NCBI GenBank assembly: GCA_050179755.1
Contig: JBFXEV010000001.1
Span: forward strand, 1,193,994-1,257,993
Direction of reading: 5' to 3'
DNA: 64,000 nt
DNA from: Candidatus Babeliales bacterium
GTDB lineage: Bacteria; Babelota; Babeliae; Babelales; JBFXEV01
Shown: positions 1 through 64,000 of the stretch, one piece after another
Position numbering within the stretch: position 1 is the first letter of the stretch
Layout: each line of letters opens with the position of its first letter
Made by a program: the position numbers and the translations under genes
Notes under the pieces: generated by a model
The model's database searches: none
Seen by the model: the letters and a program-made list of their open reading frames with translations, nothing else
Told to the model about the DNA's origin: nothing

Positions 1-174
1 TTCAAAAGACTTTGGGTGACTGATGGACGGCATCATTTTGATTCGTTCTTCTATAATCCAGAAGCGTATTGCTATAAAGTGAATAAATTTATAACAAAGG
101 TAGTTGAAGGTAAAATTGTTGATAAACAACCCGTGAAGGTTACAGGTCTTACCGAAAGGAATAAGAAATGTTAA
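1..174 (+). CDS. 3' end of probable alpha/beta hydrolase (partial)
   Basis: Frame 1 is open from the window edge: FKRLWVTDGRHHFDSFFYNPEAYCYKVNKFI...KKC*. It resembles the catalytic-His C-terminal segment of alpha/beta hydrolases. Confidence 0.5.
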   Translation, partial: FKRLWVTDGRHHFDSFFYNPEAYCYKVNKFITKVVEGKIVDKQPVKVTGLTERNKKC

Positions 175-210
175 TAATCATGGTTGTAAAAGTAAAAAAG
201 GAGAGTAGTC

Positions 211-921
211 ATGAAACGTTTATTGATATTGATAGGAGCACTTATAATTAGTGCTCAAACAGGGGCCATAGTATATACCCCACAGAGTCAAAATGCTTTT
301 AATAATTTGCTTGAGCAAAATCCATATGCAGTAGTGCATTTTATTAATTATGACAAAGTAGCTGATGATAAGCTTACAGAGCTTGCATTGAGTGAGATGA
401 AAGATGCATTTGGAAAAGCGGCAATGGACCCGCAGTATTTGCGCGCCAATATTGCGTTTATTGGCATTAACTCACGAATTGTTCCTAATCTAATTTCTGA
501 TATTGAAGCAAAGAATAGTCTTAAGAAAGGTGATAGCGCATCACATTTTTCAGATGTGTTTTTATATAACAATGGTTCTCCTGTAAAGGATAGCACTGGT
601 TACTTGGCAACACTTACCGATGCTTTTGATCAATCAGATCTTGGTGTCTTCATACAACAATATTTAGGTGATTATATTTCATATAAAGTGCAACAAGCAC
701 AAGCTTATCAAGTTTCACAGCCCACGACGGTAACAACTCGGTATGTTGAGCGACCTGTTTATACATATACTAGCAGACCATATTATGACTATGACGATGA
801 TTATTACTATTATCGGCGTAGACCCCGATTGGGCATTGGCTTTGGCTGGGGTGGCGGCTGGGGCTGGGGAAGACGCGGTTGGGGTTGGGGCCCTGGTGTC
901 GGCTTTGGCATAGGATTTTAA
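211..921 (+). CDS. Secreted protein with Tyr/Arg- and Gly/Trp-rich tail
   Basis: RBS AAGGAGAG; signal peptide; possible Cys-less thioredoxin-like N domain; tail YYYYRRRPR-GWGGGWGWG...GFGIGF. Confidence 0.75.
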   Translation: MKRLLILIGALIISAQTGAIVYTPQSQNAFNNLLEQNPYAVVHFINYDKVADDKLTELALSEMKDAFGKAAMDPQYLRANIAFIGINSRIVPNLISDIEAKNSLKKGDSASHFSDVFLYNNGSPVKDSTGYLATLTDAFDQSDLGVFIQQYLGDYISYKVQQAQAYQVSQPTTVTTRYVERPVYTYTSRPYYDYDDDYYYYRRRPRLGIGFGWGGGWGWGRRGWGWGPGVGFGIGF

Positions 922-940
922 TTAATTTTAAGGAAATATC

Positions 941-2353
941 ATGAAGTTTCACGTTATAGCAAGAAGCTTATTAGCATTTACGATCGCGTTTGCGGCGATG
1001 AATGCACAGGCAATTCCGTATTTGGAAAGTGAGTCACAAGTTACAAATTTTGTACGTACGCATGGCAAATCGGCACTTTTGGTCATTGATAGAACAAAAG
1101 TAAGCGATCCAGAGCAATTTAGAAAGTTACGGCAAGATTTTGCAGTGGCTACTAATACTCCAGAGTATCAAAAAACAGGTGCTGCTTTTGCGGTAACTGA
1201 AACTTCAGCGCTTTCGCCTGATATGCTTTATGATCTTGATATGCAAGATGACCCTGCAACTATGGCTTTTTTTGAAAAAGGCCAATTGCTTACTGGTCAA
1301 GATCAAGAAGGTGACGAACCGCGCGAACCTTATCAATTTTCTCAAGAAGAAGTAGGGCAAGCAGTTGCTGCAGTGCCACAAACAACTTATACCGAACCAA
1401 TTTATACAGAATATACACAGCCTGTTGAAACTCAATATGTTGAAACACCTGTATATACCACAAATTATTATGATACAGATTATTATGATTCCGGCTATTA
1501 TCCCGGTTATTGGGGTTGGGGCACCGGATCGTGGTTCTGGCCATTGCTCGCAGGTTGGGGCTTTGGTTGGGGCGCTGGCTGGTGGTCAAATTGGGGTCGC
1601 CCATGGAATAGGCGCGATTGGGATCGCCCACGGCATCATGGAAGACCAGGTGGTCGACCAGGCCAAGGAAGGCCCGGAAGACCAGACGGTAGACCAGGTA
1701 GACCAGGAAGGCCAGACGGTAGACCAGGAAGGCCAGGTCAAGGCGGAAGGCCAGGAAGGCCAGATGGCAGACCAGGACAAGGCGGCAGACCGGGCCAAAG
1801 ACCAGGACAAGGTGGACGACCAGGGCAAGGTGGTGCTGGAACGCGGCCAGGGCAAGGTGTAAGACCAGGCCAGGGTGGCGCAGGAACTCGACCGGGAATA
1901 GGACAAATTGGAACTGCGGGCGCAGGAGCGGCGGCAGGTATTGCTGCTGCACGTCCAGGAGCAGGCACAAGACCAGCAGGATCTCGTCCTGCCGGCTCAC
2001 GACCAGCGGGAGCAGGTACTCGTCCAACAACACGACCAGCAACAGGCGCTCGCCCAGTAGGTGCTGCACCACGAGCTGGTGGCACATATGTAAATCGCTA
2101 TGGCGGCGGTGCGCGACCTGCAGCGGTAAGTAGGCCTTCAGGCGGCGGCTATCGTGGCTCTAGCATATCTCGTGGCGGCGGCGCTATGCGCTCAGGTGGC
2201 GCACGAATGGGCGGAATGCGCTCAGGCGGAATGCGTGGCGGCGGAATGCGAGGAGGCGGAATGCGAGGCGGCGGAATGCGAGGCGGCGGAATGCGAGGAG
2301 GCGGAATGCGAGGCGGCGGAATGCGAGGCGGCGGAGGCCGTGGACGCCGATAA
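941..2353 (+). CDS. Secreted low-complexity protein (GW, GRPG and GGGMR repeats), probable paralog of 211..921
   Basis: Signal peptide (AQA); N domain, YVE.PVYT linker and GWG segment resemble the upstream gene; followed by GRPG/GQG and (GGGMR)n repeats. Confidence 0.75.
   Translation: MKFHVIARSLLAFTIAFAAMNAQAIPYLESESQVTNFVRTHGKSALLVIDRTKVSDPEQFRKLRQDFAVATNTPEYQKTGAAFAVTETSALSPDMLYDLDMQDDPATMAFFEKGQLLTGQDQEGDEPREPYQFSQEEVGQAVAAVPQTTYTEPIYTEYTQPVETQYVETPVYTTNYYDTDYYDSGYYPGYWGWGTGSWFWPLLAGWGFGWGAGWWSNWGRPWNRRDWDRPRHHGRPGGRPGQGRPGRPDGRPGRPGRPDGRPGRPGQGGRPGRPDGRPGQGGRPGQRPGQGGRPGQGGAGTRPGQGVRPGQGGAGTRPGIGQIGTAGAGAAAGIAAARPGAGTRPAGSRPAGSRPAGAGTRPTTRPATGARPVGAAPRAGGTYVNRYGGGARPAAVSRPSGGGYRGSSISRGGGAMRSGGARMGGMRSGGMRGGGMRGGGMRGGGMRGGGMRGGGMRGGGMRGGGGRGRR
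1641..1880 (+). repeat. Imperfect coding repeats GRPG/GQGG
   Basis: Recurrent AGACCAGG/AGGCCAGG/CAAGG units. Confidence 0.8.
2210..2335 (+). repeat. 15-bp tandem repeat (GGCGGAATGCGAGGC), about 8 copies, coding GGMRG
   Basis: 15-nt periodicity directly visible. Confidence 0.95.
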
Positions 2354-2383
2354 TTTAAGAATGTAAAAATGGGGGAGACATTC

Positions 2384-2695
2384 ATGAAGGTAATCAAAAC
2401 GGTGCTTATAGCCGTGCTGCTTTTCGGGGCATGCACGGGCCAAGCACGTAAAAAACACATGTGTGCGCAAGCAAAATCAGCTTGCGCACAAATTTCTGAT
2501 GATACACCAAAACGTTGTGCATTAAAGCCACGTACGCGGCGCAATAATTGTCCGCCACCGGAATATGGCTTAGACTGCGATTCGTGTTGCTATCAATCAT
2601 ATAGAACACCTGGGTATTTCCCCAATGCATTTAGGCCTTATTACGGTGATGGCTATTTTGGTAGACGACCGGGTAACTTTAACTTTGCTTGGTAA
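2384..2695 (+). CDS. Small secreted Cys/Tyr-rich protein
   Basis: GGGGGAG RBS before ATG 2384 (ORF track starts 2369); signal peptide; multiple Cys; aromatic C-terminus. Confidence 0.6.
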   Translation: MKVIKTVLIAVLLFGACTGQARKKHMCAQAKSACAQISDDTPKRCALKPRTRRNNCPPPEYGLDCDSCCYQSYRTPGYFPNAFRPYYGDGYFGRRPGNFNFAW

Positions 2696-2701
2696 GACGC
2701 T

Positions 2702-3013
2702 ATGAAGTTGCTAAAAATACTTATAGTTGTTGGCGTATGCATGTTGTATGGTTATTCAATGCAATGTATGTTTGCGCACAATGAAGACTTATGCATATCA
2801 GAATGTAGTTACGTATATGAGCCGCTAGCAGAGTATCAAGAAATAGGTGACTACTGTGATTTTGGGTATGAGTATCAGCCAGCTTATAGAACGCGCACCG
2901 GGCAGGTTTATTATCAGTTCCCGCATTATAATGGCGGCGGTGCTGATTTTGGCTGTGAATATGATACCTATAATTATGGTCGCGGCAGTGAATATTACCA
3001 AGATTGTTGGTAG
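2702..3013 (+). CDS. Small secreted Tyr/Cys-rich protein
   Basis: Signal-like N-terminus; Tyr-rich; starts 6 nt after the previous gene. Confidence 0.6.
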   Translation: MKLLKILIVVGVCMLYGYSMQCMFAHNEDLCISECSYVYEPLAEYQEIGDYCDFGYEYQPAYRTRTGQVYYQFPHYNGGGADFGCEYDTYNYGRGSEYYQDCW

Positions 3014-3054
3014 AAAATAAGCCGTTCAACATTTTTTATGGTACGGTTTACTTT

Positions 3055-3588
3055 TTATTCATGAATTAATTGATGCAATTTTATTGCTGCGTTGAATTGT
3101 TTTTTGGTGAATTCACCAAAAAAAGCAACATCTGCTTTGCCAATAATGGTTACGCTTTGTTCTAGAATTTTTTTCCCTAATGGCGTAATGCTTGGGTGAA
3201 TGCACTTCCCCTCCCCGGTATGTTTACGTTTGATGAACTTCTTTTCCTCACGCGTGATAAACACTTGTGAACTGCCTTTCGCGTCTAGATCTGCAAGTCG
3301 ACTTACTTCCATTTGAGTAACTTTTTTTCCGTCTTTGGTTAAATAATCCAGTGTTGCAAGAAGAACAAATTGGGGATAAGTGATGTTTAATGGCTTTAAA
3401 GCCCTTTCCATGGCATAGCGCCATTGTTTGCCAAGATGCCAAATCGTTGCTCCAATAAAACTTTTTAGCTCTCCACAATTGGTAGGTACACTATGGCAAT
3501 CACTATAAGCCTGTTCATGAGCGTTCGTGCCATAACAGAACAATAAGCAGCAGAATAATAGCCATGTACACACAATTTGTTTTTTCAT
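3055..3588 (-). CDS. MarR-family transcriptional regulator with signal-like N-extension
   Basis: LKPLNITYPQFVLLATL...TQMEVSRLADLD...ITPLGKKIL winged-helix MarR pattern. Confidence 0.8.
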   Translation of the reverse strand: MKKQIVCTWLLFCCLLFCYGTNAHEQAYSDCHSVPTNCGELKSFIGATIWHLGKQWRYAMERALKPLNITYPQFVLLATLDYLTKDGKKVTQMEVSRLADLDAKGSSQVFITREEKKFIKRKHTGEGKCIHPSITPLGKKILEQSVTIIGKADVAFFGEFTKKQFNAAIKLHQLIHE

Positions 3589-3947
3589 AAATATCCTTAT
3601 TGGTTATTTTTATCAACTAAAACGAGCTTAATAAATACCCTCAGTAGTTGTAAAGAATTGGGGCAGGACTCATGACTGATTGCGGTCGTGAATAGACTAC
3701 CCACATTTACGCTTGCCAGTGAGCGGGAATTTGAATGCCTGAAAATATTTTTCAATTTGAAATATCGACTTGGCGAACACACTTTTCTGGTGTTGGTCAA
3801 AATAAGAGAGCAGTCCTTGGTTTGAATTTCAGATAGGATTATTATGGGATATTTATATAATATTAATAGACAACTTAGTATTATTGTAGTAGTATTTAAG
3901 TAATTGTTTTCATCCGATTTTAGTATTAACTTGGAAGGTTTATCATA

Positions 3948-4463
3948 ATGAAACAAATTGTTTACCTAGCAGCCTTCGTTACTTTTATTTTAGGTTCAGT
4001 AACGCAAACGGCTCCCATACTTACCACTCCAGAGAAAAATATAATAATCTCTTGGTGTAATGATGAATATTCTTACGCACCAGACGATGTTAAATTTCTT
4101 TTGAAAGCGTTGTATGAATTTGTAGATGAATCATTTGTGCTCATGGAGCGTGCAGTTGATAGCATGGTAGTAAATCCTAATCTTATTTATCAATATAATC
4201 TTGAATGTAACATGCAAATTCAAGAATTGGCCAATTCTATACACGCTCGCGTAGGCCATTTGGTTGGCAAAAAAGAGATTTACCGTTTTCTTAACAATAA
4301 CACGCAAAAGTTAATGTCAGTTCCTTTGGTGGAGAAAATGTACGAGTTAGCTGGGCAAATGACTGCCTGTGCAATATCTCAAGACGTTAATCAGTTGAAC
4401 GTTATACGTAACGATATTCGTCAATTGCATCAAGATCTTCAAGAAATTGGCGCGTTATTATAA
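3948..4463 (+). CDS. Secreted helical hypothetical protein
   Basis: 171-aa ORF with signal peptide, followed by a terminator. Confidence 0.7.
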   Translation: MKQIVYLAAFVTFILGSVTQTAPILTTPEKNIIISWCNDEYSYAPDDVKFLLKALYEFVDESFVLMERAVDSMVVNPNLIYQYNLECNMQIQELANSIHARVGHLVGKKEIYRFLNNNTQKLMSVPLVEKMYELAGQMTACAISQDVNQLNVIRNDIRQLHQDLQEIGALL

Positions 4464-4486
4464 TACTTTAATTTCACAATGTTTTA

Positions 4487-4518
4487 CGGGCAGAGAGCAA
4501 TCTCTGCCCGTTTTATTT
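4487..4518 (+). terminator. Rho-independent terminator
   Basis: CGGGCAGAGA-GCAA-TCTCTGCCCG followed by TTTTATTT. Confidence 0.85.
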
Positions 4519-4619
4519 AAGCATTCTTTTGATCTTTAATTAATCCTCTTTCTGTTGTAGTACACTCTCGAAAAGCATATACTAATAGAGTTGTTTAAGA
4601 AAACAAGAAAAGGATTATT

Positions 4620-6146
4620 GTGCCAACTATTATCTGTAAAATTACCGATACACCAATTTTAGAAACCAAAGCGCTTGGTAAAGCATTTTTTGTTTCTAGC
4701 CCAGAAGCATTTCCTGAATCTACGCAAAAGTTATTCGGCGCGCATGCAAAGTCACTTATGCACTATGCAGCGCAACAAAACTTTACGGGGGAAATGGGCA
4801 CTTCACTCATACTGCCGGTGGTCAAAGATGATTCTATATCAACTATCATCATACTTGGTCTTGGTGCACGCCAAGGTAAAGACGGTAAAGATGGCATTTC
4901 GGTTGAAAATTATCGCCGAGCAATAGGCTCACTTATTCGTTTGAGTGAAAGCCTTAAGCTAGATACGCTTGCTATCACATTGCCAACAGAGCTTATCGAT
5001 AGTGTTTCAGCCCAATATTTGGCAGAACAAACTGCGCTTATTGCGCATATGGCCGTGTTTAAGCATGATGAATTTATAACAACCAAAAAACCACATGGTG
5101 GTTATACGTTAGAGATTTCTGTGCCAAAAGCTGAGCTTGAAAAAACAAAAGCTGCGGTAGAAAAAGGCACGTTGCTCGCTACCATGGTTAATCGTACACG
5201 TGATTGGATCGATACGCCTCCTTCTCGTTTAACGCCGCCTCATTTGGCAGATTATGCGTTAGAAATTGCTGAGCGTCACAAAATGCCAATAACAATTTTT
5301 GATGAACCAACCATTAATAAAATGGGCATGGGCGGCCTTGCAGGCGTTTCAGTGGGTTCTGAGCTTGATTGCCGTTTTGTAGCTATGGAATATTGGTATG
5401 ACAAAAAGGCGCCAACTATTGCATTTGTGGGCAAAGGCATAACGTTTGATTCTGGTGGGTTAAGCATAAAGCCTGCTGAAAGCATGGAAAACATGAAAGA
5501 TGATATGTCTGGTGCTGCGTGTGTTATCAACGCTATGGACGCTATCGCCACTCTTAAACCAAAAGTAAACGTTATTGGCATTGCACCACTTGCAGAAAAT
5601 TTACCAAGTGGCAACGCCGTAAAGCCGGGTGACGTGCTTAAGTTTTATAATGGTATGACAGCCGAAGTTAAAAATACTGATGCCGAAGGTCGTCTGATAT
5701 TGGCTGATGCACTTTCTTATGCAGTTAAGCATTACTCGCCTGATGCGATTATTGATATTGCAACATTGACTGGTGCATGCGCTTTTGCTCTTGGGCCATT
5801 TTATGCGGGAATAATGGGCAAGGACGAAGAATTGCTTGCGCGCGTAGAGAAAGCTTCAAAAACCACTGGTGAACGTGTTTGGCGTCTACCGTTTGATGAC
5901 GACTATAAGCCAGCGATTCGCTCTAATATTGCTGATTTAAGTAATATTGGTAGCAGGCGGTATAATGCGGGCGCAATTACTGCAGGATTCTTTTTGTATC
6001 CTTTTGTAAATAATACACCATGGGTACACATTGATATTGCAGGTCCTGCTTATGACGTGCCTGATATAAGTTATTTTAGGCCGCAAAGTGCAACGGGTGC
6101 AGGAGTGCGTTTACTTGTAGAGCTTGCGTGTACTTGGGTAAAATAA
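4620..6146 (+). CDS. pepA: Leucyl aminopeptidase (M17)
   Basis: VGKGITFDSGGLSIK, MKDDMSGAA, NTDAEGRLILADAL, DIATLTGA. Confidence 0.95.
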   Translation: MPTIICKITDTPILETKALGKAFFVSSPEAFPESTQKLFGAHAKSLMHYAAQQNFTGEMGTSLILPVVKDDSISTIIILGLGARQGKDGKDGISVENYRRAIGSLIRLSESLKLDTLAITLPTELIDSVSAQYLAEQTALIAHMAVFKHDEFITTKKPHGGYTLEISVPKAELEKTKAAVEKGTLLATMVNRTRDWIDTPPSRLTPPHLADYALEIAERHKMPITIFDEPTINKMGMGGLAGVSVGSELDCRFVAMEYWYDKKAPTIAFVGKGITFDSGGLSIKPAESMENMKDDMSGAACVINAMDAIATLKPKVNVIGIAPLAENLPSGNAVKPGDVLKFYNGMTAEVKNTDAEGRLILADALSYAVKHYSPDAIIDIATLTGACAFALGPFYAGIMGKDEELLARVEKASKTTGERVWRLPFDDDYKPAIRSNIADLSNIGSRRYNAGAITAGFFLYPFVNNTPWVHIDIAGPAYDVPDISYFRPQSATGAGVRLLVELACTWVK

Positions 6147-6180
6147 ATCATTTGATATAGACAACTCTAGGAGTTTTATT

Positions 6181-6930
6181 ATGAATAACGTATCATTGTT
6201 TCGTTTGTCTTTGTTAGTTTTTAGTTTTGCAAGCATAGTAATTTTCAGCAATGCTGATGATGCTGCTAATAGCAGTAATTTTGGTGAAAAAGTAAAAGAA
6301 CAAGCAAAGCGTGGTGTTGAATGGACCAAGGAGCAATGCAGGGTTGCTTCAGAAGAAATTAAAAAAACTGCGGCTAATGGCACAGCAAAATGGCGAGCCT
6401 TCACGGATGAGGCTCGAGCGGTAGCAAATGATCGTTTGGGCACTAACTTTACGCGTAAGCGCGAAGAGAATAATCCAAAGCCAGGACGCGTGCAAATTGC
6501 GCAGCAATCACCGGCTGATATTGAACTTGCAGTTCCGTTTGAAATTAAAGAGGGTCAAAAGCCTACCGGCTCACAGCCTATTGTGCGTGGTGGTCGAGTT
6601 TTGTCTGAAGAAGTTGAAATTAGCGGCGAAAAAGTTAACATACTATCCACTGATTTGCCAAATGATGCTTCATGGTTTGCATGGTTAGAAACAGAAGAAG
6701 GCAAAAAGTTTGCCCTTGGTGCAATTGCGGTGGTTACCATTTGTGGTGTAACGTATCTTCTCTATAAGAATCGCGTGCCGCAACGTATATATGGTTATGT
6801 TGTTAAAAATCCAATTAGATCATTAGTCTCAACAGCATGTGTGCTTGGGGTTGTCGCTTATATTGCGCAGCAACGTGGCATAACAGTTAATTCAGTGAAA
6901 GATTGCTTCTGTTTGCCGTTCACAGCATAA
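6181..6930 (+). CDS. Secreted/membrane hypothetical protein
   Basis: AGGAG RBS, signal peptide, two C-terminal hydrophobic segments. Confidence 0.7.
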   Translation: MNNVSLFRLSLLVFSFASIVIFSNADDAANSSNFGEKVKEQAKRGVEWTKEQCRVASEEIKKTAANGTAKWRAFTDEARAVANDRLGTNFTRKREENNPKPGRVQIAQQSPADIELAVPFEIKEGQKPTGSQPIVRGGRVLSEEVEISGEKVNILSTDLPNDASWFAWLETEEGKKFALGAIAVVTICGVTYLLYKNRVPQRIYGYVVKNPIRSLVSTACVLGVVAYIAQQRGITVNSVKDCFCLPFTA

Positions 6931-6958
6931 TACTATAGATCAATTAAATAAATTGTTT

Positions 6959-6995
6959 TAAGCGCGGATGTCAAAAAGATGTCCGCGCTTTTTTG
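6959..6995 (+). terminator. Rho-independent terminator
   Basis: AGCGCGGATGTC-AAAAA-GATGTCCGCGCT (stem with G-U pairs) then T-run. Confidence 0.75.
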
Positions 6996-7057
6996 TTGTC
7001 TTGCAATTAATGCACGCGTTAGGGTAGGGTGATAAATGATGGAAAAAAAAACAAGGA

Positions 7058-7708
7058 ATGTGTATGTGGTGTATAGTAGTAGCATTGATGTGCTTTGCAG
7101 GAGAGGGTGCAGTAATGGCAAAAAAAAGATCTTTACGAGAGTATCACAAAAAGAGAGATTTTGCCGTTTCGCCAGAACCTAAGGGTAAAGTAACCTCTAA
7201 AAGAAAATCTCCAATTTTTGTTATTCAAAAACATGATGCCACGAGTTTGCATTATGATGTACGCTTAGAAATCGATGGCGTGTTAGTTTCATGGGCTGTG
7301 CCAAAAGGGCCTTCATTAAATCCAGCAATTAAGCATTTGGCGGTGATGACAGAAGATCATCCTATGGACTATGCTGATTTTGAAGGTGTTATACCCAAAG
7401 GTGAATATGGTGCAGGTCCTGTGATGGTGTGGGATACAGGAACATATACAAATATTAAAACTAAGAATGGCAAATTAGTGCCTATGCATGAGTGCTTAAA
7501 GCAAGGGCATATTGAAGTGTTTTTGGAGGGCAGTAAAATTAACGGCGCATTTTCTTTAGTGAGAACACATTATCAAGATAATCCTAAAAATTGGTTGCTT
7601 ATAAAAATGAAAGATGAATTTTCAAGCGCCAAAAAGAATCCGGTTAATACGCAAAATAAATCAGTATTGACTGGTAGAAGCATGGCACAAATTAAAAAGG
7701 CAGGTTAA
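7058..7708 (+). CDS. Stand-alone DNA ligase D 3'-phosphoesterase (PE) domain protein
   Basis: LREYHKKRDF..SPEP, FVIQKHDATSLHYDVRLEIDGVLVSWAVPKGPS, TEDHPMDYADFEGVIPKGEYGAGPVMVWD. Alternative start ATG 7115. Confidence 0.92.
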   Translation: MCMWCIVVALMCFAGEGAVMAKKRSLREYHKKRDFAVSPEPKGKVTSKRKSPIFVIQKHDATSLHYDVRLEIDGVLVSWAVPKGPSLNPAIKHLAVMTEDHPMDYADFEGVIPKGEYGAGPVMVWDTGTYTNIKTKNGKLVPMHECLKQGHIEVFLEGSKINGAFSLVRTHYQDNPKNWLLIKMKDEFSSAKKNPVNTQNKSVLTGRSMAQIKKAG

Positions 7709-8436
7709 TGCGTATAACGTTTAGGGGAACTCGTGGCAATATTAAAGTGCGCTCAAAAGCGCATTATCGCCATACTGTGACCGAATTTGCATTTAGGAAT
7801 ACTAAGATTCTTATTGATTGCGGCCTTGATTGGTTATCACATGCCAAGAAATTGAGAGCAGACGCTTTGTTTGTTTCACACGCGCATCCTGATCATGTAG
7901 GCGGGCTTAAACGTGGTGTGCCATTTCCGGTGTATGCTACACAAGAAAGTTGGGATATTTTGGCAAATTATAAAATTGATGAACGTATTCTAATAAAGCC
8001 ACAACAGCCAATTTCTATTGGATCACTAATTGTTGAAGCTTTTTACGTAGAGCATTCATTTAATGCGCCAGCAATAGGTTATCGCATTAGTGCGGGCAAA
8101 ACTATTGTATTTTATGTTCCTGATGTTGCAAAAATTGTACATCCCCAAAAAGCATTATCTGGTGTGGATCTTTATATTGGTGACGGCGCAATAATTACAC
8201 GCACGTTATTGCTAAGAGAAAGCGACGGCATCATGCATGGTCATGCGCCTATTCTGGAGCAACTTGCGTGGTGCAAAAAGTATAAAGTGCCGCGCGCTAT
8301 TTTTACCCATTGCGGTACCGAGATAACTTTACAAGATTTTGGTAACATGCAAGAAATAATTCAAAAGCTTGGTGATGAATATGGCGTAGAAACGCAACTT
8401 GCATATGATGGATTAATTATCCCCAGATTATCTTGA
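7708..8436 (+). CDS. MBL-fold metallo-hydrolase
   Basis: ILIDCG, SHAHPDHVGG, VEHS, THC; TAATG coupling to the upstream gene. Confidence 0.88.
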   Translation: MRITFRGTRGNIKVRSKAHYRHTVTEFAFRNTKILIDCGLDWLSHAKKLRADALFVSHAHPDHVGGLKRGVPFPVYATQESWDILANYKIDERILIKPQQPISIGSLIVEAFYVEHSFNAPAIGYRISAGKTIVFYVPDVAKIVHPQKALSGVDLYIGDGAIITRTLLLRESDGIMHGHAPILEQLAWCKKYKVPRAIFTHCGTEITLQDFGNMQEIIQKLGDEYGVETQLAYDGLIIPRLS

Positions 8437-9247
8437 TACAGTCGGCATTAGTTAGGTTTTCAAAATTATTTCTTATGCCTTTGCCGCGCAATATTTCAGC
8501 TACTTCAGGCGCTCGAGCGCGTAAAATGCCTGCTGAAAAATTTATTAAATCATTACCAAATTGTGTACCATTTCGAATTTCGTCAGGTGTTATTTTGAAA
8601 TAACAATATGATTTTAAAAGGGCAAGTAGATCGAGATGAGCTAAATGTTCTTGGAGAGCGTTGCGATTAAAAGTTGTCTTGGTGAATGTTGGCGGCAAAT
8701 CAGTCCAGATTACTGCGGTGTAATTATGAGCTTGCGCCCAAGCCATTATGCGCTGAAGCATTGGATTTTGTTGATAGTAGTTATCACCAATTTGTCCTTT
8801 CTTGACCTCAATTGCTCCCGTATTGCCATTAAAATCTTTTCTACGATACGTTCTATTTAGTAGATTGATATAGCCAATGTTATCTGCGATTGTGCCTTCA
8901 CGTTCGCGCAAAGCAGCTATGGCATCATTTACATTATTACCATTAAATGTAGCAAAATAAGATTTTAATTCGCGCGCATTGATGCCGGGAGCAACCACTA
9001 GTGTTAAACGTCCATCATTGCTTTTCCGTGCATACTCAATACGCATGCCGGGGCCTTGTTGGCCATTGGATTTAAATCCATCTCGTTCTTTCAGTGGCAA
9101 ATTTCCAGGATTTTCTACTAAGGACCCAAATGCTAATATTGCAATGCGTTGGCCTGGTGCGTCCATGGCATTGGTTATATGTGTTTGCAGAAAGATAAAA
9201 CTAATCAAGGTGATTAATAGTTTATTTTTCATGAATAATCCCTTCAA
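8417..9247 (-). CDS. Secreted gamma-glutamylcyclotransferase-like protein
   Basis: IAILAFGSLV, EYARKSNDGRLTLV, LREREG resemble the GGCT/ChaC fold. Signal peptide ends NA-MD. Likely start 9232. Confidence 0.6.
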   Translation of the reverse strand: MKGLFMKNKLLITLISFIFLQTHITNAMDAPGQRIAILAFGSLVENPGNLPLKERDGFKSNGQQGPGMRIEYARKSNDGRLTLVVAPGINARELKSYFATFNGNNVNDAIAALREREGTIADNIGYINLLNRTYRRKDFNGNTGAIEVKKGQIGDNYYQQNPMLQRIMAWAQAHNYTAVIWTDLPPTFTKTTFNRNALQEHLAHLDLLALLKSYCYFKITPDEIRNGTQFGNDLINFSAGILRARAPEVAEILRGKGIRNNFENLTNADCIKIIWG

Positions 9248-9364
9248 GATACTTTAAATATATGTATGGGTGAAAACCCCATGTTTTGAGGATATCATTT
9301 TTGAAAGGATGATCGCAATGGTTTTGTTTTGAGGGCGAATCTTGTGTTTGAAGTCTACATGACT

Positions 9365-10474
9365 TCAAACATATTTTCTGTTTTTTACGGCGTTACAAAT
9401 TAATCCTACCATAATCAAACTACCAACAAGCGCGGAGTTACCGTAACTGACAAACGGTAAACCAATTCCTTTGGTTGGTACCAATCCGCACGCAACGGCA
9501 ATATTAATTACCGCTTGCAAACTAATTAGCATTACAAAGCCAAGTGTAAGCAATGTAGCAAACATATCATTAAGCTGCCATGCAATGCGCATGCCAAAGT
9601 AGAGTAGCATTGCATAAAGCAAAATTAATATGGTTGCACCTACAAATCCCGTTTCTTCTGCAATAATGGAAAATATAAAATCAGTATGTTGCATAGGTAA
9701 ATAAAAGAATTTCTGTTTAGATTGTGCCACACCAATGCCAAGCCAGCTGCCAGAGCCAATTGCAATAAGCGATTGGATAATTTGGAATCCTGCTCCTTGA
9801 GGATCTTCCCATGGATTTAAAAAGGTGAGTATTCGCTGCCAACGATACGGCTTAAAATAAATAAGTGCTGCTACAACAGGAAGTGCAGCAAGTAAGGTAA
9901 TAAATAAATGCCATAAGTTTGCATGCACAATAAAGAGCATCAGAAAAGCTGTGGCGCTTAAAGTAACTGTCATACCAAAATCAGGTTGTTTAAGTAATAC
10001 GGCACTTGCCATTCCAACAATTATTAAGAATGTAAGATAGCGTTTGAGTGTTGGTGCTTTATAATGATGCGTATCAAGAAAGCGCGCTAAATAGAGTACA
10101 AAAGCCACTTTTAATAATTCACTCGGTTGAAAGCTAAAGCTGCCAAGTTGTAGCCAGCGGGCAGAGCCGTGTATGCGAGAACCTAAGGCAGGAACGAGCG
10201 TGAGTGCAGTAAGTGCAAGAGCGCTTATAAAAAGCAAGGGGCTTATGGATTTAATAAAAGAAAGCGGTATAGTGCGCGCCAACCAAAATGCAATAAGGCC
10301 AACCACAAGGCCAATAAGTTGTTTCTTTAAAAAATAATGAGGGCTTCCATGAAGTTCTAGAGCGGCAACGGAACTTGCCGAATAGATAAACAAAAGGCCA
10401 ATAATAACCAATGCAGTTACTATGCCCAAAAAGATATTTAAATCGGCTTGAAGCCGTTTCCGCTCTACAAACAT
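9365..10474 (-). CDS. ftsW: SEDS peptidoglycan polymerase FtsW
   Basis: GSARW, FQPSELLK, KQPDFG, LPMQHTDFIFSIIAEETG, GLPFVSYG. Confidence 0.93.
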   Translation of the reverse strand: MFVERKRLQADLNIFLGIVTALVIIGLLFIYSASSVAALELHGSPHYFLKKQLIGLVVGLIAFWLARTIPLSFIKSISPLLFISALALTALTLVPALGSRIHGSARWLQLGSFSFQPSELLKVAFVLYLARFLDTHHYKAPTLKRYLTFLIIVGMASAVLLKQPDFGMTVTLSATAFLMLFIVHANLWHLFITLLAALPVVAALIYFKPYRWQRILTFLNPWEDPQGAGFQIIQSLIAIGSGSWLGIGVAQSKQKFFYLPMQHTDFIFSIIAEETGFVGATILILLYAMLLYFGMRIAWQLNDMFATLLTLGFVMLISLQAVINIAVACGLVPTKGIGLPFVSYGNSALVGSLIMVGLICNAVKNRKYV

Positions 10475-10476
10475 GA

Positions 10477-10881
10477 TTACGAGATTACGACGTTTGCAAA
10501 ATATGTTTTTGCAGGAGTTCCATCTTCACGCCAATGTTGTTTATATACTAATTCAATGGCAGTAGTTCCTTTTTCAAGTGCGGTGAATGCCCATGTTTCA
10601 TACCCTGTAAGATCAGGCGTTACTCTATCAGCAGGTATTTCTTGGAATGACCGTTTTACTTCTTTTAGATGAGCGGTTTCAAGTGGCGTGCGATATGACC
10701 AGCCATAACCGCCAGTAGGGTTTGCAGGGAGACGAATTTGGAACGTTTGACCTACTTTTACTGGTATGGTGCCTTCAAGCGCCATTTCGGGTTTAGAATC
10801 TTCTTTTTTTGATTCTCCACAACCAGGGGCAACAAGCAAAAAGGCTGAAAATAACAATAAGGAAAGGGTTTTTTGATTCAT
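10477..10881 (-). CDS. Chagasin-family (I42) cysteine protease inhibitor lipoprotein
   Basis: Lipobox-like APGC; L.ANPTGGYGW; LVYKQHW. Confidence 0.8.
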   Translation of the reverse strand: MNQKTLSLLLFSAFLLVAPGCGESKKEDSKPEMALEGTIPVKVGQTFQIRLPANPTGGYGWSYRTPLETAHLKEVKRSFQEIPADRVTPDLTGYETWAFTALEKGTTAIELVYKQHWREDGTPAKTYFANVVIS

Positions 10882-10996
10882 TTTGTTCTCTCGGTAGGTT
10901 TAGTAAGGTTAATAAGATTCTCCCCTGTAAGCGTAGTACAAGTTCCCTATTTTTGCAAATTGAACCTCTGGGATAGGTGAGGAATAAATGCAAGAG

Positions 10997-11024
10997 TTGA
11001 CAAATAGTCAATTTTATATATATT
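10997..11024 (+). promoter_or_regulatory. Sigma70-type promoter with palindrome over -35
   Basis: TTGACA-N16-TATATT; TTGAC-AAATA-GTCAA inverted repeat. Confidence 0.55.
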
Positions 11025-11063
11025 TATAGTAGAATTATTAAGTCTCATAAGGGGGTTTTTACT

Positions 11064-12590
11064 ATGAAATTCCATTCATACTTACCTGTTTTAGTAGTAT
11101 TCATAAGCGCTCATTTTATACTCAATGCAATGGAGCCAGAAACTCTTACTGTGCATACCAAGCGCTTTGGTAAGGCAATTAGCTTTACACGCCCTGCGCT
11201 TAGTGGTTTGGATCAAAAATTATGGCCGGTTGTCTTTTCAGGTTGTAGAGCAAAAAATGAAAGGCAACGAGCTGCAGTGGTAAGCATGTTAGAAAAATTA
11301 ATAACTCAAGGCGCTAATCTCAACGGTCAATATGTTATAACTAACGATGATGAAACTGCTGCACAAGTTGGTTTAGAGCAAGCTGGCTTTACACCGCTTG
11401 AATGTTCAATTGTGGCAGGTAATGTTCAATTTTCACGTGATTTGTTGAAGTTGGGTGCTCGTGTTGATGCTCCTTCTGATATGAATTCGGCGCTACATGC
11501 TGCAGCACTTAATAGTAATGCACGAGTTGTTCCAGAACTTCTTGCTCGTGGCGCAGATGTTAATTTCCGCGACATGTGGGGGCAATCAGCAATATTTAAT
11601 GCAGTTTACAATAAAGACCATGCAATCTTTGATGCGTTAGCTAAAGATCCCTCACTTGAATGTGATGTTCCTGATAATCATGGCCAAACAGCATTGCATT
11701 ATGCCGTATTAGTGCAGGATCCCTCTCTTGTTATGATTAGTAAATTGCTTGCGCGCGGCGCAAGTCCGCACAAAGAAGATCGCTTAGGGTGTTCTCCCCT
11801 TGGATACGCTCGCTTGGCAGGCAATAAGCCAGTTGTAGATATGCTTGAAGGTAAAGTAGCTCAAGATGGATGGCTTGCAGGAACGGTTACTGCAGATTCT
11901 TATAAAGCTAAGCAAAAAAAACGTGAAACTTCTGGTGCCAAGAGACAAACAAATAAATCAAAGAAAAAGGCTAATGAGTTAAAGAGATCAACTTCGGGTG
12001 TGCAAATTGAGCCGATTTCTCCTACTAAGAAAATTAGAGAAGCGTTGCAAGGGGTCACGCTTGGTTCACCGCGTGTTTTATTTAATCAAACTAGTGACGC
12101 AGTAGAAGAGGTAGAAACCTTACAACCAGAACAACATAACTTTATTGAGCTTACATTTGATGCGCGCGTAACAGATTGGTTTGATGAAACATTTTTAAAT
12201 GAAGAAAAAGAAAAGTCTACATCGCATTTGCAGCTTGCTCGTTCGATTTATTATCACCAAATTCCTCAAGACGTAATTCGTTGTGTAATGCAACATGGCA
12301 AGCGCGAACCTTATGAGAGTCAGACGCGCAAAGATAGTGGAACTACATGGTATTTAAGAGGCAACATGATATTCGAAAATGCTTATGAAAATCCATGGCA
12401 ACAAGGTAAAGGTAATCAGCCAGGTTGGTATCACTGCACCATGGATTCACGCGGCGTGATATATCATGTTGGTTTTGATGTTATAAAAGAAAGTGCGCCC
12501 TTGCTTTCTGCATTCTTGCCAAAAGGTATTACTAAAGAAGTTACTTATCCTGGTGCACTAGCAGGTATTAGCCATCAGTTTGTATTATAA
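11064..12590 (+). CDS. Secreted ankyrin-repeat protein with unknown C-terminal domain
   Basis: Signal ending NA-ME; SALHAAA, GQTALHYAV, GCSPLGYA; basic linker. Confidence 0.88.
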   Translation: MKFHSYLPVLVVFISAHFILNAMEPETLTVHTKRFGKAISFTRPALSGLDQKLWPVVFSGCRAKNERQRAAVVSMLEKLITQGANLNGQYVITNDDETAAQVGLEQAGFTPLECSIVAGNVQFSRDLLKLGARVDAPSDMNSALHAAALNSNARVVPELLARGADVNFRDMWGQSAIFNAVYNKDHAIFDALAKDPSLECDVPDNHGQTALHYAVLVQDPSLVMISKLLARGASPHKEDRLGCSPLGYARLAGNKPVVDMLEGKVAQDGWLAGTVTADSYKAKQKKRETSGAKRQTNKSKKKANELKRSTSGVQIEPISPTKKIREALQGVTLGSPRVLFNQTSDAVEEVETLQPEQHNFIELTFDARVTDWFDETFLNEEKEKSTSHLQLARSIYYHQIPQDVIRCVMQHGKREPYESQTRKDSGTTWYLRGNMIFENAYENPWQQGKGNQPGWYHCTMDSRGVIYHVGFDVIKESAPLLSAFLPKGITKEVTYPGALAGISHQFVL

Positions 12591-12611
12591 AATTTAATTA
12601 GTATAAAAGTG

Positions 12612-12646
12612 CAAATAGGCCTCAAACTCTGAGGCCTATTTGTTTA
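12612..12646. terminator. Terminator hairpin between convergent genes
   Basis: CAAATAGGCCTCA-AACTC-TGAGGCCTATTTG. Confidence 0.8.
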
Positions 12647-12742
12647 GTACGGGATATGTAGGTCTGTACTCATATGTTAAGATTGAAAAATAAATGACTT
12701 ACGGTCATGCATCATTAGTTATGCCATAAATTAAATTATTGT

Positions 12743-14137
12743 CTACAAACGGTTCTGTACTAATTTTTTAAAACAGTTACCACGTTCTTCATAATGTTTA
12801 AATAAATCGTAGCTGGAGCCCCCAGGTGAAAGCAATACCGTATCACCTGCTGTTGCAATAGTGCACGCTTTTTCAAATGCTTCTTCAAGAGTTGCAGCGC
12901 TCGTGTAAGCGCGATCTGCAGTTTTGCACATATCGCCCAATGATTCGGCTTCTTTGCCAAAGCATATAACATGTGTAACGTTGTGAGGTAATTGTTGTAT
13001 ATAGGGTGTGCGATCTACGCCTTTACTTAAGCCTCCAAGTAATAATATAATTGGGCCTTTAACTTGCTCTACTGCAGCAAGCGTTGACTGGGCAATAGTG
13101 GCTTTTGAATCATTAATAAAGTGCACGCCATGCACGGTACCAATTAGTTCCATGCGATGTTCAAGCTCTTTAAAGCAGGGTGACGTGTGATAAATATCGC
13201 CTTTATCAAGAAGATTAAATCCTGCAAAACAAATTAACCAATTAATTGCTTGCGTGCCAATAAGTGCTTCGGGTAAATCAACAATTACTTTTATGGTGGT
13301 GCCATGTTTTTTAATAACTTGCGTGTCATGGTAATAAAAGAGTGTGCAGTGTTGTGGTAATAAACTTATTTGTGCAGTAGTAGGTTCGTGTAGGCTGAAA
13401 AAATTAAGATGCGCTTTGAGCGCAGGTAAGTAACCTTGTGCATGTAGCACAGGCAATAACTCAAGCGGCATGAGTGCGTGCTGGGTTTCTTTTTGATAGA
13501 GAAACAATTTCATCTTTGCAGCAAGATATTCTTCCATAGTCCCATGCCTATCCAGATGATTAGGATAGAGGTTAGTAAGAATGGCAACATCAGGAGCATA
13601 ACGTTTGTTATGTTCTAATTGAAAGCTAGAAAGTTCTACCACGCCAATTTCAGGATCTACTTGTTCATTAATCACCGGATCAATCCAATGAATTAATGCC
13701 AGCAATGGGGTGCCGATATTGCCTACCGCAATGCTATAGGTACTGTGCGCATTAAGCAAAGCATCAAGTTGCGTGGTTACCGTTGTTTTGCCAACAGTAC
13801 CGGTAATAGCAACTGTTGGCGTTGTCGCATAATGCGCGAATATGTCAACTTCTGCAAGCCATTTGTGAGCAAACTGCGCATGAGGGCGTAAATCAATGCC
13901 GGGGCTTGGTACAATATAATCATGTGATTCCAAAAAATGCAGTAAATCATTTTCATTTTTTTGGTGAATAAATTTGGCATTACTTTCTGACAAGAGTCCA
14001 AACTGTTCAGCCGTCATCGAATGTGCATCAAGCACGGTAATGTGCTTGCAATAGCGCGAAAGAAATTGCACTGCCGAGGTGCCAACGGCGCCAAATCCCC
14101 AAATGCCTAATTTTTTATTTTTCATAAAATATTCCAA
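12743..14137 (-). CDS. murD: UDP-N-acetylmuramoyl-L-alanine--D-glutamate ligase
   Basis: SPGI, AITGTVGKTT, ELSSFQLE, HLDRH, EHRME, NDSKAT, LLSPGGSSYDLF. Confidence 0.95.
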   Translation of the reverse strand: MEYFMKNKKLGIWGFGAVGTSAVQFLSRYCKHITVLDAHSMTAEQFGLLSESNAKFIHQKNENDLLHFLESHDYIVPSPGIDLRPHAQFAHKWLAEVDIFAHYATTPTVAITGTVGKTTVTTQLDALLNAHSTYSIAVGNIGTPLLALIHWIDPVINEQVDPEIGVVELSSFQLEHNKRYAPDVAILTNLYPNHLDRHGTMEEYLAAKMKLFLYQKETQHALMPLELLPVLHAQGYLPALKAHLNFFSLHEPTTAQISLLPQHCTLFYYHDTQVIKKHGTTIKVIVDLPEALIGTQAINWLICFAGFNLLDKGDIYHTSPCFKELEHRMELIGTVHGVHFINDSKATIAQSTLAAVEQVKGPIILLLGGLSKGVDRTPYIQQLPHNVTHVICFGKEAESLGDMCKTADRAYTSAATLEEAFEKACTIATAGDTVLLSPGGSSYDLFKHYEERGNCFKKLVQNRL

Positions 14138-14369
14138 GCTCTTTACATTTTAATGTTTTGTAAGTTCTTTTTTGAAAATGAGCTTTATCTGTTATTTAGT
14201 GTTATTAGTGTAGTTTTTTTAGAGGTAGTTGAAAAGGCTTAATTATGGCAAATCATATTGAGATGCTGTTTTTGGATTGTTTAGTTTTAAAAAATGAGTA
14301 CAATTGAGCTGATTCAAATTCCATAGTTTTTCTATACACCAGTTAGTTAGCTTTAACAAGGGATGTACT

Positions 14370-15644
14370 ATGTCTGTTCACAAATATATTCTTTTTTTTA
14401 TTTGTTTATTTGGTTCTCAATTAAATGCAGGATTTATTGCAGGGACTATTATCAAAACAACGCAAGGTTATATTCCCATTGAGATGATAGTAGAAGGTGA
14501 CCAAGTATGCTCTTACAATACTGAAAAGAATGTATTTGAATTCTATGCGGTTACGCATATAAATCAAAAGAAGGTGACTCATTTAAAAAGCATTGCGGTT
14601 GATCAAGCTATTATTATTACTGATACAGAACAGCAGTTTTATCTATGCAATGAAGAAAAATGGATCAATGCTTTAGATTTACAGCCTGGAATGCAACTGC
14701 AAAGTTATTTGAATAAAAAGTTATGCATTAGTGAGGTAAAAGATTTTTTTATTAATGCAATTATTTACGAATTGACAGTTGAATGTAATCATAATTTTTG
14801 TGTAACAACACATGAGCTTGTTGCGCATAATTTTGTAATCGCTATACCAATTTTGGTTTTTGGAAGTGGGAAAATAGCTTTGGCTACAGGAGCTTTTAAA
14901 GCATTTGTTCTTGGAGCTGGAACCGCGCTTGGTTATATTGCAATTTCTAAGATGATAGGAGCATCGTTAGATGAAAATATGGATCTTTCTCATGTAAATT
15001 TTGAATCTTCTGATCCATTTGCGCAGAAAGGCGGCATTTACGAAGTTGAGAAACAAACTCATGGACCGCGTGCTGGTCAAGGTTGCATCACAGGCGTGCA
15101 TGATACGTCTACTTCATTTCCTAAAAAGCCATGCGTACAACCGCTGAGTGGCACTACTGAGTTAACTTGCGGGACTGGCAATGAGAAATCACTCATTTAT
15201 GGAGATTATGTAGGAAAGCAATCAAGTGAAATATTGCCCCAAGATGCTGTATTTGAAAAGAGATGCATCATTTCTGATCCAAAGTTACTAAGTGAGCTTG
15301 AGCAAAAAGAAAATGGTTTTGCTGAATTGGACTTGAATGCAGTAAAAGAACAAGCCGCTTTGTACAAAAAGAATTCTCAACCAAAAGCACCAGACCCTAA
15401 TGGAGCGCAGGCGCCGGGCTTACCTGAAGAAAAACATGGTTTTGAGCCGCCAAAAAATTGGGACGGTAAAAAAGTAAGACACCCAGATAATGGAAGAATT
15501 GGTTGGCCAGATAAGTATGGTTATATATGGGTTCCGTCAGGACCGTTTGGGCATGGTGGTGCGCATTGGGATGTGCAAGATCCTGATGGTAGAAGTTATG
15601 ATAATGTTTATCCAAGCGGACATATTAGGCCAGGAAGAAAATAA
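14370..15644 (+). CDS. Polymorphic toxin: signal peptide + Hint domain + C-terminal Ntox37-like domain
   Basis: GFIAGT...YELTVECNHNFCV...LVAHN is a Hint pattern; C-terminus GWPDKYGYIWVPSG..GHGGAHWDVQ resembles type-37 toxins. Confidence 0.8.
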   Translation: MSVHKYILFFICLFGSQLNAGFIAGTIIKTTQGYIPIEMIVEGDQVCSYNTEKNVFEFYAVTHINQKKVTHLKSIAVDQAIIITDTEQQFYLCNEEKWINALDLQPGMQLQSYLNKKLCISEVKDFFINAIIYELTVECNHNFCVTTHELVAHNFVIAIPILVFGSGKIALATGAFKAFVLGAGTALGYIAISKMIGASLDENMDLSHVNFESSDPFAQKGGIYEVEKQTHGPRAGQGCITGVHDTSTSFPKKPCVQPLSGTTELTCGTGNEKSLIYGDYVGKQSSEILPQDAVFEKRCIISDPKLLSELEQKENGFAELDLNAVKEQAALYKKNSQPKAPDPNGAQAPGLPEEKHGFEPPKNWDGKKVRHPDNGRIGWPDKYGYIWVPSGPFGHGGAHWDVQDPDGRSYDNVYPSGHIRPGRK

Positions 15645-15653
15645 AGGAAAAAT

Positions 15654-15920
15654 ATGCAAGAAATTGTTTTGATATGTACACCGTTGAGATTTTATAGTCA
15701 AAATGATGAAGATTTAATGTTTGGATGGCTCGATAAAATTAAAAGTGTAACAAGTTATAAAGGCATTGGTCGTGAATTACATGTATATATAAAATCTAAA
15801 AATATACCTAAATTAGACTTATTAGAGCTGATGGGAATATTTGATAGATATAAATTTGATGCAAAGCAATTAGAAATTTTTAAGAATGAATCAAATCAGA
15901 AATGGTTTGAAGAGAATTAA
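15654..15920 (+). CDS. Probable cognate immunity protein
   Basis: 88-aa AT-rich ORF 9 nt downstream of the toxin, no signal peptide. Confidence 0.65.
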   Translation: MQEIVLICTPLRFYSQNDEDLMFGWLDKIKSVTSYKGIGRELHVYIKSKNIPKLDLLELMGIFDRYKFDAKQLEIFKNESNQKWFEEN

Positions 15921-16013
15921 TTGTAAGTTTTCTAAATCTTGCATTGTTTAGCGCTTTTTTGTAGCACTCTTGCCTTTATTACCCATTTTTGGTTATGCTA
16001 AAAGTAAAGGGGG

Positions 16014-16484
16014 ATGGCTTTAATACGCCATAAAAAGGTAATTATAATGAACATCAAACAATTCTATACTATTATTGCATCTGTTTTAGCGCTTATTTCA
16101 TTGGGCATTATTAGCTCGTTAAGAGCGGTAAAGCTGGAAGATCCCACCAAATCTTTAGATTTTCGAGTGCGAGAATGTTTAAAAACCGACTATCCGGGCC
16201 AATGTGTGCGTAAGCGCGGGCTTATTGTGCCTGGTTTAACTCGTATTCACCGTTTTGTTATCTATGGCGGAGAATTAAACGTAAATAGGCGGCGCGAGAG
16301 TGGTTTGCCCAATGACGAGTATAGGCAGCTTGATGAAGACTTTTTGCAAGTAGTCATCTCTTCAGGTGCCCGCATTAATACCAAAGATAGTCTTGGCCTT
16401 ACTGCTCTAGATTATGCCCAAAAGAATAGCAATATGTTTGCTATTCTCAGGCGTGCCGGCGCAAAGCATAGCTCAGAACTCTGA
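16014..16484 (+). CDS. Secreted protein with one C-terminal ankyrin repeat
   Basis: GARINTKDSLGLTALDYA...LRRAGAK. Likely start 16047. Confidence 0.7.
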   Translation: MALIRHKKVIIMNIKQFYTIIASVLALISLGIISSLRAVKLEDPTKSLDFRVRECLKTDYPGQCVRKRGLIVPGLTRIHRFVIYGGELNVNRRRESGLPNDEYRQLDEDFLQVVISSGARINTKDSLGLTALDYAQKNSNMFAILRRAGAKHSSEL

Positions 16485-16510
16485 AATATAAGCAATAAGA
16501 GGCTATTCTT

Positions 16511-16563
16511 CCGCTTTAACCCTTCGATACTATTCTGCCACGCAGAATCATTCAGGGTGAGCG
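16511..16563. repeat. REP-like palindromic element
   Basis: CGCTTTAACCCTTCGATAC-[ATTCTGC CAC GCAGAAT]-TTCAGGGTGAGCG nested hairpin. Confidence 0.55.
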
Positions 16564-16690
16564 TCGCGCATCAAAATATTTCAATTTGTAACAATTTCCT
16601 CTAGGCGCAGTTTAGCCTAAATTTTCTTGAGTATTGTATTGTTTCTGGCAGACTTATACTATGTTTACGTGAAGCCTTATAAGGATCAGA

Positions 16691-19678
16691 ATGTCAGAGA
16701 ACAGCAGTACTAAAAAGTCAGAAAATAGCTTTAAAAACAGTCTTAATCTACCGCAGACTGATTTCCCTATTTGGCCTTCTCATGCAGAAATTGACGCTAA
16801 AATGCTCAAAAGATGGCAGGATGAAGGGCTTTATGCTAAAGCTATGGCTTATAATGCTGGTAAGTCCAAGTTTATCCTTAATGATGGCCCGCCTTATTCA
16901 AATGGGCATATTCATTTGGGCCACGCGTATAATAAAATTTTAAAAGATATTTCGTGTAAATCACGCCGCATGGCAGGTCTTCATGTGCCGACCGTCCCCG
17001 TGTGGGATTGCCATGGCTTGCCCATAGAGCTTAAGGTAACTCAAGAGCATCCTGGCTTGACTGGTATTTCTTTTATAGAAGCCTGCAGAATTTATGCTCA
17101 AAAATGGGTGAATATTCAGCGTGATGAATTTAAGAAATTAGGTGTCTTATTCGATTGGGATAATCCTCGCATGACGATGGACTATCCGTATGAGGCGAGC
17201 ATTCTCCGAGCGTTTGGTTCATTTGTAGCGCAAGGTTATATTGAACGTAAATTACGCACGGTGCCATGGTGTTATTCGTGCCAGACTGTGCTTGCAGCGG
17301 CAGAAATTGAATACCAAGAGCGCAAAGACCCTTCAGTGTATGTGCGTTTTCCATTGCCAGATGCTACGATAGCAAAAGCTTTGCCTGAACTTAAAGGTAA
17401 AGCGGTAAGTTTGCTCGTATGGACTACTACGCCGTGGACATTGCCATTAAACCGTGCCGTGCTCATGAAGCCTACTATTGAGTATGCTGTATTAGAGCAT
17501 GAAGGTAACTACTTTGTGGTAGGAGCGTCTCTTGCCGATGCTGTATGCGCCAAGGCTGGATTTGCAAAAAATGTAGTGACCACTGTTACTTCTGCAAATC
17601 TTGCAGGGCAATTGGTGAATCATCCGTTTATTGCGGGGCAACAAGTGCCTATAATTGTTGATACTATGGTAGCAACCGATGAAGGTACTGCATTTGTGCA
17701 TTGCGCGCCAGGATGTGGGCCAGTAGACTATGATGTTGCAGTAAAAAATAAATTAGAAGTATTTTCACCGTTAAGCCCTGACGGCAAATATACCAAGGGC
17801 ATACAGCCAGTTGAGCTTGAGGGCATGTCTATTGATGACGGCCAATGGTGGGTACTCAAAAAACTTGCAGAACTTGGCACTTTATTTGTAAAAGAGTCAG
17901 TGCGCCATTCATACCCTCATTGCTGGCGTTGCCATAAAGGGCTTATGTTTAGGGCAACAAAACAATGGTTTTGTAAGCTAGAGCATAAAAATTTAAAAGG
18001 ACGGGCATTAGAGGTAGTTGAAAATGAGCTTGTATTTATGCCGCCTACGGGCAAGCAATCCTTGCGTGCAACGATAGATACGCGCCTTGAATGGTGCCTT
18101 TCTCGCCAGCGCACTTGGGGCGTGCCTATACCGGGGCTTATCTGTAAAACATGTGATTGCGCTTTTATAAGCAAAGAGCTTATTGAGAAAGTAGCAGAGC
18201 ATGTGGAACACGAGGGCATCAGTTATTGGCAAAAAGTTTCGATTGAGCAATTGACAAATTCGCTTGAATGTAGAGAATGTAAGGGTACCATATTTGAAAA
18301 AGAGGCCGATATTATCGATGTTTGGTTTGAATCAGGTGTAAGCCATTATGCAGTACTTGAAAAAGATCCAATATTGCGGTATCCTGCTGATCTTTACTTA
18401 GAGGGTATAGATCAGTATAGAGCATGGTTCCAAAGCAGTTTGCTCACCAGCTTGGTAGTTGAAGGAACGCCATGCACCAAGGCCTTTTTGGCACATGGTT
18501 TTACCGTTGACGAGAAAGGGCATAAAATGTCTAAGTCTCTTGGCAACGTGGTGGCGCCTGATGATATCACCAAACAGTTGGGCACTGATGGGTTGCGATT
18601 ATGGGTGGCTAGTCTGGATTACGGTGATGATGCGGTAGTGTCTGAAAAGTTAATGAAAAACGTGGCCCAAGTATATCGCAAGGTGAGAAATACTTGTAGA
18701 TTCTTGCTTTCAAACCTTTATGACTTTGACATTACGCGTGATGCAGTTGAGCTTAATAAGTTACAGCTCATTGATCAACATGCGCTTTTGATGCTTTCTC
18801 AGTTTAATGATAGAGTACGCAAAGCATATGAAGATTATAATTTTACGGCAATATTCCATGAATTGGCAGATTATTCGTCAGTGGAATTGAGTGCGTTTTA
18901 TTTAGACGTTATCAAAGATCGTTTATACGTGGAAGATCCTACGGGTCACAAACGGCGATCGGCGCAAACGGCATGCTGGTACATTCTAGATACGTTAACC
19001 AAGCTTATGGCGCCAATTTTGTCATTTGCTGCAGAAGAAGTGTCTGATGAATATCAGAAAAATAAAACTGAATCAATTCACTTGCAGGGATTTGTTAATT
19101 TGGAGCCAGTGGTAAAAGCACTTGTAACGCAAGGGCAAAAAAGGCGTACAGAAAATAAAGGGGAAGTGTTTGATGGTGCTGCATTTATGGCACATCATGA
19201 ACGGCAATGGGAATTATTATTTAAAATAAGATCTCAAGTAATGAAGGCAATTGAAAAACAAAGAGAGTTAGGGATAATAAAACATCCTTTAGAAGTTGCG
19301 TTGACAATACGGTTTAATTTAGCAGAAGAAGAAATGGCTATGCTACAAGAATTTTTGAATGATTTAGAACAAACAGGTCAAAATCCTCAAGACTTTTACA
19401 AAGAGTTTTTCGTGGTATCAGAAGTAGATGATTACTATGATGACGAAGATGAATTTGATGATGAAGAAGATGAGTTTGAGGATGAAGACGAATTTGATGA
19501 CGAAGATGAAGACGAGGACGAAGATTTGTTCTACGATCTTTCTGGTCTAGAAGTACGTGTTGACAGAGCGAGCGGCGATAAATGCCCTCGCTGCTGGCAA
19601 TATGAGGTGACTGATCACGCGCTCAAATTGTGCTCGCGTTGCCAGTGTGTTATGGCCAAGCTTGAGGGTCATGCATAA
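16691..19678 (+). CDS. ileS: Isoleucine--tRNA ligase (type 1) with acidic insertion
   Basis: DGPPY..GHIHLGH, WDCHGLPIE, WTTTPWTLP, SRQRTWG, KMSKS, C-terminal CPRCW...CSRC. Confidence 0.97.
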   Translation: MSENSSTKKSENSFKNSLNLPQTDFPIWPSHAEIDAKMLKRWQDEGLYAKAMAYNAGKSKFILNDGPPYSNGHIHLGHAYNKILKDISCKSRRMAGLHVPTVPVWDCHGLPIELKVTQEHPGLTGISFIEACRIYAQKWVNIQRDEFKKLGVLFDWDNPRMTMDYPYEASILRAFGSFVAQGYIERKLRTVPWCYSCQTVLAAAEIEYQERKDPSVYVRFPLPDATIAKALPELKGKAVSLLVWTTTPWTLPLNRAVLMKPTIEYAVLEHEGNYFVVGASLADAVCAKAGFAKNVVTTVTSANLAGQLVNHPFIAGQQVPIIVDTMVATDEGTAFVHCAPGCGPVDYDVAVKNKLEVFSPLSPDGKYTKGIQPVELEGMSIDDGQWWVLKKLAELGTLFVKESVRHSYPHCWRCHKGLMFRATKQWFCKLEHKNLKGRALEVVENELVFMPPTGKQSLRATIDTRLEWCLSRQRTWGVPIPGLICKTCDCAFISKELIEKVAEHVEHEGISYWQKVSIEQLTNSLECRECKGTIFEKEADIIDVWFESGVSHYAVLEKDPILRYPADLYLEGIDQYRAWFQSSLLTSLVVEGTPCTKAFLAHGFTVDEKGHKMSKSLGNVVAPDDITKQLGTDGLRLWVASLDYGDDAVVSEKLMKNVAQVYRKVRNTCRFLLSNLYDFDITRDAVELNKLQLIDQHALLMLSQFNDRVRKAYEDYNFTAIFHELADYSSVELSAFYLDVIKDRLYVEDPTGHKRRSAQTACWYILDTLTKLMAPILSFAAEEVSDEYQKNKTESIHLQGFVNLEPVVKALVTQGQKRRTENKGEVFDGAAFMAHHERQWELLFKIRSQVMKAIEKQRELGIIKHPLEVALTIRFNLAEEEMAMLQEFLNDLEQTGQNPQDFYKEFFVVSEVDDYYDDEDEFDDEEDEFEDEDEFDDEDEDEDEDLFYDLSGLEVRVDRASGDKCPRCWQYEVTDHALKLCSRCQCVMAKLEGHA

Positions 19679-19693
19679 TGAACGCAAAATTTC

Positions 19694-19735
19694 TTAGCTG
19701 CTAATACAATACTAGTTTATTTGTTAGCAGCTGAG
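19694..19735. terminator. Hairpin between convergent ileS and ankyrin gene
   Basis: AGCTGCTAA...TTAGCAGCT. Confidence 0.55.
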
Positions 19736-19768
19736 TAGATTTTTGTGATTAGAAATTAATTATCATGT

Positions 19769-20494
19769 CTATTCTGAATCCTCTTGTGAGTCTTCATTTC
19801 CTGCCAATTCCTTTTGTGCACGGCGTAATTCCATTAACATATTTGTTCTGCTTAGTGCTGCCGTAGCGGGTGAGTCTTTTTCTTGTGCATCATGTACTTC
19901 TTTTCTGAACATTAATGGCGTTGCTTCAATAGCAGCAGTTAAACATGCTATCATGTCCTCATTTTTTTTTGCCTTTGCGTAATCGAGTGGCGTATTATTG
20001 GCATTATCGTTTGCCTCTTTATCGGCTCCAAAACTCACGAGTGCTTTGGCAATTGTATTTTGTCCGCGAATAACAGCTTCATGCAGGGCAGTCATGCCCA
20101 TACTGTTAGTAGCATCAAGAGCATCAACTTGTGCTGCTTGCACCATAAGAAAATGAGCAATTTTCCCGCGTGCGCGCGAGCTGCCATCATGTGCTGCAAA
20201 ATGCAAGGCTGTTTGCCCTAGTGGTCCTGCCATAGTAAGGCTTGCGTTATGTTGTGTCACTAGCGCTTTTACTGTCTTAAGTTTGCCGGCAATTACCGCT
20301 ATCATAAGTGGCGTGTGCCCTGTAGCATTAAGAGCATCTATTGCTTTTGCATCTTTACTCTGTGCTAAATACTGGCTGATACCATTTAAATCTCCCATTC
20401 TTGCAGCTTCGTGTAATGCAAAATCACTTTGCATGCTATAAAGGGAAAAGACATTCATAAAAAATACAAAGGAAAGCATTATATTTATTTTCAT
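19769..20494 (-). CDS. Secreted ankyrin-repeat protein
   Basis: ALHEAA, GHTPLMIA, GQTALHFAA, GMTALHEAV; signal ending YS-MQ. Confidence 0.9.
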   Translation of the reverse strand: MKINIMLSFVFFMNVFSLYSMQSDFALHEAARMGDLNGISQYLAQSKDAKAIDALNATGHTPLMIAVIAGKLKTVKALVTQHNASLTMAGPLGQTALHFAAHDGSSRARGKIAHFLMVQAAQVDALDATNSMGMTALHEAVIRGQNTIAKALVSFGADKEANDNANNTPLDYAKAKKNEDMIACLTAAIEATPLMFRKEVHDAQEKDSPATAALSRTNMLMELRRAQKELAGNEDSQEDSE

Positions 20495-20581
20495 GAGAGT
20501 GCTTCTTTCTTTTTACTTCATGTTCTAGGCTTGTTAATGTAAATGTATGAAGTTTGCAAGGATACTTTCAAGAGTTGCAAT

Positions 20582-20612
20582 AAAAAAGGGCATCTTACTA
20601 TAAGATGCCCTT
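20582..20612 (-). terminator. Rho-independent terminator of 20633..22960
   Basis: AAGGGCATCTTA-CTA-TAAGATGCCCTT with A-run on its + strand 5' side. Confidence 0.85.
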
Positions 20613-20632
20613 ATAATGGTAATTTAAAATAC

Positions 20633-22960
20633 TTACATTGATTGTGCTATTTCGCCCAACTTTGTATACGCTTTAGTAAGCTTTTTAATCTTCTCTTTAT
20701 CAGCGTTACTTATTGGTAGAGGGATTCCTGGTTGGCCACCTTGGCTGCGTCGTAATGGGTTTGGCGTATCAAGTTCAACAAGGTCTGCAAATACTACATT
20801 TGCATCGCCAGTTACCAGTTGATCTACTATCACTTTCTTAACGTCTTTATTATAACGAGGAAGCACCAACTTTACTGCAGGCTTTTTGGTGTTATCTTCA
20901 ATGCGTTTGACCGTTTCTTCAAGACCTTTGGCCATATCGTCTATAACAGCGCCTGTTTTTGGAGTAATAATACCGCCTGGAGCGCGTATAGTACCTAAAA
21001 GCGATTTATTTGTGAGAGCGATATCTGTTGCTTTGGTGAGTGTCTTTTTCACCGCAGACGGTTCTGAATCAGTGACTGCATAAGCAAGCCTTGTGAGCTC
21101 GCTTTGCAGATTTTCAATGATGTTATTTTTGTTTGCGCCAGCACCAACGCCAAAATAAGCATTTTTTTGTGCATCAGTAAATCCAGCAGGAGCTATTTTG
21201 GTATCCGTGTGTGCAAAGAGCTTTTCAAGATGTCTCTTTAATTGTGCATCATTTAGTATGATTTCATTAAATGATTTTTCAATGCTATCATAATACTTCT
21301 TAAGCTCTTTATCTTTATCATCTTTTAATTTGCCAAGTGCTTCTATGTCTTTGGCAATTTTTGTTGTTATATCTGCAGCTTTTTTTGTGGTGGCTGTCAT
21401 GTGCCCAATATTTACGCCATCGGCTTGCACAACACCTATTGCAGGGCTTGGGAATAATCCGTTCACAGCTACACCAGTAGCAACAGCAGTTGCTTTGAGC
21501 GCTTCAAATTCTGGTTTTAGCTTTGGCGCAAGCATATCAGCAGAAAGCTTTGCTTCTTTAGCTTCATCTTTTTTCTTATCTTTGTCGCCATCTTTTTTAT
21601 CTTTACCATCTTTACTTTTATCGTCTTTTTTACCCGCGCCATCTTTTTTATCCTTGCCGTCTTTCCCTTTATCTTTGCCTTTTGCTTGGTCGGCGGTTAA
21701 TGGCTGCATTCTGCCAGCTTCGCGGTCAAAGTCTGGGTATTCGCGTTTCTCCCAACCAAGCCCTGGCGTTTTTGCGCTAGTCTCTCTGTCTGTTCTTCTA
21801 TCGCCAAATGAAGGCCAATCAAAAATTGGCGGAAGAAATTGAATTGGTTGGCTTGCAACTTTCGCGCGATAATCACGCGCTTCTTTTTCTTTGGCTTCTT
21901 GCGCCTCTTTTAATTTTAAAGCTTCCGGGTCAAATTGGCGGAGTAATTTTTTGGCGTCTTCTATGATCATATGTTTATACACTGCAGTGTGTAGTGCTTG
22001 CAGCAATGCAAGAAACGCTTGGGCGGATGTTTCTTTTTGCTCAATACGTTTATAGGCATCAAAGATTTCATTATAATCTTGCTGTGCAATTTTAAATTGA
22101 GCCTCAAGCTCTGCTGGTGCAAGGCCTTGGCGTTTGAGTTTGTCTTTAATCGCAAATGGATTTTTTTGCGTTGCAAGTTCGGTATAGCGTTTATCTACTT
22201 CTGCTTTTGAAATGTTAGATGTTGCAAAACCAAGAATTTGGTAGGGATCTACAAAATCTATGTCCAGCATTTCCTCTACTTGCACGCGCGGTTCATCTAC
22301 GGATAAGCTTGCATTGAGTGAAACTAAATGATCATAAAAGCTGGCAAATTCAGGTTGTTGTATATATTTTGCAAGATTTTCATCTTGAATCGTGGTTAAA
22401 TAATACGCAATATCATTGAGAATATACTCCCATGGATTTAGTTCTCGCTGCACGGCAGTACGCGTTGCGGCTTTTTGTCTGAGTGATGCAATCTTTGAGA
22501 CAATGGAGCCTAAGAGCGCTTGCACTTGTTTCAGTTTGCTTTTATCAACTTGCATAATCGGCGTCATGGGAGTTGAAGGTTTAGTTGCAACAAGCGGAGC
22601 AGGAGCTTCTTCTTCTGGTGCGGGCGCAGGCATTGCAGCGCGTTCTTTTTCTATTTCTTGTTCTAAATTTTGCATAAATTCTTGCGGCGTACTCTTAATC
22701 ATGGCATCAATGATGTTATCAAGTTCGCCACTTTGCTCCAATTCCTTCATAAGTACATCTAGCTCACCACTTTGTTCCATTTCTTTCATTAATTTTTCTA
22801 TTTCTCCACCAGAAGCTTGGTTCATGTCTTCATACATTTTTGCCCACGCATCAAGATTTTCAGCTTCGGTAGCGGCAAAAGTAATTGAAGAAAAGAGAAG
22901 CATGATACCCAATGGTACAGCGAGTAAAATGCTTGCAATGTGTGAAAATATTTTTTTCAT
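20633..22960 (-). CDS. Large secreted protein with degenerate J-domain and K/D-rich linker
   Basis: Signal peptide; DPYQILGF...KAEVDKRYTELATQKNP...YNEIFDAYKRI; KDGKDKK repeats. Confidence 0.75.
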   Translation of the reverse strand: MKKIFSHIASILLAVPLGIMLLFSSITFAATEAENLDAWAKMYEDMNQASGGEIEKLMKEMEQSGELDVLMKELEQSGELDNIIDAMIKSTPQEFMQNLEQEIEKERAAMPAPAPEEEAPAPLVATKPSTPMTPIMQVDKSKLKQVQALLGSIVSKIASLRQKAATRTAVQRELNPWEYILNDIAYYLTTIQDENLAKYIQQPEFASFYDHLVSLNASLSVDEPRVQVEEMLDIDFVDPYQILGFATSNISKAEVDKRYTELATQKNPFAIKDKLKRQGLAPAELEAQFKIAQQDYNEIFDAYKRIEQKETSAQAFLALLQALHTAVYKHMIIEDAKKLLRQFDPEALKLKEAQEAKEKEARDYRAKVASQPIQFLPPIFDWPSFGDRRTDRETSAKTPGLGWEKREYPDFDREAGRMQPLTADQAKGKDKGKDGKDKKDGAGKKDDKSKDGKDKKDGDKDKKKDEAKEAKLSADMLAPKLKPEFEALKATAVATGVAVNGLFPSPAIGVVQADGVNIGHMTATTKKAADITTKIAKDIEALGKLKDDKDKELKKYYDSIEKSFNEIILNDAQLKRHLEKLFAHTDTKIAPAGFTDAQKNAYFGVGAGANKNNIIENLQSELTRLAYAVTDSEPSAVKKTLTKATDIALTNKSLLGTIRAPGGIITPKTGAVIDDMAKGLEETVKRIEDNTKKPAVKLVLPRYNKDVKKVIVDQLVTGDANVVFADLVELDTPNPLRRSQGGQPGIPLPISNADKEKIKKLTKAYTKLGEIAQSM

Positions 22961-23020
22961 TGATGCCTCGTGCTAAGGTAAGTAGGTAAGTTATACCATC
23001 CGTAAAGGATTGATCTGAGT

Positions 23021-23410
23021 ATGTTTAGTAGTAATTTTACCATAAACCGCTTGTGTAAGCAAAGACAAGCATTTGCTTGCCCAGGATTTCTTTGTATTGA
23101 ATTGCTTCAAGGGTTATTGCTTCTGAGCGTGCTACTGTTGCTTATGAGCGCTTTTCATGTGCTCAGTGTGTATACACAAGAGCAAACGGTGCAACGCTTG
23201 CAAGCATTAGATTATATTGCAAGTGAATTGGTAGGCGCGCATAACATGCCGCAAGATAATGCAATGCGCGTGACGTATAAAGAACACGAGTGTCACGTTA
23301 TAGAGTTTGCTCACATAATGCAAAAGCCGGTATACGTTGTGCAAAAAGAGGTTAAAGCCATGTGGCATGATTCGCGCGGCAAATTGCATAGCATTCGAGT
23401 GGTATCATGA
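23021..23410 (+). CDS. Pilin/pseudopilin-like protein (PilV-like)
   Basis: G-FLCIELL followed by a hydrophobic helix (class III signal, Glu at +5). Confidence 0.55.
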   Translation: MFSSNFTINRLCKQRQAFACPGFLCIELLQGLLLLSVLLLLMSAFHVLSVYTQEQTVQRLQALDYIASELVGAHNMPQDNAMRVTYKEHECHVIEFAHIMQKPVYVVQKEVKAMWHDSRGKLHSIRVVS

Positions 23411-23919
23411 ATAAGCATGTACGTGTTGGTTTTTTTATGACAGAGTTTTTGTTGTATCTTGCTTTGAGCGCATGCTCGGCAATTTTTATTATGCGGTATA
23501 TTTATGGTACGTCAATGCGATTACGCGCAACCACGTTGCAAACTGATCGCATAGCTTCACTTGCTAGTGCACTTGATGCGATTTGCAATGATGTGGTGCA
23601 TGCTCCATGCGCCGTGCATGAATGGCGCACGCTCAATGATCATGAACTTGCTTGGCAACATGGCAACGTGCGTATTGGATGGAAGCTGGAAGACGGTAGC
23701 TTTAAAAGAACGCAACAAACTTATAATTTGCGTAAACAAAAGTGGAAGCGGCAGGTCACGCACATTGCAGTAGAAGACGTTGATGCGGTACAGTATATTC
23801 CGCAGTATCAAGGCAACGCCTTGCGTTTAATGACGATAAAACTTTGTGGCAAGGTGGCGGTTGGTAAAACACATTGTATTGAACGTTCGGTTTTATTACA
23901 ACAAAATGTGGTGATATGA
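23407..23919 (+). CDS. Pilin/pseudopilin-like protein (PilW/GspJ-like)
   Basis: G-FFMTEFLLYLAL class III signal; ATGA overlap. Confidence 0.65.
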   Translation: MNKHVRVGFFMTEFLLYLALSACSAIFIMRYIYGTSMRLRATTLQTDRIASLASALDAICNDVVHAPCAVHEWRTLNDHELAWQHGNVRIGWKLEDGSFKRTQQTYNLRKQKWKRQVTHIAVEDVDAVQYIPQYQGNALRLMTIKLCGKVAVGKTHCIERSVLLQQNVVI

Positions 23920-24338
23920 AGCAAAATCACCCGCAGCAGGGCTCAATGATGTTGCTTGTTGTGGTACTTATGAGTATACTTTTAGTTTTATGTACGCGTA
24001 TGTGGCGATCAACTGCATATAGTGTTGATATTGCAGTGCAAAAACAAATTCATATGCAAAAAAAATGGGCAGTGCAAGGTATATTGAACTGTGGTATAGA
24101 GGCATGTAAAATTGATTTTGAAGCTTTGTATGCAAGAGTAGAAGAACAGGGCGGTGAGCTTACGGTGCCCATTACTTCATATGCCTTTGATGTGCCGCAC
24201 GTTGCACATCTAACTTTTTTATTAACATTTAAAGCGAGCAAACTTAATACATTAGATCTAACGGCACAAATTCTGGAAGATAAAAAACTGATTATACAAA
24301 CATCAACAATTGTTTCTAGAACAAGTATTGTCGCATAA
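23916..24338 (+). CDS. PilX/GspK-like minor pilin
   Basis: QQG-SMMLLVVVLMSILL lacking E5, typical of PilX/GspK; ATGA overlap. Confidence 0.6.
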   Translation: MKQNHPQQGSMMLLVVVLMSILLVLCTRMWRSTAYSVDIAVQKQIHMQKKWAVQGILNCGIEACKIDFEALYARVEEQGGELTVPITSYAFDVPHVAHLTFLLTFKASKLNTLDLTAQILEDKKLIIQTSTIVSRTSIVA

Positions 24339-24402
24339 TGCATCATTATGGTAAGTATAAACCCATTTTACGATCGCACACAATTAAAGCTATACTAAGG
24401 CT

Positions 24403-25002
24403 ATGGCAAAAGAAAATTACCTAATAGAAGGAACTATTTTTATGAATAAGAACTACAAAAAAGTTAAAATGTTAGCTGTTTTATTATTGGGGGGATTTTG
24501 TTTTTCTGCTTATGCAATGAATTCAGAAGAAATTGTTCAAGAATCTCCCTATCAGAAATTAATGAATTCTGCTTGTCAAAATGACAATGATGCTGTTACA
24601 GCATTGTTAGCTCAACATCCAGAGTTAGCAAAAGAAGCTACCTCTACTAACCAAGGAATTGATCCACTTAGATGGGCAGCACATCACGGCAATGTAGATA
24701 TGGCGAAACTATTATTGGCTAAAGGATTTACCTTAAGAAAATCAAATGATGGTGCAACAGCATTTCACTCTGCAGCTTATGAAAAACATCATGAAGTTTT
24801 GGCATTGCTCTTAGATCAAGCAGATGCGTCAGCATTAACAACATTGCTTGCTTCTAAAGCTAAAATTAATCATTTATATTTGACACCTTATGAAGCTGCT
24901 TGTGATCGTATTAATAATCCTTGCGCAGAGTTGCTTGAGCCTAGTGCTGTGCAACAGAGAATCGATGTGCGTGGTGCGCTTGCAGCGGAAAATGCAGAAT
25001 AA
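24403..25002 (+). CDS. Secreted ankyrin-repeat protein
   Basis: PLRWAAHHGNVDMAKLLL, GATAFHSAA; AYA-MN. Likely start 24442. Confidence 0.85.
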   Translation: MAKENYLIEGTIFMNKNYKKVKMLAVLLLGGFCFSAYAMNSEEIVQESPYQKLMNSACQNDNDAVTALLAQHPELAKEATSTNQGIDPLRWAAHHGNVDMAKLLLAKGFTLRKSNDGATAFHSAAYEKHHEVLALLLDQADASALTTLLASKAKINHLYLTPYEAACDRINNPCAELLEPSAVQQRIDVRGALAAENAE

Positions 25003-25072
25003 TACTAATAATGGCATGATGTGTTAGATGTTGGGCTGAAATTGTGGATAATAATATTAAGGAGAAGCTAGT

Positions 25073-26611
25073 ATGAAGAAAAGAATAAGTTTACGCCATC
25101 TTATTTCTATATATTGCCTTGTATATATGCCACTTACTCTTGCTATGGATAGAACAAAAAAGGCACTGATGTTAAAAAAAGTTGGCGAACATGCTCAGCA
25201 TACAACCAATACGTTGCAAATGACGTTGCCAACTTCAGCGCAACCAGAGATAAGCGATTTGCGAGAAGTAAAAGTTTTTAGATTGGTGCGTTATGTTGGA
25301 ACACTTGCTGATGCAATCAATCAATCTCAAGATGGTCAAGGAGTTACTTGCCTTGCAGATAAAATGAGATTGGTGGAAAAGTTGCGCGGCCTTGGGGTAA
25401 CGCAAAATGATGCAGTCGCATTAGACCAAATTGAGCAAGACGTATTGCATGAAGTAGAATCAACACTTATTACTTCAGTTGAAGAAGCGCTTAATTTCAT
25501 ATCTCAAGAATTTGGGGTAGAATTTTCTGATGCAAGTGAAAGCCAAACAGAATTGAACTCTCACAGTACTGAATCTCCAGCACCAAGAGTGATGCGGCAC
25601 AAACCTTTAATTATACAAAAAAAGGATACTCAAATATATAAAGCGCTTGCATCAGGTAATCCTGCTACGCTACAAGAGCTTCTTGCAGGCGGTAATACTC
25701 CTGAATTAGACCCTAAAAGATGTACTATTGAGGGTGGCAATGGCGATACGCCGTTATTTTGGGTGCTTGATCCTGAGCTTAAAATTTCTACACAAGCAAG
25801 AAAAGAGATGATTGACTTGCTTTTGGCAGAACGTGTGAGTATTGCCAAAGTTAATGATAATGGTCACACCGTAGTGCATGAGGCGATCTTGAGTGAGCAT
25901 CCCGAAGTTGCTGCATTGTTTCCTTATTTATTTGAAAAAGAAATGACTGAAGGTCTTATTAACCTTCAAGGTCAAACGCCGCTCCATGTGGCAGTTGCAC
26001 AAGGCCTAGTTGATAAAGTGCAGTATATTCTTTCATTGCGCACATCTGCGTTGGAGGAACCTGATTTTGAAAATCAAACGCCGTTACAAGTAGCTTTCAA
26101 TAAACATTTGCCTTCAAAAGATAAATTGGTGATAGCGCATGCATTAATTGAAGCAGGAGCTAATATGGAAGTTACTAATGCAGAAGGCGTGCCACTCATT
26201 TTTGATGTAGTCAATCGGGTAGATCTTGCGGGTGTAGAATTACTTCTCGGGCATGGGGCAAATTGCAGGAGTGTTAATTTACAAAATCATACGTTGTTGG
26301 AATTTGCTCAAGCAAAAATTGGCAAAACAGAAAAACCAGAAGTTGCCCAAAGAATATATGATGTTATAAAGGAATATGTTGAGGGTAAAAGGTTGCCAAG
26401 CTTTTTAAAAGTTGAGGCATCAAAATCGGCTGCTGCAAGCCCTTATGTGAGCATTACTGTTCCTGCAAGCTTACAAGGTCAAGTTGATATGCAAAAATTT
26501 AGAGAAAATATTATACGTGCTTTTGTAACACCGGGCCAAGATGGTGCTTCGTTACTGCAAAAAATGTTAGTTGCATCATTGAATGAAAATAAGGAAGAAT
26601 CACATGAATAA
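25073..26611 (+). CDS. Secreted ankyrin-repeat protein
   Basis: GDTPLFW, GHTVVHEA, GQTPLHVAV; TLA-MD. Confidence 0.88.
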   Translation: MKKRISLRHLISIYCLVYMPLTLAMDRTKKALMLKKVGEHAQHTTNTLQMTLPTSAQPEISDLREVKVFRLVRYVGTLADAINQSQDGQGVTCLADKMRLVEKLRGLGVTQNDAVALDQIEQDVLHEVESTLITSVEEALNFISQEFGVEFSDASESQTELNSHSTESPAPRVMRHKPLIIQKKDTQIYKALASGNPATLQELLAGGNTPELDPKRCTIEGGNGDTPLFWVLDPELKISTQARKEMIDLLLAERVSIAKVNDNGHTVVHEAILSEHPEVAALFPYLFEKEMTEGLINLQGQTPLHVAVAQGLVDKVQYILSLRTSALEEPDFENQTPLQVAFNKHLPSKDKLVIAHALIEAGANMEVTNAEGVPLIFDVVNRVDLAGVELLLGHGANCRSVNLQNHTLLEFAQAKIGKTEKPEVAQRIYDVIKEYVEGKRLPSFLKVEASKSAAASPYVSITVPASLQGQVDMQKFRENIIRAFVTPGQDGASLLQKMLVASLNENKEESHE

Positions 26612-27353
26612 ATTTTATCTGCGTTTTTTTGTTCTTTCTGCTGCACTCTGTCCTTTACTGCTTTGTGCAATGGACGCAAGCATAGTATCACCTGAGAAAG
26701 CTGTGCCACCATCAGACATAGAAAGGCCTATAGCTTTTCCTCTTCATAGAGCTATTGCACAAGGCTTTATTACTGAATCCAGATTATTAGTGGATCATAA
26801 TTCACCTCTTGAACTCCGTGATGCTGATGGGCATACGCCACTGCAAGTTGTTTTTAATTCTCATTTGAATTCGCACACGCGTATTGTTCTTGCCAGTATA
26901 TTGATTGAAGCAGGAGCGAGCATGGAAGTCTTGGATGCCGAAAAATCACCACTTCTTTTTTCTTTAATTAAAAAAGTAAATTTAGATGGTGTTAGGTTAT
27001 TGCTTGGGTATGGTGTGAATCTTAGAAGTACTAATTTCCAAGGCAGAATGCCGTTAATATACGCAGATGAAAAAGTTAATACGTCTGAAAATCCTAAAAC
27101 AGAAGAAATATCAGATTTAATTGCACAGTATTTGGACGGAAAACGTAAACCTGAATTTGCGCATCTTATACAAACGCAAGCAGAGCGAGCGCGTTTATGT
27201 GCAGCAGCGCATCAAAGCGTGCTTGCTGCGTTACGGCAACAACGTGAAGTATTGGAAGAGCAAATGCGGTTGCGCCAAGCAGAAGCAGAACATCTTGCCA
27301 TGTTAGAAAAGAGTTTGCATTCCTCTGTTGATGAATCTGAATCAAAAAACTAG
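26604..27353 (+). CDS. Secreted ankyrin-repeat protein with coiled-coil tail
   Basis: PLHRAIAQG, GHTPLQV; LCA-MD. ATG 26604 preferred over the track start 26583. Confidence 0.85.
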   Translation: MNKFYLRFFVLSAALCPLLLCAMDASIVSPEKAVPPSDIERPIAFPLHRAIAQGFITESRLLVDHNSPLELRDADGHTPLQVVFNSHLNSHTRIVLASILIEAGASMEVLDAEKSPLLFSLIKKVNLDGVRLLLGYGVNLRSTNFQGRMPLIYADEKVNTSENPKTEEISDLIAQYLDGKRKPEFAHLIQTQAERARLCAAAHQSVLAALRQQREVLEEQMRLRQAEAEHLAMLEKSLHSSVDESESKN

Positions 27354-27427
27354 CTTGAAAGATGCAGTAACAAAAGCTACAATTGATCCAAACTAATAAC
27401 TCATCACACACTAGCAAAGGATCAATT

Positions 27428-29482
27428 ATGCTTAAGCATGTTTCAGTTTTTATCATTTCTTTGGCTGCGTTTTTGCCCAATACGTTCTATGCAATGGATC
27501 CTATAGAAATAGCAACGCCTGTCCCACAACCAACTTTGCAGCGCACTCAATCGTTACCAAATCGTAAACTACAGCACATGCCAAGTGTGTTAGATTTACA
27601 TCAATATGAACTTGATGAAGGTAACGAGCAGCAAAGGCAAGCACACGCTGTAACGGTAGCAAGGCAAACACAAGAGCGTCTTAATCGTATGTTCCATGAT
27701 GCCGTTGGTTTGGCTACCGGAGAAAAACCATTGGGAGTTCATGATGAAAGGCATGTGAGCAAACAATTTGCACGAGCGCGTGAACTGCTTGCCCGCGGTG
27801 CAGATAGTAAGTGGGGGTATCCGCTTGCTCATTTTCTTGTAGCATGTAAGTTGCAAGAAGAAGGCCATTGTTGCGAAGTATCTCTAGATCGTGATTTTGG
27901 TGTTCCAGTGCGGGTAACCAATTATTCTACGCGCAAAGTGCAAAATCCTATGCTTTACGGGCAAGCTCATGAATTTCTTGCGTGGCTTGTTGATAATGGC
28001 GCAGACGTTAATCAAGCATGGCCGCAAGACCGTGTTGATGGTTTTACGCATGTTGATGCTCGCGGTGATGAATGTAAATCTAACGTTGTAGCAAAAGCAA
28101 CGGGCATTGTGCCGTTAGCCTATGCATTGCAATTGTGCCGTGAAGGCTGCTGTGTGCAAAAATTGCTTGATGCAGGAGCACAACCCTATAAAGGTGCATT
28201 ATATTATGCATTTCATTCGGCAAATCCATCTGCTGCTTTATTGTTACTTGAAGCAGGTGCAGCGATTGATGAGTTAGATAATCAAGGCAATGGCGCCGCT
28301 CATTGGGCGCTTGCTTTGCATAGCCCAAAATTGCGGCTTGCGGCGCTTAAAGCTTTGCAAGAACGAGGAGCTTCCTTTTCTGTGCCAAATAAAGCGCGTC
28401 ACACTCCCTTGCATATGGCAGTATTTGGTGAATTGGTTAATGAAAATGGTCATACTTATTGGCGAGATATATTAAAAGATGATGCAAGCTGTTTAGCATT
28501 TTTGCTTGAACATGAGCCAGCTCTTAATGCAAAAGGTGCGCAAGGCGTTACTGCTTTGTATGCTGCAGTAGATATGCCAAGCGTGTTTTATGCTGAAAAT
28601 CTTGCGAGCATTTCTCATTCTTTAGCCCGATTTCAAAATGATGTTCCTGCTGGGCAAGCGCTTGCACAATTATGGAAAGATAAAAAGTCTTACGACTTTT
28701 TTGCACAAAATAATGCCATGGTTGCTTTGTTATTAGCAGCAAAGGCTGATACATCAATTGCTCAAAAGGATGGGTTTACGCCAATTCATCGAGCGGCACA
28801 ACGCGGCATGGCAGAATGCGTGCGCTTACTTATAGCGGCTGAGGCTTTGGTAGACGCACAGGATAAAGAGTTTTTAACGGCTTTGCATCACGTGGCAGTA
28901 GCTAAGATTCCTTATGCAGAAAAAGCACAAATTATTAAGTATCTTACCGAGGCAGGAGCAAGCACGGAAGCTATTGATAAAGAAGGTAATACTGCGCTTA
29001 TAAGGGCAGCCATTGCTGGTGATGTTGATGGAGTTTCGTTGTTACTAGGATTTGGTGCTCGCGTTGATGCACGTAATTATAGTATGTTTACAGCAGCTGA
29101 AATGGTTAGATCAAAAGAGTGTGGTTACAAGCGTTATGAAGATATTTTGAAGCTGCTTGCAGACTATGCTCAAGGCAAAAGAAAACCACATTCAAGAGAT
29201 GGTAAACCTTTTGTGGATATTGCAGAAGGTGCAACGAGTCCTGAACAGGTAGGTGATACGTTGGGTAATAATGAATGGCCTGTAGAAGAACAAAGAGCTG
29301 CTGAACTACAACTATTAACTCGTGCACTTGCGCGTATGGAGCGTGAAAAAGTTGCTGCGCACATGCCAACGCCAGAAGAAAAAGCGCTTAGAGATGCAGA
29401 AATACATGCTTTGCGTCAAGCCAAAAAGATTATTGAGGGGGAAAAGGCAACATCAACAGCGTTCCCAAGTGTGAGGGTTTAG
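27428..29482 (+). CDS. Secreted ankyrin-repeat protein
   Basis: Many ANK repeats (HTPLHMAV, GFTPIHRAA, GNTALIRAA); FYA-MD. ATG 27428 follows AAAGGA. Confidence 0.9.
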   Translation: MLKHVSVFIISLAAFLPNTFYAMDPIEIATPVPQPTLQRTQSLPNRKLQHMPSVLDLHQYELDEGNEQQRQAHAVTVARQTQERLNRMFHDAVGLATGEKPLGVHDERHVSKQFARARELLARGADSKWGYPLAHFLVACKLQEEGHCCEVSLDRDFGVPVRVTNYSTRKVQNPMLYGQAHEFLAWLVDNGADVNQAWPQDRVDGFTHVDARGDECKSNVVAKATGIVPLAYALQLCREGCCVQKLLDAGAQPYKGALYYAFHSANPSAALLLLEAGAAIDELDNQGNGAAHWALALHSPKLRLAALKALQERGASFSVPNKARHTPLHMAVFGELVNENGHTYWRDILKDDASCLAFLLEHEPALNAKGAQGVTALYAAVDMPSVFYAENLASISHSLARFQNDVPAGQALAQLWKDKKSYDFFAQNNAMVALLLAAKADTSIAQKDGFTPIHRAAQRGMAECVRLLIAAEALVDAQDKEFLTALHHVAVAKIPYAEKAQIIKYLTEAGASTEAIDKEGNTALIRAAIAGDVDGVSLLLGFGARVDARNYSMFTAAEMVRSKECGYKRYEDILKLLADYAQGKRKPHSRDGKPFVDIAEGATSPEQVGDTLGNNEWPVEEQRAAELQLLTRALARMEREKVAAHMPTPEEKALRDAEIHALRQAKKIIEGEKATSTAFPSVRV

Positions 29483-29525
29483 GGTATAATGAGGTATAAT
29501 TTGAATATCATTTGAAAGGGACTCT

Positions 29526-29969
29526 ATGAAAGTCTATTTAACTCAGAATGTACCAAAAGTGGGCATGGCAGGCGAAATTATTAATGTTTCCGATGGCTAT
29601 GCAGCAAACTTTTTATTACCGCGCAAATTGGGGGTTAAATTAACTCCTGAAAATGAAGCATTCTATAAAGGCAAAGTGGTGCAAGTGGCTCACCGTAAAG
29701 AAGTAATTGAAACTGAAACTTCTATGGTTGCAGAAAAAATTAAGGCTACAGAAGTAAAATTAAAGTGCAAAGTGCATGATGATGGTAAATTGTATGGTGC
29801 CATTTCGCAGCATGAAATAGTTGATGCTTTGCAAGAAAAAGGTATTACCATTGCCAAAAGCCAAGTAGTCTTTGATAAGTCTATCAAGAAAACTGGCACA
29901 CATACTGTTACCATTAAGATATCGTCTCGTTTACAACCGCAATTGACCGTTAAAGTGGTTGGTGAGTAA
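29526..29969 (+). CDS. rplI: 50S ribosomal protein L9
   Basis: MKVYL..VPKVG.AGEIINVSDGYAANFLLP; GKLYGAI. Confidence 0.96.
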   Translation: MKVYLTQNVPKVGMAGEIINVSDGYAANFLLPRKLGVKLTPENEAFYKGKVVQVAHRKEVIETETSMVAEKIKATEVKLKCKVHDDGKLYGAISQHEIVDALQEKGITIAKSQVVFDKSIKKTGTHTVTIKISSRLQPQLTVKVVGE

Positions 29970-30003
29970 TTTATTGATTTAAGCGTAGGAAAAAGTTCAT
30001 CAT

Positions 30004-31389
30004 ATGTCATCAACAGCCCTACGCCCCAAACATAAATCTCACGATGCGGCTCAGATATTGGGCAAACGTTTGCCTTATTCTGATGAAGCAGAAAAAGCAG
30101 TGCTTGGTGCATTGCTTCTTAATGATGAGTATATGCACCAAGTTTCCGAATTCTTATTACCAAGTGATTATTATCATACTGCACATCGCATTATTTTTCA
30201 GGTAATGCTGGAACTTGTGGCTCAAGAAAAGCGGATTGATATTATTACGCTTCAAGACCATCTTACCAAAACAGAACAGCTTGAAGCTGTTGGTGGTATC
30301 GTATATTTGATGGCATTACAAGAAGATATTCCTTCTGTAGGTTTGATTAGCCAGCACGCCAAAATTATTAAAGAAAAAGCTGTGCTGCGCGAACTTATTA
30401 ACTCTGCCACACAAATTATTGGTACGTGTTATGCGCAAGATGATAAAGAGATAGATGCTGTGCTTGATCAAGCAGAGCAAACTATCATGCAAATAGCAAA
30501 TAAGCGTGCGCAGCAAAGTTTTGTGCAGCTTAATATTTGGCTTAAAAAGACCTTTGTTCATTTAACTGATATCAGGAAAAGCCGCAAAGGCATTACTGGT
30601 GTGCCTACTGGGTATCACAAGCTTGATGCAATGACCTCTGGTTGGCAGCCAGGAGATTTTGTGGTGCTTGCCGCGCGGCCTTCTATGGGTAAAACAGCGC
30701 TTGCGCTTTCTCTTGCTATGCATGCAGCACAATCGGGTGGCAGTGTGGGTTTTTTCTCGCTTGAAATGTCTGCAGAGCAGTTGACTATGCGTTTGCTTTC
30801 ATCGCAATCGGGCGTGGCGCATCATGGCATTCGTAATGCAACCATTAACACTAATGAATGGACAAGTTTAACCAACGTGGCAGCTCAAATGGGCACCATG
30901 AAGTTGTTTATTGATGATACGGCAATGGTGAGTATTATGGATTTACGGGCAAAAGCTCGTAAACTTAAAATTGATCAAGGCCTTTCTCTGCTGGTGATTG
31001 ACTATTTGCAGCTCTTGCATTCAACGCAAAAGCATGAAAATAGACATCAAGAAGTTTCTACTATTTCTCGTTCGCTTAAAGCACTTGCTAAAGAACTTGG
31101 AATTCCTATAATCGCTTTATCTCAGTTATCGCGTGCTGTTGATAGCAGGCTTGATAAACGCCCAATGCTTTCTGACCTACGGGAATCTGGTGCAATCGAG
31201 CAAGATGCAGATGTTATCATGTTCTTGTACCGCGACATTGTCTATAATCCTGATACAGAAAATCCAGCACTTGCGGAACTTATTATTGGCAAACAGCGCA
31301 ACGGCCCTACGGGCACGGTATATTTAAATTTTATGCGCGAGCTTACGCGTTTTGACGAAGCAGATTATGAAGGCTCTGGGCCTGAGTAA
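30004..31389 (+). CDS. dnaB: Replicative DNA helicase
   Basis: AARPSMGKT, FSLEM, IDYLQL, LSQLSR, DLRESGAIEQDAD, KQRNGPTG. Confidence 0.97.
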   Translation: MSSTALRPKHKSHDAAQILGKRLPYSDEAEKAVLGALLLNDEYMHQVSEFLLPSDYYHTAHRIIFQVMLELVAQEKRIDIITLQDHLTKTEQLEAVGGIVYLMALQEDIPSVGLISQHAKIIKEKAVLRELINSATQIIGTCYAQDDKEIDAVLDQAEQTIMQIANKRAQQSFVQLNIWLKKTFVHLTDIRKSRKGITGVPTGYHKLDAMTSGWQPGDFVVLAARPSMGKTALALSLAMHAAQSGGSVGFFSLEMSAEQLTMRLLSSQSGVAHHGIRNATINTNEWTSLTNVAAQMGTMKLFIDDTAMVSIMDLRAKARKLKIDQGLSLLVIDYLQLLHSTQKHENRHQEVSTISRSLKALAKELGIPIIALSQLSRAVDSRLDKRPMLSDLRESGAIEQDADVIMFLYRDIVYNPDTENPALAELIIGKQRNGPTGTVYLNFMRELTRFDEADYEGSGPE

Positions 31390-31420
31390 TTGACGAGCTA
31401 GCTAAGAACATTAAGATATT

Positions 31421-32860
31421 TCAGCATATCACACAGCACATCGCAGCAGGTGTTCCTAAGGATCTTGCAACTTGTGTTGTTGGTGCATTTTCAGCAGCAA
31501 GAGGCTCTTCAGGCGCATCCTGCGTAATTAAAACTTCAGGAGCCTCAGGAGACATCACAAGTGACCACGCAGCTTTAAACGGATTAGTTCCTGGTAGCTG
31601 TGCAACTGCATCTTCCCGCTCTGCATGTATAAATGCTGCACAATCATTTTCAAGCGTTTCGGGTTTCAAAAGTACTGTGCCTTCAATTTCAACGTCAACT
31701 GGTATTGAGGTTAGTTCAATATCATGTGCAGTTTTATAGTTTGCATTACGTATCAAAAGTATTTGCTGTAATTTCTTTGTACGTATGACGAGTGCTTGAA
31801 CGCCAGCTGTTATGGTATTATTATCGTTTGCATGCAATATCTGGCGCAGTAGCTTAGGTTGCATATGGCAGTGGGGAATTACTAGCTTATTGCGATCGCC
31901 ATACAATTCAGGGGACAATCTTCTTATACAACATAAAAAAGTGAAGATGCTTTTACAATCCGTTGTGCCATGAAAAAGTGCATGATACAACAATAATTTT
32001 TTTGCATGAACAATCATTTCTCGAGCAAATAGATCAACCCCATTTTTTATGCCAGTATATGATTGTGCTGCCATGTGAAACGGCGAAGATCCAACACCAA
32101 TATCATTTTTGATACGGCGAGGGTGATGATAAATTTCATATTCTGAATTATCTCTTTGGTCCTCTTGTGTGAGCGTTTCAAGATTAGCGCCACCATCGAG
32201 CAATAGAGAAAGTGTAGTTGTGTCCCAATCAGTATCTAATGCATAATGTATAGGGGCTCTGCCAGTGTACGCAATTGTATTGAGCGGCACTCCGTGTGCA
32301 ATTAATAATTTTAATGCTTCATGTGCTCTAAAATAGGCTGAAAGATGGCAACCGGTGATGTGGGGTGTGCCCATTAGGTTGGCATGTGAGCGAACTAGTT
32401 CTTGCAGTGCATCTACATTATTATAAGATGCTGCATATTCAACCGGAGCTTTGCCATATGCATCGCGGTGGCTTGCATTTGCTTTAAATTCAAGTAAGAG
32501 TGCGACTAGTGCTTTTTGCGATACACCAATTCTTTCAAAATCGGTAGGAGACGTGTCACATACTTCAATAAGAGCCGTGCGATTTTCCGCAAACGGTGCA
32601 TCAACCTCTGCACCTTGCTCTAATAAATTGCGCAGTGTACTAACACTCTCATATGCATAATGTTGAGAGTACCCGTTACGGCTAAGAACATCTTGACGTA
32701 AGAGCCGCACTACAGCAGAAGTAAACATCTTGTTGCGTTCTTCCTGTTTTATTGCTTGTTCATCTGATTCAAGCATATGGTCCATGGCCTGCATATTTGT
32801 AGAACCTGTTAAGAGGAATAAAGGAGCAAGGAGAAAAATGCTATTTAATAAATAACGCAT
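31421..32860 (-). CDS. Secreted ankyrin protein ending in CaaX (CCVIC)
   Basis: ANK repeats; MQA-MD; C-terminus AAMCCVIC*. Confidence 0.88.
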   Translation of the reverse strand: MRYLLNSIFLLAPLFLLTGSTNMQAMDHMLESDEQAIKQEERNKMFTSAVVRLLRQDVLSRNGYSQHYAYESVSTLRNLLEQGAEVDAPFAENRTALIEVCDTSPTDFERIGVSQKALVALLLEFKANASHRDAYGKAPVEYAASYNNVDALQELVRSHANLMGTPHITGCHLSAYFRAHEALKLLIAHGVPLNTIAYTGRAPIHYALDTDWDTTTLSLLLDGGANLETLTQEDQRDNSEYEIYHHPRRIKNDIGVGSSPFHMAAQSYTGIKNGVDLFAREMIVHAKKLLLYHALFHGTTDCKSIFTFLCCIRRLSPELYGDRNKLVIPHCHMQPKLLRQILHANDNNTITAGVQALVIRTKKLQQILLIRNANYKTAHDIELTSIPVDVEIEGTVLLKPETLENDCAAFIHAEREDAVAQLPGTNPFKAAWSLVMSPEAPEVLITQDAPEEPLAAENAPTTQVARSLGTPAAMCCVIC

Positions 32861-34149
32861 GATTCTTTTACTTTGTCAGCATATAATTGAATAGTTGTTT
32901 TTATGTTAGGCATCCATGCAGATGGTGCATCTTGTTCCAAGTTACCATAATACCCGGCTTTTAGCACATTCCAATTTGAAAGGCCATCAAGGTTATTAGT
33001 GCGAACTGCTTCTATAAATTGTTGTAAATGTTCATCATACATTGTATAGAGTAGGAGAGTATGTGATGAATTATTTTTGCTCTGTGCTTTGGCAAAGCAT
33101 TCACATTTATATGCAGTACTACCGCGTTCATTTTCAGCAGCAACTATTGTTTTTAGAAATGCCAGTCGTGTGGCTAGTAACTTATACGCTAATGGAAACA
33201 TTTTATTCTTTGAAGCTAAGACACAGACCAATACTGTTGGTGAAAAATGCTTGACTAAGTACGGTATGAGTGGTTCCATAATGCCATTGTGCAGATCTTT
33301 AGAATGAACTATTCGGTTTAAGCAACATAAAAAAGTAAGCATTCCTTTGTTGGTAATTGGTTTGCGGCCAGGAAAAAATAATGCATGATGCAAAAGAACG
33401 CGTTGAAGTGCTTGTGAATTCTTTGTTGGTTGTGCCACAAGATGAAAAACGGTAGAACCAGCTAGAATTAAAGTTGATGCGGTAGCATCTACTATTTCTG
33501 TAGTGCTTGTATCAAGCCTCGCTCCATGTGTTAACAGCACTGCAGCAGCTTTAGGTTTTTCCAAGTACACTGCAAGATGAAGTGGTGACATGCCAGATCG
33601 TTCAAGGCAATTCATATCTGCTCCAGCATTGCCAAGCCAAGTAATACACCTTACGCAGTTGTTATTCGCTGCTTTATGACACGGAGTCCAATCACGGTAA
33701 TTTCGTGCATTAAGATCACCCTGTGCATTTTTAAGTAATTCAAGAGCATGAACACGATCATACTGTGCTGCATAGTGTATGGGTGTTTGCTGTGAGTTAT
33801 CTCTAGCGTTAGGATCGGCTCCGTGCGCAAGTAATATGGCAACTAAGTCATCTTTGCCATGAGAAGGAACCTGCCGCGGATCTTTGAAATAACTTAATTT
33901 GGGATTATCATTCCTGGAGTTTGCAATAATAACAGCGTGCAATGCAGCCTGCCCCAGCTCATTTCGAGCATTCACTTGTGCACCTTGGTTTAAACACTGA
34001 GTAACTCCATTTACGTCGTTTAAAGAAGCATAAGTAATAAGACTTTCATTGAGTTGAGTTTGTTTTACGGGATCAATTTCTTTAGCCATTGCTTGTGCAT
34101 TGCTCGAGCTTAACGTACAGATTAGCCATAGTATTAACAAATCACGCAT
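32845..34149 (-). CDS. Secreted ankyrin protein ending in CaaX-like (CVIY)
   Basis: ANK repeats; AQA-MA; C-terminus KESCVIY*. Confidence 0.88.
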   Translation of the reverse strand: MRDLLILWLICTLSSSNAQAMAKEIDPVKQTQLNESLITYASLNDVNGVTQCLNQGAQVNARNELGQAALHAVIIANSRNDNPKLSYFKDPRQVPSHGKDDLVAILLAHGADPNARDNSQQTPIHYAAQYDRVHALELLKNAQGDLNARNYRDWTPCHKAANNNCVRCITWLGNAGADMNCLERSGMSPLHLAVYLEKPKAAAVLLTHGARLDTSTTEIVDATASTLILAGSTVFHLVAQPTKNSQALQRVLLHHALFFPGRKPITNKGMLTFLCCLNRIVHSKDLHNGIMEPLIPYLVKHFSPTVLVCVLASKNKMFPLAYKLLATRLAFLKTIVAAENERGSTAYKCECFAKAQSKNNSSHTLLLYTMYDEHLQQFIEAVRTNNLDGLSNWNVLKAGYYGNLEQDAPSAWMPNIKTTIQLYADKVKESCVIY

Positions 34150-35327
34150 TTTGATCCACTTCGGTTGAGCATTTCATCATAAGCAGCTTTAAACATATTG
34201 TTGCGAGCAATTTTATCTAGAGTGCCTTGCTCAAGCGCAGTAATAAAATTTTCCATATCCGTTTGCACTATTTCAGGAGAGAAATAGACGTGTGATACAT
34301 TACCTTTGTGCGTTTTGCTTTCAATTGCTGCAGCGGTATTTTTAGCGCTATCTTCTACCACCAAAATCTCGCGTAAGCGATTTGCTCGTCGAGTTAATAA
34401 TGAACGTGCTTGTGCGCGTGTTTGTTGGTCGCGACTAATAAGCATATCTACAAAAGAAACTCTCTGTGGATCTTTATTCCAAGGGTCAAAAAGGAGCGCA
34501 TGGCACAATAAAACTTTTTTCATGGCAACTCTGTCATGAAAGGCTGCTACATGAAATGGTGTTGCTCCTGTGGCAAATGGCAAGCCTAATCTTAATTTAG
34601 ATCGTTCGATTTTGGGAGCTTGTGTTGTGATATCAAGCTGCCCACCATGTGATAAAACTGTATGTAACGTGTCAGCATTTTCATGCCCGCCATGAAACGC
34701 TCCATGATTATCTACAATTGCCCAATGTACCGGTGCGCCGCCAAATTTATCAATACAATTCATGTTCGCGCCGGCACTGTGCAACCATGCAAGCGTTCTG
34801 AGTGCACGCCATTCTACGGCTATAGAGGCTGCAGTGCAACCATCATTAGTCTGCGCATCTGGATTTGCACCAGCTTTTTTAAGTAATTCAAGAACGGGAA
34901 TATTATCACGAGATGCTGCCTCATAGAAAGGAGTAGCAAGATACCAGTTTGGCGCATGCACATCAGCGCCTTGTGCAAGAAGATAGGCAACCAATTGCGT
35001 GCTATTTCCTGCAAAGGAGCATGCTTCATGCAAAGCGGTTTGGCCCCATTTGTTAGCCCCATTAATTTGAGCGCCCTGTGCAAGGCATGCTTTGACTGAT
35101 TTCAATGAATTTTGAGCAGCGCTCTCAATCAGAAATTCATTGAGCAAATTTTGTGCATTCTCTTCTGATTGCTCGTGTGTTTGTGCTGCGCCTAGGCTTT
35201 GCGCGGCTTGTGGTTTGCTCTGTGCAAACAGAGGAGTTCTCTCGTCTGGTACGTATACAGCTTCCATAGCTTGTGCCTTTGAAAAAATACATACAAGCGT
35301 AAAAATAACTTGTGTTATATGAAGCAT
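34134..35327 (-). CDS. Secreted ankyrin protein ending in CaaX (CVIC)
   Basis: ANK repeats; AQA-ME; C-terminus SGSKCVIC*. Confidence 0.88.
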   Translation of the reverse strand: MLHITQVIFTLVCIFSKAQAMEAVYVPDERTPLFAQSKPQAAQSLGAAQTHEQSEENAQNLLNEFLIESAAQNSLKSVKACLAQGAQINGANKWGQTALHEACSFAGNSTQLVAYLLAQGADVHAPNWYLATPFYEAASRDNIPVLELLKKAGANPDAQTNDGCTAASIAVEWRALRTLAWLHSAGANMNCIDKFGGAPVHWAIVDNHGAFHGGHENADTLHTVLSHGGQLDITTQAPKIERSKLRLGLPFATGATPFHVAAFHDRVAMKKVLLCHALLFDPWNKDPQRVSFVDMLISRDQQTRAQARSLLTRRANRLREILVVEDSAKNTAAAIESKTHKGNVSHVYFSPEIVQTDMENFITALEQGTLDKIARNNMFKAAYDEMLNRSGSKCVIC

Positions 35328-35681
35328 ATTATTTTCCTATTAATTATAAGCGCATATGTTGCTTTAAAATTGGTTAATGTCCGGCTGAGTTGTGAATTGT
35401 CAATGCAACCAATACTATGCTGGCAAATTTAAGAGTTTACGAGGAGGCTGTTATGTTACTCTATTTTTCCTCACATGTATTTCAACAAGAACATAGTATA
35501 TTGAAAGTTTGCCAATTTGCCAGTCAGATAAGTCCGTAATTATTTGGCGGTGTAAGTATAATATTGCAGTATAATTAAGCTAATTTATTTAAGTAAACGG
35601 TATTTGCGGATCAATTTCTTTTAATGCTTCTGTGCACTTTGTTATACTACCCTCGAATAGTAATAAAATTATTGCAGAGGG

Positions 35682-36458
35682 TTGTGTGTTATGAAAATGT
35701 TATATGCATTAGTAGGTATAAGCATGTTAGGGCTGTCAGTAATGGTTTTTAGTAAAGAAGAGTTTTTAGTTATAGGGCACCGTGGCGCCTGTGGCTATGT
35801 ACCAGAAAATACGCTTTCATCTTTTAAAAAAGCGGTTGAGCTTGGTGTAGACATGATAGAGTTTGATGTGCATTGTTGTGCATCAGGCGAACTTATGGTG
35901 ATCCATGATAATACGCTCGACCGTACAACAAACACCACAGGTTATATAAAAGATTTTACCTTAGATCAACTAAATAACGCGGTTAACATAAAAAATTCAA
36001 AAGAGCGTATTCCAACGCTTAACGAAGTTCTTGATACTATTGGTCACGCAGCAATGATTGCCATTGAATTAAAAGGACCTGGTACCGCGCAGCCCGTCGC
36101 GCGTATTGTGCAAGAGTATTTAGATAAGGGGTGGCACTCGGATAATTTTTATATTCTCTCATTTGATCATCTGCAACTTCAAGAATTCCATGAATATTTA
36201 CCTGAGATTAAGCGTTGCGCAACTGTATATGGTATGCCACTTGAATATCCTCTCTATGCAAAAAAGCACGGCTTTAATGCCGTGGCAACATGTTATGAAT
36301 ATGCTACTCAACAATTTGTGGCTGCGGCGCATAAAGCAGGGCTTAAGGTATTTATATATACAGCCAATGATCCACATATTATCAAAAAGCTGCTTGAGAT
36401 TGGCGTTGATGGCATATTTTCAGATTATCCTGATAGAATTCAGCACGAACTGAAATAG
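35682..36458 (+). CDS. Glycerophosphodiester phosphodiesterase
   Basis: IGHRGACGYVPENT, IEFDVH, IHD, IELK, GVDGIFSDYPD. Confidence 0.93.
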   Translation: MCVMKMLYALVGISMLGLSVMVFSKEEFLVIGHRGACGYVPENTLSSFKKAVELGVDMIEFDVHCCASGELMVIHDNTLDRTTNTTGYIKDFTLDQLNNAVNIKNSKERIPTLNEVLDTIGHAAMIAIELKGPGTAQPVARIVQEYLDKGWHSDNFYILSFDHLQLQEFHEYLPEIKRCATVYGMPLEYPLYAKKHGFNAVATCYEYATQQFVAAAHKAGLKVFIYTANDPHIIKKLLEIGVDGIFSDYPDRIQHELK

Positions 36459-36517
36459 AAAACTGAGCATCACGACGAATTTTATCATAATGGTGCATGG
36501 TTATCTTTGTAAGATTA

Positions 36518-38707
36518 TTATATTGTTTTCATTGCAAGTTCACGATACTCCAACCATTGCTCCACAATATTTTCTGGCCACGAAGCATTAATATCTGCCA
36601 CGTTGCCGTGTGCATCAAATATTGGCTCAAAATGCGGGAAAATATATGCAGTTACTTTTAAATTGCCAATAATTGCTTGTTGATTACGTTTAAGTATGCT
36701 TACATGTTCAGGCACACGTACGTTTCGTGCATACGTATCAAGCAGTTGTTGTAAACTTTGCCCATCTGCAGTGGAATGTATGCGCTGCACTTCTATTGCA
36801 AGGTCTTTAATAAGTTGCAATGTTTTTGCACGGTCTTTAATGACATACCCAAGTACCGTATATTCAGTGCCATTAATATTCTTTTTTTCTTCTTGCAAGG
36901 TAACGCCGCCATGATCTTGTAACCAATTGGCAATGGTAGTATTGGCTTGCGCATGAGCGCCCAACACTTTGGTTGCACCATCTGGCAAGTTTTGCAGCCG
37001 CTTGAGTGCCGTGTTTGCCATATCGCAAATCAACATATCAATTAACTTTTCTTTACCAATTTTGGCAGGCCATTCTTTGAAAAGATCTGCTGTTGCAAGT
37101 TCATCAAATGAATAAATACTTGTATAAAGGGCCAAGATTTCTGCACGCAGTTCTTCAAGCGCAGCGCCAGCTCCTGCAAAAAATTCATTTAAGTTTGCGT
37201 TGGTGACTGGTATGGTATCGCCAATGTTATGCGTTACACCATCAATAGTCATTGGGTCGCCAGCGCGGAACGTGTGCATATCAAGCCGCCCGCTGCCATG
37301 CCCAAGTGTTTCATGCAAAATGCAATGCACGTTCCAAATATCTGCAGATAGTTGTTGCTCAGGGTCATGGATTGCACGCCATTCAGCTTCATCTGCTAAA
37401 TAGGAAAGTTGTTTTGCAAGAACTGGGTTCAATGCAGTTCCAAGCCCCTTGCTTGATTGATAAATAATTTGCTTAGAACCATGTTGTGCTCTAATTTCAG
37501 GATAATTGGGCAAGCAATACGCAGCAACTATAGAAAGTGGCCCTAATTCACCTGAACCTACTGCCAAGCTATTAATTGATGCATTAGGAATGCTTGCAAG
37601 ATCATGCAAGTTAGTGCGTTTCCATGCTGCAGGGAATGGCAATTGGCTTTCAATGCTAGGCAATATACGGTTGAGTGAATCCATATCAATGCTTTTAATG
37701 GTAACTTCCGCTTGGAACATGCCGCGAAATTCTTTAGGGTCACAATAGTTTTCAATAAACCCAAAACAATAATCAAGGCGGCTTTTGGTTTTAGTCCAAG
37801 CAATGCAGTGCCGTTTAAATGCGTCTTCACACCCTGTGCGTACGTGCTCAATTAAATGAGTTAAACTTTCTGGAATATATTCATCAAAAATATGAGGATG
37901 TTTATGCGCATAATCACATGCTTTTTCAAGCCAATGGCATGCAACAGTAAGTTCATCTGAATATTTGCCACCAATTTTATAGCGTTCAACGGTGGGTATA
38001 CGCATGCCATCTTGGCAAGTTACTGAATAATAGGCATTCAAGTGTGCACGATCTTGTGCGCTTAATGCATTATAATCTTCTTCAGTAAAATCTGGTGCAT
38101 AAATATTTACCGCGCTTTGTTCTATGCTATTTGGCACGCATACAGAGTGTTCATGTGTGTGATCAAAAAGTGAAGATTCAACTTCTTGGAGTAATGAAAC
38201 ATATTTTGGTTCATCGAGAGCATGAAGCACTTGGTGAAAATTTTCATGTGTTAAATTAGTAAGGCCCAAGCGAGCAGGTGAGCGTTTTTCATTGGCATGT
38301 TCACGAATGAAATATTGGCCATGATTTGCCCAGAGATACACAAGATATGTTGTAAGTTGTTCAAAAAAAAGTTCATGTTGAGCAAACACGTGCACGCGAG
38401 GATCATTTTTATGCAGATATATATGCTCGCAAAGCTGTGTGATTGCATTGGCGTGTCTATGCAATTGATCTGCTATAATGCGATTACCGGGTAATCCTGC
38501 ACGGAATAAATAATACATAAACACGCGTTCTTCTGGTGTGAGGCTATTATAAAGATCTGGCAACGATTCATTATAACGAGTAGCAATTTCGTGAAATTGG
38601 TCAATAGTAGCAGGAGCGGGAGCAAGCTTTGGCACAGTATGATCCTTTGAATATGCAAGCTCTGCAATGCAGAGTAGTGCAAGGGCGATTATAAGTTTTT
38701 TTTCCAT
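36518..38707 (-). CDS. Dipeptidyl peptidase III (M49), exported
   Basis: HETLGHGSG (HEXXGH), EELRAE, GFIENYCDP; signal peptide. Confidence 0.88.
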   Translation of the reverse strand: MEKKLIIALALLCIAELAYSKDHTVPKLAPAPATIDQFHEIATRYNESLPDLYNSLTPEERVFMYYLFRAGLPGNRIIADQLHRHANAITQLCEHIYLHKNDPRVHVFAQHELFFEQLTTYLVYLWANHGQYFIREHANEKRSPARLGLTNLTHENFHQVLHALDEPKYVSLLQEVESSLFDHTHEHSVCVPNSIEQSAVNIYAPDFTEEDYNALSAQDRAHLNAYYSVTCQDGMRIPTVERYKIGGKYSDELTVACHWLEKACDYAHKHPHIFDEYIPESLTHLIEHVRTGCEDAFKRHCIAWTKTKSRLDYCFGFIENYCDPKEFRGMFQAEVTIKSIDMDSLNRILPSIESQLPFPAAWKRTNLHDLASIPNASINSLAVGSGELGPLSIVAAYCLPNYPEIRAQHGSKQIIYQSSKGLGTALNPVLAKQLSYLADEAEWRAIHDPEQQLSADIWNVHCILHETLGHGSGRLDMHTFRAGDPMTIDGVTHNIGDTIPVTNANLNEFFAGAGAALEELRAEILALYTSIYSFDELATADLFKEWPAKIGKEKLIDMLICDMANTALKRLQNLPDGATKVLGAHAQANTTIANWLQDHGGVTLQEEKKNINGTEYTVLGYVIKDRAKTLQLIKDLAIEVQRIHSTADGQSLQQLLDTYARNVRVPEHVSILKRNQQAIIGNLKVTAYIFPHFEPIFDAHGNVADINASWPENIVEQWLEYRELAMKTI

Positions 38708-38874
38708 GAGTAACTCTCTTTAAGTATAGCACACTTTAAGGTTTTTTAGGCCTTATTATCCTAGCAAAAGGAAGGTAGCGTACACAAGAGATGGGCTAAG
38801 CGGCACCTGTATACCTGCAACTTGCAAATAATTTCTATTTGTATATACTAATTATATGAACTATTTAATGGAGA

Positions 38875-39414
38875 TTGATTATGTCAAAAGTATCAACCTG
38901 GGGCATGTTGGCCCTTACTCTTTCCCTGTCTTGCTCAACGCTGGGCATGGACTATATTCCAAAAGCTCTTAAATCGGGTAGGCTCTGGGGTGCTGTTGCC
39001 GTGGCTACGGTAATTTCAGGGGCTATTTATTATCTTGAATATTGGCAAGATGCGCCAAATCGCGATTTGTTTCAGGGTGTTTGCGAGGGTGATTACAACA
39101 AAGTAGCACTTGCGCTCTATGACGGCGCTGATCATTTACGCAGAGCAAAAGATGGCAGCACGTTGCTCCATTATGCAGTGCGGCGCGGGCATCGCGATAT
39201 TGTTCACTTGTTAACGGCAGCTTCACTACCTGGCAGGCCACTTATTAATATAGCAGATGTTGCTGGCAATACGCCACTTTATTATGCGGTAGAAAAAAAT
39301 GATGCATCGATGGTAAAATTACTTATCTTATCTGGCGCATGTAAAGAATGCACGTCAGACGTGCGCATGACACAAGAATTAGAAGAAAAAATAGAGAAGC
39401 TGGCCTACACTTAA
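38875..39414 (+). CDS. Ankyrin-repeat protein with signal/TM segment
   Basis: GSTLLHYAV, GNTPLYYAV; TLG-MD. Confidence 0.85.
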   Translation: MIMSKVSTWGMLALTLSLSCSTLGMDYIPKALKSGRLWGAVAVATVISGAIYYLEYWQDAPNRDLFQGVCEGDYNKVALALYDGADHLRRAKDGSTLLHYAVRRGHRDIVHLLTAASLPGRPLINIADVAGNTPLYYAVEKNDASMVKLLILSGACKECTSDVRMTQELEEKIEKLAYT

Positions 39415-39475
39415 TAACCTTTCTATCTTAAATTTTTATGCTACACTTTTTTGTGGATAACAAGAGGGTTGTAGC

Positions 39476-39964
39476 ATGATTATTTTAGGAATAGATCCTG
39501 GCTTACGGTATGCTGGTTACGGTATTGCCAAAAAAGAACAAACAAAAACTTTTTTGCTTGATTATGGCTGTTTAAATTTGCCACAGAAAGAACCAATTCC
39601 TGTGCGCCTAAAATTACTTTACGATTTTTTTCTTGTAAAGATTATAGAATATAAGGTTACTGATCTAGCGCTTGAAACGCCATTCTTGGGTAAAAATCCT
39701 CAAAATTTTATGAAACTTGGTTATGTGCGGGGTGCTTTATACTTACTTGCAATAGAACACAACTTGGTGCTTCATGAATTTGCCCCACGTGAAATTAAAC
39801 AAGCGATTACCGGTTGGGGCGCTGCGCCTAAAGATCAAGTGGCACGTGTTATTCTCAATTTGTTTCCAAAAATGGATGCGCCAAAGCGTGAAGATGTTAC
39901 CGATGCACTTGCCGTAACACTGACTGGTCTTTGGAGATCAAAACAGATGATTCTCAGAAAATAA
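39476..39964 (+). CDS. ruvC: Holliday junction resolvase
   Basis: IILGIDPG, LALE, PREIKQAITGWGAAPK.QV, DVTDALAV. Confidence 0.95.
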   Translation: MIILGIDPGLRYAGYGIAKKEQTKTFLLDYGCLNLPQKEPIPVRLKLLYDFFLVKIIEYKVTDLALETPFLGKNPQNFMKLGYVRGALYLLAIEHNLVLHEFAPREIKQAITGWGAAPKDQVARVILNLFPKMDAPKREDVTDALAVTLTGLWRSKQMILRK

Positions 39965-39967
39965 TTT

Positions 39968-40186
39968 CTATGCTTTTCTTACCATATGCCATTGCACTGC
40001 ACCTTTACAATTACGGCATGGCGGGAAACGGTCGCCTTTTGCAAGAGGTATTTCACGTTGGTCTTCAGAAACACATCCTTTATTGTCAATGCCACATGCA
40101 GCATTATTAATGCGATACACGCCCGATTCTGGGCAAATTTCACCAATGTTAAATCTGCGTTGTATGATTTCATCTTTTTTTGACAT
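39968..40186 (-). CDS. Small YjzC-like zinc-ribbon protein
   Basis: AAGGAG RBS; GEICPESGVY...GDRFPPCRNC...W. Confidence 0.7.
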   Translation of the reverse strand: MSKKDEIIQRRFNIGEICPESGVYRINNAACGIDNKGCVSEDQREIPLAKGDRFPPCRNCKGAVQWHMVRKA

Positions 40187-40358
40187 AGCTTCTCCTTTTT
40201 AAATAGGTAGTGGGCCTTAAACTTTTCCAAATACATCCTACCATATTTTGTTTCTAATACACAATAATTCTACGAAAATATAAAACTATCGCTCTTTCTG
40301 TAGTAAATCGGTTATGCTTAAACTATAAAGTATTAAAAGTAAAAAAAGGAGCAGGGCA

Positions 40359-42068
40359 ATGGCGGCATCAGTATACAAACGATTTACTAGTCTTATTTGT
40401 ATTACTTTATTCATGAGCACGCTACATGCAATGGAGCCGCAAAAACCATCGGCAAGTCCGTTTGCATTACGTAAGAAAACTGAGGTAAGGCTTCCACGTG
40501 ATAGCAGTACCTATAGTGGCATTGAAGAGAGTGATAGTGAAGATAGCCTTACTTTACCAACGAGCTCTTCTCAATCTACTAAAGCACAAACAACGGTTTG
40601 GGTTCCAGCGCGTATGCGAAAAAAGGCATCAGAATCATCTTCTTCTGTATCCCCAGAAGAAAAAATAGATGTAACGCCAACAGAATCACCAATGCTTTCA
40701 CCAAGGCCTGCGCGGCAACAGCAATGGGTATCTCCTCGCTTGCGCAGAGCATCATTGAAAGAAAAGAGTAAGTTTGCAACATTAAAAAAAGCTAAACCGG
40801 TTCAAGAAGATAAAGTGCAAGAAGAACCAGATAGCGCCCAACTTAATCGCAGATCCATGGATGTGTTGGAGTTGAGTAGTGGCAGCGTATTGCAACTGGA
40901 TAAAGAGTTCCATGCAAAATTAAAAGATCTTAATCCTGCGTTTCATGCGGCAATAAAAAAGGGAGATCTTGAGAAAGCATCATTATTGGTTCGCTCTGGC
41001 GCCGATGTGCGCAGCACAGATTCATCGGGACAGACAGCACTTGACTATGCGTTAAATGCTAAAAATTTGCAACTTCTTTATTTCCTACGAGATCATGGTG
41101 TTTCAGTGCCTACTGTGTCATTGCCAACAAGACTAAGCATACCTGGCTATAAAAACAATAAAAAAACATTAGTAATGAGGCCTGCAAAACTAGATGAAAG
41201 TTCTGACGAAGAATTAGCAATTATCTCTCCTGCTCTTTCGCCTCGCGCAGCACCAATGTCATTGCAAAGCCCCGGCGGCTATGATGAGCCAGAATTGAGT
41301 GCAGTGCAGGATGGCGATGGTTATTCCATGCCAGATTTGGGCAAGGCGCGTACAAGCGGCCTGAGACTTGAACGTAGCAGCGATACTATTGAATATAGTG
41401 ATGGGTCTATTATTCAACTTGATAAACGTTATCATACAAAGCTTAAAGGCTATAAGGCACGCTTTGACAAGCTTACAAAAAAAGCTCAATTAGACGACAA
41501 AGATTTTAATGAACTTAAAGCACTTATTCGCAGCGGTGTTGATATAAATGCGCCCAATTCAGATGGCGTGCCCCCGATAGTGCAGGCTGTTCTTGATAAT
41601 AAGTGGTATCTTTTTAAATTTCTCGTGAAACATGGTGCTGACGTTAATAAACAAGGCAAAAGAATTGAAGCGCGGTCAGATAATCCTACGCTCAAACGAG
41701 AAGTTGCGCAAGCTACTGCTTTATCAGAAGCGGCGCGCTTGGGGAGAGTGCGTTATGTGCAGTATTTACTTTCAGATGATGTCAAGGCAGATCCTAATCT
41801 TGCCGATGGTCATGGTGCTACTCCATTAATGATTGCTGTGCTTGCTATAGGGGATGCTGCCGTTACCATAGCGCGCTTGCTTGTTAACGCTGGTGCAGAT
41901 GTGTTTGCAAAAAATAGCCGAGGTCAAGATGCCTTGGCGTTTGGGGGCATGTTCAGAGCTAAAGAGAATTACTTGGATTATGTAGATCGCAAGCAACAAG
42001 AAGCGCTTGCCGGTAAAGCGTCGCAAAGTGTTGTTGAAGGCTATGTAGAAAGTGTTATAGAAAAATAA
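40359..42068 (+). CDS. Secreted ankyrin protein with Ser/Pro-rich disordered regions
   Basis: LHA-ME; GQTALDYA, GVPPIVQAV, GATPLMIAV; internal duplication. Confidence 0.88.
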   Translation: MAASVYKRFTSLICITLFMSTLHAMEPQKPSASPFALRKKTEVRLPRDSSTYSGIEESDSEDSLTLPTSSSQSTKAQTTVWVPARMRKKASESSSSVSPEEKIDVTPTESPMLSPRPARQQQWVSPRLRRASLKEKSKFATLKKAKPVQEDKVQEEPDSAQLNRRSMDVLELSSGSVLQLDKEFHAKLKDLNPAFHAAIKKGDLEKASLLVRSGADVRSTDSSGQTALDYALNAKNLQLLYFLRDHGVSVPTVSLPTRLSIPGYKNNKKTLVMRPAKLDESSDEELAIISPALSPRAAPMSLQSPGGYDEPELSAVQDGDGYSMPDLGKARTSGLRLERSSDTIEYSDGSIIQLDKRYHTKLKGYKARFDKLTKKAQLDDKDFNELKALIRSGVDINAPNSDGVPPIVQAVLDNKWYLFKFLVKHGADVNKQGKRIEARSDNPTLKREVAQATALSEAARLGRVRYVQYLLSDDVKADPNLADGHGATPLMIAVLAIGDAAVTIARLLVNAGADVFAKNSRGQDALAFGGMFRAKENYLDYVDRKQQEALAGKASQSVVEGYVESVIEK

Positions 42069-42120
42069 ATTTTTATTTTAAAAATTAATTAATTCCGAAT
42101 TATTAAATTATAAAGAGGTT

Positions 42121-42270
42121 ATGAGCATGTTATCATTTTTACAACGAGCAATTATGTATTGCTTATTTTTTGTTACTATTGTAGGAGCCATGTATTTATA
42201 TGCGATCGATGGCGATATTGTGCAAGAGAGTGGGCCCTATGCTATTGATTTAGTGGTTGATTTTGGGTAG
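42121..42270 (+). CDS. Small hydrophobic protein, 49 aa (not in ORF track)
   Basis: AAGAGG RBS; MSMLSFLQRAIMYCLFFVTIVGAMYLYAIDGDIVQESGPYAIDLVVDFG*. Confidence 0.5.
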   Translation: MSMLSFLQRAIMYCLFFVTIVGAMYLYAIDGDIVQESGPYAIDLVVDFG

Positions 42271-43594
42271 CTCTAGTTATCTGTTTATCACTAGGAAACG
42301 GCACGTATAACGGCTGGTTGCCTGTTTTTAAAAAATAATCTTTTCATTCAAGCCACTGCACCATGATATGGTTTTCTTGCCAACGGGAACTTAAGTGCTG
42401 ATCGATTAACAAAAAGATTCTAAACTATCAAAACTGTTGCATTCCTTTTTTGCTTTACAGTATCTTAAAAATAAATGGATGCGTAAACCCCAAAATAGGA
42501 GGGTCGCCAAATGAAGAATATGAACTGTGCCTATGCAAACACTATAGATCGTGAACATACAAGTATGTCCGCAGCGGTCTATCGCCGTGTTCCTAAGTTA
42601 TTAACTGATTTAGATATATTAGATTTAAATGATACGTTGCTGTGTAATGGTATTCATTATTTAAAAGTACAAGATATTGAGCATGGCAGGCAAGTATTAG
42701 AGGCGTGTTTATCATCTCTCCATTATTATCATTCTATTGGATGCTTAACGTTATTCAATACGCCGCATGCTATGTCTGTTGATGATATTTTTAATGATCT
42801 ATCTCATTCAGGTTCGCTTGATAGGCCCGATGCTTTGGCTAATTACTTTTTTGATCAATTTGACTATGACTTTATGTGGATTGAATTGACTGCATTATAT
42901 GCGATCGATGGCGATATTGTGCAAGAGAGTGGGCCCTATGCTATTGATTTAGTGGTTGATTTTGGGTAGCTCTAGTTATCTGTTTATCACTAGGAAACGG
43001 CACGTATAACGGCTGGTTGCCTGTTTTTAAAAAATAATCTTTTCATTCAAGCCACTGCACCATGATATGGTTTTCTTGCCAACGGGAACTTAAGTGCTGA
43101 TCGATTAACAAAAAGATTCTAAACTATCAAAACTGTTGCATTCCTTTTTTGCTTTACAGTATCTTAAAAATAAATGGATGCGTAAACCCCAAAATAGGAG
43201 GGTCGCCAAATGAAGAATATGAACTGTGCCTATGCAAACACTATAGATCGTGAACATACAAGTATGTCCGCAGCGGTCTATCGCCGTGTTCCTAAGTTAT
43301 TAACTGATTTAGATATATTAGATTTAAATGATACGTTGCTGTGTAATGGTATTCATTATTTAAAAGTACAAGATATTGAGCATGGCAGGCAAGTATTAGA
43401 GGCGTGTTTATCATCTCTCCATTATTATCATTCTATTGGATGCTTAACGTTATTCAATACGCCGCATGCTATGTCTGTTGATGATATTTTTAATGATCTA
43501 TCTCATTCAGGTTCGCTTGATAGGCCCGATGCTTTGGCTAATTACTTTTTTGATCAATTTGACTATGACTTTATGTGGATTGAATTGACTGCAT
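42196..43594. repeat. Tandem direct duplication, 699-bp unit
   Basis: 42196-42895 appears identical to 42895-43594 (offset 699). Confidence 0.95.
42511..42969 (+). CDS. Chimeric ORF created by the duplication
   Basis: N-terminal part identical to 43210..43695; C-terminus LYAIDGDIVQESGPYAIDLVVDFG identical to 42121..42270. Confidence 0.55.
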   Translation: MKNMNCAYANTIDREHTSMSAAVYRRVPKLLTDLDILDLNDTLLCNGIHYLKVQDIEHGRQVLEACLSSLHYYHSIGCLTLFNTPHAMSVDDIFNDLSHSGSLDRPDALANYFFDQFDYDFMWIELTALYAIDGDIVQESGPYAIDLVVDFG

Positions 43595-43695
43595 CATTAA
43601 GTAGCTTACAATGGTACCAATCTTTTTCCCGTCAAATGAAAGCAAGCGGCGTTGCTGACCGTATGCCGATTGTTAAATTGCTGTATGAAGGCTGA
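43210..43695 (+). CDS. Hypothetical protein (intact copy)
   Basis: AGGAGG RBS; 161 aa; ...FDYDFMWIE... Confidence 0.75.
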   Translation: MKNMNCAYANTIDREHTSMSAAVYRRVPKLLTDLDILDLNDTLLCNGIHYLKVQDIEHGRQVLEACLSSLHYYHSIGCLTLFNTPHAMSVDDIFNDLSHSGSLDRPDALANYFFDQFDYDFMWIELTASLSSLQWYQSFSRQMKASGVADRMPIVKLLYEG

Positions 43696-43918
43696 GGGGC
43701 GGCTTTGGAGCAAGCATAGCTTAAAAATCTGATAATAACTATTATGTAAACACGCAATGCTTTGCGGTGCACTATCGTGCGAGTCGAAGGACGAAGCACT
43801 GGCATCTCTCATCTCGCGCTTGTCCGCCGAAGTTTTAACGTAGGCTGGGAGTGTTTTTCGAGCCATTTAGGCGAATTATCGTAGAAGATTCACTGATCAT
43901 TTACATGCCTTATCACTG

Positions 43919-44205
43919 GTGCCCTTATGCAGGGCTGCACACGCCTTTTTTGCATGCTCAAAAAAGGGTGCAAAAAAGAGCAAACGGGGACTGCCGTCCC
44001 CATTCCCCCCTGCTATTCTGCTTGGATATTACCCTGCATGTAACGACATTTACATCAGGGCAAGTAAACAAGCAATTATTGTCATAGCTTTCTTAAGTCA
44101 GAGCGGGGGTATAAGCAGGGGGCAGCAAGCCCTCTGGTTTGGCCTTTTGTTTAATATATTTTGGCCACGCAAAATATATCATGCTCGCCGCAGAGGCGCG
44201 AAGCG
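43919..44205. other. Symmetric multi-hairpin element (MITE-like or structured RNA)
   Basis: Mirror-arranged hairpins with long-range pairing between left and right arms (see findings). Confidence 0.55.
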
Positions 44206-44484
44206 TAAGCATTCATACGTGAAAAGCCAAACTTCTATAGTAGTATCAGAGAACGATTTGCGTAATTCATAGTTTCTGAACCAGATGACGTCCAAATTAG
44301 GCCCTAGATTGCACGTTTTTATGGCATTTAAGAGTTTGGCCCTTGGGCATTAGATTTTTAAAGCTATTTTGGCCATGTTAATAAGCAATTTTTTTTGAAA
44401 CCCCAAAAATAAGCCTCCATTTTGGATTTCTTACATTATTCTTATATTTATCAGTAGCTTTTTTCTATTTTAGTTTATTCGTTC

Positions 44485-44676
44485 TTAAGTAAAGTAATAG
44501 GAAGACAATGTGCCAAAATTGCTACGACTTTCATCACTTTCTTTCACAATCAGGTCAGTAATAGCGCGTTCAAAATTATCTCTTTCAGGCGACCATGATG
44601 GTTTAAAGAATTCCATAGTATGAATTGGTTGAAAGCATAAAATGCTTACATTTATTGCTAAGATACATTTTTTCAT
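44485..44676 (-). pseudogene. Truncated secreted-protein gene (signal peptide + short stub)
   Basis: MKKCILAINVSILCFQPIHT-ME..., only 63 aa, directly after fic. Confidence 0.45.
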
Positions 44677-44677
44677 A

Positions 44678-45817
44678 TTAATCCAATTCTTTTTCTAAAA
44701 TTTCAAGATATGGCGTAAAACTATATAACTTATTTCTGCTATATTTAGTTTGCTTGGTAAGCCAACCAAGTTCAATAAAGACCTTAATAATATTATGAGC
44801 AGTATTATAATTCTTTCCCATTAAGTCGGCCAAATGACCAATTGAAATTACAGGATATTCAAACAATTGTTCAAGTGCCAGAGCAGCTGTATCTCGCTTA
44901 CGCGCAAACAATGAATTTTCTTGAACAATCACATGTAACTGTTGATACAGTTTTTCTATTTCTTTGGCGCGAAGATAAGCATCACGGCTACTTTCTTCTA
45001 TCGCTGTCAAATAAAATAATACCCAGCCTTCAAAATCACCCTGCGTGCGTACGCTATCAAGATGTTTATAATATGCCATTTGATGTTTCTTAAAAAAATA
45101 TGAGGGATATAAAATTGGTGTATGCAGTAAATTATCTTCCATGAACATTAGAACAATGAGCAATCTGCCTATTCTTCCATTGCCATCTAAAAATGGATGA
45201 ATGGTTTCAAACTGCACGTGCGCAAGCCCTGCTTTAATAAGCGGAGAAATTGTGGTAGCGGTTTCAACTTGCTTATTAATAAACTTTTCAAGACTTGCCA
45301 TGAGTTCAGGCACCATGTGTGCTGGGGGTGGTATTAATTGGCCCACACGAACTGATTGCTTTCTAAAGTGACCTGGATTTGCTTTGGAGCTATCACCTAC
45401 GGTCATTAATATTTCATGTGCTCGCAGAATAACTCGATTTACAATAGGCAATCCTTGTTCTTTCATCATTACAAGAGCTGCCTCAAGTGCTTTTGCATAG
45501 TTGAGAACTAGTTGAGTAGGCTTGTTAATTTTTGAACCGCTGAGTGGTTGAGTGTATACATCTAATAGCGTAGTATGAATGCCTTCAATATCTGATGTAA
45601 GCATTGCTTCTTTTATAATATAAGCTTTTAAAAATCTACTACTATTTGGTAAACGCCCTGCCGCTTCATCTAATTTACTTAGCCATTGCAATGCAGCACC
45701 GTAACGTTCGGCAATTTGAGGAGTAAGCTCAAAAGGCGGGTTTTCTGGTGGTAAATCTGCTGGAATAAAGTGATTTATACTACCTAGCTTTTCGTAATAA
45801 CCTGCTTGACGCTTCAT
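44678..45817 (-). CDS. Fic-family protein (Fic_N + Fic + C-terminal HTH)
   Basis: HPFLDGNGRIGR; EAMLTSDIEG inhibitory-like motif; C-terminal wHTH-like region. Confidence 0.93.
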   Translation of the reverse strand: MKRQAGYYEKLGSINHFIPADLPPENPPFELTPQIAERYGAALQWLSKLDEAAGRLPNSSRFLKAYIIKEAMLTSDIEGIHTTLLDVYTQPLSGSKINKPTQLVLNYAKALEAALVMMKEQGLPIVNRVILRAHEILMTVGDSSKANPGHFRKQSVRVGQLIPPPAHMVPELMASLEKFINKQVETATTISPLIKAGLAHVQFETIHPFLDGNGRIGRLLIVLMFMEDNLLHTPILYPSYFFKKHQMAYYKHLDSVRTQGDFEGWVLFYLTAIEESSRDAYLRAKEIEKLYQQLHVIVQENSLFARKRDTAALALEQLFEYPVISIGHLADLMGKNYNTAHNIIKVFIELGWLTKQTKYSRNKLYSFTPYLEILEKELD

Positions 45818-46207
45818 ATTTTCCTTAAATTTTTTTATATTTAGTAAATTTGCTTAGGCTGAAATAGGTGGCTTAAAAGAGCTCCTTGTTTCAATTTCAA
45901 GGCCTAAGCTGAAATAAGGATAGCAAAAAATAGCTCTTATTTCAACTTGGAGCCTAAAAAGATAATTTGCAAGGTGATCCATTTATGGTATTCTCATACT
46001 AGATTTTTGTTTTTTATCTTAGGAGTTATCATGACCTCTCTTTCATACTTTCACCAAATAAGTGCCCTGCTCGGTTCTTTTAAAATGCCTCATTCACCTC
46101 TCACTTCTCCTATACTCCCCAGCTAACGTTGGCTAGTTACTTTTAAAAATTTTTAGTATTCATTTTCGAGTTTTAATATAATGCTGTTTAACAGTAAAGG
46201 ATATTGC

Positions 46208-46540
46208 ATGGCAACTATTCAAGATTTTGACAATTTAGACATTCGTGTAGGCAAGATTATCGGCGTAGAAGATTTTCCTGAAGCTCGCAAGCCTGCTTAT
46301 AAATTAACCATCGATTTTGGTGAACAAATTGGCATCAAGCGGTCATCAGCGCAAATAGTGAAGCATTATACCAAAGATGAACTTGTCGGTAAATTAGTAA
46401 TGGGGGTGGTTAATTTCCCGCCACGCCAAATTGGGCCATTTATTTCTGAGGTGCTCACTCTTGGCGTTCCTGATGAAGAAAAAAACGTGGTTCTTGTGCA
46501 ACCTGAGCGTGTAGTGCCAATTGGCGGTAGATTATTTTAA
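46208..46540 (+). CDS. csaA: tRNA-binding/secretion chaperone CsaA
   Basis: LDIRVGKI, ARKPAYKLTIDFG, SSAQI, VNFPPRQIGPFISEVLTLG. Confidence 0.92.
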   Translation: MATIQDFDNLDIRVGKIIGVEDFPEARKPAYKLTIDFGEQIGIKRSSAQIVKHYTKDELVGKLVMGVVNFPPRQIGPFISEVLTLGVPDEEKNVVLVQPERVVPIGGRLF

Positions 46541-46558
46541 TTTTTAAGAAAGAATATC

Positions 46559-46930
46559 ATGATTACATTTAATTTAGGATTTCTCACGCTATTTGTTAAA
46601 AATCCTTCTGTTAGTGCTGCCTTTTATAGTAAATTCTTTAATGTACAACCAATTAAACAAGATCCCCTTGGGGTCATGTTTAAATTAGACAATGGTACTA
46701 TTTTATGCCTAATATCGCGTTATACTGCTCAGCCAATGGTACACAATGAGCCAGGCGCTGCAGAAATTTGTTTTGCAGTGGAAAATGTTGATGCTCTCTT
46801 TGACGAATGGGGCAAACAAGGAGTCACTATCGTACAAAAAGTGACAGATATGGATTTTGCAAGAACATTTACCGCGCAAGATCCTGATGGCCATAGAATT
46901 AAACTGTATCAATTATATGCAAAGAAGTAA
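46559..46930 (+). CDS. VOC/glyoxalase-family protein
   Basis: SAAFY...EICFAV..VD...DFARTFTAQDPDGHRI. Confidence 0.88.
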   Translation: MITFNLGFLTLFVKNPSVSAAFYSKFFNVQPIKQDPLGVMFKLDNGTILCLISRYTAQPMVHNEPGAAEICFAVENVDALFDEWGKQGVTIVQKVTDMDFARTFTAQDPDGHRIKLYQLYAKK

Positions 46931-46932
46931 TT

Positions 46933-47388
46933 ATGATTAAGTTCCTCTTTTTAAAGAAATTGTGGCTTTTTGTTTTTCATTTATTGCAATTACTTGCAAT
47001 GGGTTTAGATTTTATCTTTTTTCAAGGTTATTGGAGCAAGCGTAAAAAAGAAAATGTCGTTAAGCAATATCAAGCAACGTTAAATCAAGCATGCGTAACT
47101 AAACAACTTGATACAGAAAAATTACCATTTGCAGATACTATCAGCATTATTGAGCCACATACACGGGTTGATGGTAAGCAAGCTGTTATTTCTAAACTTA
47201 AGCAGTTTCTAATGAATGTGCATCGTTTTGAAATTAAAAAGCAATTTTTTAATGAAACTGATGCTTGCACCGTGGTTGAGTGTATAATGTCAATGCCAAA
47301 AGGTTCAGTTCCTATGGTTGAGTGGCTAGAAATAAAAAATGGTAAAATCCAAACCATTCATTGGTATTATGATACGGCCAATTTATAA
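46933..47388 (+). CDS. SnoaL/NTF2-like protein with N-terminal TM
   Basis: FADTI.IIEP...GKQAV; VEWLEIKNGKIQTIHWYYD. Confidence 0.7.
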   Translation: MIKFLFLKKLWLFVFHLLQLLAMGLDFIFFQGYWSKRKKENVVKQYQATLNQACVTKQLDTEKLPFADTISIIEPHTRVDGKQAVISKLKQFLMNVHRFEIKKQFFNETDACTVVECIMSMPKGSVPMVEWLEIKNGKIQTIHWYYDTANL

Positions 47389-47500
47389 ACAATAACTCTT
47401 GACCGCAGCATATGCTATTGAGTAGAGTGATTTTTGAACAATTGTAGTATAAAAATAGTAGGAGAAAGCATGGCAAAATTTATAATTTTAAAATTAGCTG

Positions 47501-48787
47501 TTAAAAACTATTCAAAGTTGTAACATGTGACAATGCAAATGTCAAACGATTTCCCAAAATAGTTTGCACCGTTTTGCCAAATTTAAATGATCGATACGGG
47601 CTAAAACAATCATCATGGTCAGATCTTCCATCAATAAGCGCATCTGCTGCATAACGCCCTAGTGCTGCAGCCCATGGCAGCCCTGCACACGCGCCTACAT
47701 AATACAACGAGTCATCATGAGCATCACGCCCTGCAAGCGGCAAAATATCTTTGCTCACGCCAATAAGGCCGGGCCACATATAATCAAATTGCGTTTTAAC
47801 GCCTGGAAATCGCTTTTTAAAATAATCTGCCAAGCGATTATAGCCGCCCACATTATCATGTTGAGCGTAGCCTGCATACGTGCCAAGCAATGTAGAGCCG
47901 CCAAGCATCAGTCTATTATCGCCAGTCATGCGCCAATAGGTATAAATAAGCGCAGTATCCCAGGCCATCATAGGAGCTTGTGTAAATATATTTTTAACTT
48001 CAGTATCAGTGAGCGGCGCTGAAATCATTAAGAATGTTTGTAATGGAAAAATGTCATAAGTAAGTTTATCAAGCTCAGGCATAAAGCGATCGGTGCAGAG
48101 CACTACATATGTTGCTTTTATCGCGCCGTAAGGCGTAATAACGCGATTTGGTTCAAGCTTGATTGCTGGCGTTTCTTCGTAAATACGTATACCTGCATCT
48201 TGTAGCACCTTTTTTTGCCCTTGCGCGTATCTAAATCCATCAATACCAAATGATTTGCCATAGTGCACGGCGCCATAAAAACCTTGTGCGTTAGTGACAC
48301 GGGTTAATTGATCTTGCTCATAGAGAGTACTATCATATCCGCATGAAAGCCGTGCCTCATGCTCTGCTTTGACCATGGTCTCAAAATCTTTTGATGAACT
48401 TGCAAGTACTAACGTGTCTTCAATGCGATAATCACAATCAATGTTATGGGTCTCTATGTTATTTTTTATGGTATCCACGCCTGTTTGCACAAACTCCCAC
48501 ATGCTTTTTGCTTTTTCTTTACCAAATCTTTCAATAAGCGCATGAAGTGGTATTTCTGAATCGGGCGTTATAAAACCTGAGCTTTTGCCAGTGGCTCCTG
48601 CTCCACAAAAGCTTTTTTCAATTAAAATAACAGAGCAGCCTTTTTCTTTAAATTTTTGTGCCGCGCAAATACCAGCCATTCCGCCACCAACAATAACCAC
48701 ATCGCACTGTGTATCATTTTTTAATTGGTCTATCTCCATAGGTGGTAGATATCTATACACTTGATCAGTAGGAAAACGAGGTGTCAT
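47501..48787 (-). CDS. FAD-dependent oxidoreductase (DAO/PuuB-like)
   Basis: DVVIVGGGMAG..A, CGAGATGKSSG, YMWPGLIG. Confidence 0.88.
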   Translation of the reverse strand: MTPRFPTDQVYRYLPPMEIDQLKNDTQCDVVIVGGGMAGICAAQKFKEKGCSVILIEKSFCGAGATGKSSGFITPDSEIPLHALIERFGKEKAKSMWEFVQTGVDTIKNNIETHNIDCDYRIEDTLVLASSSKDFETMVKAEHEARLSCGYDSTLYEQDQLTRVTNAQGFYGAVHYGKSFGIDGFRYAQGQKKVLQDAGIRIYEETPAIKLEPNRVITPYGAIKATYVVLCTDRFMPELDKLTYDIFPLQTFLMISAPLTDTEVKNIFTQAPMMAWDTALIYTYWRMTGDNRLMLGGSTLLGTYAGYAQHDNVGGYNRLADYFKKRFPGVKTQFDYMWPGLIGVSKDILPLAGRDAHDDSLYYVGACAGLPWAAALGRYAADALIDGRSDHDDCFSPYRSFKFGKTVQTILGNRLTFALSHVTTLNSF

Positions 48788-48805
48788 GAAGTATGTCCTT
48801 TTTTT

Positions 48806-49954
48806 TTAAATCGTAAGTTTTGGCATATCTACGCATAATTCCTTATCAGGATGTATCCATACAACAGGAAGCACGTTTTTATCTGCAGTATGTTCTTGCA
48901 ACGTACCACCATACCAACAAGTTGTTTGACCAAAATATATGCCCATGACAGATTGTGGTACATGTGTTACTTGCGTTGTGAACTTTGTTATGAGATTGTG
49001 CATAAATAGTTGTGTGGCAATGGTGCCTCTTATGCAATCAAAGTAATAAATAGTATCACCATGAACTTTTGGTAGAAAAGGCAGTATTGATTCATGTAAA
49101 CGCTCATGCGGATCAAGTAAATAGGCCATTGGCAGTGAAAATGAAAATAAATAAGAGCTTTGCCATGTATCCGTAAGTTTTGTCAAAGCATGATATTCAA
49201 AAATAATAGATAGGTCATGCCGATCAATGCGTGTAGGATGCAGTACATAGAAGCCATGTAATTCATCGCGCATGGTAAGAAATGCAATCGCTTGCTCAGT
49301 GTAAGTGAGTAGTGTTTCAGTGTCATGCGTGGGGCATGTGGTTCGTGCCGTATCTCTATTGAATATGTCTTGAGCGGTAATTTTTTTTGTAGCAGTCAGT
49401 GTAGTTAGATCAACAGTTGTTTGTTTGATAGAGTAGTTGTTACCATGCATGTGTATATAAAATAATTGATTAGTAAGTAAATTTGGATATCTATAATCAG
49501 ATGGCCCATCCACCAATACGTTATAGCACTCCCCTTCCCTATTGATAATATAAATGCCGTAATGTTCTTTTTCTTTTGCGCTTACTATGCAATGCTGCAT
49601 ATCAAACCAGCTCAGAGTAGTAAAATCATAGAGTGGTTCATACAATGGAATAAGTGCGGGTGAACGTTTATGAGAGTAGGCGATTCGTATTGTATCATTA
49701 TCAATAAAACTGAAGCCACTGCCATCAGGCAATAAGGTAATTCCTGCTGGTGTATAACTGGAGAGTAATGCTTTGCGTGCTTCTTGAGTAAGCACGTCCC
49801 ACTCCCATAATTCCACATGATGTACTGACTTTTGATAGATAAGAAGTAATTTTAGTCCTTCTTTTGCTATATGCCCTACGGGATACAAATATTCTGTTGC
49901 ATTCATATGCATAGTACACATGATTAATAAAAAAATGTACCAATGGTATATCAT
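48806..49954 (-). CDS. Secreted hypothetical protein (possible TolB-like propeller)
   Basis: Signal peptide; LLPDGSGFSFI; beta-rich. Confidence 0.65.
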   Translation of the reverse strand: MIYHWYIFLLIMCTMHMNATEYLYPVGHIAKEGLKLLLIYQKSVHHVELWEWDVLTQEARKALLSSYTPAGITLLPDGSGFSFIDNDTIRIAYSHKRSPALIPLYEPLYDFTTLSWFDMQHCIVSAKEKEHYGIYIINREGECYNVLVDGPSDYRYPNLLTNQLFYIHMHGNNYSIKQTTVDLTTLTATKKITAQDIFNRDTARTTCPTHDTETLLTYTEQAIAFLTMRDELHGFYVLHPTRIDRHDLSIIFEYHALTKLTDTWQSSYLFSFSLPMAYLLDPHERLHESILPFLPKVHGDTIYYFDCIRGTIATQLFMHNLITKFTTQVTHVPQSVMGIYFGQTTCWYGGTLQEHTADKNVLPVVWIHPDKELCVDMPKLTI

Positions 49955-50046
49955 AGCGACCTTTTTTTCAATTATTGTGTCTCCATAAAAAATAGTATAG
50001 CATGCAAATGAAGCACGTATAGTTTGTGATTTGTTAGAAAAGTGGT

Positions 50047-51207
50047 TTATCGTTGAGTAAGATCGTTAATTACTTCATAGCACAAAAGGTGTTTCCCTGT
50101 GTGATTAAGTGCATCAATACAATTTTTTACAAACGTTTGGCAAGGTTCAGGTAACGGAGCCATAAGTTCACGTGCGCGGCGTAAGCGATATGCTGCAATA
50201 AGAGGCGCTACTGTTTGAATATAATCTGCGTATTCGCTCGATGCTGCTGTGCAGCTTGCAAGCTTTGCTTTTCCTAAGTTTTTAAACCAAGTAAATGGGC
50301 AAATTTCAACTAATTGCTCAAGAGCAAGATGGCTATCTTGCACAAAAGGGAAAATTAATCTAAATAGCTTTTCTGAATAGATATCTTCTGGCATATAAGA
50401 AAGAATTTTATGTCGTATACTACGAGGAAGCGTTGGGCAGCATCTATACATGGATAATAATGCAGGAACAATGCATCTTTTACTCACTTCTTTATTAATG
50501 TTGATAAATATAATGGGTAACGAAAATGAAAGTGGTTGAGCATCTTCATCTAGAGGTAATGGCCCTGGCCGCTCATTCCACTGCGCATGCGCAATAAAAT
50601 CAATAATAAGATTATTAATTACCGGTGTTGGTACAGCGGCTTCACGGCTAAAAAACCGCGTAAGATAATACAGCGGTGTGCGTCCGTGTAAAGTGCTTGG
50701 TATATTCTCATGCGCACCATGTGCCAGTAATAACAACATTGCATGAACATGATTTTGATATACGGCAAGGCTGAGTGGCGTCCAGCCATTTTCGTTTTCT
50801 GTATGCACCGGTGCTCCTGCTTCTAAAAGGAGTTTCATAAAAAAAGTATTGCCAAGGGCTGTTGCTGCAATTAATCCATTGCCATAATGGTCATTAGGCG
50901 TAGTGCGCAGAGCACAAAGCCAATAAATAAAATCGGTGGTATCATTTTTGCGAATTGCTTGTTCTAAACTAATTTCTTTTGGGTAATATCTATGATCATT
51001 GAGAATTCGATAGCCAGCTTGAATATCTTTTCTCTCAATTGCCTCATCAAACGCTTTTTGAGCATCAGAGGGAAAACGCTTTTTTTTCTTGGGCAATTTG
51101 CTATCAAGAGCTTGAACAAGTGTGCGTTTTTTTTGATTATCATTATCCATTGGCCAAGCAATGCTTGTGAAGCTGAGCAAGCATAGTAACACCTTGTGTT
51201 TCATCAT
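50047..51207 (-). CDS. Secreted ankyrin protein with F-box-like motif and NLS-like segment
   Basis: AWP-MD; PKKKKR; GWTPLSLAV; LPRSIRHKILSYM. Confidence 0.85.
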   Translation of the reverse strand: MMKHKVLLCLLSFTSIAWPMDNDNQKKRTLVQALDSKLPKKKKRFPSDAQKAFDEAIERKDIQAGYRILNDHRYYPKEISLEQAIRKNDTTDFIYWLCALRTTPNDHYGNGLIAATALGNTFFMKLLLEAGAPVHTENENGWTPLSLAVYQNHVHAMLLLLAHGAHENIPSTLHGRTPLYYLTRFFSREAAVPTPVINNLIIDFIAHAQWNERPGPLPLDEDAQPLSFSLPIIFININKEVSKRCIVPALLSMYRCCPTLPRSIRHKILSYMPEDIYSEKLFRLIFPFVQDSHLALEQLVEICPFTWFKNLGKAKLASCTAASSEYADYIQTVAPLIAAYRLRRARELMAPLPEPCQTFVKNCIDALNHTGKHLLCYEVINDLTQR

Positions 51208-51269
51208 TACCTTTCAAGCTTACCGCTAGTTTAGCAAATAAAAGGCTATGATGACAAAGGTTACGAATG

Positions 51270-52493
51270 TTAATGCCAATTAAGAGGATTGAGCACTTCT
51301 TTTAATGTTGCGTCTTGAATTATATCACAGGCTTGTTGTTGATCTTTATTTACAATGCCTAATATTTTACGCAAATTTAGTGTTTCATCAGAGGTATGAC
51401 AACTATGCTTTTTAAGATCTAGTAAGCAGGCATCAAGATACTGCCTTCTCATTGACGAAACACTAGCATAATGTGGCATCAGGAGCTTAGCAAGATTTTC
51501 GCTGCCGGTTTGCACGCATTCTATTGGCATGTGGGAAAATATACGCAAAATTATTTCACGTGGTAATGCAGGTAAATCATTTTCAGAATTATTCCCGTGT
51601 CTTTGATTTATAAGGAGTACTGTTTTCAGCTGCGCACGAGCCGCTAGTCTAAAATCCTTAGTATATTTTGTGTTTACCATGAGAGCAGCTAGTATTCTTT
51701 TATTATTCAATCGCGCAGCGGCATGATATACCGTATTGCCATCACTATCCTGATGACTCATATAATTGCCATGTGCACGTACAATTTCAATAATCTCAAG
51801 TGCACGATCTTCCGTTTCTTGCGCATCATATTCTGGTGCATAGTCTGGCTTTCTTTGTAAGCGCTCACAAAGAATGTGCAGTGCGTGACCTTGATATATA
51901 TGATGCAAAGGTACATTATTGTGCCATGTCATAGGGGGTGGTGTCACTGCTGCCCCTGCCTGAAGTAATGTGCGCACTAATTGCGGATTCAAGCATTGCA
52001 CTGGCGTGGCAATAGGCCTGTGCCCTAACAAATCATCAACAGCATTGATGTGTGCCCCCATTGCAATCAAACGTCTTACTACTGGCACCTGGCCCCGGGC
52101 AAGAGCACCAATAAGTGGAATCCATCCATTTTGATCGCGTGGGTTTATATAAGCATCATGAGCTAATAATAAGTTGACTATGCCAAGATGACCTGCACTT
52201 GCTGCGTAATGCAAACATGTGCTTTTATCACATCCCTCTTCATCAAGCGGATCTTCGTAATACAATAACACATTAGAACTTACGCCAGCGTTTAAAAGTT
52301 GAGCCGCTTCAGCCTCGTTGCCATTTTTGCATGTAAGCCATAGTTGTTTTACTTGTTCTTGTTCTTGCGGCGTGCGTCTGGCGCCTTCACGAGGAGCAAT
52401 CAAGTGATGCATCCCTAAAGCCGTTACCGAAACAAAGCTTGCAAGAAACGCCAAAAAGGCAAAGGAAAATAATTTTACAGGGGAAAAGGTCAT
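51270..52493 (-). CDS. Secreted ankyrin protein with C-terminal F-box-like motif
   Basis: TCLHYAASAGHLGIVNLLL, GNTVYHAAA; LPALPREIILRIFSHM. Confidence 0.88.
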   Translation of the reverse strand: MTFSPVKLFSFAFLAFLASFVSVTALGMHHLIAPREGARRTPQEQEQVKQLWLTCKNGNEAEAAQLLNAGVSSNVLLYYEDPLDEEGCDKSTCLHYAASAGHLGIVNLLLAHDAYINPRDQNGWIPLIGALARGQVPVVRRLIAMGAHINAVDDLLGHRPIATPVQCLNPQLVRTLLQAGAAVTPPPMTWHNNVPLHHIYQGHALHILCERLQRKPDYAPEYDAQETEDRALEIIEIVRAHGNYMSHQDSDGNTVYHAAARLNNKRILAALMVNTKYTKDFRLAARAQLKTVLLINQRHGNNSENDLPALPREIILRIFSHMPIECVQTGSENLAKLLMPHYASVSSMRRQYLDACLLDLKKHSCHTSDETLNLRKILGIVNKDQQQACDIIQDATLKEVLNPLNWH

Positions 52494-52539
52494 GAATCTC
52501 TCCTTGGGTAAAAGGGCAAACTCTTTTATAATCTTTATT

Positions 52540-52567
52540 AGTATATATTAAAATTACTATTTGTCAA
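52540..52567 (-). promoter_or_regulatory. Sigma70-type promoter of 51270..52493
   Basis: Minus strand TTGACA-N16-TATACT. Confidence 0.6.
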
Positions 52568-52621
52568 TCAGTCGCTTGATTGGCTACCCTGGCGTGAGGT
52601 GATTTAACCTGTAAATTGGGC

Positions 52622-52661
52622 TAAAAAAAACCATCGCATTGAAACAAGTTCAATGCGATGG
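52622..52661 (-). terminator. Strong Rho-independent terminator
   Basis: CCATCGCATTGAA-ACAAG-TTCAATGCGATGG, preceded on + by an A-run (U-tail on -). Confidence 0.85.
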
Positions 52662-52740
52662 AAAAAAGGAGAGTAGTAATGAAGCCTTAATTAAAGTGCC
52701 TAGGTATGGTATTATTAAAATACTCTACCTGAGCTGTTCA
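52622..52740 (-). ncRNA. Candidate small RNA with anti-RBS seed
   Basis: Own promoter-like TTGACA-N16-CATACT (52774-52747), 5' hairpin, CUUCAUUACUACUCUCCUUUUUU, terminator. Confidence 0.4.
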
Positions 52741-52898
52741 GTATTAAGTATGCCTTAAATTCAGTGAATGTCAATAATTTAAATTATTTTTACCTGAATC
52801 TTTGCACATATTTCAACGAACAATTACAAATGTATACCCTATTTACCCTTCTGTCAACAAATATATTAAAAAAGGCATAATTTATTTTAAACTTCATT

Positions 52899-53981
52899 TC
52901 AATCAGTAAGGCAGGCTATTTGGGCGCCTAGTTCTTTAAGGGTATCAGGAAGATCTCCTGTGCTTGTGGGGCTTGTTAAAATAAGTTGGCATTTAAGGCT
53001 AGTAAGGAGTGCAAGCAGCATTTTTATGCGCTCTGTGTCAAAATCAGCCATAAAGTCATCCACTAATAACGTGCACGGCCCTTTCTTTGCAACAAGCTCT
53101 TGCAGCTGCGCTACTTTAAGTAAAAATACAATTAATTTTTGTTGGCCACGTGAAGCAAATGCTTTGGAGCCTTTATCTTGAAAGTGAATGGCTATGTCAT
53201 CCAAATGCGCGCCAAATAAAGATCTGCCAAAGGCGCGTTCTTGCTCATACAATTGTGGGCGTGAAGCAAGAAATTGTGGCCATGACGTTGCGTTACCTAT
53301 CAGGCGTGGGCGATAGGTAAAAGTAATGCGTAAAGCGTTTGGCAAAAATGCTGCAAGCAACGCATTGGTGCGTTCTTGCAGTGCGTGTAATTGTTCTTGC
53401 CTTTTTGCTTGTACCACGCATGACTGATTCCAAAGTTGCTGCGTCCATGTGTGATAAAGCTCGTCATTACTAGTTCCGTTATATAAAAGAGCATTCCTAT
53501 TTGCATGAATATGTTTATACGTGCGTAGTGCTGCGCTATAATCAGGATCTGCTAAGGCAATTGCTTGATCAATAAACGTACGCCTTAGTTCTGGTCCTTC
53601 TTGAATCAATGCAAGATCGTCACTTGTGAGCGTGATAATGCGATAATGATCAGTTAGTTCTTTATATGTTTGGATAGGCCGTTGGTTAATTTTCACCAAA
53701 CGTTTTTTACTACTTTGAGAGAACCCTACTTGGAGTTCATGCCGTTCAAGGTGATCTTTAAATTGAATATTAATAAAAAAGGTGTCTTGACCATGCCTAA
53801 TAAGCTCACGTGGCAAATGAGTGCGGAATGAACGTAAATAACATCCATAGTGAACTGCTTCAAGTAGCGATGTTTTGCCCGAGCCATTGCTGCCACAAAG
53901 TAATACAAGTGGTGCTTCAAGTTGTAACGAATACTCTTTGAAGCACCGAAGATTTTTAATAAGAAGTTGTGTTATATGCAA
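52899..53981 (-). CDS. recF: DNA replication/repair protein RecF
   Basis: GSNGSGKTSLLEAV, GPELRRTFID, ASRGQQK, LLVDD. Confidence 0.93.
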   Translation of the reverse strand: MHITQLLIKNLRCFKEYSLQLEAPLVLLCGSNGSGKTSLLEAVHYGCYLRSFRTHLPRELIRHGQDTFFINIQFKDHLERHELQVGFSQSSKKRLVKINQRPIQTYKELTDHYRIITLTSDDLALIQEGPELRRTFIDQAIALADPDYSAALRTYKHIHANRNALLYNGTSNDELYHTWTQQLWNQSCVVQAKRQEQLHALQERTNALLAAFLPNALRITFTYRPRLIGNATSWPQFLASRPQLYEQERAFGRSLFGAHLDDIAIHFQDKGSKAFASRGQQKLIVFLLKVAQLQELVAKKGPCTLLVDDFMADFDTERIKMLLALLTSLKCQLILTSPTSTGDLPDTLKELGAQIACLTD

Positions 53982-53986
53982 ATGGG

Positions 53987-55114
53987 TTACTGCGTGTGTG
54001 CTGTTGGTGAAACCGGCATAACCAAATAGGTTACGTGGTAATGATCTTTATCCATTTCAAAGATGATTGGCCGTGACGGGTTATTTAAATAACAGGTTAC
54101 TTGATCATCAGAAAACGTTTGGAGCCCATTGAGTAAATAAGGCGAATAAAATCTAATATCTAGCTCTTGGCCATTAAACTCTATAAGTGGTACATCTTCT
54201 TCTAATTTACCTACTTCTTTGTTATGCATTGCCACGTGTACCTTATCTTTGCCAAAGCCAAAGCTTGTTGCCAAAAACTGGCCAGAGAGCAAGCAAGCAG
54301 AGCGGCGCAATGTTTTAATTAAGCGCGAACGGTCAAGTGTTGCGGGTGCAAAGCCTTCTTTATTCATAATAGATTGATATTGTGGGAACTTATCGCCAAG
54401 CAATTTAGTAAAGAAATTGAATGCTTGTCCAGAAAACACCAATTGATTACCACAAACACCCAAAAAAACTGCTTCTTGCTTTTCTGTTTCGGTAAGTTTT
54501 TTCATTTCAAAAATGGCTCTGCGTGGTAGTAACCACACTCGTTCTTGGCCCAACGTGCATGCAGTTGTTGTTACTTGCGCAAGGCAATGGCCGTCAGTAG
54601 ACGTCATTTTTAATTCTTGTTGATTAATTTCAATAAGTAATCCATTAAGAGCAGGGTTTGCATTATTTTGAGGAATGAGGAATGAAACTTTATCAAGCAT
54701 GCCAAGAAGCAGTTGCGTATCAAGCTGCATAAGATTTTCAATACGCTCAGGAAACGGTGGAAATTCTTCGGCAGATTTAATATTAAGTGACACGTTTACC
54801 GCATTCGCTTGAATGGTCAGTTGGCTATCGGTAAGCGTAAAAGCGATATCGCCTTCTAATTCTTTGACAATATCAAAAATGCGCTTTCCATGCACTAAAA
54901 ATGAACGAGCTTCTTCTATGTTGCTTGTAAGCAGCGGGCAATGCACTTGCAGGCTAATTTCTAAATCGGTTGCTTTAAGCACTAATTCTTTGTGCCCAAT
55001 ATGAAACAATATATTAGTAGTGGCATCAAGAGTAGTGCGCTTTGAGCAAATTGGTTGCATTGAGGCAAGCAACGAAAGCACGGCTTTTTGTTCAACAGAA
55101 AAGGTATGCGCCAT
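53987..55114 (-). CDS. dnaN: DNA polymerase III beta sliding clamp
   Basis: ATDLEI, EEFP, STDGHCLA, FPQY, YLVMPV; upstream of recF. Confidence 0.93.
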   Translation of the reverse strand: MAHTFSVEQKAVLSLLASMQPICSKRTTLDATTNILFHIGHKELVLKATDLEISLQVHCPLLTSNIEEARSFLVHGKRIFDIVKELEGDIAFTLTDSQLTIQANAVNVSLNIKSAEEFPPFPERIENLMQLDTQLLLGMLDKVSFLIPQNNANPALNGLLIEINQQELKMTSTDGHCLAQVTTTACTLGQERVWLLPRRAIFEMKKLTETEKQEAVFLGVCGNQLVFSGQAFNFFTKLLGDKFPQYQSIMNKEGFAPATLDRSRLIKTLRRSACLLSGQFLATSFGFGKDKVHVAMHNKEVGKLEEDVPLIEFNGQELDIRFYSPYLLNGLQTFSDDQVTCYLNNPSRPIIFEMDKDHYHVTYLVMPVSPTAHTQ

Positions 55115-55286
55115 GGAATTGACATCCTAATGAATTAATTACTGCGTTATATACTTATTTTAATATATTAAGTATACAAATCCTACTCAGTGTTGGCAAT
55201 TATAGTCTTCGGGAAAAAGAGTATTGCGTAGAGAACTGAATTTTTGCATACTTAAAGCAGTAAAATAATCTACGCAAGGAGATGGG

Positions 55287-55721
55287 GTGATTGCAGGAGC
55301 ATTAGTTAGTAAGTTGTTGGCGATGATATGGCTATGGAGTAATATTGCCTATCTCTATGCAATGGAAGTCACTTTTTGGCAAAAAGGTTTTGAGCGTGTA
55401 CTCACTACTGCAATCGCGGTAGGAATCACACAAAGTATTAAAGAATCTGAACTTCCCCAAGAAATTAAAGTCCCGCTATGTTGTGCAACTTTTACGGTAG
55501 GCGCCTATGGCATTGACTGGCATAAACCTGTTCCTATTACTAACACCAAATCGTTGGTGCTAGCACTTGCAGGATCCACACTTGCACTCACTGGTTCATC
55601 GCGCCTTCTTACAGAAATGAATGTAACTGCGCGCAGTAAAGCTACTATAATGACAGTGCTTTATGGCATTACTCTTTGGCGGTTTTACAAGGCAAATGCA
55701 GGAACAGATCATGACAATTAA
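55287..55721 (+). CDS. Hypothetical membrane/secreted protein
   Basis: AAGGAG RBS, GTG start; LYA-ME; hydrophobic segments. Confidence 0.6.
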   Translation: MIAGALVSKLLAMIWLWSNIAYLYAMEVTFWQKGFERVLTTAIAVGITQSIKESELPQEIKVPLCCATFTVGAYGIDWHKPVPITNTKSLVLALAGSTLALTGSSRLLTEMNVTARSKATIMTVLYGITLWRFYKANAGTDHDN

Positions 55722-56589
55722 GTTAGTGTATGTACTTTTTATTTTGCTTGCGCATCAGCCAATGGTGTTATGCATGAAACGTGAAAGAGGAAGAATAGCC
55801 CCGCAAGAACGATCTGAAAAACCGAGATTGAAACAATCCAAATCAACAAGTTATGGCAGGCAAATTGCAAAAATGCATGAAGCAAAGCAACGTAAACCTT
55901 CACTCCATGGCGCTGCATATTTGATAGGAAGCGAAATTCAGAAAATGTTGGATGCTGGTGCAGATCTTCAAGAAATATATAAAGGCGAAACGCCTTTGCA
56001 TAGGTTTATTTCTGCATCGCATCAAGATGGTATTAAAAAATTATTATTGCACGGCGCATTACTCACTGCTGTTGATGAGGATGGCGATACTGCAGTGCAT
56101 AGAGCAGCATATAATAACCATCACATTGCGCGGATCGTGCTTATAAGCCCACAAGGTAGCCCGGTGCGTATGACACAAGAATTTAAGCGAGCGCGCGAAA
56201 CAACCATAGTTTTTATGCAGGCCCTTAAAAATCGTAGCTTTCCTCGCGAGATTCGAAGAATAATTCGAAATTATATGCTACCAGATCCAAAAAAGCTCCT
56301 CGAGATGCTACCATTACACGAACTGCTCTATTATCTTAAATATTATTCTGTAGCGCAAAAAAAAGTAATGCTAGACTTTCTTGTTAAGCGCCATATTTCT
56401 GACGTATTTTTTGCATATAATGCAGAAAATTATCGTGGGCAAACTCCTTTTGCCTTGGCAAAAGATCGCTCACACCGCATGCGCCCATTTACAGCGCCAG
56501 TGCGTTTATTAAATAGTATACATTTTAATGAACTCAAGCCTTTAATTACAGCCAATTATGCCCAATTATTGGGCTTGCAGGTTGCCTAG
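55711..56589 (+). CDS. Secreted ankyrin protein with F-box-like motif
   Basis: GETPLHRFI, GDTAVHRAA; FPREIRRIIRNYM. ATG 55711 preferred over the track start 55663. Confidence 0.8.
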   Translation: MTIKLVYVLFILLAHQPMVLCMKRERGRIAPQERSEKPRLKQSKSTSYGRQIAKMHEAKQRKPSLHGAAYLIGSEIQKMLDAGADLQEIYKGETPLHRFISASHQDGIKKLLLHGALLTAVDEDGDTAVHRAAYNNHHIARIVLISPQGSPVRMTQEFKRARETTIVFMQALKNRSFPREIRRIIRNYMLPDPKKLLEMLPLHELLYYLKYYSVAQKKVMLDFLVKRHISDVFFAYNAENYRGQTPFALAKDRSHRMRPFTAPVRLLNSIHFNELKPLITANYAQLLGLQVA

Positions 56590-56591
56590 CA

Positions 56592-57497
56592 TTAAGACCG
56601 TGGGTGTTTCTTATCATACATTTGGCGTAGAAAATCAGTTTCTACATGCGTATAAATTTGCACCGTATTTACATTCTCATGGCCAAGCCATAATTGGAGT
56701 GATCGCAAGTCTGCTCCTTTTTTAAGTAAATGTGTTGCCAAAGAATGGCGCAATTGATGCGGCGATATCGCGCGCTTGATGCCAGCAGCTTCACACATTT
56801 TTTTTACAATGCCCCAGCACGCCTGGCGTGTAATGTGCTTGATAGTATCTGCATACAAAATCGGAAACAAATATTCCACAACCACACCGTTATTATATTT
56901 ATCACAAAATTGTTTATGCGCTGACGCCAAATACGCCCGTATAAGTTCCCACGTGCCTAGTGGTAGTGGTACCAAGCGTTGTTTGCTGCCTTTGCCTTCT
57001 ATGGCAACAAAGCCAGTATCTTGGTGCAATTGGCCTAATCTGATTGCAATGAGTTCGCTAATGCGCATACCAGAGGCATAGAGCAAATGTAAGAGCAATC
57101 TATTGCGTTCACCTAGTTGACTTGCATCAGAACCTGCAACCTGCAATAAATCTTTTACTTCTTGTTCTGTCAAAAATTTGGGCAACGTTTTGGTAATGCG
57201 CGGAGAAATAAGTTCTTGCGCACTATCAGGCCACCCTTCTTTTTGGTGAGCATATTGATAAAACATTTTGAGTGATGAAATTTTACGTGCCATACTCCGT
57301 GCACTTAATTTTTCTTGCTTCAATACTTTTAAGAAAGATTTGATTTCTTGCACAGTGGCTTTTTCAAGAGCAATTTTTTTGCGGTTAAGAAAGGTAAGAT
57401 ATTGCGCAAGATCTTGTTTATATGCGGCAAACGTATTAGCCGAAACGCGTTTTTGAGTGAGTAAATAAGCCTCGAATGAGACAACTATGAGGTGCAT
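56592..57497 (-). CDS. xerD: Tyrosine recombinase, XerD-like
   Basis: SANTFAAYKQDL, LYASGMRISEL, GKGSKQR, SPHQLRHSLATHLL, LGH, TVQIYTHV, HPR. Confidence 0.85.
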   Translation of the reverse strand: MHLIVVSFEAYLLTQKRVSANTFAAYKQDLAQYLTFLNRKKIALEKATVQEIKSFLKVLKQEKLSARSMARKISSLKMFYQYAHQKEGWPDSAQELISPRITKTLPKFLTEQEVKDLLQVAGSDASQLGERNRLLLHLLYASGMRISELIAIRLGQLHQDTGFVAIEGKGSKQRLVPLPLGTWELIRAYLASAHKQFCDKYNNGVVVEYLFPILYADTIKHITRQACWGIVKKMCEAAGIKRAISPHQLRHSLATHLLKKGADLRSLQLWLGHENVNTVQIYTHVETDFLRQMYDKKHPRS

Positions 57498-57662
57498 ATT
57501 TTTCCTTTTTAGAAATTTTTAAAAGCGATCTTTGATACTAGTACTCTCGTTTTACCTGAGAATGCTAAGAAGTCAAGTATGAGTGTACTAAAACTATTGC
57601 ATGCCACAACAAAAAATTCGTATAGTTAATATGCAGAGCGCACTTATGATAAAAGGAGAAAT

Positions 57663-58307
57663 ATGTGTTTTTCAGCAACCAGTAGTTTTATTATGGCAGG
57701 TTCTTTATTTTTTACTACGGTACTGGCTTTACACAAAGCACAGCATAAAAAATTAATTCCCTTGTGCCTCATGCCACTTGGATTTGCCATACAACAAGCT
57801 GCAGAAGGTGTAGTATGGTTAACGATCACTACGCCAAACAACATGCTCCATAGAGTGAGCATCTATACATTTCTAAGTTTTGCCTTTATTATCTGGCCGT
57901 TATGGATACCATTTGCCATTAAAGTATATGAATCACACGAGACCAAAAAAATGTTGCTGTCTCTCTGCCAACTTCTTGGCTTGCTATTTGCGCTCACCGC
58001 TGCATTTTTTTTATTTGCAGCAAAGCCATTAGTAGTTGTAGAAGGAGGCAATCTTGCCTATTACTTTCCCCACAATTTTTTTGCTGGGAAAAGCAGCCTT
58101 GCATGGTATCTTATACCCACCGTGCTCCCTTTTTTATTAATTGGTAGCCGTATTATTGGCACTGCTCTTGGCAGTTTTGCACTCGTTTCACTTGCAGTAA
58201 CCTACTTTGTAACTCCTGCGGGGCTCATTTCCGTATGGTGCTATTTAGCAGCGGTTATGAGCCTCATGATTTTAGGGTTGGTATGGCAAGAAAGTAACAG
58301 AGGTTAA
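57663..58307 (+). CDS. Polytopic membrane protein (DUF6629-like)
   Basis: MCFSATSSF, FAIQQAAEG..W, SVWCY; about 7 TM segments. Confidence 0.7.
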   Translation: MCFSATSSFIMAGSLFFTTVLALHKAQHKKLIPLCLMPLGFAIQQAAEGVVWLTITTPNNMLHRVSIYTFLSFAFIIWPLWIPFAIKVYESHETKKMLLSLCQLLGLLFALTAAFFLFAAKPLVVVEGGNLAYYFPHNFFAGKSSLAWYLIPTVLPFLLIGSRIIGTALGSFALVSLAVTYFVTPAGLISVWCYLAAVMSLMILGLVWQESNRG

Positions 58308-58311
58308 CTAT

Positions 58312-58890
58312 TTAGCTTTTGGCATTGTTGGCATCAAGTTTTGTTTTGTACGCACGTAAATCGTTACGTGCTTTTTGCGCGGTCAATTCAATAACCAAGG
58401 CTACTTGCTCAAGTACGTCACGCACTTCTTTTTTGCTTTTATAGAGGTAGGTTTCTTTAGCAATAGATTTTTGCGCCGCAGTCATAGCATCGATTACTTG
58501 TTGGAGCTTTTGCATTGAGCTGGTGAATAGCGCCTCTTGATACGAACCCCCTTTTGCAAATAAACTATTATAGGTAATTTTAATGGTATTCACCATAAGA
58601 TCATTATTTTCTAAAATAGTCTCGAGTGTACCGTTAAGCTTTTGATCCCCTTTACCCTGAGCTGCTACAAACTTTTTGAGTTCATTCAAAAAGCGATACC
58701 ATTCTTGCGAGGAAAGTGGCTCACCAAATAAATCATCTTTACTAAAGACTCTCGTGTGGTTGCTTGTGAGCGCCATTAATATTCTATCTTTGGAAACAGC
58801 TCCAGAAAGTTCACCTTTTAGGTTTTCCGTTGTTATAAGTAACATCGGCAATACAATGGTAACACCCCATACTGCATGAATAGCTTTCAT
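58312..58890 (-). CDS. Secreted helical hypothetical protein
   Basis: AGGAGG RBS; signal-like N-terminus. Confidence 0.7.
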   Translation of the reverse strand: MKAIHAVWGVTIVLPMLLITTENLKGELSGAVSKDRILMALTSNHTRVFSKDDLFGEPLSSQEWYRFLNELKKFVAAQGKGDQKLNGTLETILENNDLMVNTIKITYNSLFAKGGSYQEALFTSSMQKLQQVIDAMTAAQKSIAKETYLYKSKKEVRDVLEQVALVIELTAQKARNDLRAYKTKLDANNAKS

Positions 58891-58917
58891 AGTAACCTCC
58901 TATTTTATTTAATGTTG

Positions 58918-59355
58918 TTATTCTTTATGAGCTTTAATGAGTTCATGCACATTACGCGTGAGCGCATGAATTTCGTGTGTTAATTTATGAATTTCTGCCG
59001 TGAGATCGTTATTGATATTGATAAGTTTGAGAGAGTTTTCATTCACTTCATAATCATGCTCAGCCTGGGTTCTATCACGTGCTGCCTGGCGATTTTGGCT
59101 CATCATAATAATAGGAGCTGTAAAAGCTGCTTGTGTTGCGAGTAATAAGTTCAGTAGCACAAACGGATATTCGTCCCATTTAAATACCAGCGCTGATACG
59201 TTGAGTATAACCCATGCACACAAAATAATTGCTTGTAGAATAATAAACTTCCAAGAACCCAGTGCTTGTGCAATGCAATCTGCTAATCTGCCGCCTAAAT
59301 TATGGTGATGTTCTTGCAAATGGCGCTGATGCCAGTTATGGCCCATTCTAGACAT
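58918..59355 (-). CDS. DUF1003 membrane protein
   Basis: GSWKFI, DEYPFVLLNL, QAAFTAPIIMMSQNRQ..RD. Confidence 0.9.
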   Translation of the reverse strand: MSRMGHNWHQRHLQEHHHNLGGRLADCIAQALGSWKFIILQAIILCAWVILNVSALVFKWDEYPFVLLNLLLATQAAFTAPIIMMSQNRQAARDRTQAEHDYEVNENSLKLININNDLTAEIHKLTHEIHALTRNVHELIKAHKE

Positions 59356-59375
59356 AGTACTCCCCTTTTTTGCTT

Positions 59376-60800
59376 CTAGTATGACTTGGCAACAAGAATA
59401 TCTTTATTACTTTTTTCAGCGCAATTAAAGCATTCTGCAAATGTTTTTTGGCCAAGTAAGCATCTAATAGTGGCTTGATGCTCCTTTAACTTTTTTTCAC
59501 AATCAGTCTTGCCACACCATCCAGTTTGCCAAAATCCGCCGCTATCTGAAAGAGTTTTACTAAATTCTGCTAGTTTGGCCCCTTTATGCCACATGCTATG
59601 CAAACGTTCATTTGCCCGTTCAAATAGTGTGTGCTGAATTTCGGTTAGTCTGTTCTGTATATACGTGCTCATCTGAGCAAATTGCACAGCTTCTTTTTTA
59701 ATACCCAAGCGATCAGACACCATGCCAGATCCCGCAGCAACATCTCGTGGGCCAACTTCTATGCGCAGAGGTACACCTTTTAATTCATATTCATAGAATT
59801 TAACACCCGGTGAGCGTTGTTCATCTTCATCAAGATGCACCCGCACACCATCGGCTGCAAGTGTATCTTTGAGTTTACGTACCGCTTCTTTAATTTCTTC
59901 TGTGTTGGCGTTCTTAATAAAGATTGGTACAATCACCACCTGCATTGGCGCGACTTTTGGTGGGATAATGAGTCCCTTTTGATCGCCATGCACCATAATG
60001 GCAGCTCCTACCACGCGCGTAGTAAAGCCCCAACTGGTCAAATGTGGATAGGCCATATTACCATTTCTATCTTGGAACTTCATATCAAATGCTTTTGCAA
60101 AGTTTTGTGAAATCACGTGTGAAGTACACATTTGAAGCGCTTTGCCATCTGGCATCATGGCTTCAATAGTGCGTGTGCTATCAGCTCCCGCAAATTTTTC
60201 ACTTTCTGATTTGTAACCTTTGACTGCAGGGATTGCAAGATAGTTTGAAATGGTATCGTAATATTCATTGAGCATGGTATCAGCCTCTTGATCAGCCTCT
60301 TGCGCAGTTTCATGCGCGGTATGGCCTTCTTGCCAATGAAATTCGGTGGTGCGCAAAAATGGACGCGTGCGCAGTTCCCAACGCACTACGTTTGCCCATT
60401 GGTTAATTTTCATGGGTAAATCGCGCCATGAATTGATCCATTTTGCAAACATAAAATGAATTATTGTCTCAGAAGTTGGGCGGACCACCAGTGGTTCATC
60501 AAGTACTTTGCCTCCTGCATGGGTGACTACCGCAAGCTCTGGTGCAAAGCCTTGCACGTGAGAAGCTTCCTTTTGCAAAAATGACATAGGAATAAATAAA
60601 GGAAATGCAGCATTTTGCGTGCCGTTCTTTTTAATTTTTTCATCAAGAACTTGTTTTACATTTTCCCAAATTGCATACCCATAGGGCCGGATGACCATAG
60701 TACCACGAACGGGTCCTAAATCAACCAGTTCAGCTTTGTAGACTACATCATTGTACCAATCAGCAAAATGGGTGGATATGTCTGGTAATGTCTTGCTCAT
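59376..60800 (-). CDS. proS: Proline--tRNA ligase (archaeal/eukaryote-like type)
   Basis: VRPTSET, NQWANVVRWE, PFLRTTEFHWQEGHTAH, GVPLRIEVGPRD, C-terminal AKSY. Confidence 0.96.
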   Translation of the reverse strand: MSKTLPDISTHFADWYNDVVYKAELVDLGPVRGTMVIRPYGYAIWENVKQVLDEKIKKNGTQNAAFPLFIPMSFLQKEASHVQGFAPELAVVTHAGGKVLDEPLVVRPTSETIIHFMFAKWINSWRDLPMKINQWANVVRWELRTRPFLRTTEFHWQEGHTAHETAQEADQEADTMLNEYYDTISNYLAIPAVKGYKSESEKFAGADSTRTIEAMMPDGKALQMCTSHVISQNFAKAFDMKFQDRNGNMAYPHLTSWGFTTRVVGAAIMVHGDQKGLIIPPKVAPMQVVIVPIFIKNANTEEIKEAVRKLKDTLAADGVRVHLDEDEQRSPGVKFYEYELKGVPLRIEVGPRDVAAGSGMVSDRLGIKKEAVQFAQMSTYIQNRLTEIQHTLFERANERLHSMWHKGAKLAEFSKTLSDSGGFWQTGWCGKTDCEKKLKEHQATIRCLLGQKTFAECFNCAEKSNKDILVAKSY

Positions 60801-60935
60801 AGTTCTTTACTTACGATAAAATTAAGTTAAATAGGATCTTTAAACAAGATTATTATACTGGAAAATTAGCAACAGGTAAAAATTTGATCATTACGAGCAA
60901 GGAGCAAGCCATACATTAATTCTAGAGGAGAGAGA

Positions 60936-61844
60936 ATGAGGAGGTTGTATAGTGCGCTGCTTTTACTAGCTTCGCTTAAAGATGGTATAGAAGCAATACC
61001 GTCGCCAGCATGTTTTTCGTTATATAAACATGCAAGAAAACAAGATGAGATAATCTATCTTTTTGCCCATGGCTTACGCTCATCGCAAAATCAAGGACTT
61101 ACGCTCTTCTCTAATCATTACAATAAGCATTCGTGGATTATTCAACAACCGTTTATGTTATTTGATTTTCCGGATGCACATGAAAAAAAAGGATATTGCC
61201 GAGACGAGCATGTTAATCTTGGTCAAGAAGAAGACATTGAGCGTATGAAGTTAGCATACGAATACGCCATTAAAAAATTACCTCAAAGCGAGGGTTTTGT
61301 GCTCACCGGTATTTCGCGGGGTGCTGCAACATGCATAAATTTTGTAGCAATGCATCAACCTGAACGAGTCAAAGCGGTGGTCATAGAATCACCGTTTGAT
61401 ACCATTAAAAGTGTGGTAAATCATCTGCTTAATAGATTTAATTTGAGTTGGATGCCTTATTCTAGTGATATTGGCATGATGCTTATTGACACCAAATTTG
61501 AAAGACTAGATACTCAAGGTATTTTTCCCGTTGACCTCATTGCGCATATACCTGGTCATGTGCCTATACTTATCGTAGGTTCACATTCAGATGACGTAGT
61601 GCCTATTGCAAGCGTACGCAAATTATACACCGCGCTAAAGCGAACGGGGCATGCGCACGTATACTTACTGGAATTGTCTGCGGGCCGGCATGGGCGCCTT
61701 ATTAAGGGTGAGCAAGGGCCCTTATATGCTGCATGCGTACATGCATTTTATGAGCGCTATGGTTTGCCACATGTTCCGGAGTTAGTTGAATATGGTAGAG
61801 AAATTCTTGCCCAGTGCCAGCCTGAGGTGGTCGGTTTTTGGTAA
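60936..61844 (+). CDS. Secreted alpha/beta hydrolase
   Basis: FAHGL, GISRGAA nucleophile elbow, ESPFD, DDVVP, GRH. Confidence 0.88.
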   Translation: MRRLYSALLLLASLKDGIEAIPSPACFSLYKHARKQDEIIYLFAHGLRSSQNQGLTLFSNHYNKHSWIIQQPFMLFDFPDAHEKKGYCRDEHVNLGQEEDIERMKLAYEYAIKKLPQSEGFVLTGISRGAATCINFVAMHQPERVKAVVIESPFDTIKSVVNHLLNRFNLSWMPYSSDIGMMLIDTKFERLDTQGIFPVDLIAHIPGHVPILIVGSHSDDVVPIASVRKLYTALKRTGHAHVYLLELSAGRHGRLIKGEQGPLYAACVHAFYERYGLPHVPELVEYGREILAQCQPEVVGFW

Positions 61845-62006
61845 TTGAATTAATTAAAACCGATTTGCCCGAGCGGGCACTTATTTTCAAGAAAAGGGAA
61901 GTAAGTTGAGGGGTTGCGTAAGAAATTAAAAGAAGCTACGCTTTTTAAATAATGCTACCTTGTTCGCGTCAATAATGTGTAATGCCAAGCAAAAGGAAGT
62001 CTGCCA

Positions 62007-63005
62007 ATGAAGCGGCTTATATACATTACTCTCGTATGTTTTGTGCAAACAACATGGTGTATGGATGCATTGTGGATTGATGAAGAAGATACAATCATTC
62101 TAAATTCACTTACGCAATCAGTGCATCAGCGCTATTATTATATTGCACGCTTAAGCAAAGTACATGAGCTACTCAAAACGCTGCAGTGTACGTGCCCCAT
62201 CTTGACACAAGAATTTCAAACTCTATCATATCTTGCGCCCGAGCATCCACGCATTATACAATGCATTAACGAATTACAAACTAGCCGCACATGCGAGCCT
62301 CTTTTGGCAGTATGGCAGGAAATTAAGGCATACAAATATCTTGAGGATGAGCAATGTATTAAAGAATATTCTTCTCTTGTTTGCATTATAGCGCAACAAT
62401 TGATTACTGCATTGCAAGAGAAATTATCTGCCGATGATAAAAAAACCCTTACTATCTTGCTTAATCGAGCAACGTATGAAAACGAAGCAGTTAACTCACC
62501 TGATATTGTTTATCGTTATTATATTATAAAACGTCTTAGAAAAGTCATGCAATTACTTAAATTATATGAACTTATGCCACTTAATTGTGCGATCAGTGCT
62601 TATTTACCCGATTCTACGCACGCAAAGATTGCACAATGTGCCGATGCTATGGAAAAAAGTAACACGTTTGCTCCATTGCTTACACTTCTAAAAGAATTTG
62701 AATGCTATCAAGGACTGGAAGATGTGGCAAGCATCTATCAAATGTTACATTTAATTTTACTGGTAGAGCAACAAGTTCTTGTGCCACAGCACTTGCCTGA
62801 TGCTCATGCACGTTTTACTGCTTCTTCTAAATCAGTTGAAAGTCTTTCTGTTGAAGAACTATTAAAGTCAATTGATATCATGACAGCTCACCTTGAACCT
62901 TATGCACGTAAAGAGAAAAAAGTTGCCGCGTTACCTTCAGTATGCATGTTAGCAGCATTGGCTTGTAGCAGTTTTGTTACTTGGTATGCACTGAGCAAGA
63001 TATGA
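62007..63005 (+). CDS. Secreted protein with two RYY..RL repeats and C-terminal TM
   Basis: TWC-MD; internal repeat; hydrophobic tail. Confidence 0.75.
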   Translation: MKRLIYITLVCFVQTTWCMDALWIDEEDTIILNSLTQSVHQRYYYIARLSKVHELLKTLQCTCPILTQEFQTLSYLAPEHPRIIQCINELQTSRTCEPLLAVWQEIKAYKYLEDEQCIKEYSSLVCIIAQQLITALQEKLSADDKKTLTILLNRATYENEAVNSPDIVYRYYIIKRLRKVMQLLKLYELMPLNCAISAYLPDSTHAKIAQCADAMEKSNTFAPLLTLLKEFECYQGLEDVASIYQMLHLILLVEQQVLVPQHLPDAHARFTASSKSVESLSVEELLKSIDIMTAHLEPYARKEKKVAALPSVCMLAALACSSFVTWYALSKI

Positions 63006-63012
63006 GGCCAAG

Positions 63013-64000
63013 ATGAAAAAAATATTTAGTATCCTTTGTATGCTAGGGCTATTACTGCCACAATATGGTAAGCCTGTATCAAACACTATTCGTGACTTGC
63101 TTGCCCAAGAACATAATCTTGATGGCAATCAGTTTTGCAACTATGTATATCGACGCTATTATTTTGTAAAACGATTGACGACTACCATGCTATTATTTTT
63201 GGATGTAGAAGATCGCATTAACAAAAATAAGTATAAAAAAATACAACTTGATAGTTTATTTGATTTTAATGATACGGCACAGTTTAAAGATATGCGCATT
63301 CAGCGATCAGTAGACGGAATGCAGCAAAAAAGAAGCCTCAAGCCGCTCTTTATGATTTGGGAAGAATTTCATAGCTATACATCTATTAAAGATCAAATTT
63401 TTGTAGAAGAATTTACCAAAGAAGTATTTATTATTTCTCGCAACATGCTCATTACATTAGCCGCGCATGACGAATTTGTTGTGGTGCCTCCTATTCGCGC
63501 TACTGCTACTGCCGAGCAACTGCTCAATGATATAGATTTTATGACCGATATGATTTATAAGTTAGAAAACAATCTCCCCATCGACGATTTGCAAGCCATG
63601 CAACAACATCGCGATGTTGATCTTCATACGTTTGCGCATATCAATGACGTTATGATGCGTTATTATGTAATCAAGCGCCTTAAAAATGCTTGTTCTCATT
63701 TACCAATTATTGCCTATTATAATCCGCGTATGAGCAAAAACATAACTTGGCATCACCCGCTTATTGTTTCATGTGTGCATGTTATGGAGCAATCGCGCGC
63801 TGTTGACCCGCTCATTGAACTTTGGGATGACGTATTGCAGTATAAATATGTGCAAGACGATTTGTTTATGCATGAATTTGCGCAACTTGTATTAGTCATC
63901 TACGCCAATGCCATGAATGAATATGCACAAAAAAATACATCTTTAACAAAAAATGCGCTTTCTACAGCAATAGCAGTCTATCAAGTAATTGATAAGCTCC
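63013..64000 (+). CDS. Paralogous RYY-repeat secreted protein (runs off window)
   Basis: Open frame MKKIFSILCMLGLLLPQYG...RRYYFVKRL...MRYYVIKRL... to the window end. Confidence 0.8.
   Translation, partial: MKKIFSILCMLGLLLPQYGKPVSNTIRDLLAQEHNLDGNQFCNYVYRRYYFVKRLTTTMLLFLDVEDRINKNKYKKIQLDSLFDFNDTAQFKDMRIQRSVDGMQQKRSLKPLFMIWEEFHSYTSIKDQIFVEEFTKEVFIISRNMLITLAAHDEFVVVPPIRATATAEQLLNDIDFMTDMIYKLENNLPIDDLQAMQQHRDVDLHTFAHINDVMMRYYVIKRLKNACSHLPIIAYYNPRMSKNITWHHPLIVSCVHVMEQSRAVDPLIELWDDVLQYKYVQDDLFMHEFAQLVLVIYANAMNEYAQKNTSLTKNALSTAIAVYQVIDKL

Follow-up and report, generated by a model that had tools for sequence, protein, structure and literature searches.

Many leader-bearing proteins of this Candidatus Babeliales bacterium carry a Met directly behind the leader, and this observation is real, genome-wide and far beyond chance. 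The motif is a protein-level one and reads [A/G/S]↓M-[D/E>K,Q,N], with the arrow marking the predicted junction. The Met-Asp/Glu junction is found mostly on ankyrin-type and orphan proteins that are presumed to be host-directed, and it may be an undescribed effector label.

In the 1.5-Mb genome, our own ORF caller combined with a hydrophobicity and charge heuristic (not SignalP) yielded 1415 ORFs, 594 of them leader-like. By this heuristic, 193-196 of the 594 have a Met that follows a small residue and precedes any charge. The heuristic misclassifies some proteins, such as a PARA↓MD junction counted as non-motif and ORF 941-2353 wrongly counted as motif; one pilin (N_methyl) entered the motif class as a false positive, and further hydrophobic segments occur in 40/196 motif proteins. 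A count that needs no cleavage prediction finds Met as the residue preceding the first charged residue past the hydrophobic core in 129/592 ORFs. Past the core, Met precedes the first Asp in 57/159 and the first Glu in 46/166 cases, together 103/325, compared to a background of 1.4% for Met before Asp or Glu elsewhere (binomial tail 3e-106). This enrichment of ∼20-fold is Met-specific, with Leu preceding the first Asp or Glu at its background rate (32/325). When cleavage was scored without regard to the residue at +1, Met came to stand in that position in 96/441.

The leaders have the appearance of genuine Sec-type signal peptides. They combine a positively charged n-region with an uncharged hydrophobic core near the N-terminus, which is also the criterion by which they were selected, and n-region length and charge compared in 156 motif proteins and 290 others were alike (n-region ∼6 residues, net charge +1.8 versus +1.7, leader length 22 versus 20). 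The residue at -1 is small in 185/196 motif proteins (A92, G32, S27, C22, T12) and that at -3 is A, L, V, I, T, S, C or G in 174/196, which fits the (-3,-1) rule. The best site of the +1-blind scorer lies exactly before the Met in 116 of the 196, upstream in 59 and after the Met in 13, and is absent in 8, in agreement with the proposal of the sequence-only reading that signal peptidase exposes the Met; we infer that cleavage takes place at exactly this position. Other leader types were rejected, namely lipoprotein leaders processed by signal peptidase II (a lipobox-like string in only 6/196, and a +1 residue that is Met by definition), Tat signal peptides (twin-arginine motif in the n-region of only 3/196) and type IV pilin-type (class III) leaders, since the hydrophobic core precedes the Met. 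Past the Met only a mild excess of Pro, Ser and Gln was seen, with no extended N-terminal signal. The C-termini of the motif proteins revealed no CaaX, KDEL or other bias, and the best shared upstream 6-mer, sought as the mark of a regulon, was not significant after multiple testing (p = 3e-4).

The motif is dense in the window, the 64-kb stretch of DNA that was analysed as a whole, which holds ∼32 leader-bearing ORFs (31 by automatic count, then curated by eye). Met makes up 1.8% of the mature parts, so that less than one motif ORF is expected by chance, compared to 18 observed. All 18 N-termini listed in the sequence-only reading were recovered from the window sequence as written there, with leaders of 18-27 aa and ATG as start codon in 17 of the 18. 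The same reading had called these proteins unrelated. For the window this was wrong, as 14 of the 17 ORFs scanned (all but 44485..44676) are ankyrin-repeat proteins by Pfam Ank families above the curated cut-off; genome-wide, however, the motif spans many families.

Eight of the ankyrin proteins lie on the plus strand: 11064..12590 (leader of 22 aa, LNA↓ME, Met codon 11130-11132), 24442..25002 (25 aa, AYA↓MN, 24517-24519; longest ORF from 24403), 25073..26611 (24 aa, TLA↓MD, 25145-25147), 26604..27353 (22 aa, LCA↓MD, 26670-26672; longest ORF from 26583), 27428..29482 (22 aa, FYA↓MD, 27494-27496), 38881..39414 (22 aa, TLG↓MD, 38947-38949; a TTG ORF begins at 38875), 40359..42068 (24 aa, LHA↓ME, 40431-40433) and 55711..56589 (21 aa, VLC↓MK, 55774-55776). 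An orthologue of 27428..29482 was looked for in the same-genus genome and was not found, the matches being to ankyrin repeats only. The six on the minus strand are 19769..20494 (20 aa, LYS↓MQ, 20432-20434), 31421..32860 (25 aa, MQA↓MD, 32783-32785), 32845..34149 (20 aa, AQA↓MA, 34087-34089), 34134..35327 (20 aa, AQA↓ME, 35265-35267), 50047..51207 (19 aa, AWP↓MD, 51148-51150), whose atypical Pro at -1 is not shared by its orthologue (AYG↓MD), and 51270..52493 (27 aa, ALG↓MH, 52410-52412). The remaining four comprise a protein without Pfam family at 8417..9232 (minus strand, 22 aa, TNA↓MD, 9164-9166), for which leaderless distant relatives exist, a 63-aa ORF directly 3' of a Fic gene at 44485..44676 (minus, 20 aa, IHT↓ME, 44614-44616) and an orphan protein at 62007..63005 (plus, 18 aa, TWC↓MD, 62061-62063), whose orthologue reads LSS↓MDALWIDEED. 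The weakest case is 55287..55721 (plus, no Pfam family, LYA↓ME, 55362-55364), which starts with GTG, has a poor n-region and overlaps the next ORF.

Four exported proteins of the window had been named as lacking the motif, and this was confirmed: the Peptidase_M49 protein DPP III at 36518..38707 (minus strand, AYS↓KD), the glycerophosphodiester phosphodiesterase GDPD at 35691..36458 (plus, VFS↓KE), a lipoprotein with a chagasin-type I42 inhibitor domain at 10477..10881 (minus, lipobox APG↓C) and the PT-HINT/Ntox37 toxin at 14370..15644 (plus, LNA↓GF). A class contrast covering ∼30% of the genome and based on heuristic leader classes points in the same direction. Here 41 further motif proteins include 27 without family, four WD40 proteins and one each with ANK, TPR, Macro and DXD glycosyltransferase assignments, while the exported class without the motif contains thioredoxins, solute-binding proteins, MlaD, LspA, RseP, FtsW, glycan enzymes, DPP III, GDPD and a lipoprotein. 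Met at +1 was absent from the housekeeping exported proteins checked; with the predicted cleavage before the Met, neither of the two outcomes that the sequence-only reading had named as refuting its idea was observed. Ankyrin, WD40, TPR, Macro and orphan proteins do carry the motif, which bears out the view that it distinguishes effector-like proteins. Among the 81 ankyrin genes of the genome, the automatic procedure finds the motif in 35 and inspection by eye in a further 21; by eye, ∼13 ankyrin proteins have a leader without the Met and ∼12 have no leader, so the tag is not required by every ankyrin protein.

A wrongly assigned gene start does not account for the pattern. A Shine-Dalgarno-like motif precedes 74% of 193 leader ATGs, compared to 4% of the junction ATGs and 10% of other internal ATGs, so the leader ATG is the real start. 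Sequence information at the junction resides in codon positions 1-2 of the -1 and +2 codons and is missing from the wobble positions, which rules out a nucleotide motif, a restriction-like site or a -10 box. The same data make it highly improbable that translation also starts at the internal ATG, to give a leaderless protein that stays in the cytoplasm alongside the exported form. In favour of such a dual start, conservation of an ATG, unlike that of any other codon, could stem from initiation, and in the gene at 1311122-1313467 (genome coordinates, minus strand) an intact leader lies in frame but has ATA at its start position, so that the junction Met may have to serve as the start of translation. 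However, besides the scarcity of Shine-Dalgarno-like motifs, no -10-like signal for a leaderless transcript was found at the junction, the next codon is GAN, unlike native second codons, and none of the orthologues and paralogues inspected begins at the junction Met while lacking a leader in frame.

The sequence-only reading had offered as an alternative that the Met is the original start codon of captured genes, and this is disfavoured by several observations. Native non-exported proteins rarely start with M-D or M-E (1% and 3% of 305), giving 4% with Asp or Glu behind the start compared to 53% behind the junction Met. In family A1, the only one with leaderless relatives, these relatives begin with a Met that maps 5-6 residues C-terminal to the junction Met, and the junction Met stays with the leader across a ∼27-residue insertion between leader and domain; an ancestral start codon is therefore rejected for this family. 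A second family (62007-63005) has two homologues only, too few for this comparison. We consider it quite improbable that the Met is a relic without function, the former start codon of genes to which a leader was added through 5' extension or capture, kept by descent in expanded families. Large paralogue families do share the motif, and GlmU, UDP-glucose dehydrogenases and GT4 enzymes with leaders are seen in this genome, but these leader-bearing metabolic enzymes are without the motif.

Conservation argues against such a relic as well. In 36 orthologue pairs from the same genus the junction Met is the best-conserved N-terminal position, being aligned and identical in 28 (78%) compared to 25-47% at the flanks, at an overall identity of ∼42%; in 4 of the remaining 8 pairs the Met is, by eye, merely shifted by the alignment. 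The proteins themselves evolve fast, with a median identity of 42% for orthologue pairs of motif proteins versus 73% for non-exported proteins. Entire paralogue families retain M-D/E, with leaders that differ widely (9/9 and 8/8, three of them counted by eye). These alignments show that the junction Met is conserved and suggest that it is under selection.

Across 27 sampled Babeliales genomes the motif ranges in frequency from 0/20 to 11/19. A Fisher test of motif-rich versus motif-poor genomes would carry no weight, since the two groups are defined by the motif. A survey of 80 public-MAG loci surrounding the peptidase gene gave the motif in 18/244 overall, single loci being too small to type a genome. 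As to a single origin of the motif, a quick one-protein tree places all five high-frequency genomes in one of two well-supported clades without resolving them. Signal peptidase I and a tandem secretin pair are present in 21/21 genomes whatever the motif frequency, and secretin pairs are thus not discriminating. A dedicated second signal peptidase was rejected as well. Our genome and its same-genus relative each have two peptidase I genes, the own pair being similar paralogues, and genome G011 combines a high motif frequency with a single peptidase gene, which makes such an enzyme unlikely. An exported RimI-like GNAT as a candidate N-terminal acetylase was discarded, as it occurs in 13/21 genomes of both high and low frequency. 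Among peptidase I, secretins and RimI-like GNAT in these 21 genomes, no candidate reader discriminating the motif-rich genomes was found.

These data also bear on the idea that no more lies behind Met-Asp/Glu than an optimal P1'-P2' context for the peptidase of this lineage or for Sec export, on which young, fast-evolving secreted genes converged without any sorting meaning. The motif touches the cleavage site, leaders of both classes are otherwise alike, an acidic early mature region favours export, and the two peptidase I genes in our genome and in its same-genus relative would fit. We regard this idea as unlikely, because the cell evidently processes its housekeeping proteins without Met, motif frequencies in relatives that share the peptidase family are as low as 0/20 to 1/24, and the preference for Met over Leu, Ile and Val is strict. 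To our knowledge, peptidase I specificity offers no basis for such a preference.

As a tentative first choice, we propose that the exposed Met-Asp/Glu acts as a tag for sorting or exporting effectors, recognised by the bacterium once the leader has been cleaved off. Cleavage of a Sec-type leader at the leader-peptidase site would expose a uniform Met-Asp/Glu N-terminus on fast-evolving eukaryote-like and orphan proteins, the presumed host-directed effectors, while housekeeping periplasmic and membrane proteins would keep ordinary cleavage sites. Reading of the tag in the bacterium after cleavage would then separate proteins leaving the periplasm from its residents; that the tag is read at all is presumed here, as is a putative reader.

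Reading could instead take place in the host, the main rival to this proposal, though one that we consider less likely. In the eukaryotic N-degron pathway Met is stabilising, while N-terminal Asp, Glu, Asn and Gln are destabilising, and a delivered Met-D/E/N/Q terminus would mimic a NatB N-terminus, being acetylated or capping the acidic N-degron residue, and so stabilise the effector or enable its function in the host cytosol. Such host-side reading needs no bacterial reader, fits the shared peptidase and secretins, and agrees with the presence of the motif on eukaryote-like repeat proteins and with a frequency that differs between lineages, as host adaptation might. The NatB consensus claimed for the motif fits the junctions in part. 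Met followed by D, E, N or Q accounts for 129/196 junctions (D57, E46, Q18, N8), but Lys (20) is about as common as Gln and Asn is rare, although Asn and Gln are equally abundant in these proteins; "acidic" therefore fits better than the full NatB set. In addition, NatB acts mainly on nascent chains, whereas the N-termini described here would be made by cleavage in the bacterial envelope and not on the ribosome. Ala, which leader cleavage usually leaves at +1, is stabilising too, and Met is thus not needed for stability.

The proposed bacterial sorting tag has parallels in known systems. The Plasmodium PEXEL motif RxLxE/Q/D is cleaved and the new N-terminus xE/Q/D is acetylated, and oomycete effectors carry RxLR. 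In powdery-mildew effectors a Y/F/WxC motif is reported just behind the signal peptide (PMC2886064). As in our case, these are short motifs beside the signal peptide in large, fast-evolving, otherwise unrelated effector families, and after processing the second residue of a PEXEL protein is likewise acidic or an amide. The differences are that we deal with a bacterium, that the motif lies at the leader-peptidase site itself, so that a second protease would not be needed, that there is no RxL and that the key residue is Met. The likeness is one of layout only, with export as a possible function. The motif is not a PEXEL or RxLR member, as no Arg/Leu pattern appeared in the logo at positions -8 to +6. 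In bacterial lipoproteins, Asp at +2 mediates Lol avoidance, and Bacteroidota use an acidic lipoprotein export signal. These signals likewise consist of residues just past the cleavage site, are often acidic and decide the final compartment; they depend, however, on a Cys lipidated via signal peptidase II, unlike the Met found here.

For Babela massiliensis, type II secretion is given as the only secretion system detected, and 79 of 126 ankyrin proteins have signal peptides (PMC4378268). In Chromulinavorax destructans ∼44% of CDS are reported with signal peptides (PMC6561590), a share comparable to the 594/1415 found here, and ankyrin proteins mostly carry signal peptides in the reported data too. 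A type II system is the only secretion system known from these two cultured species. The Met motif is not described in the main texts of these two reports, in which the word methionine is absent, and a literature search found no description of a Met-after-leader motif.

Dependentiae are widespread parasites of protists. By analogy it is possible, though speculative, that Met-Asp/Glu exposure corresponds to PEXEL/RxLR in a bacterial setting, as a signal for export or host targeting that is coupled to Sec and defines a set of ∼200 effectors per genome in a phylum without a reported type III, IV or VI secretion system. If this were true, effectors could be read directly from sequence. A class-specific motif at the mature N-terminus would in any case provide a sequence rule for listing candidate effectors and a mutable handle on how host-directed and periplasmic proteins are told apart, and if the motif instead serves stability or mimicry in the host, this would still be an unusual way of using the leader-peptidase site.

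Our analysis shows that the Met directly behind the secretion leader, usually followed by Asp or Glu, is a selected, protein-level and class-specific feature located at the predicted leader-peptidase site. In the window, all 18 leader-then-Met N-termini listed by the sequence-only reading were found as described (18/18), behind leaders of 18-27 aa and including that of a 63-aa ORF (44485-44676), and the Met was absent from the four exported proteins named as lacking it, DPP III, GDPD, the I42 lipoprotein and the Hint toxin (4/4). The description of the carriers as unrelated did not hold for the window, since 14 of the 17 ORFs scanned with Pfam encode ankyrin-repeat proteins and three are without family. 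A Fic/DOC protein (Fic_N plus Fic, 379 aa, without leader; 44485-45817 (-)) is directly followed by the 63-aa ORF with its leader and Met-Glu junction. A leader-bearing protein of polymorphic-toxin type (PT-HINT plus Ntox37) lies at 14370-15644 (+), and a candidate for its immunity gene is the small ORF that comes next, 15654-15920.

The genome, a single contig of 1,525,295 bp with 39% G+C in which the window occupies positions 1,193,994-1,257,993, was covered to 90% by 1415 greedily called, non-overlapping ORFs. Our own leader heuristic (ATG start, net-positive n-region, uncharged 9-residue core, mean Kyte-Doolittle hydropathy >= 2.2) classified 594 of these as leader-like, which is comparable to the 44% of CDS given for Chromulinavorax in the main text of PMC6561590, and 193-196 of the 594 had Met after a small residue and ahead of any charged residue. 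The heuristic missed true cases (for example PARA-MD) and wrongly admitted others (941-2353 and one pilin), so that the genome-wide counts are approximate. An agreeing picture of Met enrichment was obtained with a cleavage-free measure, the residue preceding the first charged residue downstream of the hydrophobic core: Met held this position in 129/592 ORFs, in 57/159 before Asp and in 46/166 before Glu, compared to 1.4% for Met ahead of Asp/Glu elsewhere in the same proteins, while Leu ahead of the first Asp/Glu after the core showed no excess by the same measure. A site scorer blind to the +1 residue placed Met at +1 in 96/441 cases. The expectation that cleavage would expose the Met was supported, as this scorer put the predicted site exactly before it in 116 of 196 motif proteins and after it in 13. 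The motif in these 196 proteins reads Ala, Gly, Ser, Cys or Thr at -1, then Met, then Asp (57), Glu (46), Lys (20), Gln (18), Asn (8) or other residues.

Upstream of the leader ATG, a motif resembling a Shine-Dalgarno (SD) sequence was present in 74% of 193 genes; upstream of the internal ATG at the junction the value was 4%, below the 10% at other internal ATGs. Hence the leader is translated and the junction Met is not an SD-led start, and a dual start, in which translation could also begin at the junction, is the least probable of the explanations considered. Met-Asp and Met-Glu are also rare at native starts (1% and 3% of 305 non-exported proteins of this genome), which makes the junction unlike a native start. 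In the nucleotide logo, information was confined to the first two bases of the -1 codon (GCN/GGN) and of the +2 codon (GAN), with none at wobble positions and no -10-like signal around the junction; the constraint thus acts on the protein. At 1311122-1313467 (-) of the contig, an intact in-frame leader stands behind AAGGAG with ATA at the start position, while the orthologue in the same-genus genome (G001) has a normal leader and Met-Met-Gln; in the present genome, either translation starts at a non-canonical codon or the leader was disabled recently.

Among 193 reciprocal best pairs with 400 kb of G001, chosen partly for ankyrin-rich regions, median identity was 42% for motif proteins versus 73% for non-exported proteins. 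The Met was identical in 28 of 36 motif pairs, with neighbouring positions 25-47% identical, and in four of the remaining eight it was, by eye, displaced by the alignment. In two paralogue families, Met-Asp/Glu was kept behind dissimilar leaders in 9/9 and 8/8 members (three judged by eye). That the Met is a relic, the original start codon of a captured gene that gained a leader, was not borne out in the sole testable family and is very unlikely. For the protein at 8417-9232 (-), which belongs to this family, 15 relatives were found. Eight of them are leaderless, and their start (MKIAILAWGS or similar) maps 5-6 residues C-terminal to the junction Met. In one relative with a leader, ∼27 additional residues separate the leader from the domain, and the Met is still at the leader junction. 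One relative carries Leu at the junction and another no Met; a second family yielded two homologues only. The family has no Pfam match and an invariant GSL...R.S...T.V...REGT...W.WT.L; it occurs as a leaderless form of ∼190 aa elsewhere and as a leader-bearing, C-terminally extended form in this lineage.

Class counts were made for the window together with the opening 400 kb of the contig. Of 41 further motif proteins scanned with Pfam, 27 had no family and four were WD40 proteins, with one each of ANK, TPR, Macro, DXD glycosyltransferase, M48, GH3, DUF2608 and pilin (a false positive). The 127 scanned proteins assigned to the non-motif class include LspA, RseP, FtsW, MlaD, three thioredoxins, two solute-binding proteins and transporters, besides glycan enzymes and GlmU with leaders, numerous orphans and a few ankyrins (some misclassified). 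Leader-like extensions without the motif were seen in GlmU (L069:15070-16614 (+)) and two UDP-glucose 6-dehydrogenases (L082:14624-16015 (+), L083:4615-6012 (+); scanned loci). Of the 81 ankyrin genes in the genome, 35 were scored as motif-positive by the automatic call, and inspection by eye added 21; ∼13 have a leader lacking Met and ∼12, mostly from one tandem array, are leaderless. A local HMM gave 44/26/29 of 99. A tandem array outside the window, at 1396453-1408234, holds ∼11 leaderless ankyrin genes with starts MQ.. and MK.., in contrast to the leader-plus-Met ankyrins elsewhere. That the exposed Met would provide host-side mimicry or stability for the motif proteins is possible, although rather doubtful.

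Leaders of the motif and non-motif classes are alike in length and charge and differ slightly in hydrophobicity (2.1 vs 2.4), and neither a shared upstream k-mer nor a C-terminal signal was found in the motif proteins. Signal peptidase I is present in 21/21 genomes, with two similar copies here (1044143-1045009 (+) and 1506717-1507577 (-)), one in the high-frequency genome G011 and one to three or more among relatives. A pure processing optimum, by which Met would simply suit the peptidase, we consider unlikely. As for machinery that might recognise the motif, tandem secretins occur in 21/21 genomes, and a putatively exported RimI-like acetyltransferase in 13/21 of both high and low motif frequency. 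The secretin pair lies ∼5 kb apart (499870-505052), a layout shared by 20 relatives, and the RimI-like GNAT (217525-218139; L075:17525-18139 (-)) has an N-terminal hydrophobic leader or anchor.

How often Met precedes the first Asp/Glu downstream of the core was compared among 27 genomes, all from one order, with samples of 32-100 kb for most of the 26 genomes other than that of the window (400 kb for G001). This frequency was higher in G000, the genome carrying the window (103/325), G001 (43/102), G022 (11/19), G011 (8/23), G016 (8/25) and G019 (6/20), and intermediate in G034 (4/16), G027 (4/22), G033 (2/12), G018 (2/13), G005 (2/16) and G049 (2/15). Low values were found in G002 (1/17), G006 (1/14), G010 (1/10), G025 (1/23), G036 (1/13) and G039 (1/24), and none in G003 (0/12), G004 (0/5), G007 (0/5), G008 (0/3), G009 (0/13), G013 (0/6), G015 (0/3), G032 (0/15) and G050 (0/20). 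The low-frequency genomes serve as a control for the pipeline, and isolated clear instances of the motif occur among them. Since their samples are almost without ankyrin proteins, motif frequency may reflect the effector load of a genome and not whether the mechanism exists there. In a quick one-protein tree with two well-supported clades, the five genomes initially classed as high were all placed in the same clade, with no resolution within it.

PEXEL and RxLR are motifs behind signal peptides in effectors of eukaryotic parasites. Full-text literature searches gave no description of a motif like the present one in bacteria, and "methionine" is absent from the main texts on cultured Dependentiae (PMC4378268, PMC6561590). 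Motifs placed behind signal peptides in effectors of eukaryotic parasites are known from PMC2886064 as well. We tentatively propose that, after cleavage, the exposed motif may act as a tag for sorting or export that is recognised by the bacterium, by analogy with the lipoprotein +2 rule, taken as the analogue of a tag at the mature N-terminus, and with PEXEL-type signals, taken as the analogue of a motif behind the leader. Such a tag could serve a phylum whose member Babela has type II as the only secretion system reported (PMC4378268), and which must separate exported from resident periplasmic proteins.

Follow-up and report, generated by a model that had tools for sequence, protein, structure and literature searches.

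A CaaX-type tail on exported ankyrin-repeat paralogs of a Babeliales parasite, a candidate signal for farnesylation by the host

The Dependentiae (TM6), which are obligate parasites of protists and widespread, devote much of their small genomes to ankyrin proteins with signal peptides, and they do without the injection systems of other intracellular bacteria. By which route, then, do these ankyrins reach the host? The question is raised by a locus in the 1.5-Mb genome of an uncultured Babeliales (Dependentiae) parasite, of which we analyzed a stretch of 64,000 nucleotides (the window). At positions 31421-35327 of the window three tandem, overlapping ORFs on the minus strand encode ankyrin-repeat paralogs of 479, 434 and 397 aa, and an earlier sequence-only reading had proposed that all three end in a CaaX-type motif. 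Our results lead us to lean towards the view that the array proteins are Sec/T2SS-exported effectors farnesylated by the host, a variant of the principle known from Legionella AnkB.

The array and its products

All features described here lie on the minus strand. Gene 1 (34134..35327, 397 aa) encodes a predicted exported ankyrin-repeat protein with the C-terminus GSKCVIC, gene 2 (32845..34149, 434 aa) an ankyrin paralog ending in KESCVIY, and gene 3 (31421..32860, 479 aa) one ending in AAMCCVIC. The proposed CaaX-type ends are thus present as CVIC at 34137..34148, CVIY at 32848..32859 and, preceded by an extra Cys, CVIC at 31424..31435. The junction between the gene 1 stop and the gene 2 start (34134..34149, 16 nt, ATGCGTGATTTGTTAA) reads K-C-V-I-C-stop in the first frame and M-R-D-L-L in the second; that between the gene 2 stop and the gene 3 start (32845..32860, 16 nt, ATGCGTTATTTATTAA) reads S-C-V-I-Y-stop and M-R-Y-L-L. 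Because the CaaX-coding ends overlap the following start codon by 16 nt, genes 1-3 probably form a single translationally coupled unit. An AGGA lies ∼10 nt 5' of the gene 1 ATG and none precedes the inner ATG. Gene 3 is followed by a convergent dnaB and does not overlap another gene downstream. The upstream intergenic region (35328..35681), common to the array and a divergent GDPD (glpQ-like) gene, probably contains the promoter from which the three genes are read; promoter-like matches within it did not exceed those in shuffled sequence (17 versus 14.4 ± 4.1), and we therefore assign no promoter site.

The signal peptides claimed for all three proteins were recovered as Sec-type N-termini, judged by rule and by eye, each of n-h-c type with an AxA-like site. 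The criterion applied, an n-region, an h-region of 8-12 residues and a c-region with small residues at -3/-1 for Sec export and signal peptidase I, agrees with the array proteins by inspection and rule-based scan only. The predicted signal peptide of gene 1 spans residues 1-20 (35268..35327), MLHITQVIFTLVCIFSKAQA, with SKAQA before the cleavage site and ME after it, and its AF2 model has an N-terminal helix at 2-16 followed by disorder at 15-44. From sequence and alignment, those of genes 2 and 3 span residues 1-20 (34090..34149; MRDLLILWLICTLSSSNAQA, SNAQA followed by MA) and residues 1-25 (32786..32860; MRYLLNSIFLLAPLFLLTGSTNMQA, TNMQA followed by MD). A large part of the secretome shows an unusual mature N-terminus, Met-Asp/Glu/Gln, directly after cleavage.

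Ankyrin repeats exceed the Pfam cut-offs in all three proteins (e.g. Ank_4 at 73.3 and 67.3 bits), in which Pfam at E ≤ 0.01 returned solely ankyrin families and no F-box. The stack of gene 1, as delimited by Pfam, AF2 and Foldseek, covers approximately residues 63-280 (34488..35141), with Ank_4, Ank and Ank_2 matching stretches within 63-170, helix pairs at 75-278 of the AF2 model (pLDDT 83.5, pTM 0.78), and best Foldseek matches to that model that are all ankyrin or DARPin (E down to 1.4e-10). A family-specific C-terminal helical region (residues 254-386, 34170..34568, pLDDT 88.8) carries the motifs G.TPFH, LL.HAL and N.FKAA, and its best structural match is to the ankyrin repeats of IkB-alpha (Z 5.0), with no other fold. 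The shared architecture noted earlier is borne out by the three-way alignment: pairwise identity is only 28-29 %, and the motifs appear as the invariant columns G257/F261/H262/A265 (G..FH..A), L290/L291/H293/A294/L295 (LL.HAL) and N426/K429/A430 (N..KA).

Conservation and distribution of the tail

A profile search with the family-specific C-terminal region against 1.84 billion representatives retrieved no more than 29 proteins, and the family is present in 2 of the 201 Babeliales genomes searched, with one additional weak match; it is genus-restricted. Alignments and profile search together support the paralogous family postulated earlier. The array of three is real, but it is not the whole family, since the parasite encodes a fourth paralog at a separate locus and the sister genome G017 holds eight copies. 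Our assessment tips towards regarding the three genes and the fourth copy as ankyrin-repeat effectors of a Babeliales parasite of protists.

Across public data, 18 of the 29 members examined, including all three array proteins, carry the tail C-[VTIFM]-[IV]-[CYL], a Cys four residues from the end with two hydrophobic residues after it, which is the CaaX pattern. In these 18 it is the exact C-terminus, placed after a linker of 11-44 residues, and the composition is C in all at -4, V12/T2/I2/F1/M1 at -3, I16/V2 at -2 (beta-branched throughout) and C16/Y1/L1 at -1. The four terminal residues have an identity of 0.75, the twelve before them one of 0.13. The linker of gene 1 (34149..34181) has 11 unconserved residues, those of genes 2 and 3 have 31 and 44, and conservation of the four-residue tail beside a linker that is not conserved argues that the tails exceed chance. 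Nine full-length members and two fragments lack the tail. In the family tree (20 of 27 rows) no major clade is without members that bear CaaX. Both AF2 models show the tail as disordered (pLDDT < 50 over the last 5-6 residues; residues 392-397 in gene 1).

Loss of the Cys in orthologs had been named by the sequence-only reading as grounds for abandoning its proposal, and the Cys is retained. The syntenic array of the sister genome (glpQ-like ... dnaB) has orthologs of all three genes, and the Cys is kept in 3/3 pairs, with the tails CTIC (gene 1, 407 aa), CVIC (gene 2, 443 aa, ending QKCVIC) and CVVC (gene 3, 492 aa, ending EKCVVC). It is also kept in the further gene 1 orthologs P0002 (CTIC), P0003 (CIIC) and P0004 (CVIC). 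Among the remaining relatives, P0131, a relative of gene 3, ends in SKCIIC and P0133 carries CMIL. The CVIY of gene 2 is a single TGT>TAT change away from the CVIC of its ortholog. Palmitoylation of the extra Cys in MCCVIC, suggested earlier, is a weak idea, since the two closest relatives (NEKCVVC and ESKCIIC) lack this residue.

The tail belongs to the array family only, and not to the whole secretome or to other Babeliales. Genome-wide, C at -4 is not enriched (26 of 1493 ORFs, versus 12-36 at other positions among the last 15), and the genome-wide count of CaaX ends suggested as a check gave no excess among exported proteins: C at -4 was found in 8/539 exported-like versus 13/790 other ORFs (Fisher p = 1.0). 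None of 30 sampled DNA matches to C[VIM]IC-stop in other Babeliales genomes ended an ORF of at least 150 aa, and among 116 generic ankyrin homologs (P0005-P0120) neither C at -4 nor a terminal CxxC was seen.

Farnesylation by the host and its competitors

The genome holds three TLC nucleotide-transporter frames, 149 Ank_2 matches, and no prenyltransferase as judged by the PPTA prenyltransferase repeat. Export by Sec rather than T3SS/T4SS, as previously supposed, is consistent with what was found: the Sec-type signals, SecY, two signal peptidases I, two T2SSE ATPases and a T2SS-like cluster (T2SSC-secretin-PilM/T2SSL-secretin) are present, and searches for markers of T3SS, T4SS or T6SS (FHIPEP, VirB4, T4 coupling protein and VipB) found none.

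Published prenylation tables cover 8000 Cxxx motifs and refer to yeast and human enzymes, not to the protist farnesyltransferase of the host (Berger 2022, PMC9231725). PrePS, the predictor proposed as a check, and SVM-ESM-1b both score 1 for all seven distinct tail variants (CVIC, CTIC, CIIC, CVVC, CFIC, CMIL and CVIY), and CVIC is positive by all four predictors (PMC9231725). The yeast prenylation-positive set (489 of the 8000 motifs) contains CVIC, CTIC, CVVC, CMIL and CVIY (PMC9231725). CVIY, previously regarded as less canonical, scores 1 by SVM and PrePS and 0 by FlexPepBind and Freq, and its presence in both the prenylation-positive and the cleavage-positive yeast sets speaks against that description (PMC9231725).

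In the explanation that we favor, a cleavable Sec signal would take the protein across the inner membrane, as suggested by the sequence features together with SecY and the two signal peptidases I, and exit from the cell would follow, either by way of the T2SS-like secretins or packed in outer-membrane vesicles. The protein would then arrive in the host cytosol, a step for which the conserved tail is the sole argument. In Legionella, substrates of T2S are reported to gain access to the cytosol of the host (PMC5478897). Host farnesyltransferase may there recognize the C-[V/T/I]-I-C exposed at the end of a flexible linker and add a farnesyl group, and removal of -aaX and methylation would probably follow, as the motif tables and the precedent of AnkB suggest. 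Through the lipid, the ankyrin stack would be held as a scaffold for protein binding on the cytosolic side of a host membrane, where it could bind a host partner; the vacuole membrane proposed earlier as the target found no support. Against farnesylation by the host it must be noted that a Sec-exported protein has to cross the outer and possibly a vacuolar membrane before it meets a cytosolic farnesyltransferase.

The main rival, which we consider unlikely, is that the tail serves as a bacterial CxxC site in the periplasm or outside the cell, for metal, for an intermolecular disulfide or as a recognition or attachment signal, its fit to CaaX being coincidental. Both Cys residues are kept in 16 of the 18 tails, which is compatible with a CxxC site too, and, because of the Sec signals, the periplasm is the first compartment that the array proteins enter. 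A redox or metal site is, however, expected to keep both Cys invariant, whereas gene 2 (CVIY) and P0133 (CMIL) have no second Cys and yet both tails fall inside the experimentally prenylatable yeast set, in the available part of the tables (PMC9231725). Four further points weigh against it. The middle residues are always hydrophobic, and the beta-branched residue at -2 in 18/18 follows the CaaX rule. In the AF2 models the tail is disordered, and neither a Cys nor a His lies nearby as a partner. The generic ankyrin homologs are devoid of it. Finally, exported proteins tend to follow an even-number Cys rule, and here the bias is absent (0.48 in exported versus 0.45 in cytoplasmic-like proteins), which fits work in a reducing compartment.

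Less probable again is that the N-terminal segment remains uncleaved as an anchor, or that the proteins are otherwise retained in the envelope as periplasmic or surface ankyrins, with a tail that is irrelevant or serves a sorting step. Exported ankyrins do exist in free-living bacteria, and the signal peptides were judged by rule only; but the rule-based scan places AxA-type sites with a small residue at -1 after short h-regions in all members, an obligate parasite with so many Ank_2 matches fits host-directed use, and the selective keeping of a prenylatable tail would be left unexplained.

A by-product of constraint at the DNA level, with the 16-nt junction ATGCGTNATTTRTTAA copied by tandem duplication or gene conversion and kept because it supplies the following gene with a start codon and with the Met-Arg n-region of its signal peptide, is very improbable: the two array junctions do encode tail and next start at once, a relic (ATGCGTTATTTGTTAA) stands after the 443-aa gene in G017, and the C>Y change in gene 2 is silent in the overlapping gene 3 frame (TTG>TTA, Leu), but the non-overlapped copies largely refute it, as the tail is kept in gene 3 (codons TGT GTG ATA TGC TGA, unlike other copies), in the fourth paralog, in dispersed copies of the sister genome and in its 407/492 pair, where the likely next start (MRYVL) lies 16 codons downstream, and it survives synonymous codon differences among copies and a protein identity of 28-35 %, also in members from other assemblies.

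Farnesylation by the host thus remains our preferred reading. The tail is of use only to a eukaryotic enzyme of the cytosol, and its selection on Sec-exported proteins argues that at least some of the Dependentiae secretome acts on the cytosolic face of host membranes. We put forward only tentatively, and as a doubtful extension, that the tail is the first molecular evidence of a Sec/T2SS secretome acting inside host cytosol in Dependentiae, for which no injection system is known, with the Met-Asp/Glu/Gln N-terminus as a second adaptation. If this is true, the many ankyrin, WD40 and LRR proteins of Dependentiae that also carry signal peptides would be true cytosolic effectors, the Met-Asp/Glu/Gln mature N-terminus may be stable or acetylatable in the eukaryotic cytosol, and the family could be used as a natural reporter of how effectors are delivered by a new route that needs no injection.

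Relation to known systems

Salmonella SifA is a host-prenylated effector with a CaaX box. SifA and the Pel proteins of Legionella differ from the array proteins in being T3SS or T4SS substrates of Pseudomonadota, and we know of no host-prenylated effector of this kind that carries a Sec signal, nor of any from Dependentiae. Our literature search found no published link between Dependentiae and CaaX. The likeness to the Pel proteins, in the available part of their description, consists of a CaaX box on a bacterial protein for host lipidation and membrane targeting (PMC13081727).

Within the same order, Chromulinavorax destructans has many ankyrin proteins, 78 % of them with signal peptides, and its cells end up in the cytoplasm of the host; the accessible part of its description reports only Sec, describes no injection system and does not mention prenylation (PMC6561590).

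The closest precedent is AnkB of Legionella pneumophila, a bacterium that parasitizes amoebae; AnkB too combines ankyrin repeats with a C-terminal Cxxx ending in Cys. AnkB ends in CVLC and, according to the available part of the report, is farnesylated and processed by host farnesyltransferase, RCE1 and ICMT, the enzymes of Dictyostelium included, which anchors it on the cytosol-facing membrane (PMC2916131). CVLC and CVIC have identical scores in the available part of the 8000-motif table (PMC9231725). Assignment of the array proteins to the AnkB family proper was considered and rejected on their ankyrin-only Pfam content, and homology to AnkB was detected in the ankyrin repeats and not beyond them. 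Two differences are plain: AnkB has an F-box, whereas the array proteins are ankyrin-only by Pfam at the threshold used, and AnkB, which lacks a Sec signal, enters the host by injection through the Dot/Icm T4SS, in contrast to the Sec-type signals found here. If the array proteins are farnesylated, CaaX mimicry would no longer be confined to Pseudomonadota with T3SS/T4SS but would also occur in a distant phylum that exports its proteins by another route.

The ankyrin array and its relatives

Three head-to-tail ankyrin genes on the minus strand, with the ends SKCVIC, ESCVIY and MCCVIC noticed in the sequence-only reading, were confirmed by ORF calling at window positions 34134-35327 (gene 1, 397 aa), 32845-34149 (gene 2, 434 aa) and 31421-32860 (gene 3, 479 aa), flanked by a divergent GDPD/glpQ-like gene (35682-36458) and the convergent dnaB (30004-31389). 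All three proteins pass the Pfam ankyrin cut-offs and have no other Pfam match at E <= 0.01. Their pairwise identity is 28-29 %, and the shared motifs first read as G...FH..A, L.HAL.F and N..KA.(Y/W) align as invariant G..FH..A, LL.HAL and N..KA. The signal peptides proposed for all three are likewise predicted here, by rules and by the presence of the same feature in all relatives: each N-terminus has a short n-region, a hydrophobic core of 9-11 residues and an AQA-/MQA-type site, followed by Met. The longer, signal-bearing form of gene 1 is supported, since an AGGA lies ∼10 nt ahead of its first ATG and none precedes the inner Met codon.

Further ankyrin genes crowd the surroundings (window 24403-29482, 38875-39414 and 40359-42068; 199, 512, 256, 699, 179 and 569 aa); several have signal ends of the form ...A↓M-D/E (arrow, predicted signal-peptidase site) and none has a Cys tail. 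The minus-strand gene at 36518-38707 encodes a protein of 729 aa that has a signal-like N-terminus, a Peptidase_M49 match of 98 bits, HETLGH and EELRAE motifs, and no NCBIfam match. Peptidase_M49 is the dipeptidyl-peptidase III family, normally cytosolic, and the sequence of this protein suggests an exported peptidase of DPP III-like type.

The suggestion that the array belongs to a paralogous family was borne out. The window's own genome has a fourth paralog (G000:277201-278433, ending DNCVIC), whose alignment with the window proteins spans the full length. In a word-based search no more than three homologs were close (ends RCTIC, NCIIC and SCVIC), and none of its 116 remaining matches, all generic ankyrins, has Cys at position -4 from the C-terminus. 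When the four-row family alignment was used as query, the glpQ-like ... dnaB locus was located also in a single relative from the species-genome collection, G017, a sister genome assigned by genome search to the same genus. There it comprises five paralogs, of which three are orthologous to the window genes, with the ends CVIC, CTIC and CVVC, so that the cysteine is conserved in orthologs; the two remaining have no Cys tail. Three dispersed G017 copies end CVIC, CVVC and CVIC.

A profile of the C-terminal region matched only 29 proteins among 1.84 billion representatives; 20 of these sequences were examined, four others belong to the window genome (P0124, among them, examined), and six long multi-stretch matches (P0137, P0141, P0142, P0145, P0146, P0148) lie outside the examined set. 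New members from this search end CFIC, CIIC, CVIC, CMIL and CVIC, and two are fragments; six full-length members terminate a few residues past an N.FKAA motif. Altogether the tail is present in 18 of 29 family members examined. A search of 201 Babeliales-order genomes detected the family in two, G000 and G017, and gave one further weak match (E 1.8e-4), whose ORFs have no Cys tail. Trp-rich ends replace the Cys tail in a 364-aa protein of the G017 locus (L003:2703-3797, GWGSYFLGWLW) and in P0144 (IIAKALSWFW), which group as one clade in the family tree; to judge from these residues, such an end may be an alternative, lipid-independent way of binding membranes.

Conservation of the tail and its fit to proposed host prenylation

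Among the 18 tailed members, position -4 is always C, position -3 is V (12), T (2), I (2), F (1) or M (1), position -2 is I (16) or V (2), and position -1 is C (16), Y (1) or L (1). A linker of 11-44 residues leads from the last conserved motif to the Cys, and mean pairwise identity is 0.75 over the last four residues versus 0.13 over the twelve before. AF2 modelled a whole protein and the C-terminal region with high confidence (pLDDT 83.5 and 88.8, respectively), the last 5-6 residues falling below 50 in each model. Every major clade of a maximum-likelihood tree covering 20 of 27 rows (G017_239, G017_402, P0128, P0131, P0134, P0139 and P0143 were left out) holds tailed members, and untailed members are dispersed, as expected if the tail was ancestral and lost several times.

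One family tail, CIIC, is also the end of yeast Ras1. In the positive training set described in PMC9231725, which comprises the 489 of 8000 Cxxx sequences performing best in two yeast genetic screens and from which, according to its methods, yeast-natural sequences were removed, CVIC, CTIC, CVVC, CMIL and CVIY are included and CIIC is absent. The 8000-motif table of the same paper gives CVIC, CTIC, CIIC and CVVC as positive by SVM-ESM-1b, FlexPepBind, PrePS and Freq, and CMIL and CFIC as positive by three of these four predictors; of all Cxxx space, 20 % is positive by PrePS and 33 % by SVM (PMC9231725). The PrePS check proposed earlier, read from this table for the four tail residues, turns out positive for CVIC, CTIC, CIIC, CVVC, CMIL, CFIC and also CVIY. 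CVIY, described in the sequence-only reading as less canonical, is accepted by SVM and PrePS, rejected by FlexPepBind and Freq, and present in the yeast positive set. CMIL may be geranylgeranylated instead, since a review gives X as M/S/A/Q for FTase and L/I for GGTase-I (PMC13524398). So the variation of the family tail stays within prenylatable space, as set by yeast screens and motif predictors.

The main rival explanation is that the tail serves a bacterial CxxC function, a reading favoured by the double cysteine in 16 of the 18 tails. However, CVIY and CMIL, the two tails that deviate from CxxC, also fall inside prenylatable space, and we consider this rival rather improbable.

At two window junctions the tail codons and the next gene's start share 16 nt: ATGCGTGATTTGTTAA reads K-C-V-I-C-stop in one frame and M-R-D-L-L in the other, and ATGCGTTATTTATTAA reads S-C-V-I-Y-stop and M-R-Y-L-L. 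This module (ATGCGTNATTTRTTAA; window 34134-34149 and 32845-32860, with a relic at about 5196-5211 of the G017 locus, L003) codes for the CaaX tail and stop and, in another frame, for Met-Arg-x-Leu-Leu of the next signal peptide, an arrangement suggestive of translational coupling and of a tandem duplication in which the boundary between units falls within the module. A single transition (TGT>TAT), silent in the overlapping frame, accounts for the change from C to Y in gene 2, whose ortholog retains CVIC. Since tail codons overlap the next start, tail conservation could be a DNA-level side effect of the overlap, but this is excluded: no such overlap exists at gene 3, at the fourth paralog or at the dispersed G017 copies, all of which have the tail, non-overlapped copies use different synonymous codons and stop codons, and the G017 407/492 pair retains CTIC although the likely start there (MRYVL) comes 16 codons downstream.

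The CaaX trait is not a secretome property. Cys occurs at -4 in 26 of 1493 ORFs of the window genome, within the range of other terminal positions, and the comparison of secreted with cytoplasmic proteins called for in the sequence-only reading gave no genome-wide excess (8/539 exported-like versus 13/790 other ORFs, the fourth paralog sitting among the latter with an upstream start called). A loose C-a-a-X pattern ends six ORFs of this genome, four of them family; the two others are a 131-aa protein, which from its sequence looks ribosomal, and a 345-aa protein without signal. At the level of a DNA pattern scan, the trait was not seen in other Babeliales genomes either: the C-[V/I/M]-I-C-stop pattern has 258 matches in the 201 genomes and about 116 in the reversed control, an excess taken as compositional because none of the 30 loci sampled lies at the end of an ORF of at least 150 aa.

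A 438-aa WD40-repeat protein with a signal peptide (G000:C1:222206-223522, L002:5207-6523, minus strand) has a K-Ras-like polybasic end, SKKRTKKCHIM, and is possibly a second, young CaaX effector. CHIM is scored 1 by SVM and PrePS and 0 by FlexPepBind and Freq in the table of PMC9231725. We set this protein aside as a single case, since its three best G017 relatives have no Cys tail.

Export inventory and a proposed route to host membranes

The window genome (1.525 Mb, single contig, 39 % GC, 96 % complete) yielded 149 Ank_2 matches and three open-frame matches to the TLC nucleotide transporter. Its listed sequencing runs comprise three DNA data sets of a single study, any of which may be the source of the assembly, and no RNA data set. 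SecY, two signal peptidases I and two T2SSE ATPases were detected. A T2SS-like cluster at G000:C1:497033-505491 (L021:3033-11491) consists of a T2SSC-PDZ gene followed by a PilM/T2SSL-like gene flanked by two secretin genes (850 and 863 aa); the duplicated export hardware (two secretins, two signal peptidases I) fits a very large secretome. No VirB4, T4 coupling protein, FHIPEP or VipB was found in this genome, nor were protein prenyltransferase alpha repeats. The inventory thus agrees with the earlier proposal of a Sec signal instead of T3SS/T4SS, export itself being predicted. In the cultured relative Chromulinavorax, 44 % of proteins and 78 % of ankyrin proteins are reported to have signal peptides, the export route described is the Sec system, and outer-membrane vesicles were seen in food vacuoles, with cells later in the host cytoplasm (PMC6561590).

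In exported-like proteins of the window genome the residue just past the predicted signal-peptidase site is very often Met, with Asp, Glu or Gln next (...A↓M-D/E/Q); in genes 1, 2 and 3 the Met codon lies at window 35266-35268, 34088-34090 and 32783-32785. Counted from the hydrophobic core, offsets 15 and 16 have 61 and 48 Met versus 11.3 expected, and 281 of 539 exported-like ORFs have Met in that zone versus 147 expected. It is preceded by A (110), S (38) or G (29) and followed by D (60), E (49) or Q (34), and the pattern is seen too in family members of other assemblies. We know of no description of it; possibly the Met is an original start codon that was kept when a protein acquired its signal, or else it adapts the mature N-terminus to the host cytosol. 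Cys makes up 1.45 % of exported-like mature proteins versus 1.26 % of cytoplasmic-like ones, and an even Cys number shows no bias (0.48 versus 0.45), which hints at a secretome independent of disulfide bonds.

From the observed sequence features and gene inventory we infer a route in which Sec export and signal cleavage would be followed by release via T2SS-like secretins or vesicles and by arrival in the host cytosol, where host enzymes would farnesylate the tail, remove aaX and methylate, leaving an ankyrin scaffold tethered to a membrane. A precedent is found in Legionella, whose T2SS substrates reach the host cytosol (PMC5478897).

A distinct known fold for the C-terminal region was rejected: the best structural match is to ankyrin repeats (VIA-align wide, Z 5.0 to 1nfi_F, 61 residues, rmsd 1.9), and all clusters matched in the ESM Atlas were ankyrin (0.93-0.95, shared-feature counts being low). 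Family tails have no polybasic stretch, and the extra Cys of MCCVIC, put forward as a palmitoylation site, is not conserved in relatives. A single farnesyl gives weak endomembrane binding, and such binding would therefore be expected of the family. It is speculative that a P-S-x-W element present in several linkers adds to it. Taken as a whole, the first interpretation is partly supported: the family, the retained Cys and the fit of the tail stand, whereas palmitoylation of the extra Cys and a secretome-wide CaaX excess do not.

Literature joining Dependentiae with CaaX was not found, preprint supplements being outside the scope of the search. Table S1 of Price 2010, which predates the Dependentiae genomes, reportedly covers CaaX proteins in other bacteria and may list more cases.

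Host prenylation of bacterial effectors is already known, as is an ankyrin effector with a CaaX tail: AnkB of Legionella, an amoeba parasite, has the C-terminus CVLC and receives a farnesyl group from host enzymes (PMC2916131), and CVLC is scored the same as CVIC in the table of PMC9231725. What is new compared with these systems is the phylum, the combination of a Sec signal with the absence of an injection system, a conserved and expanding family, and the compact stop/start module.
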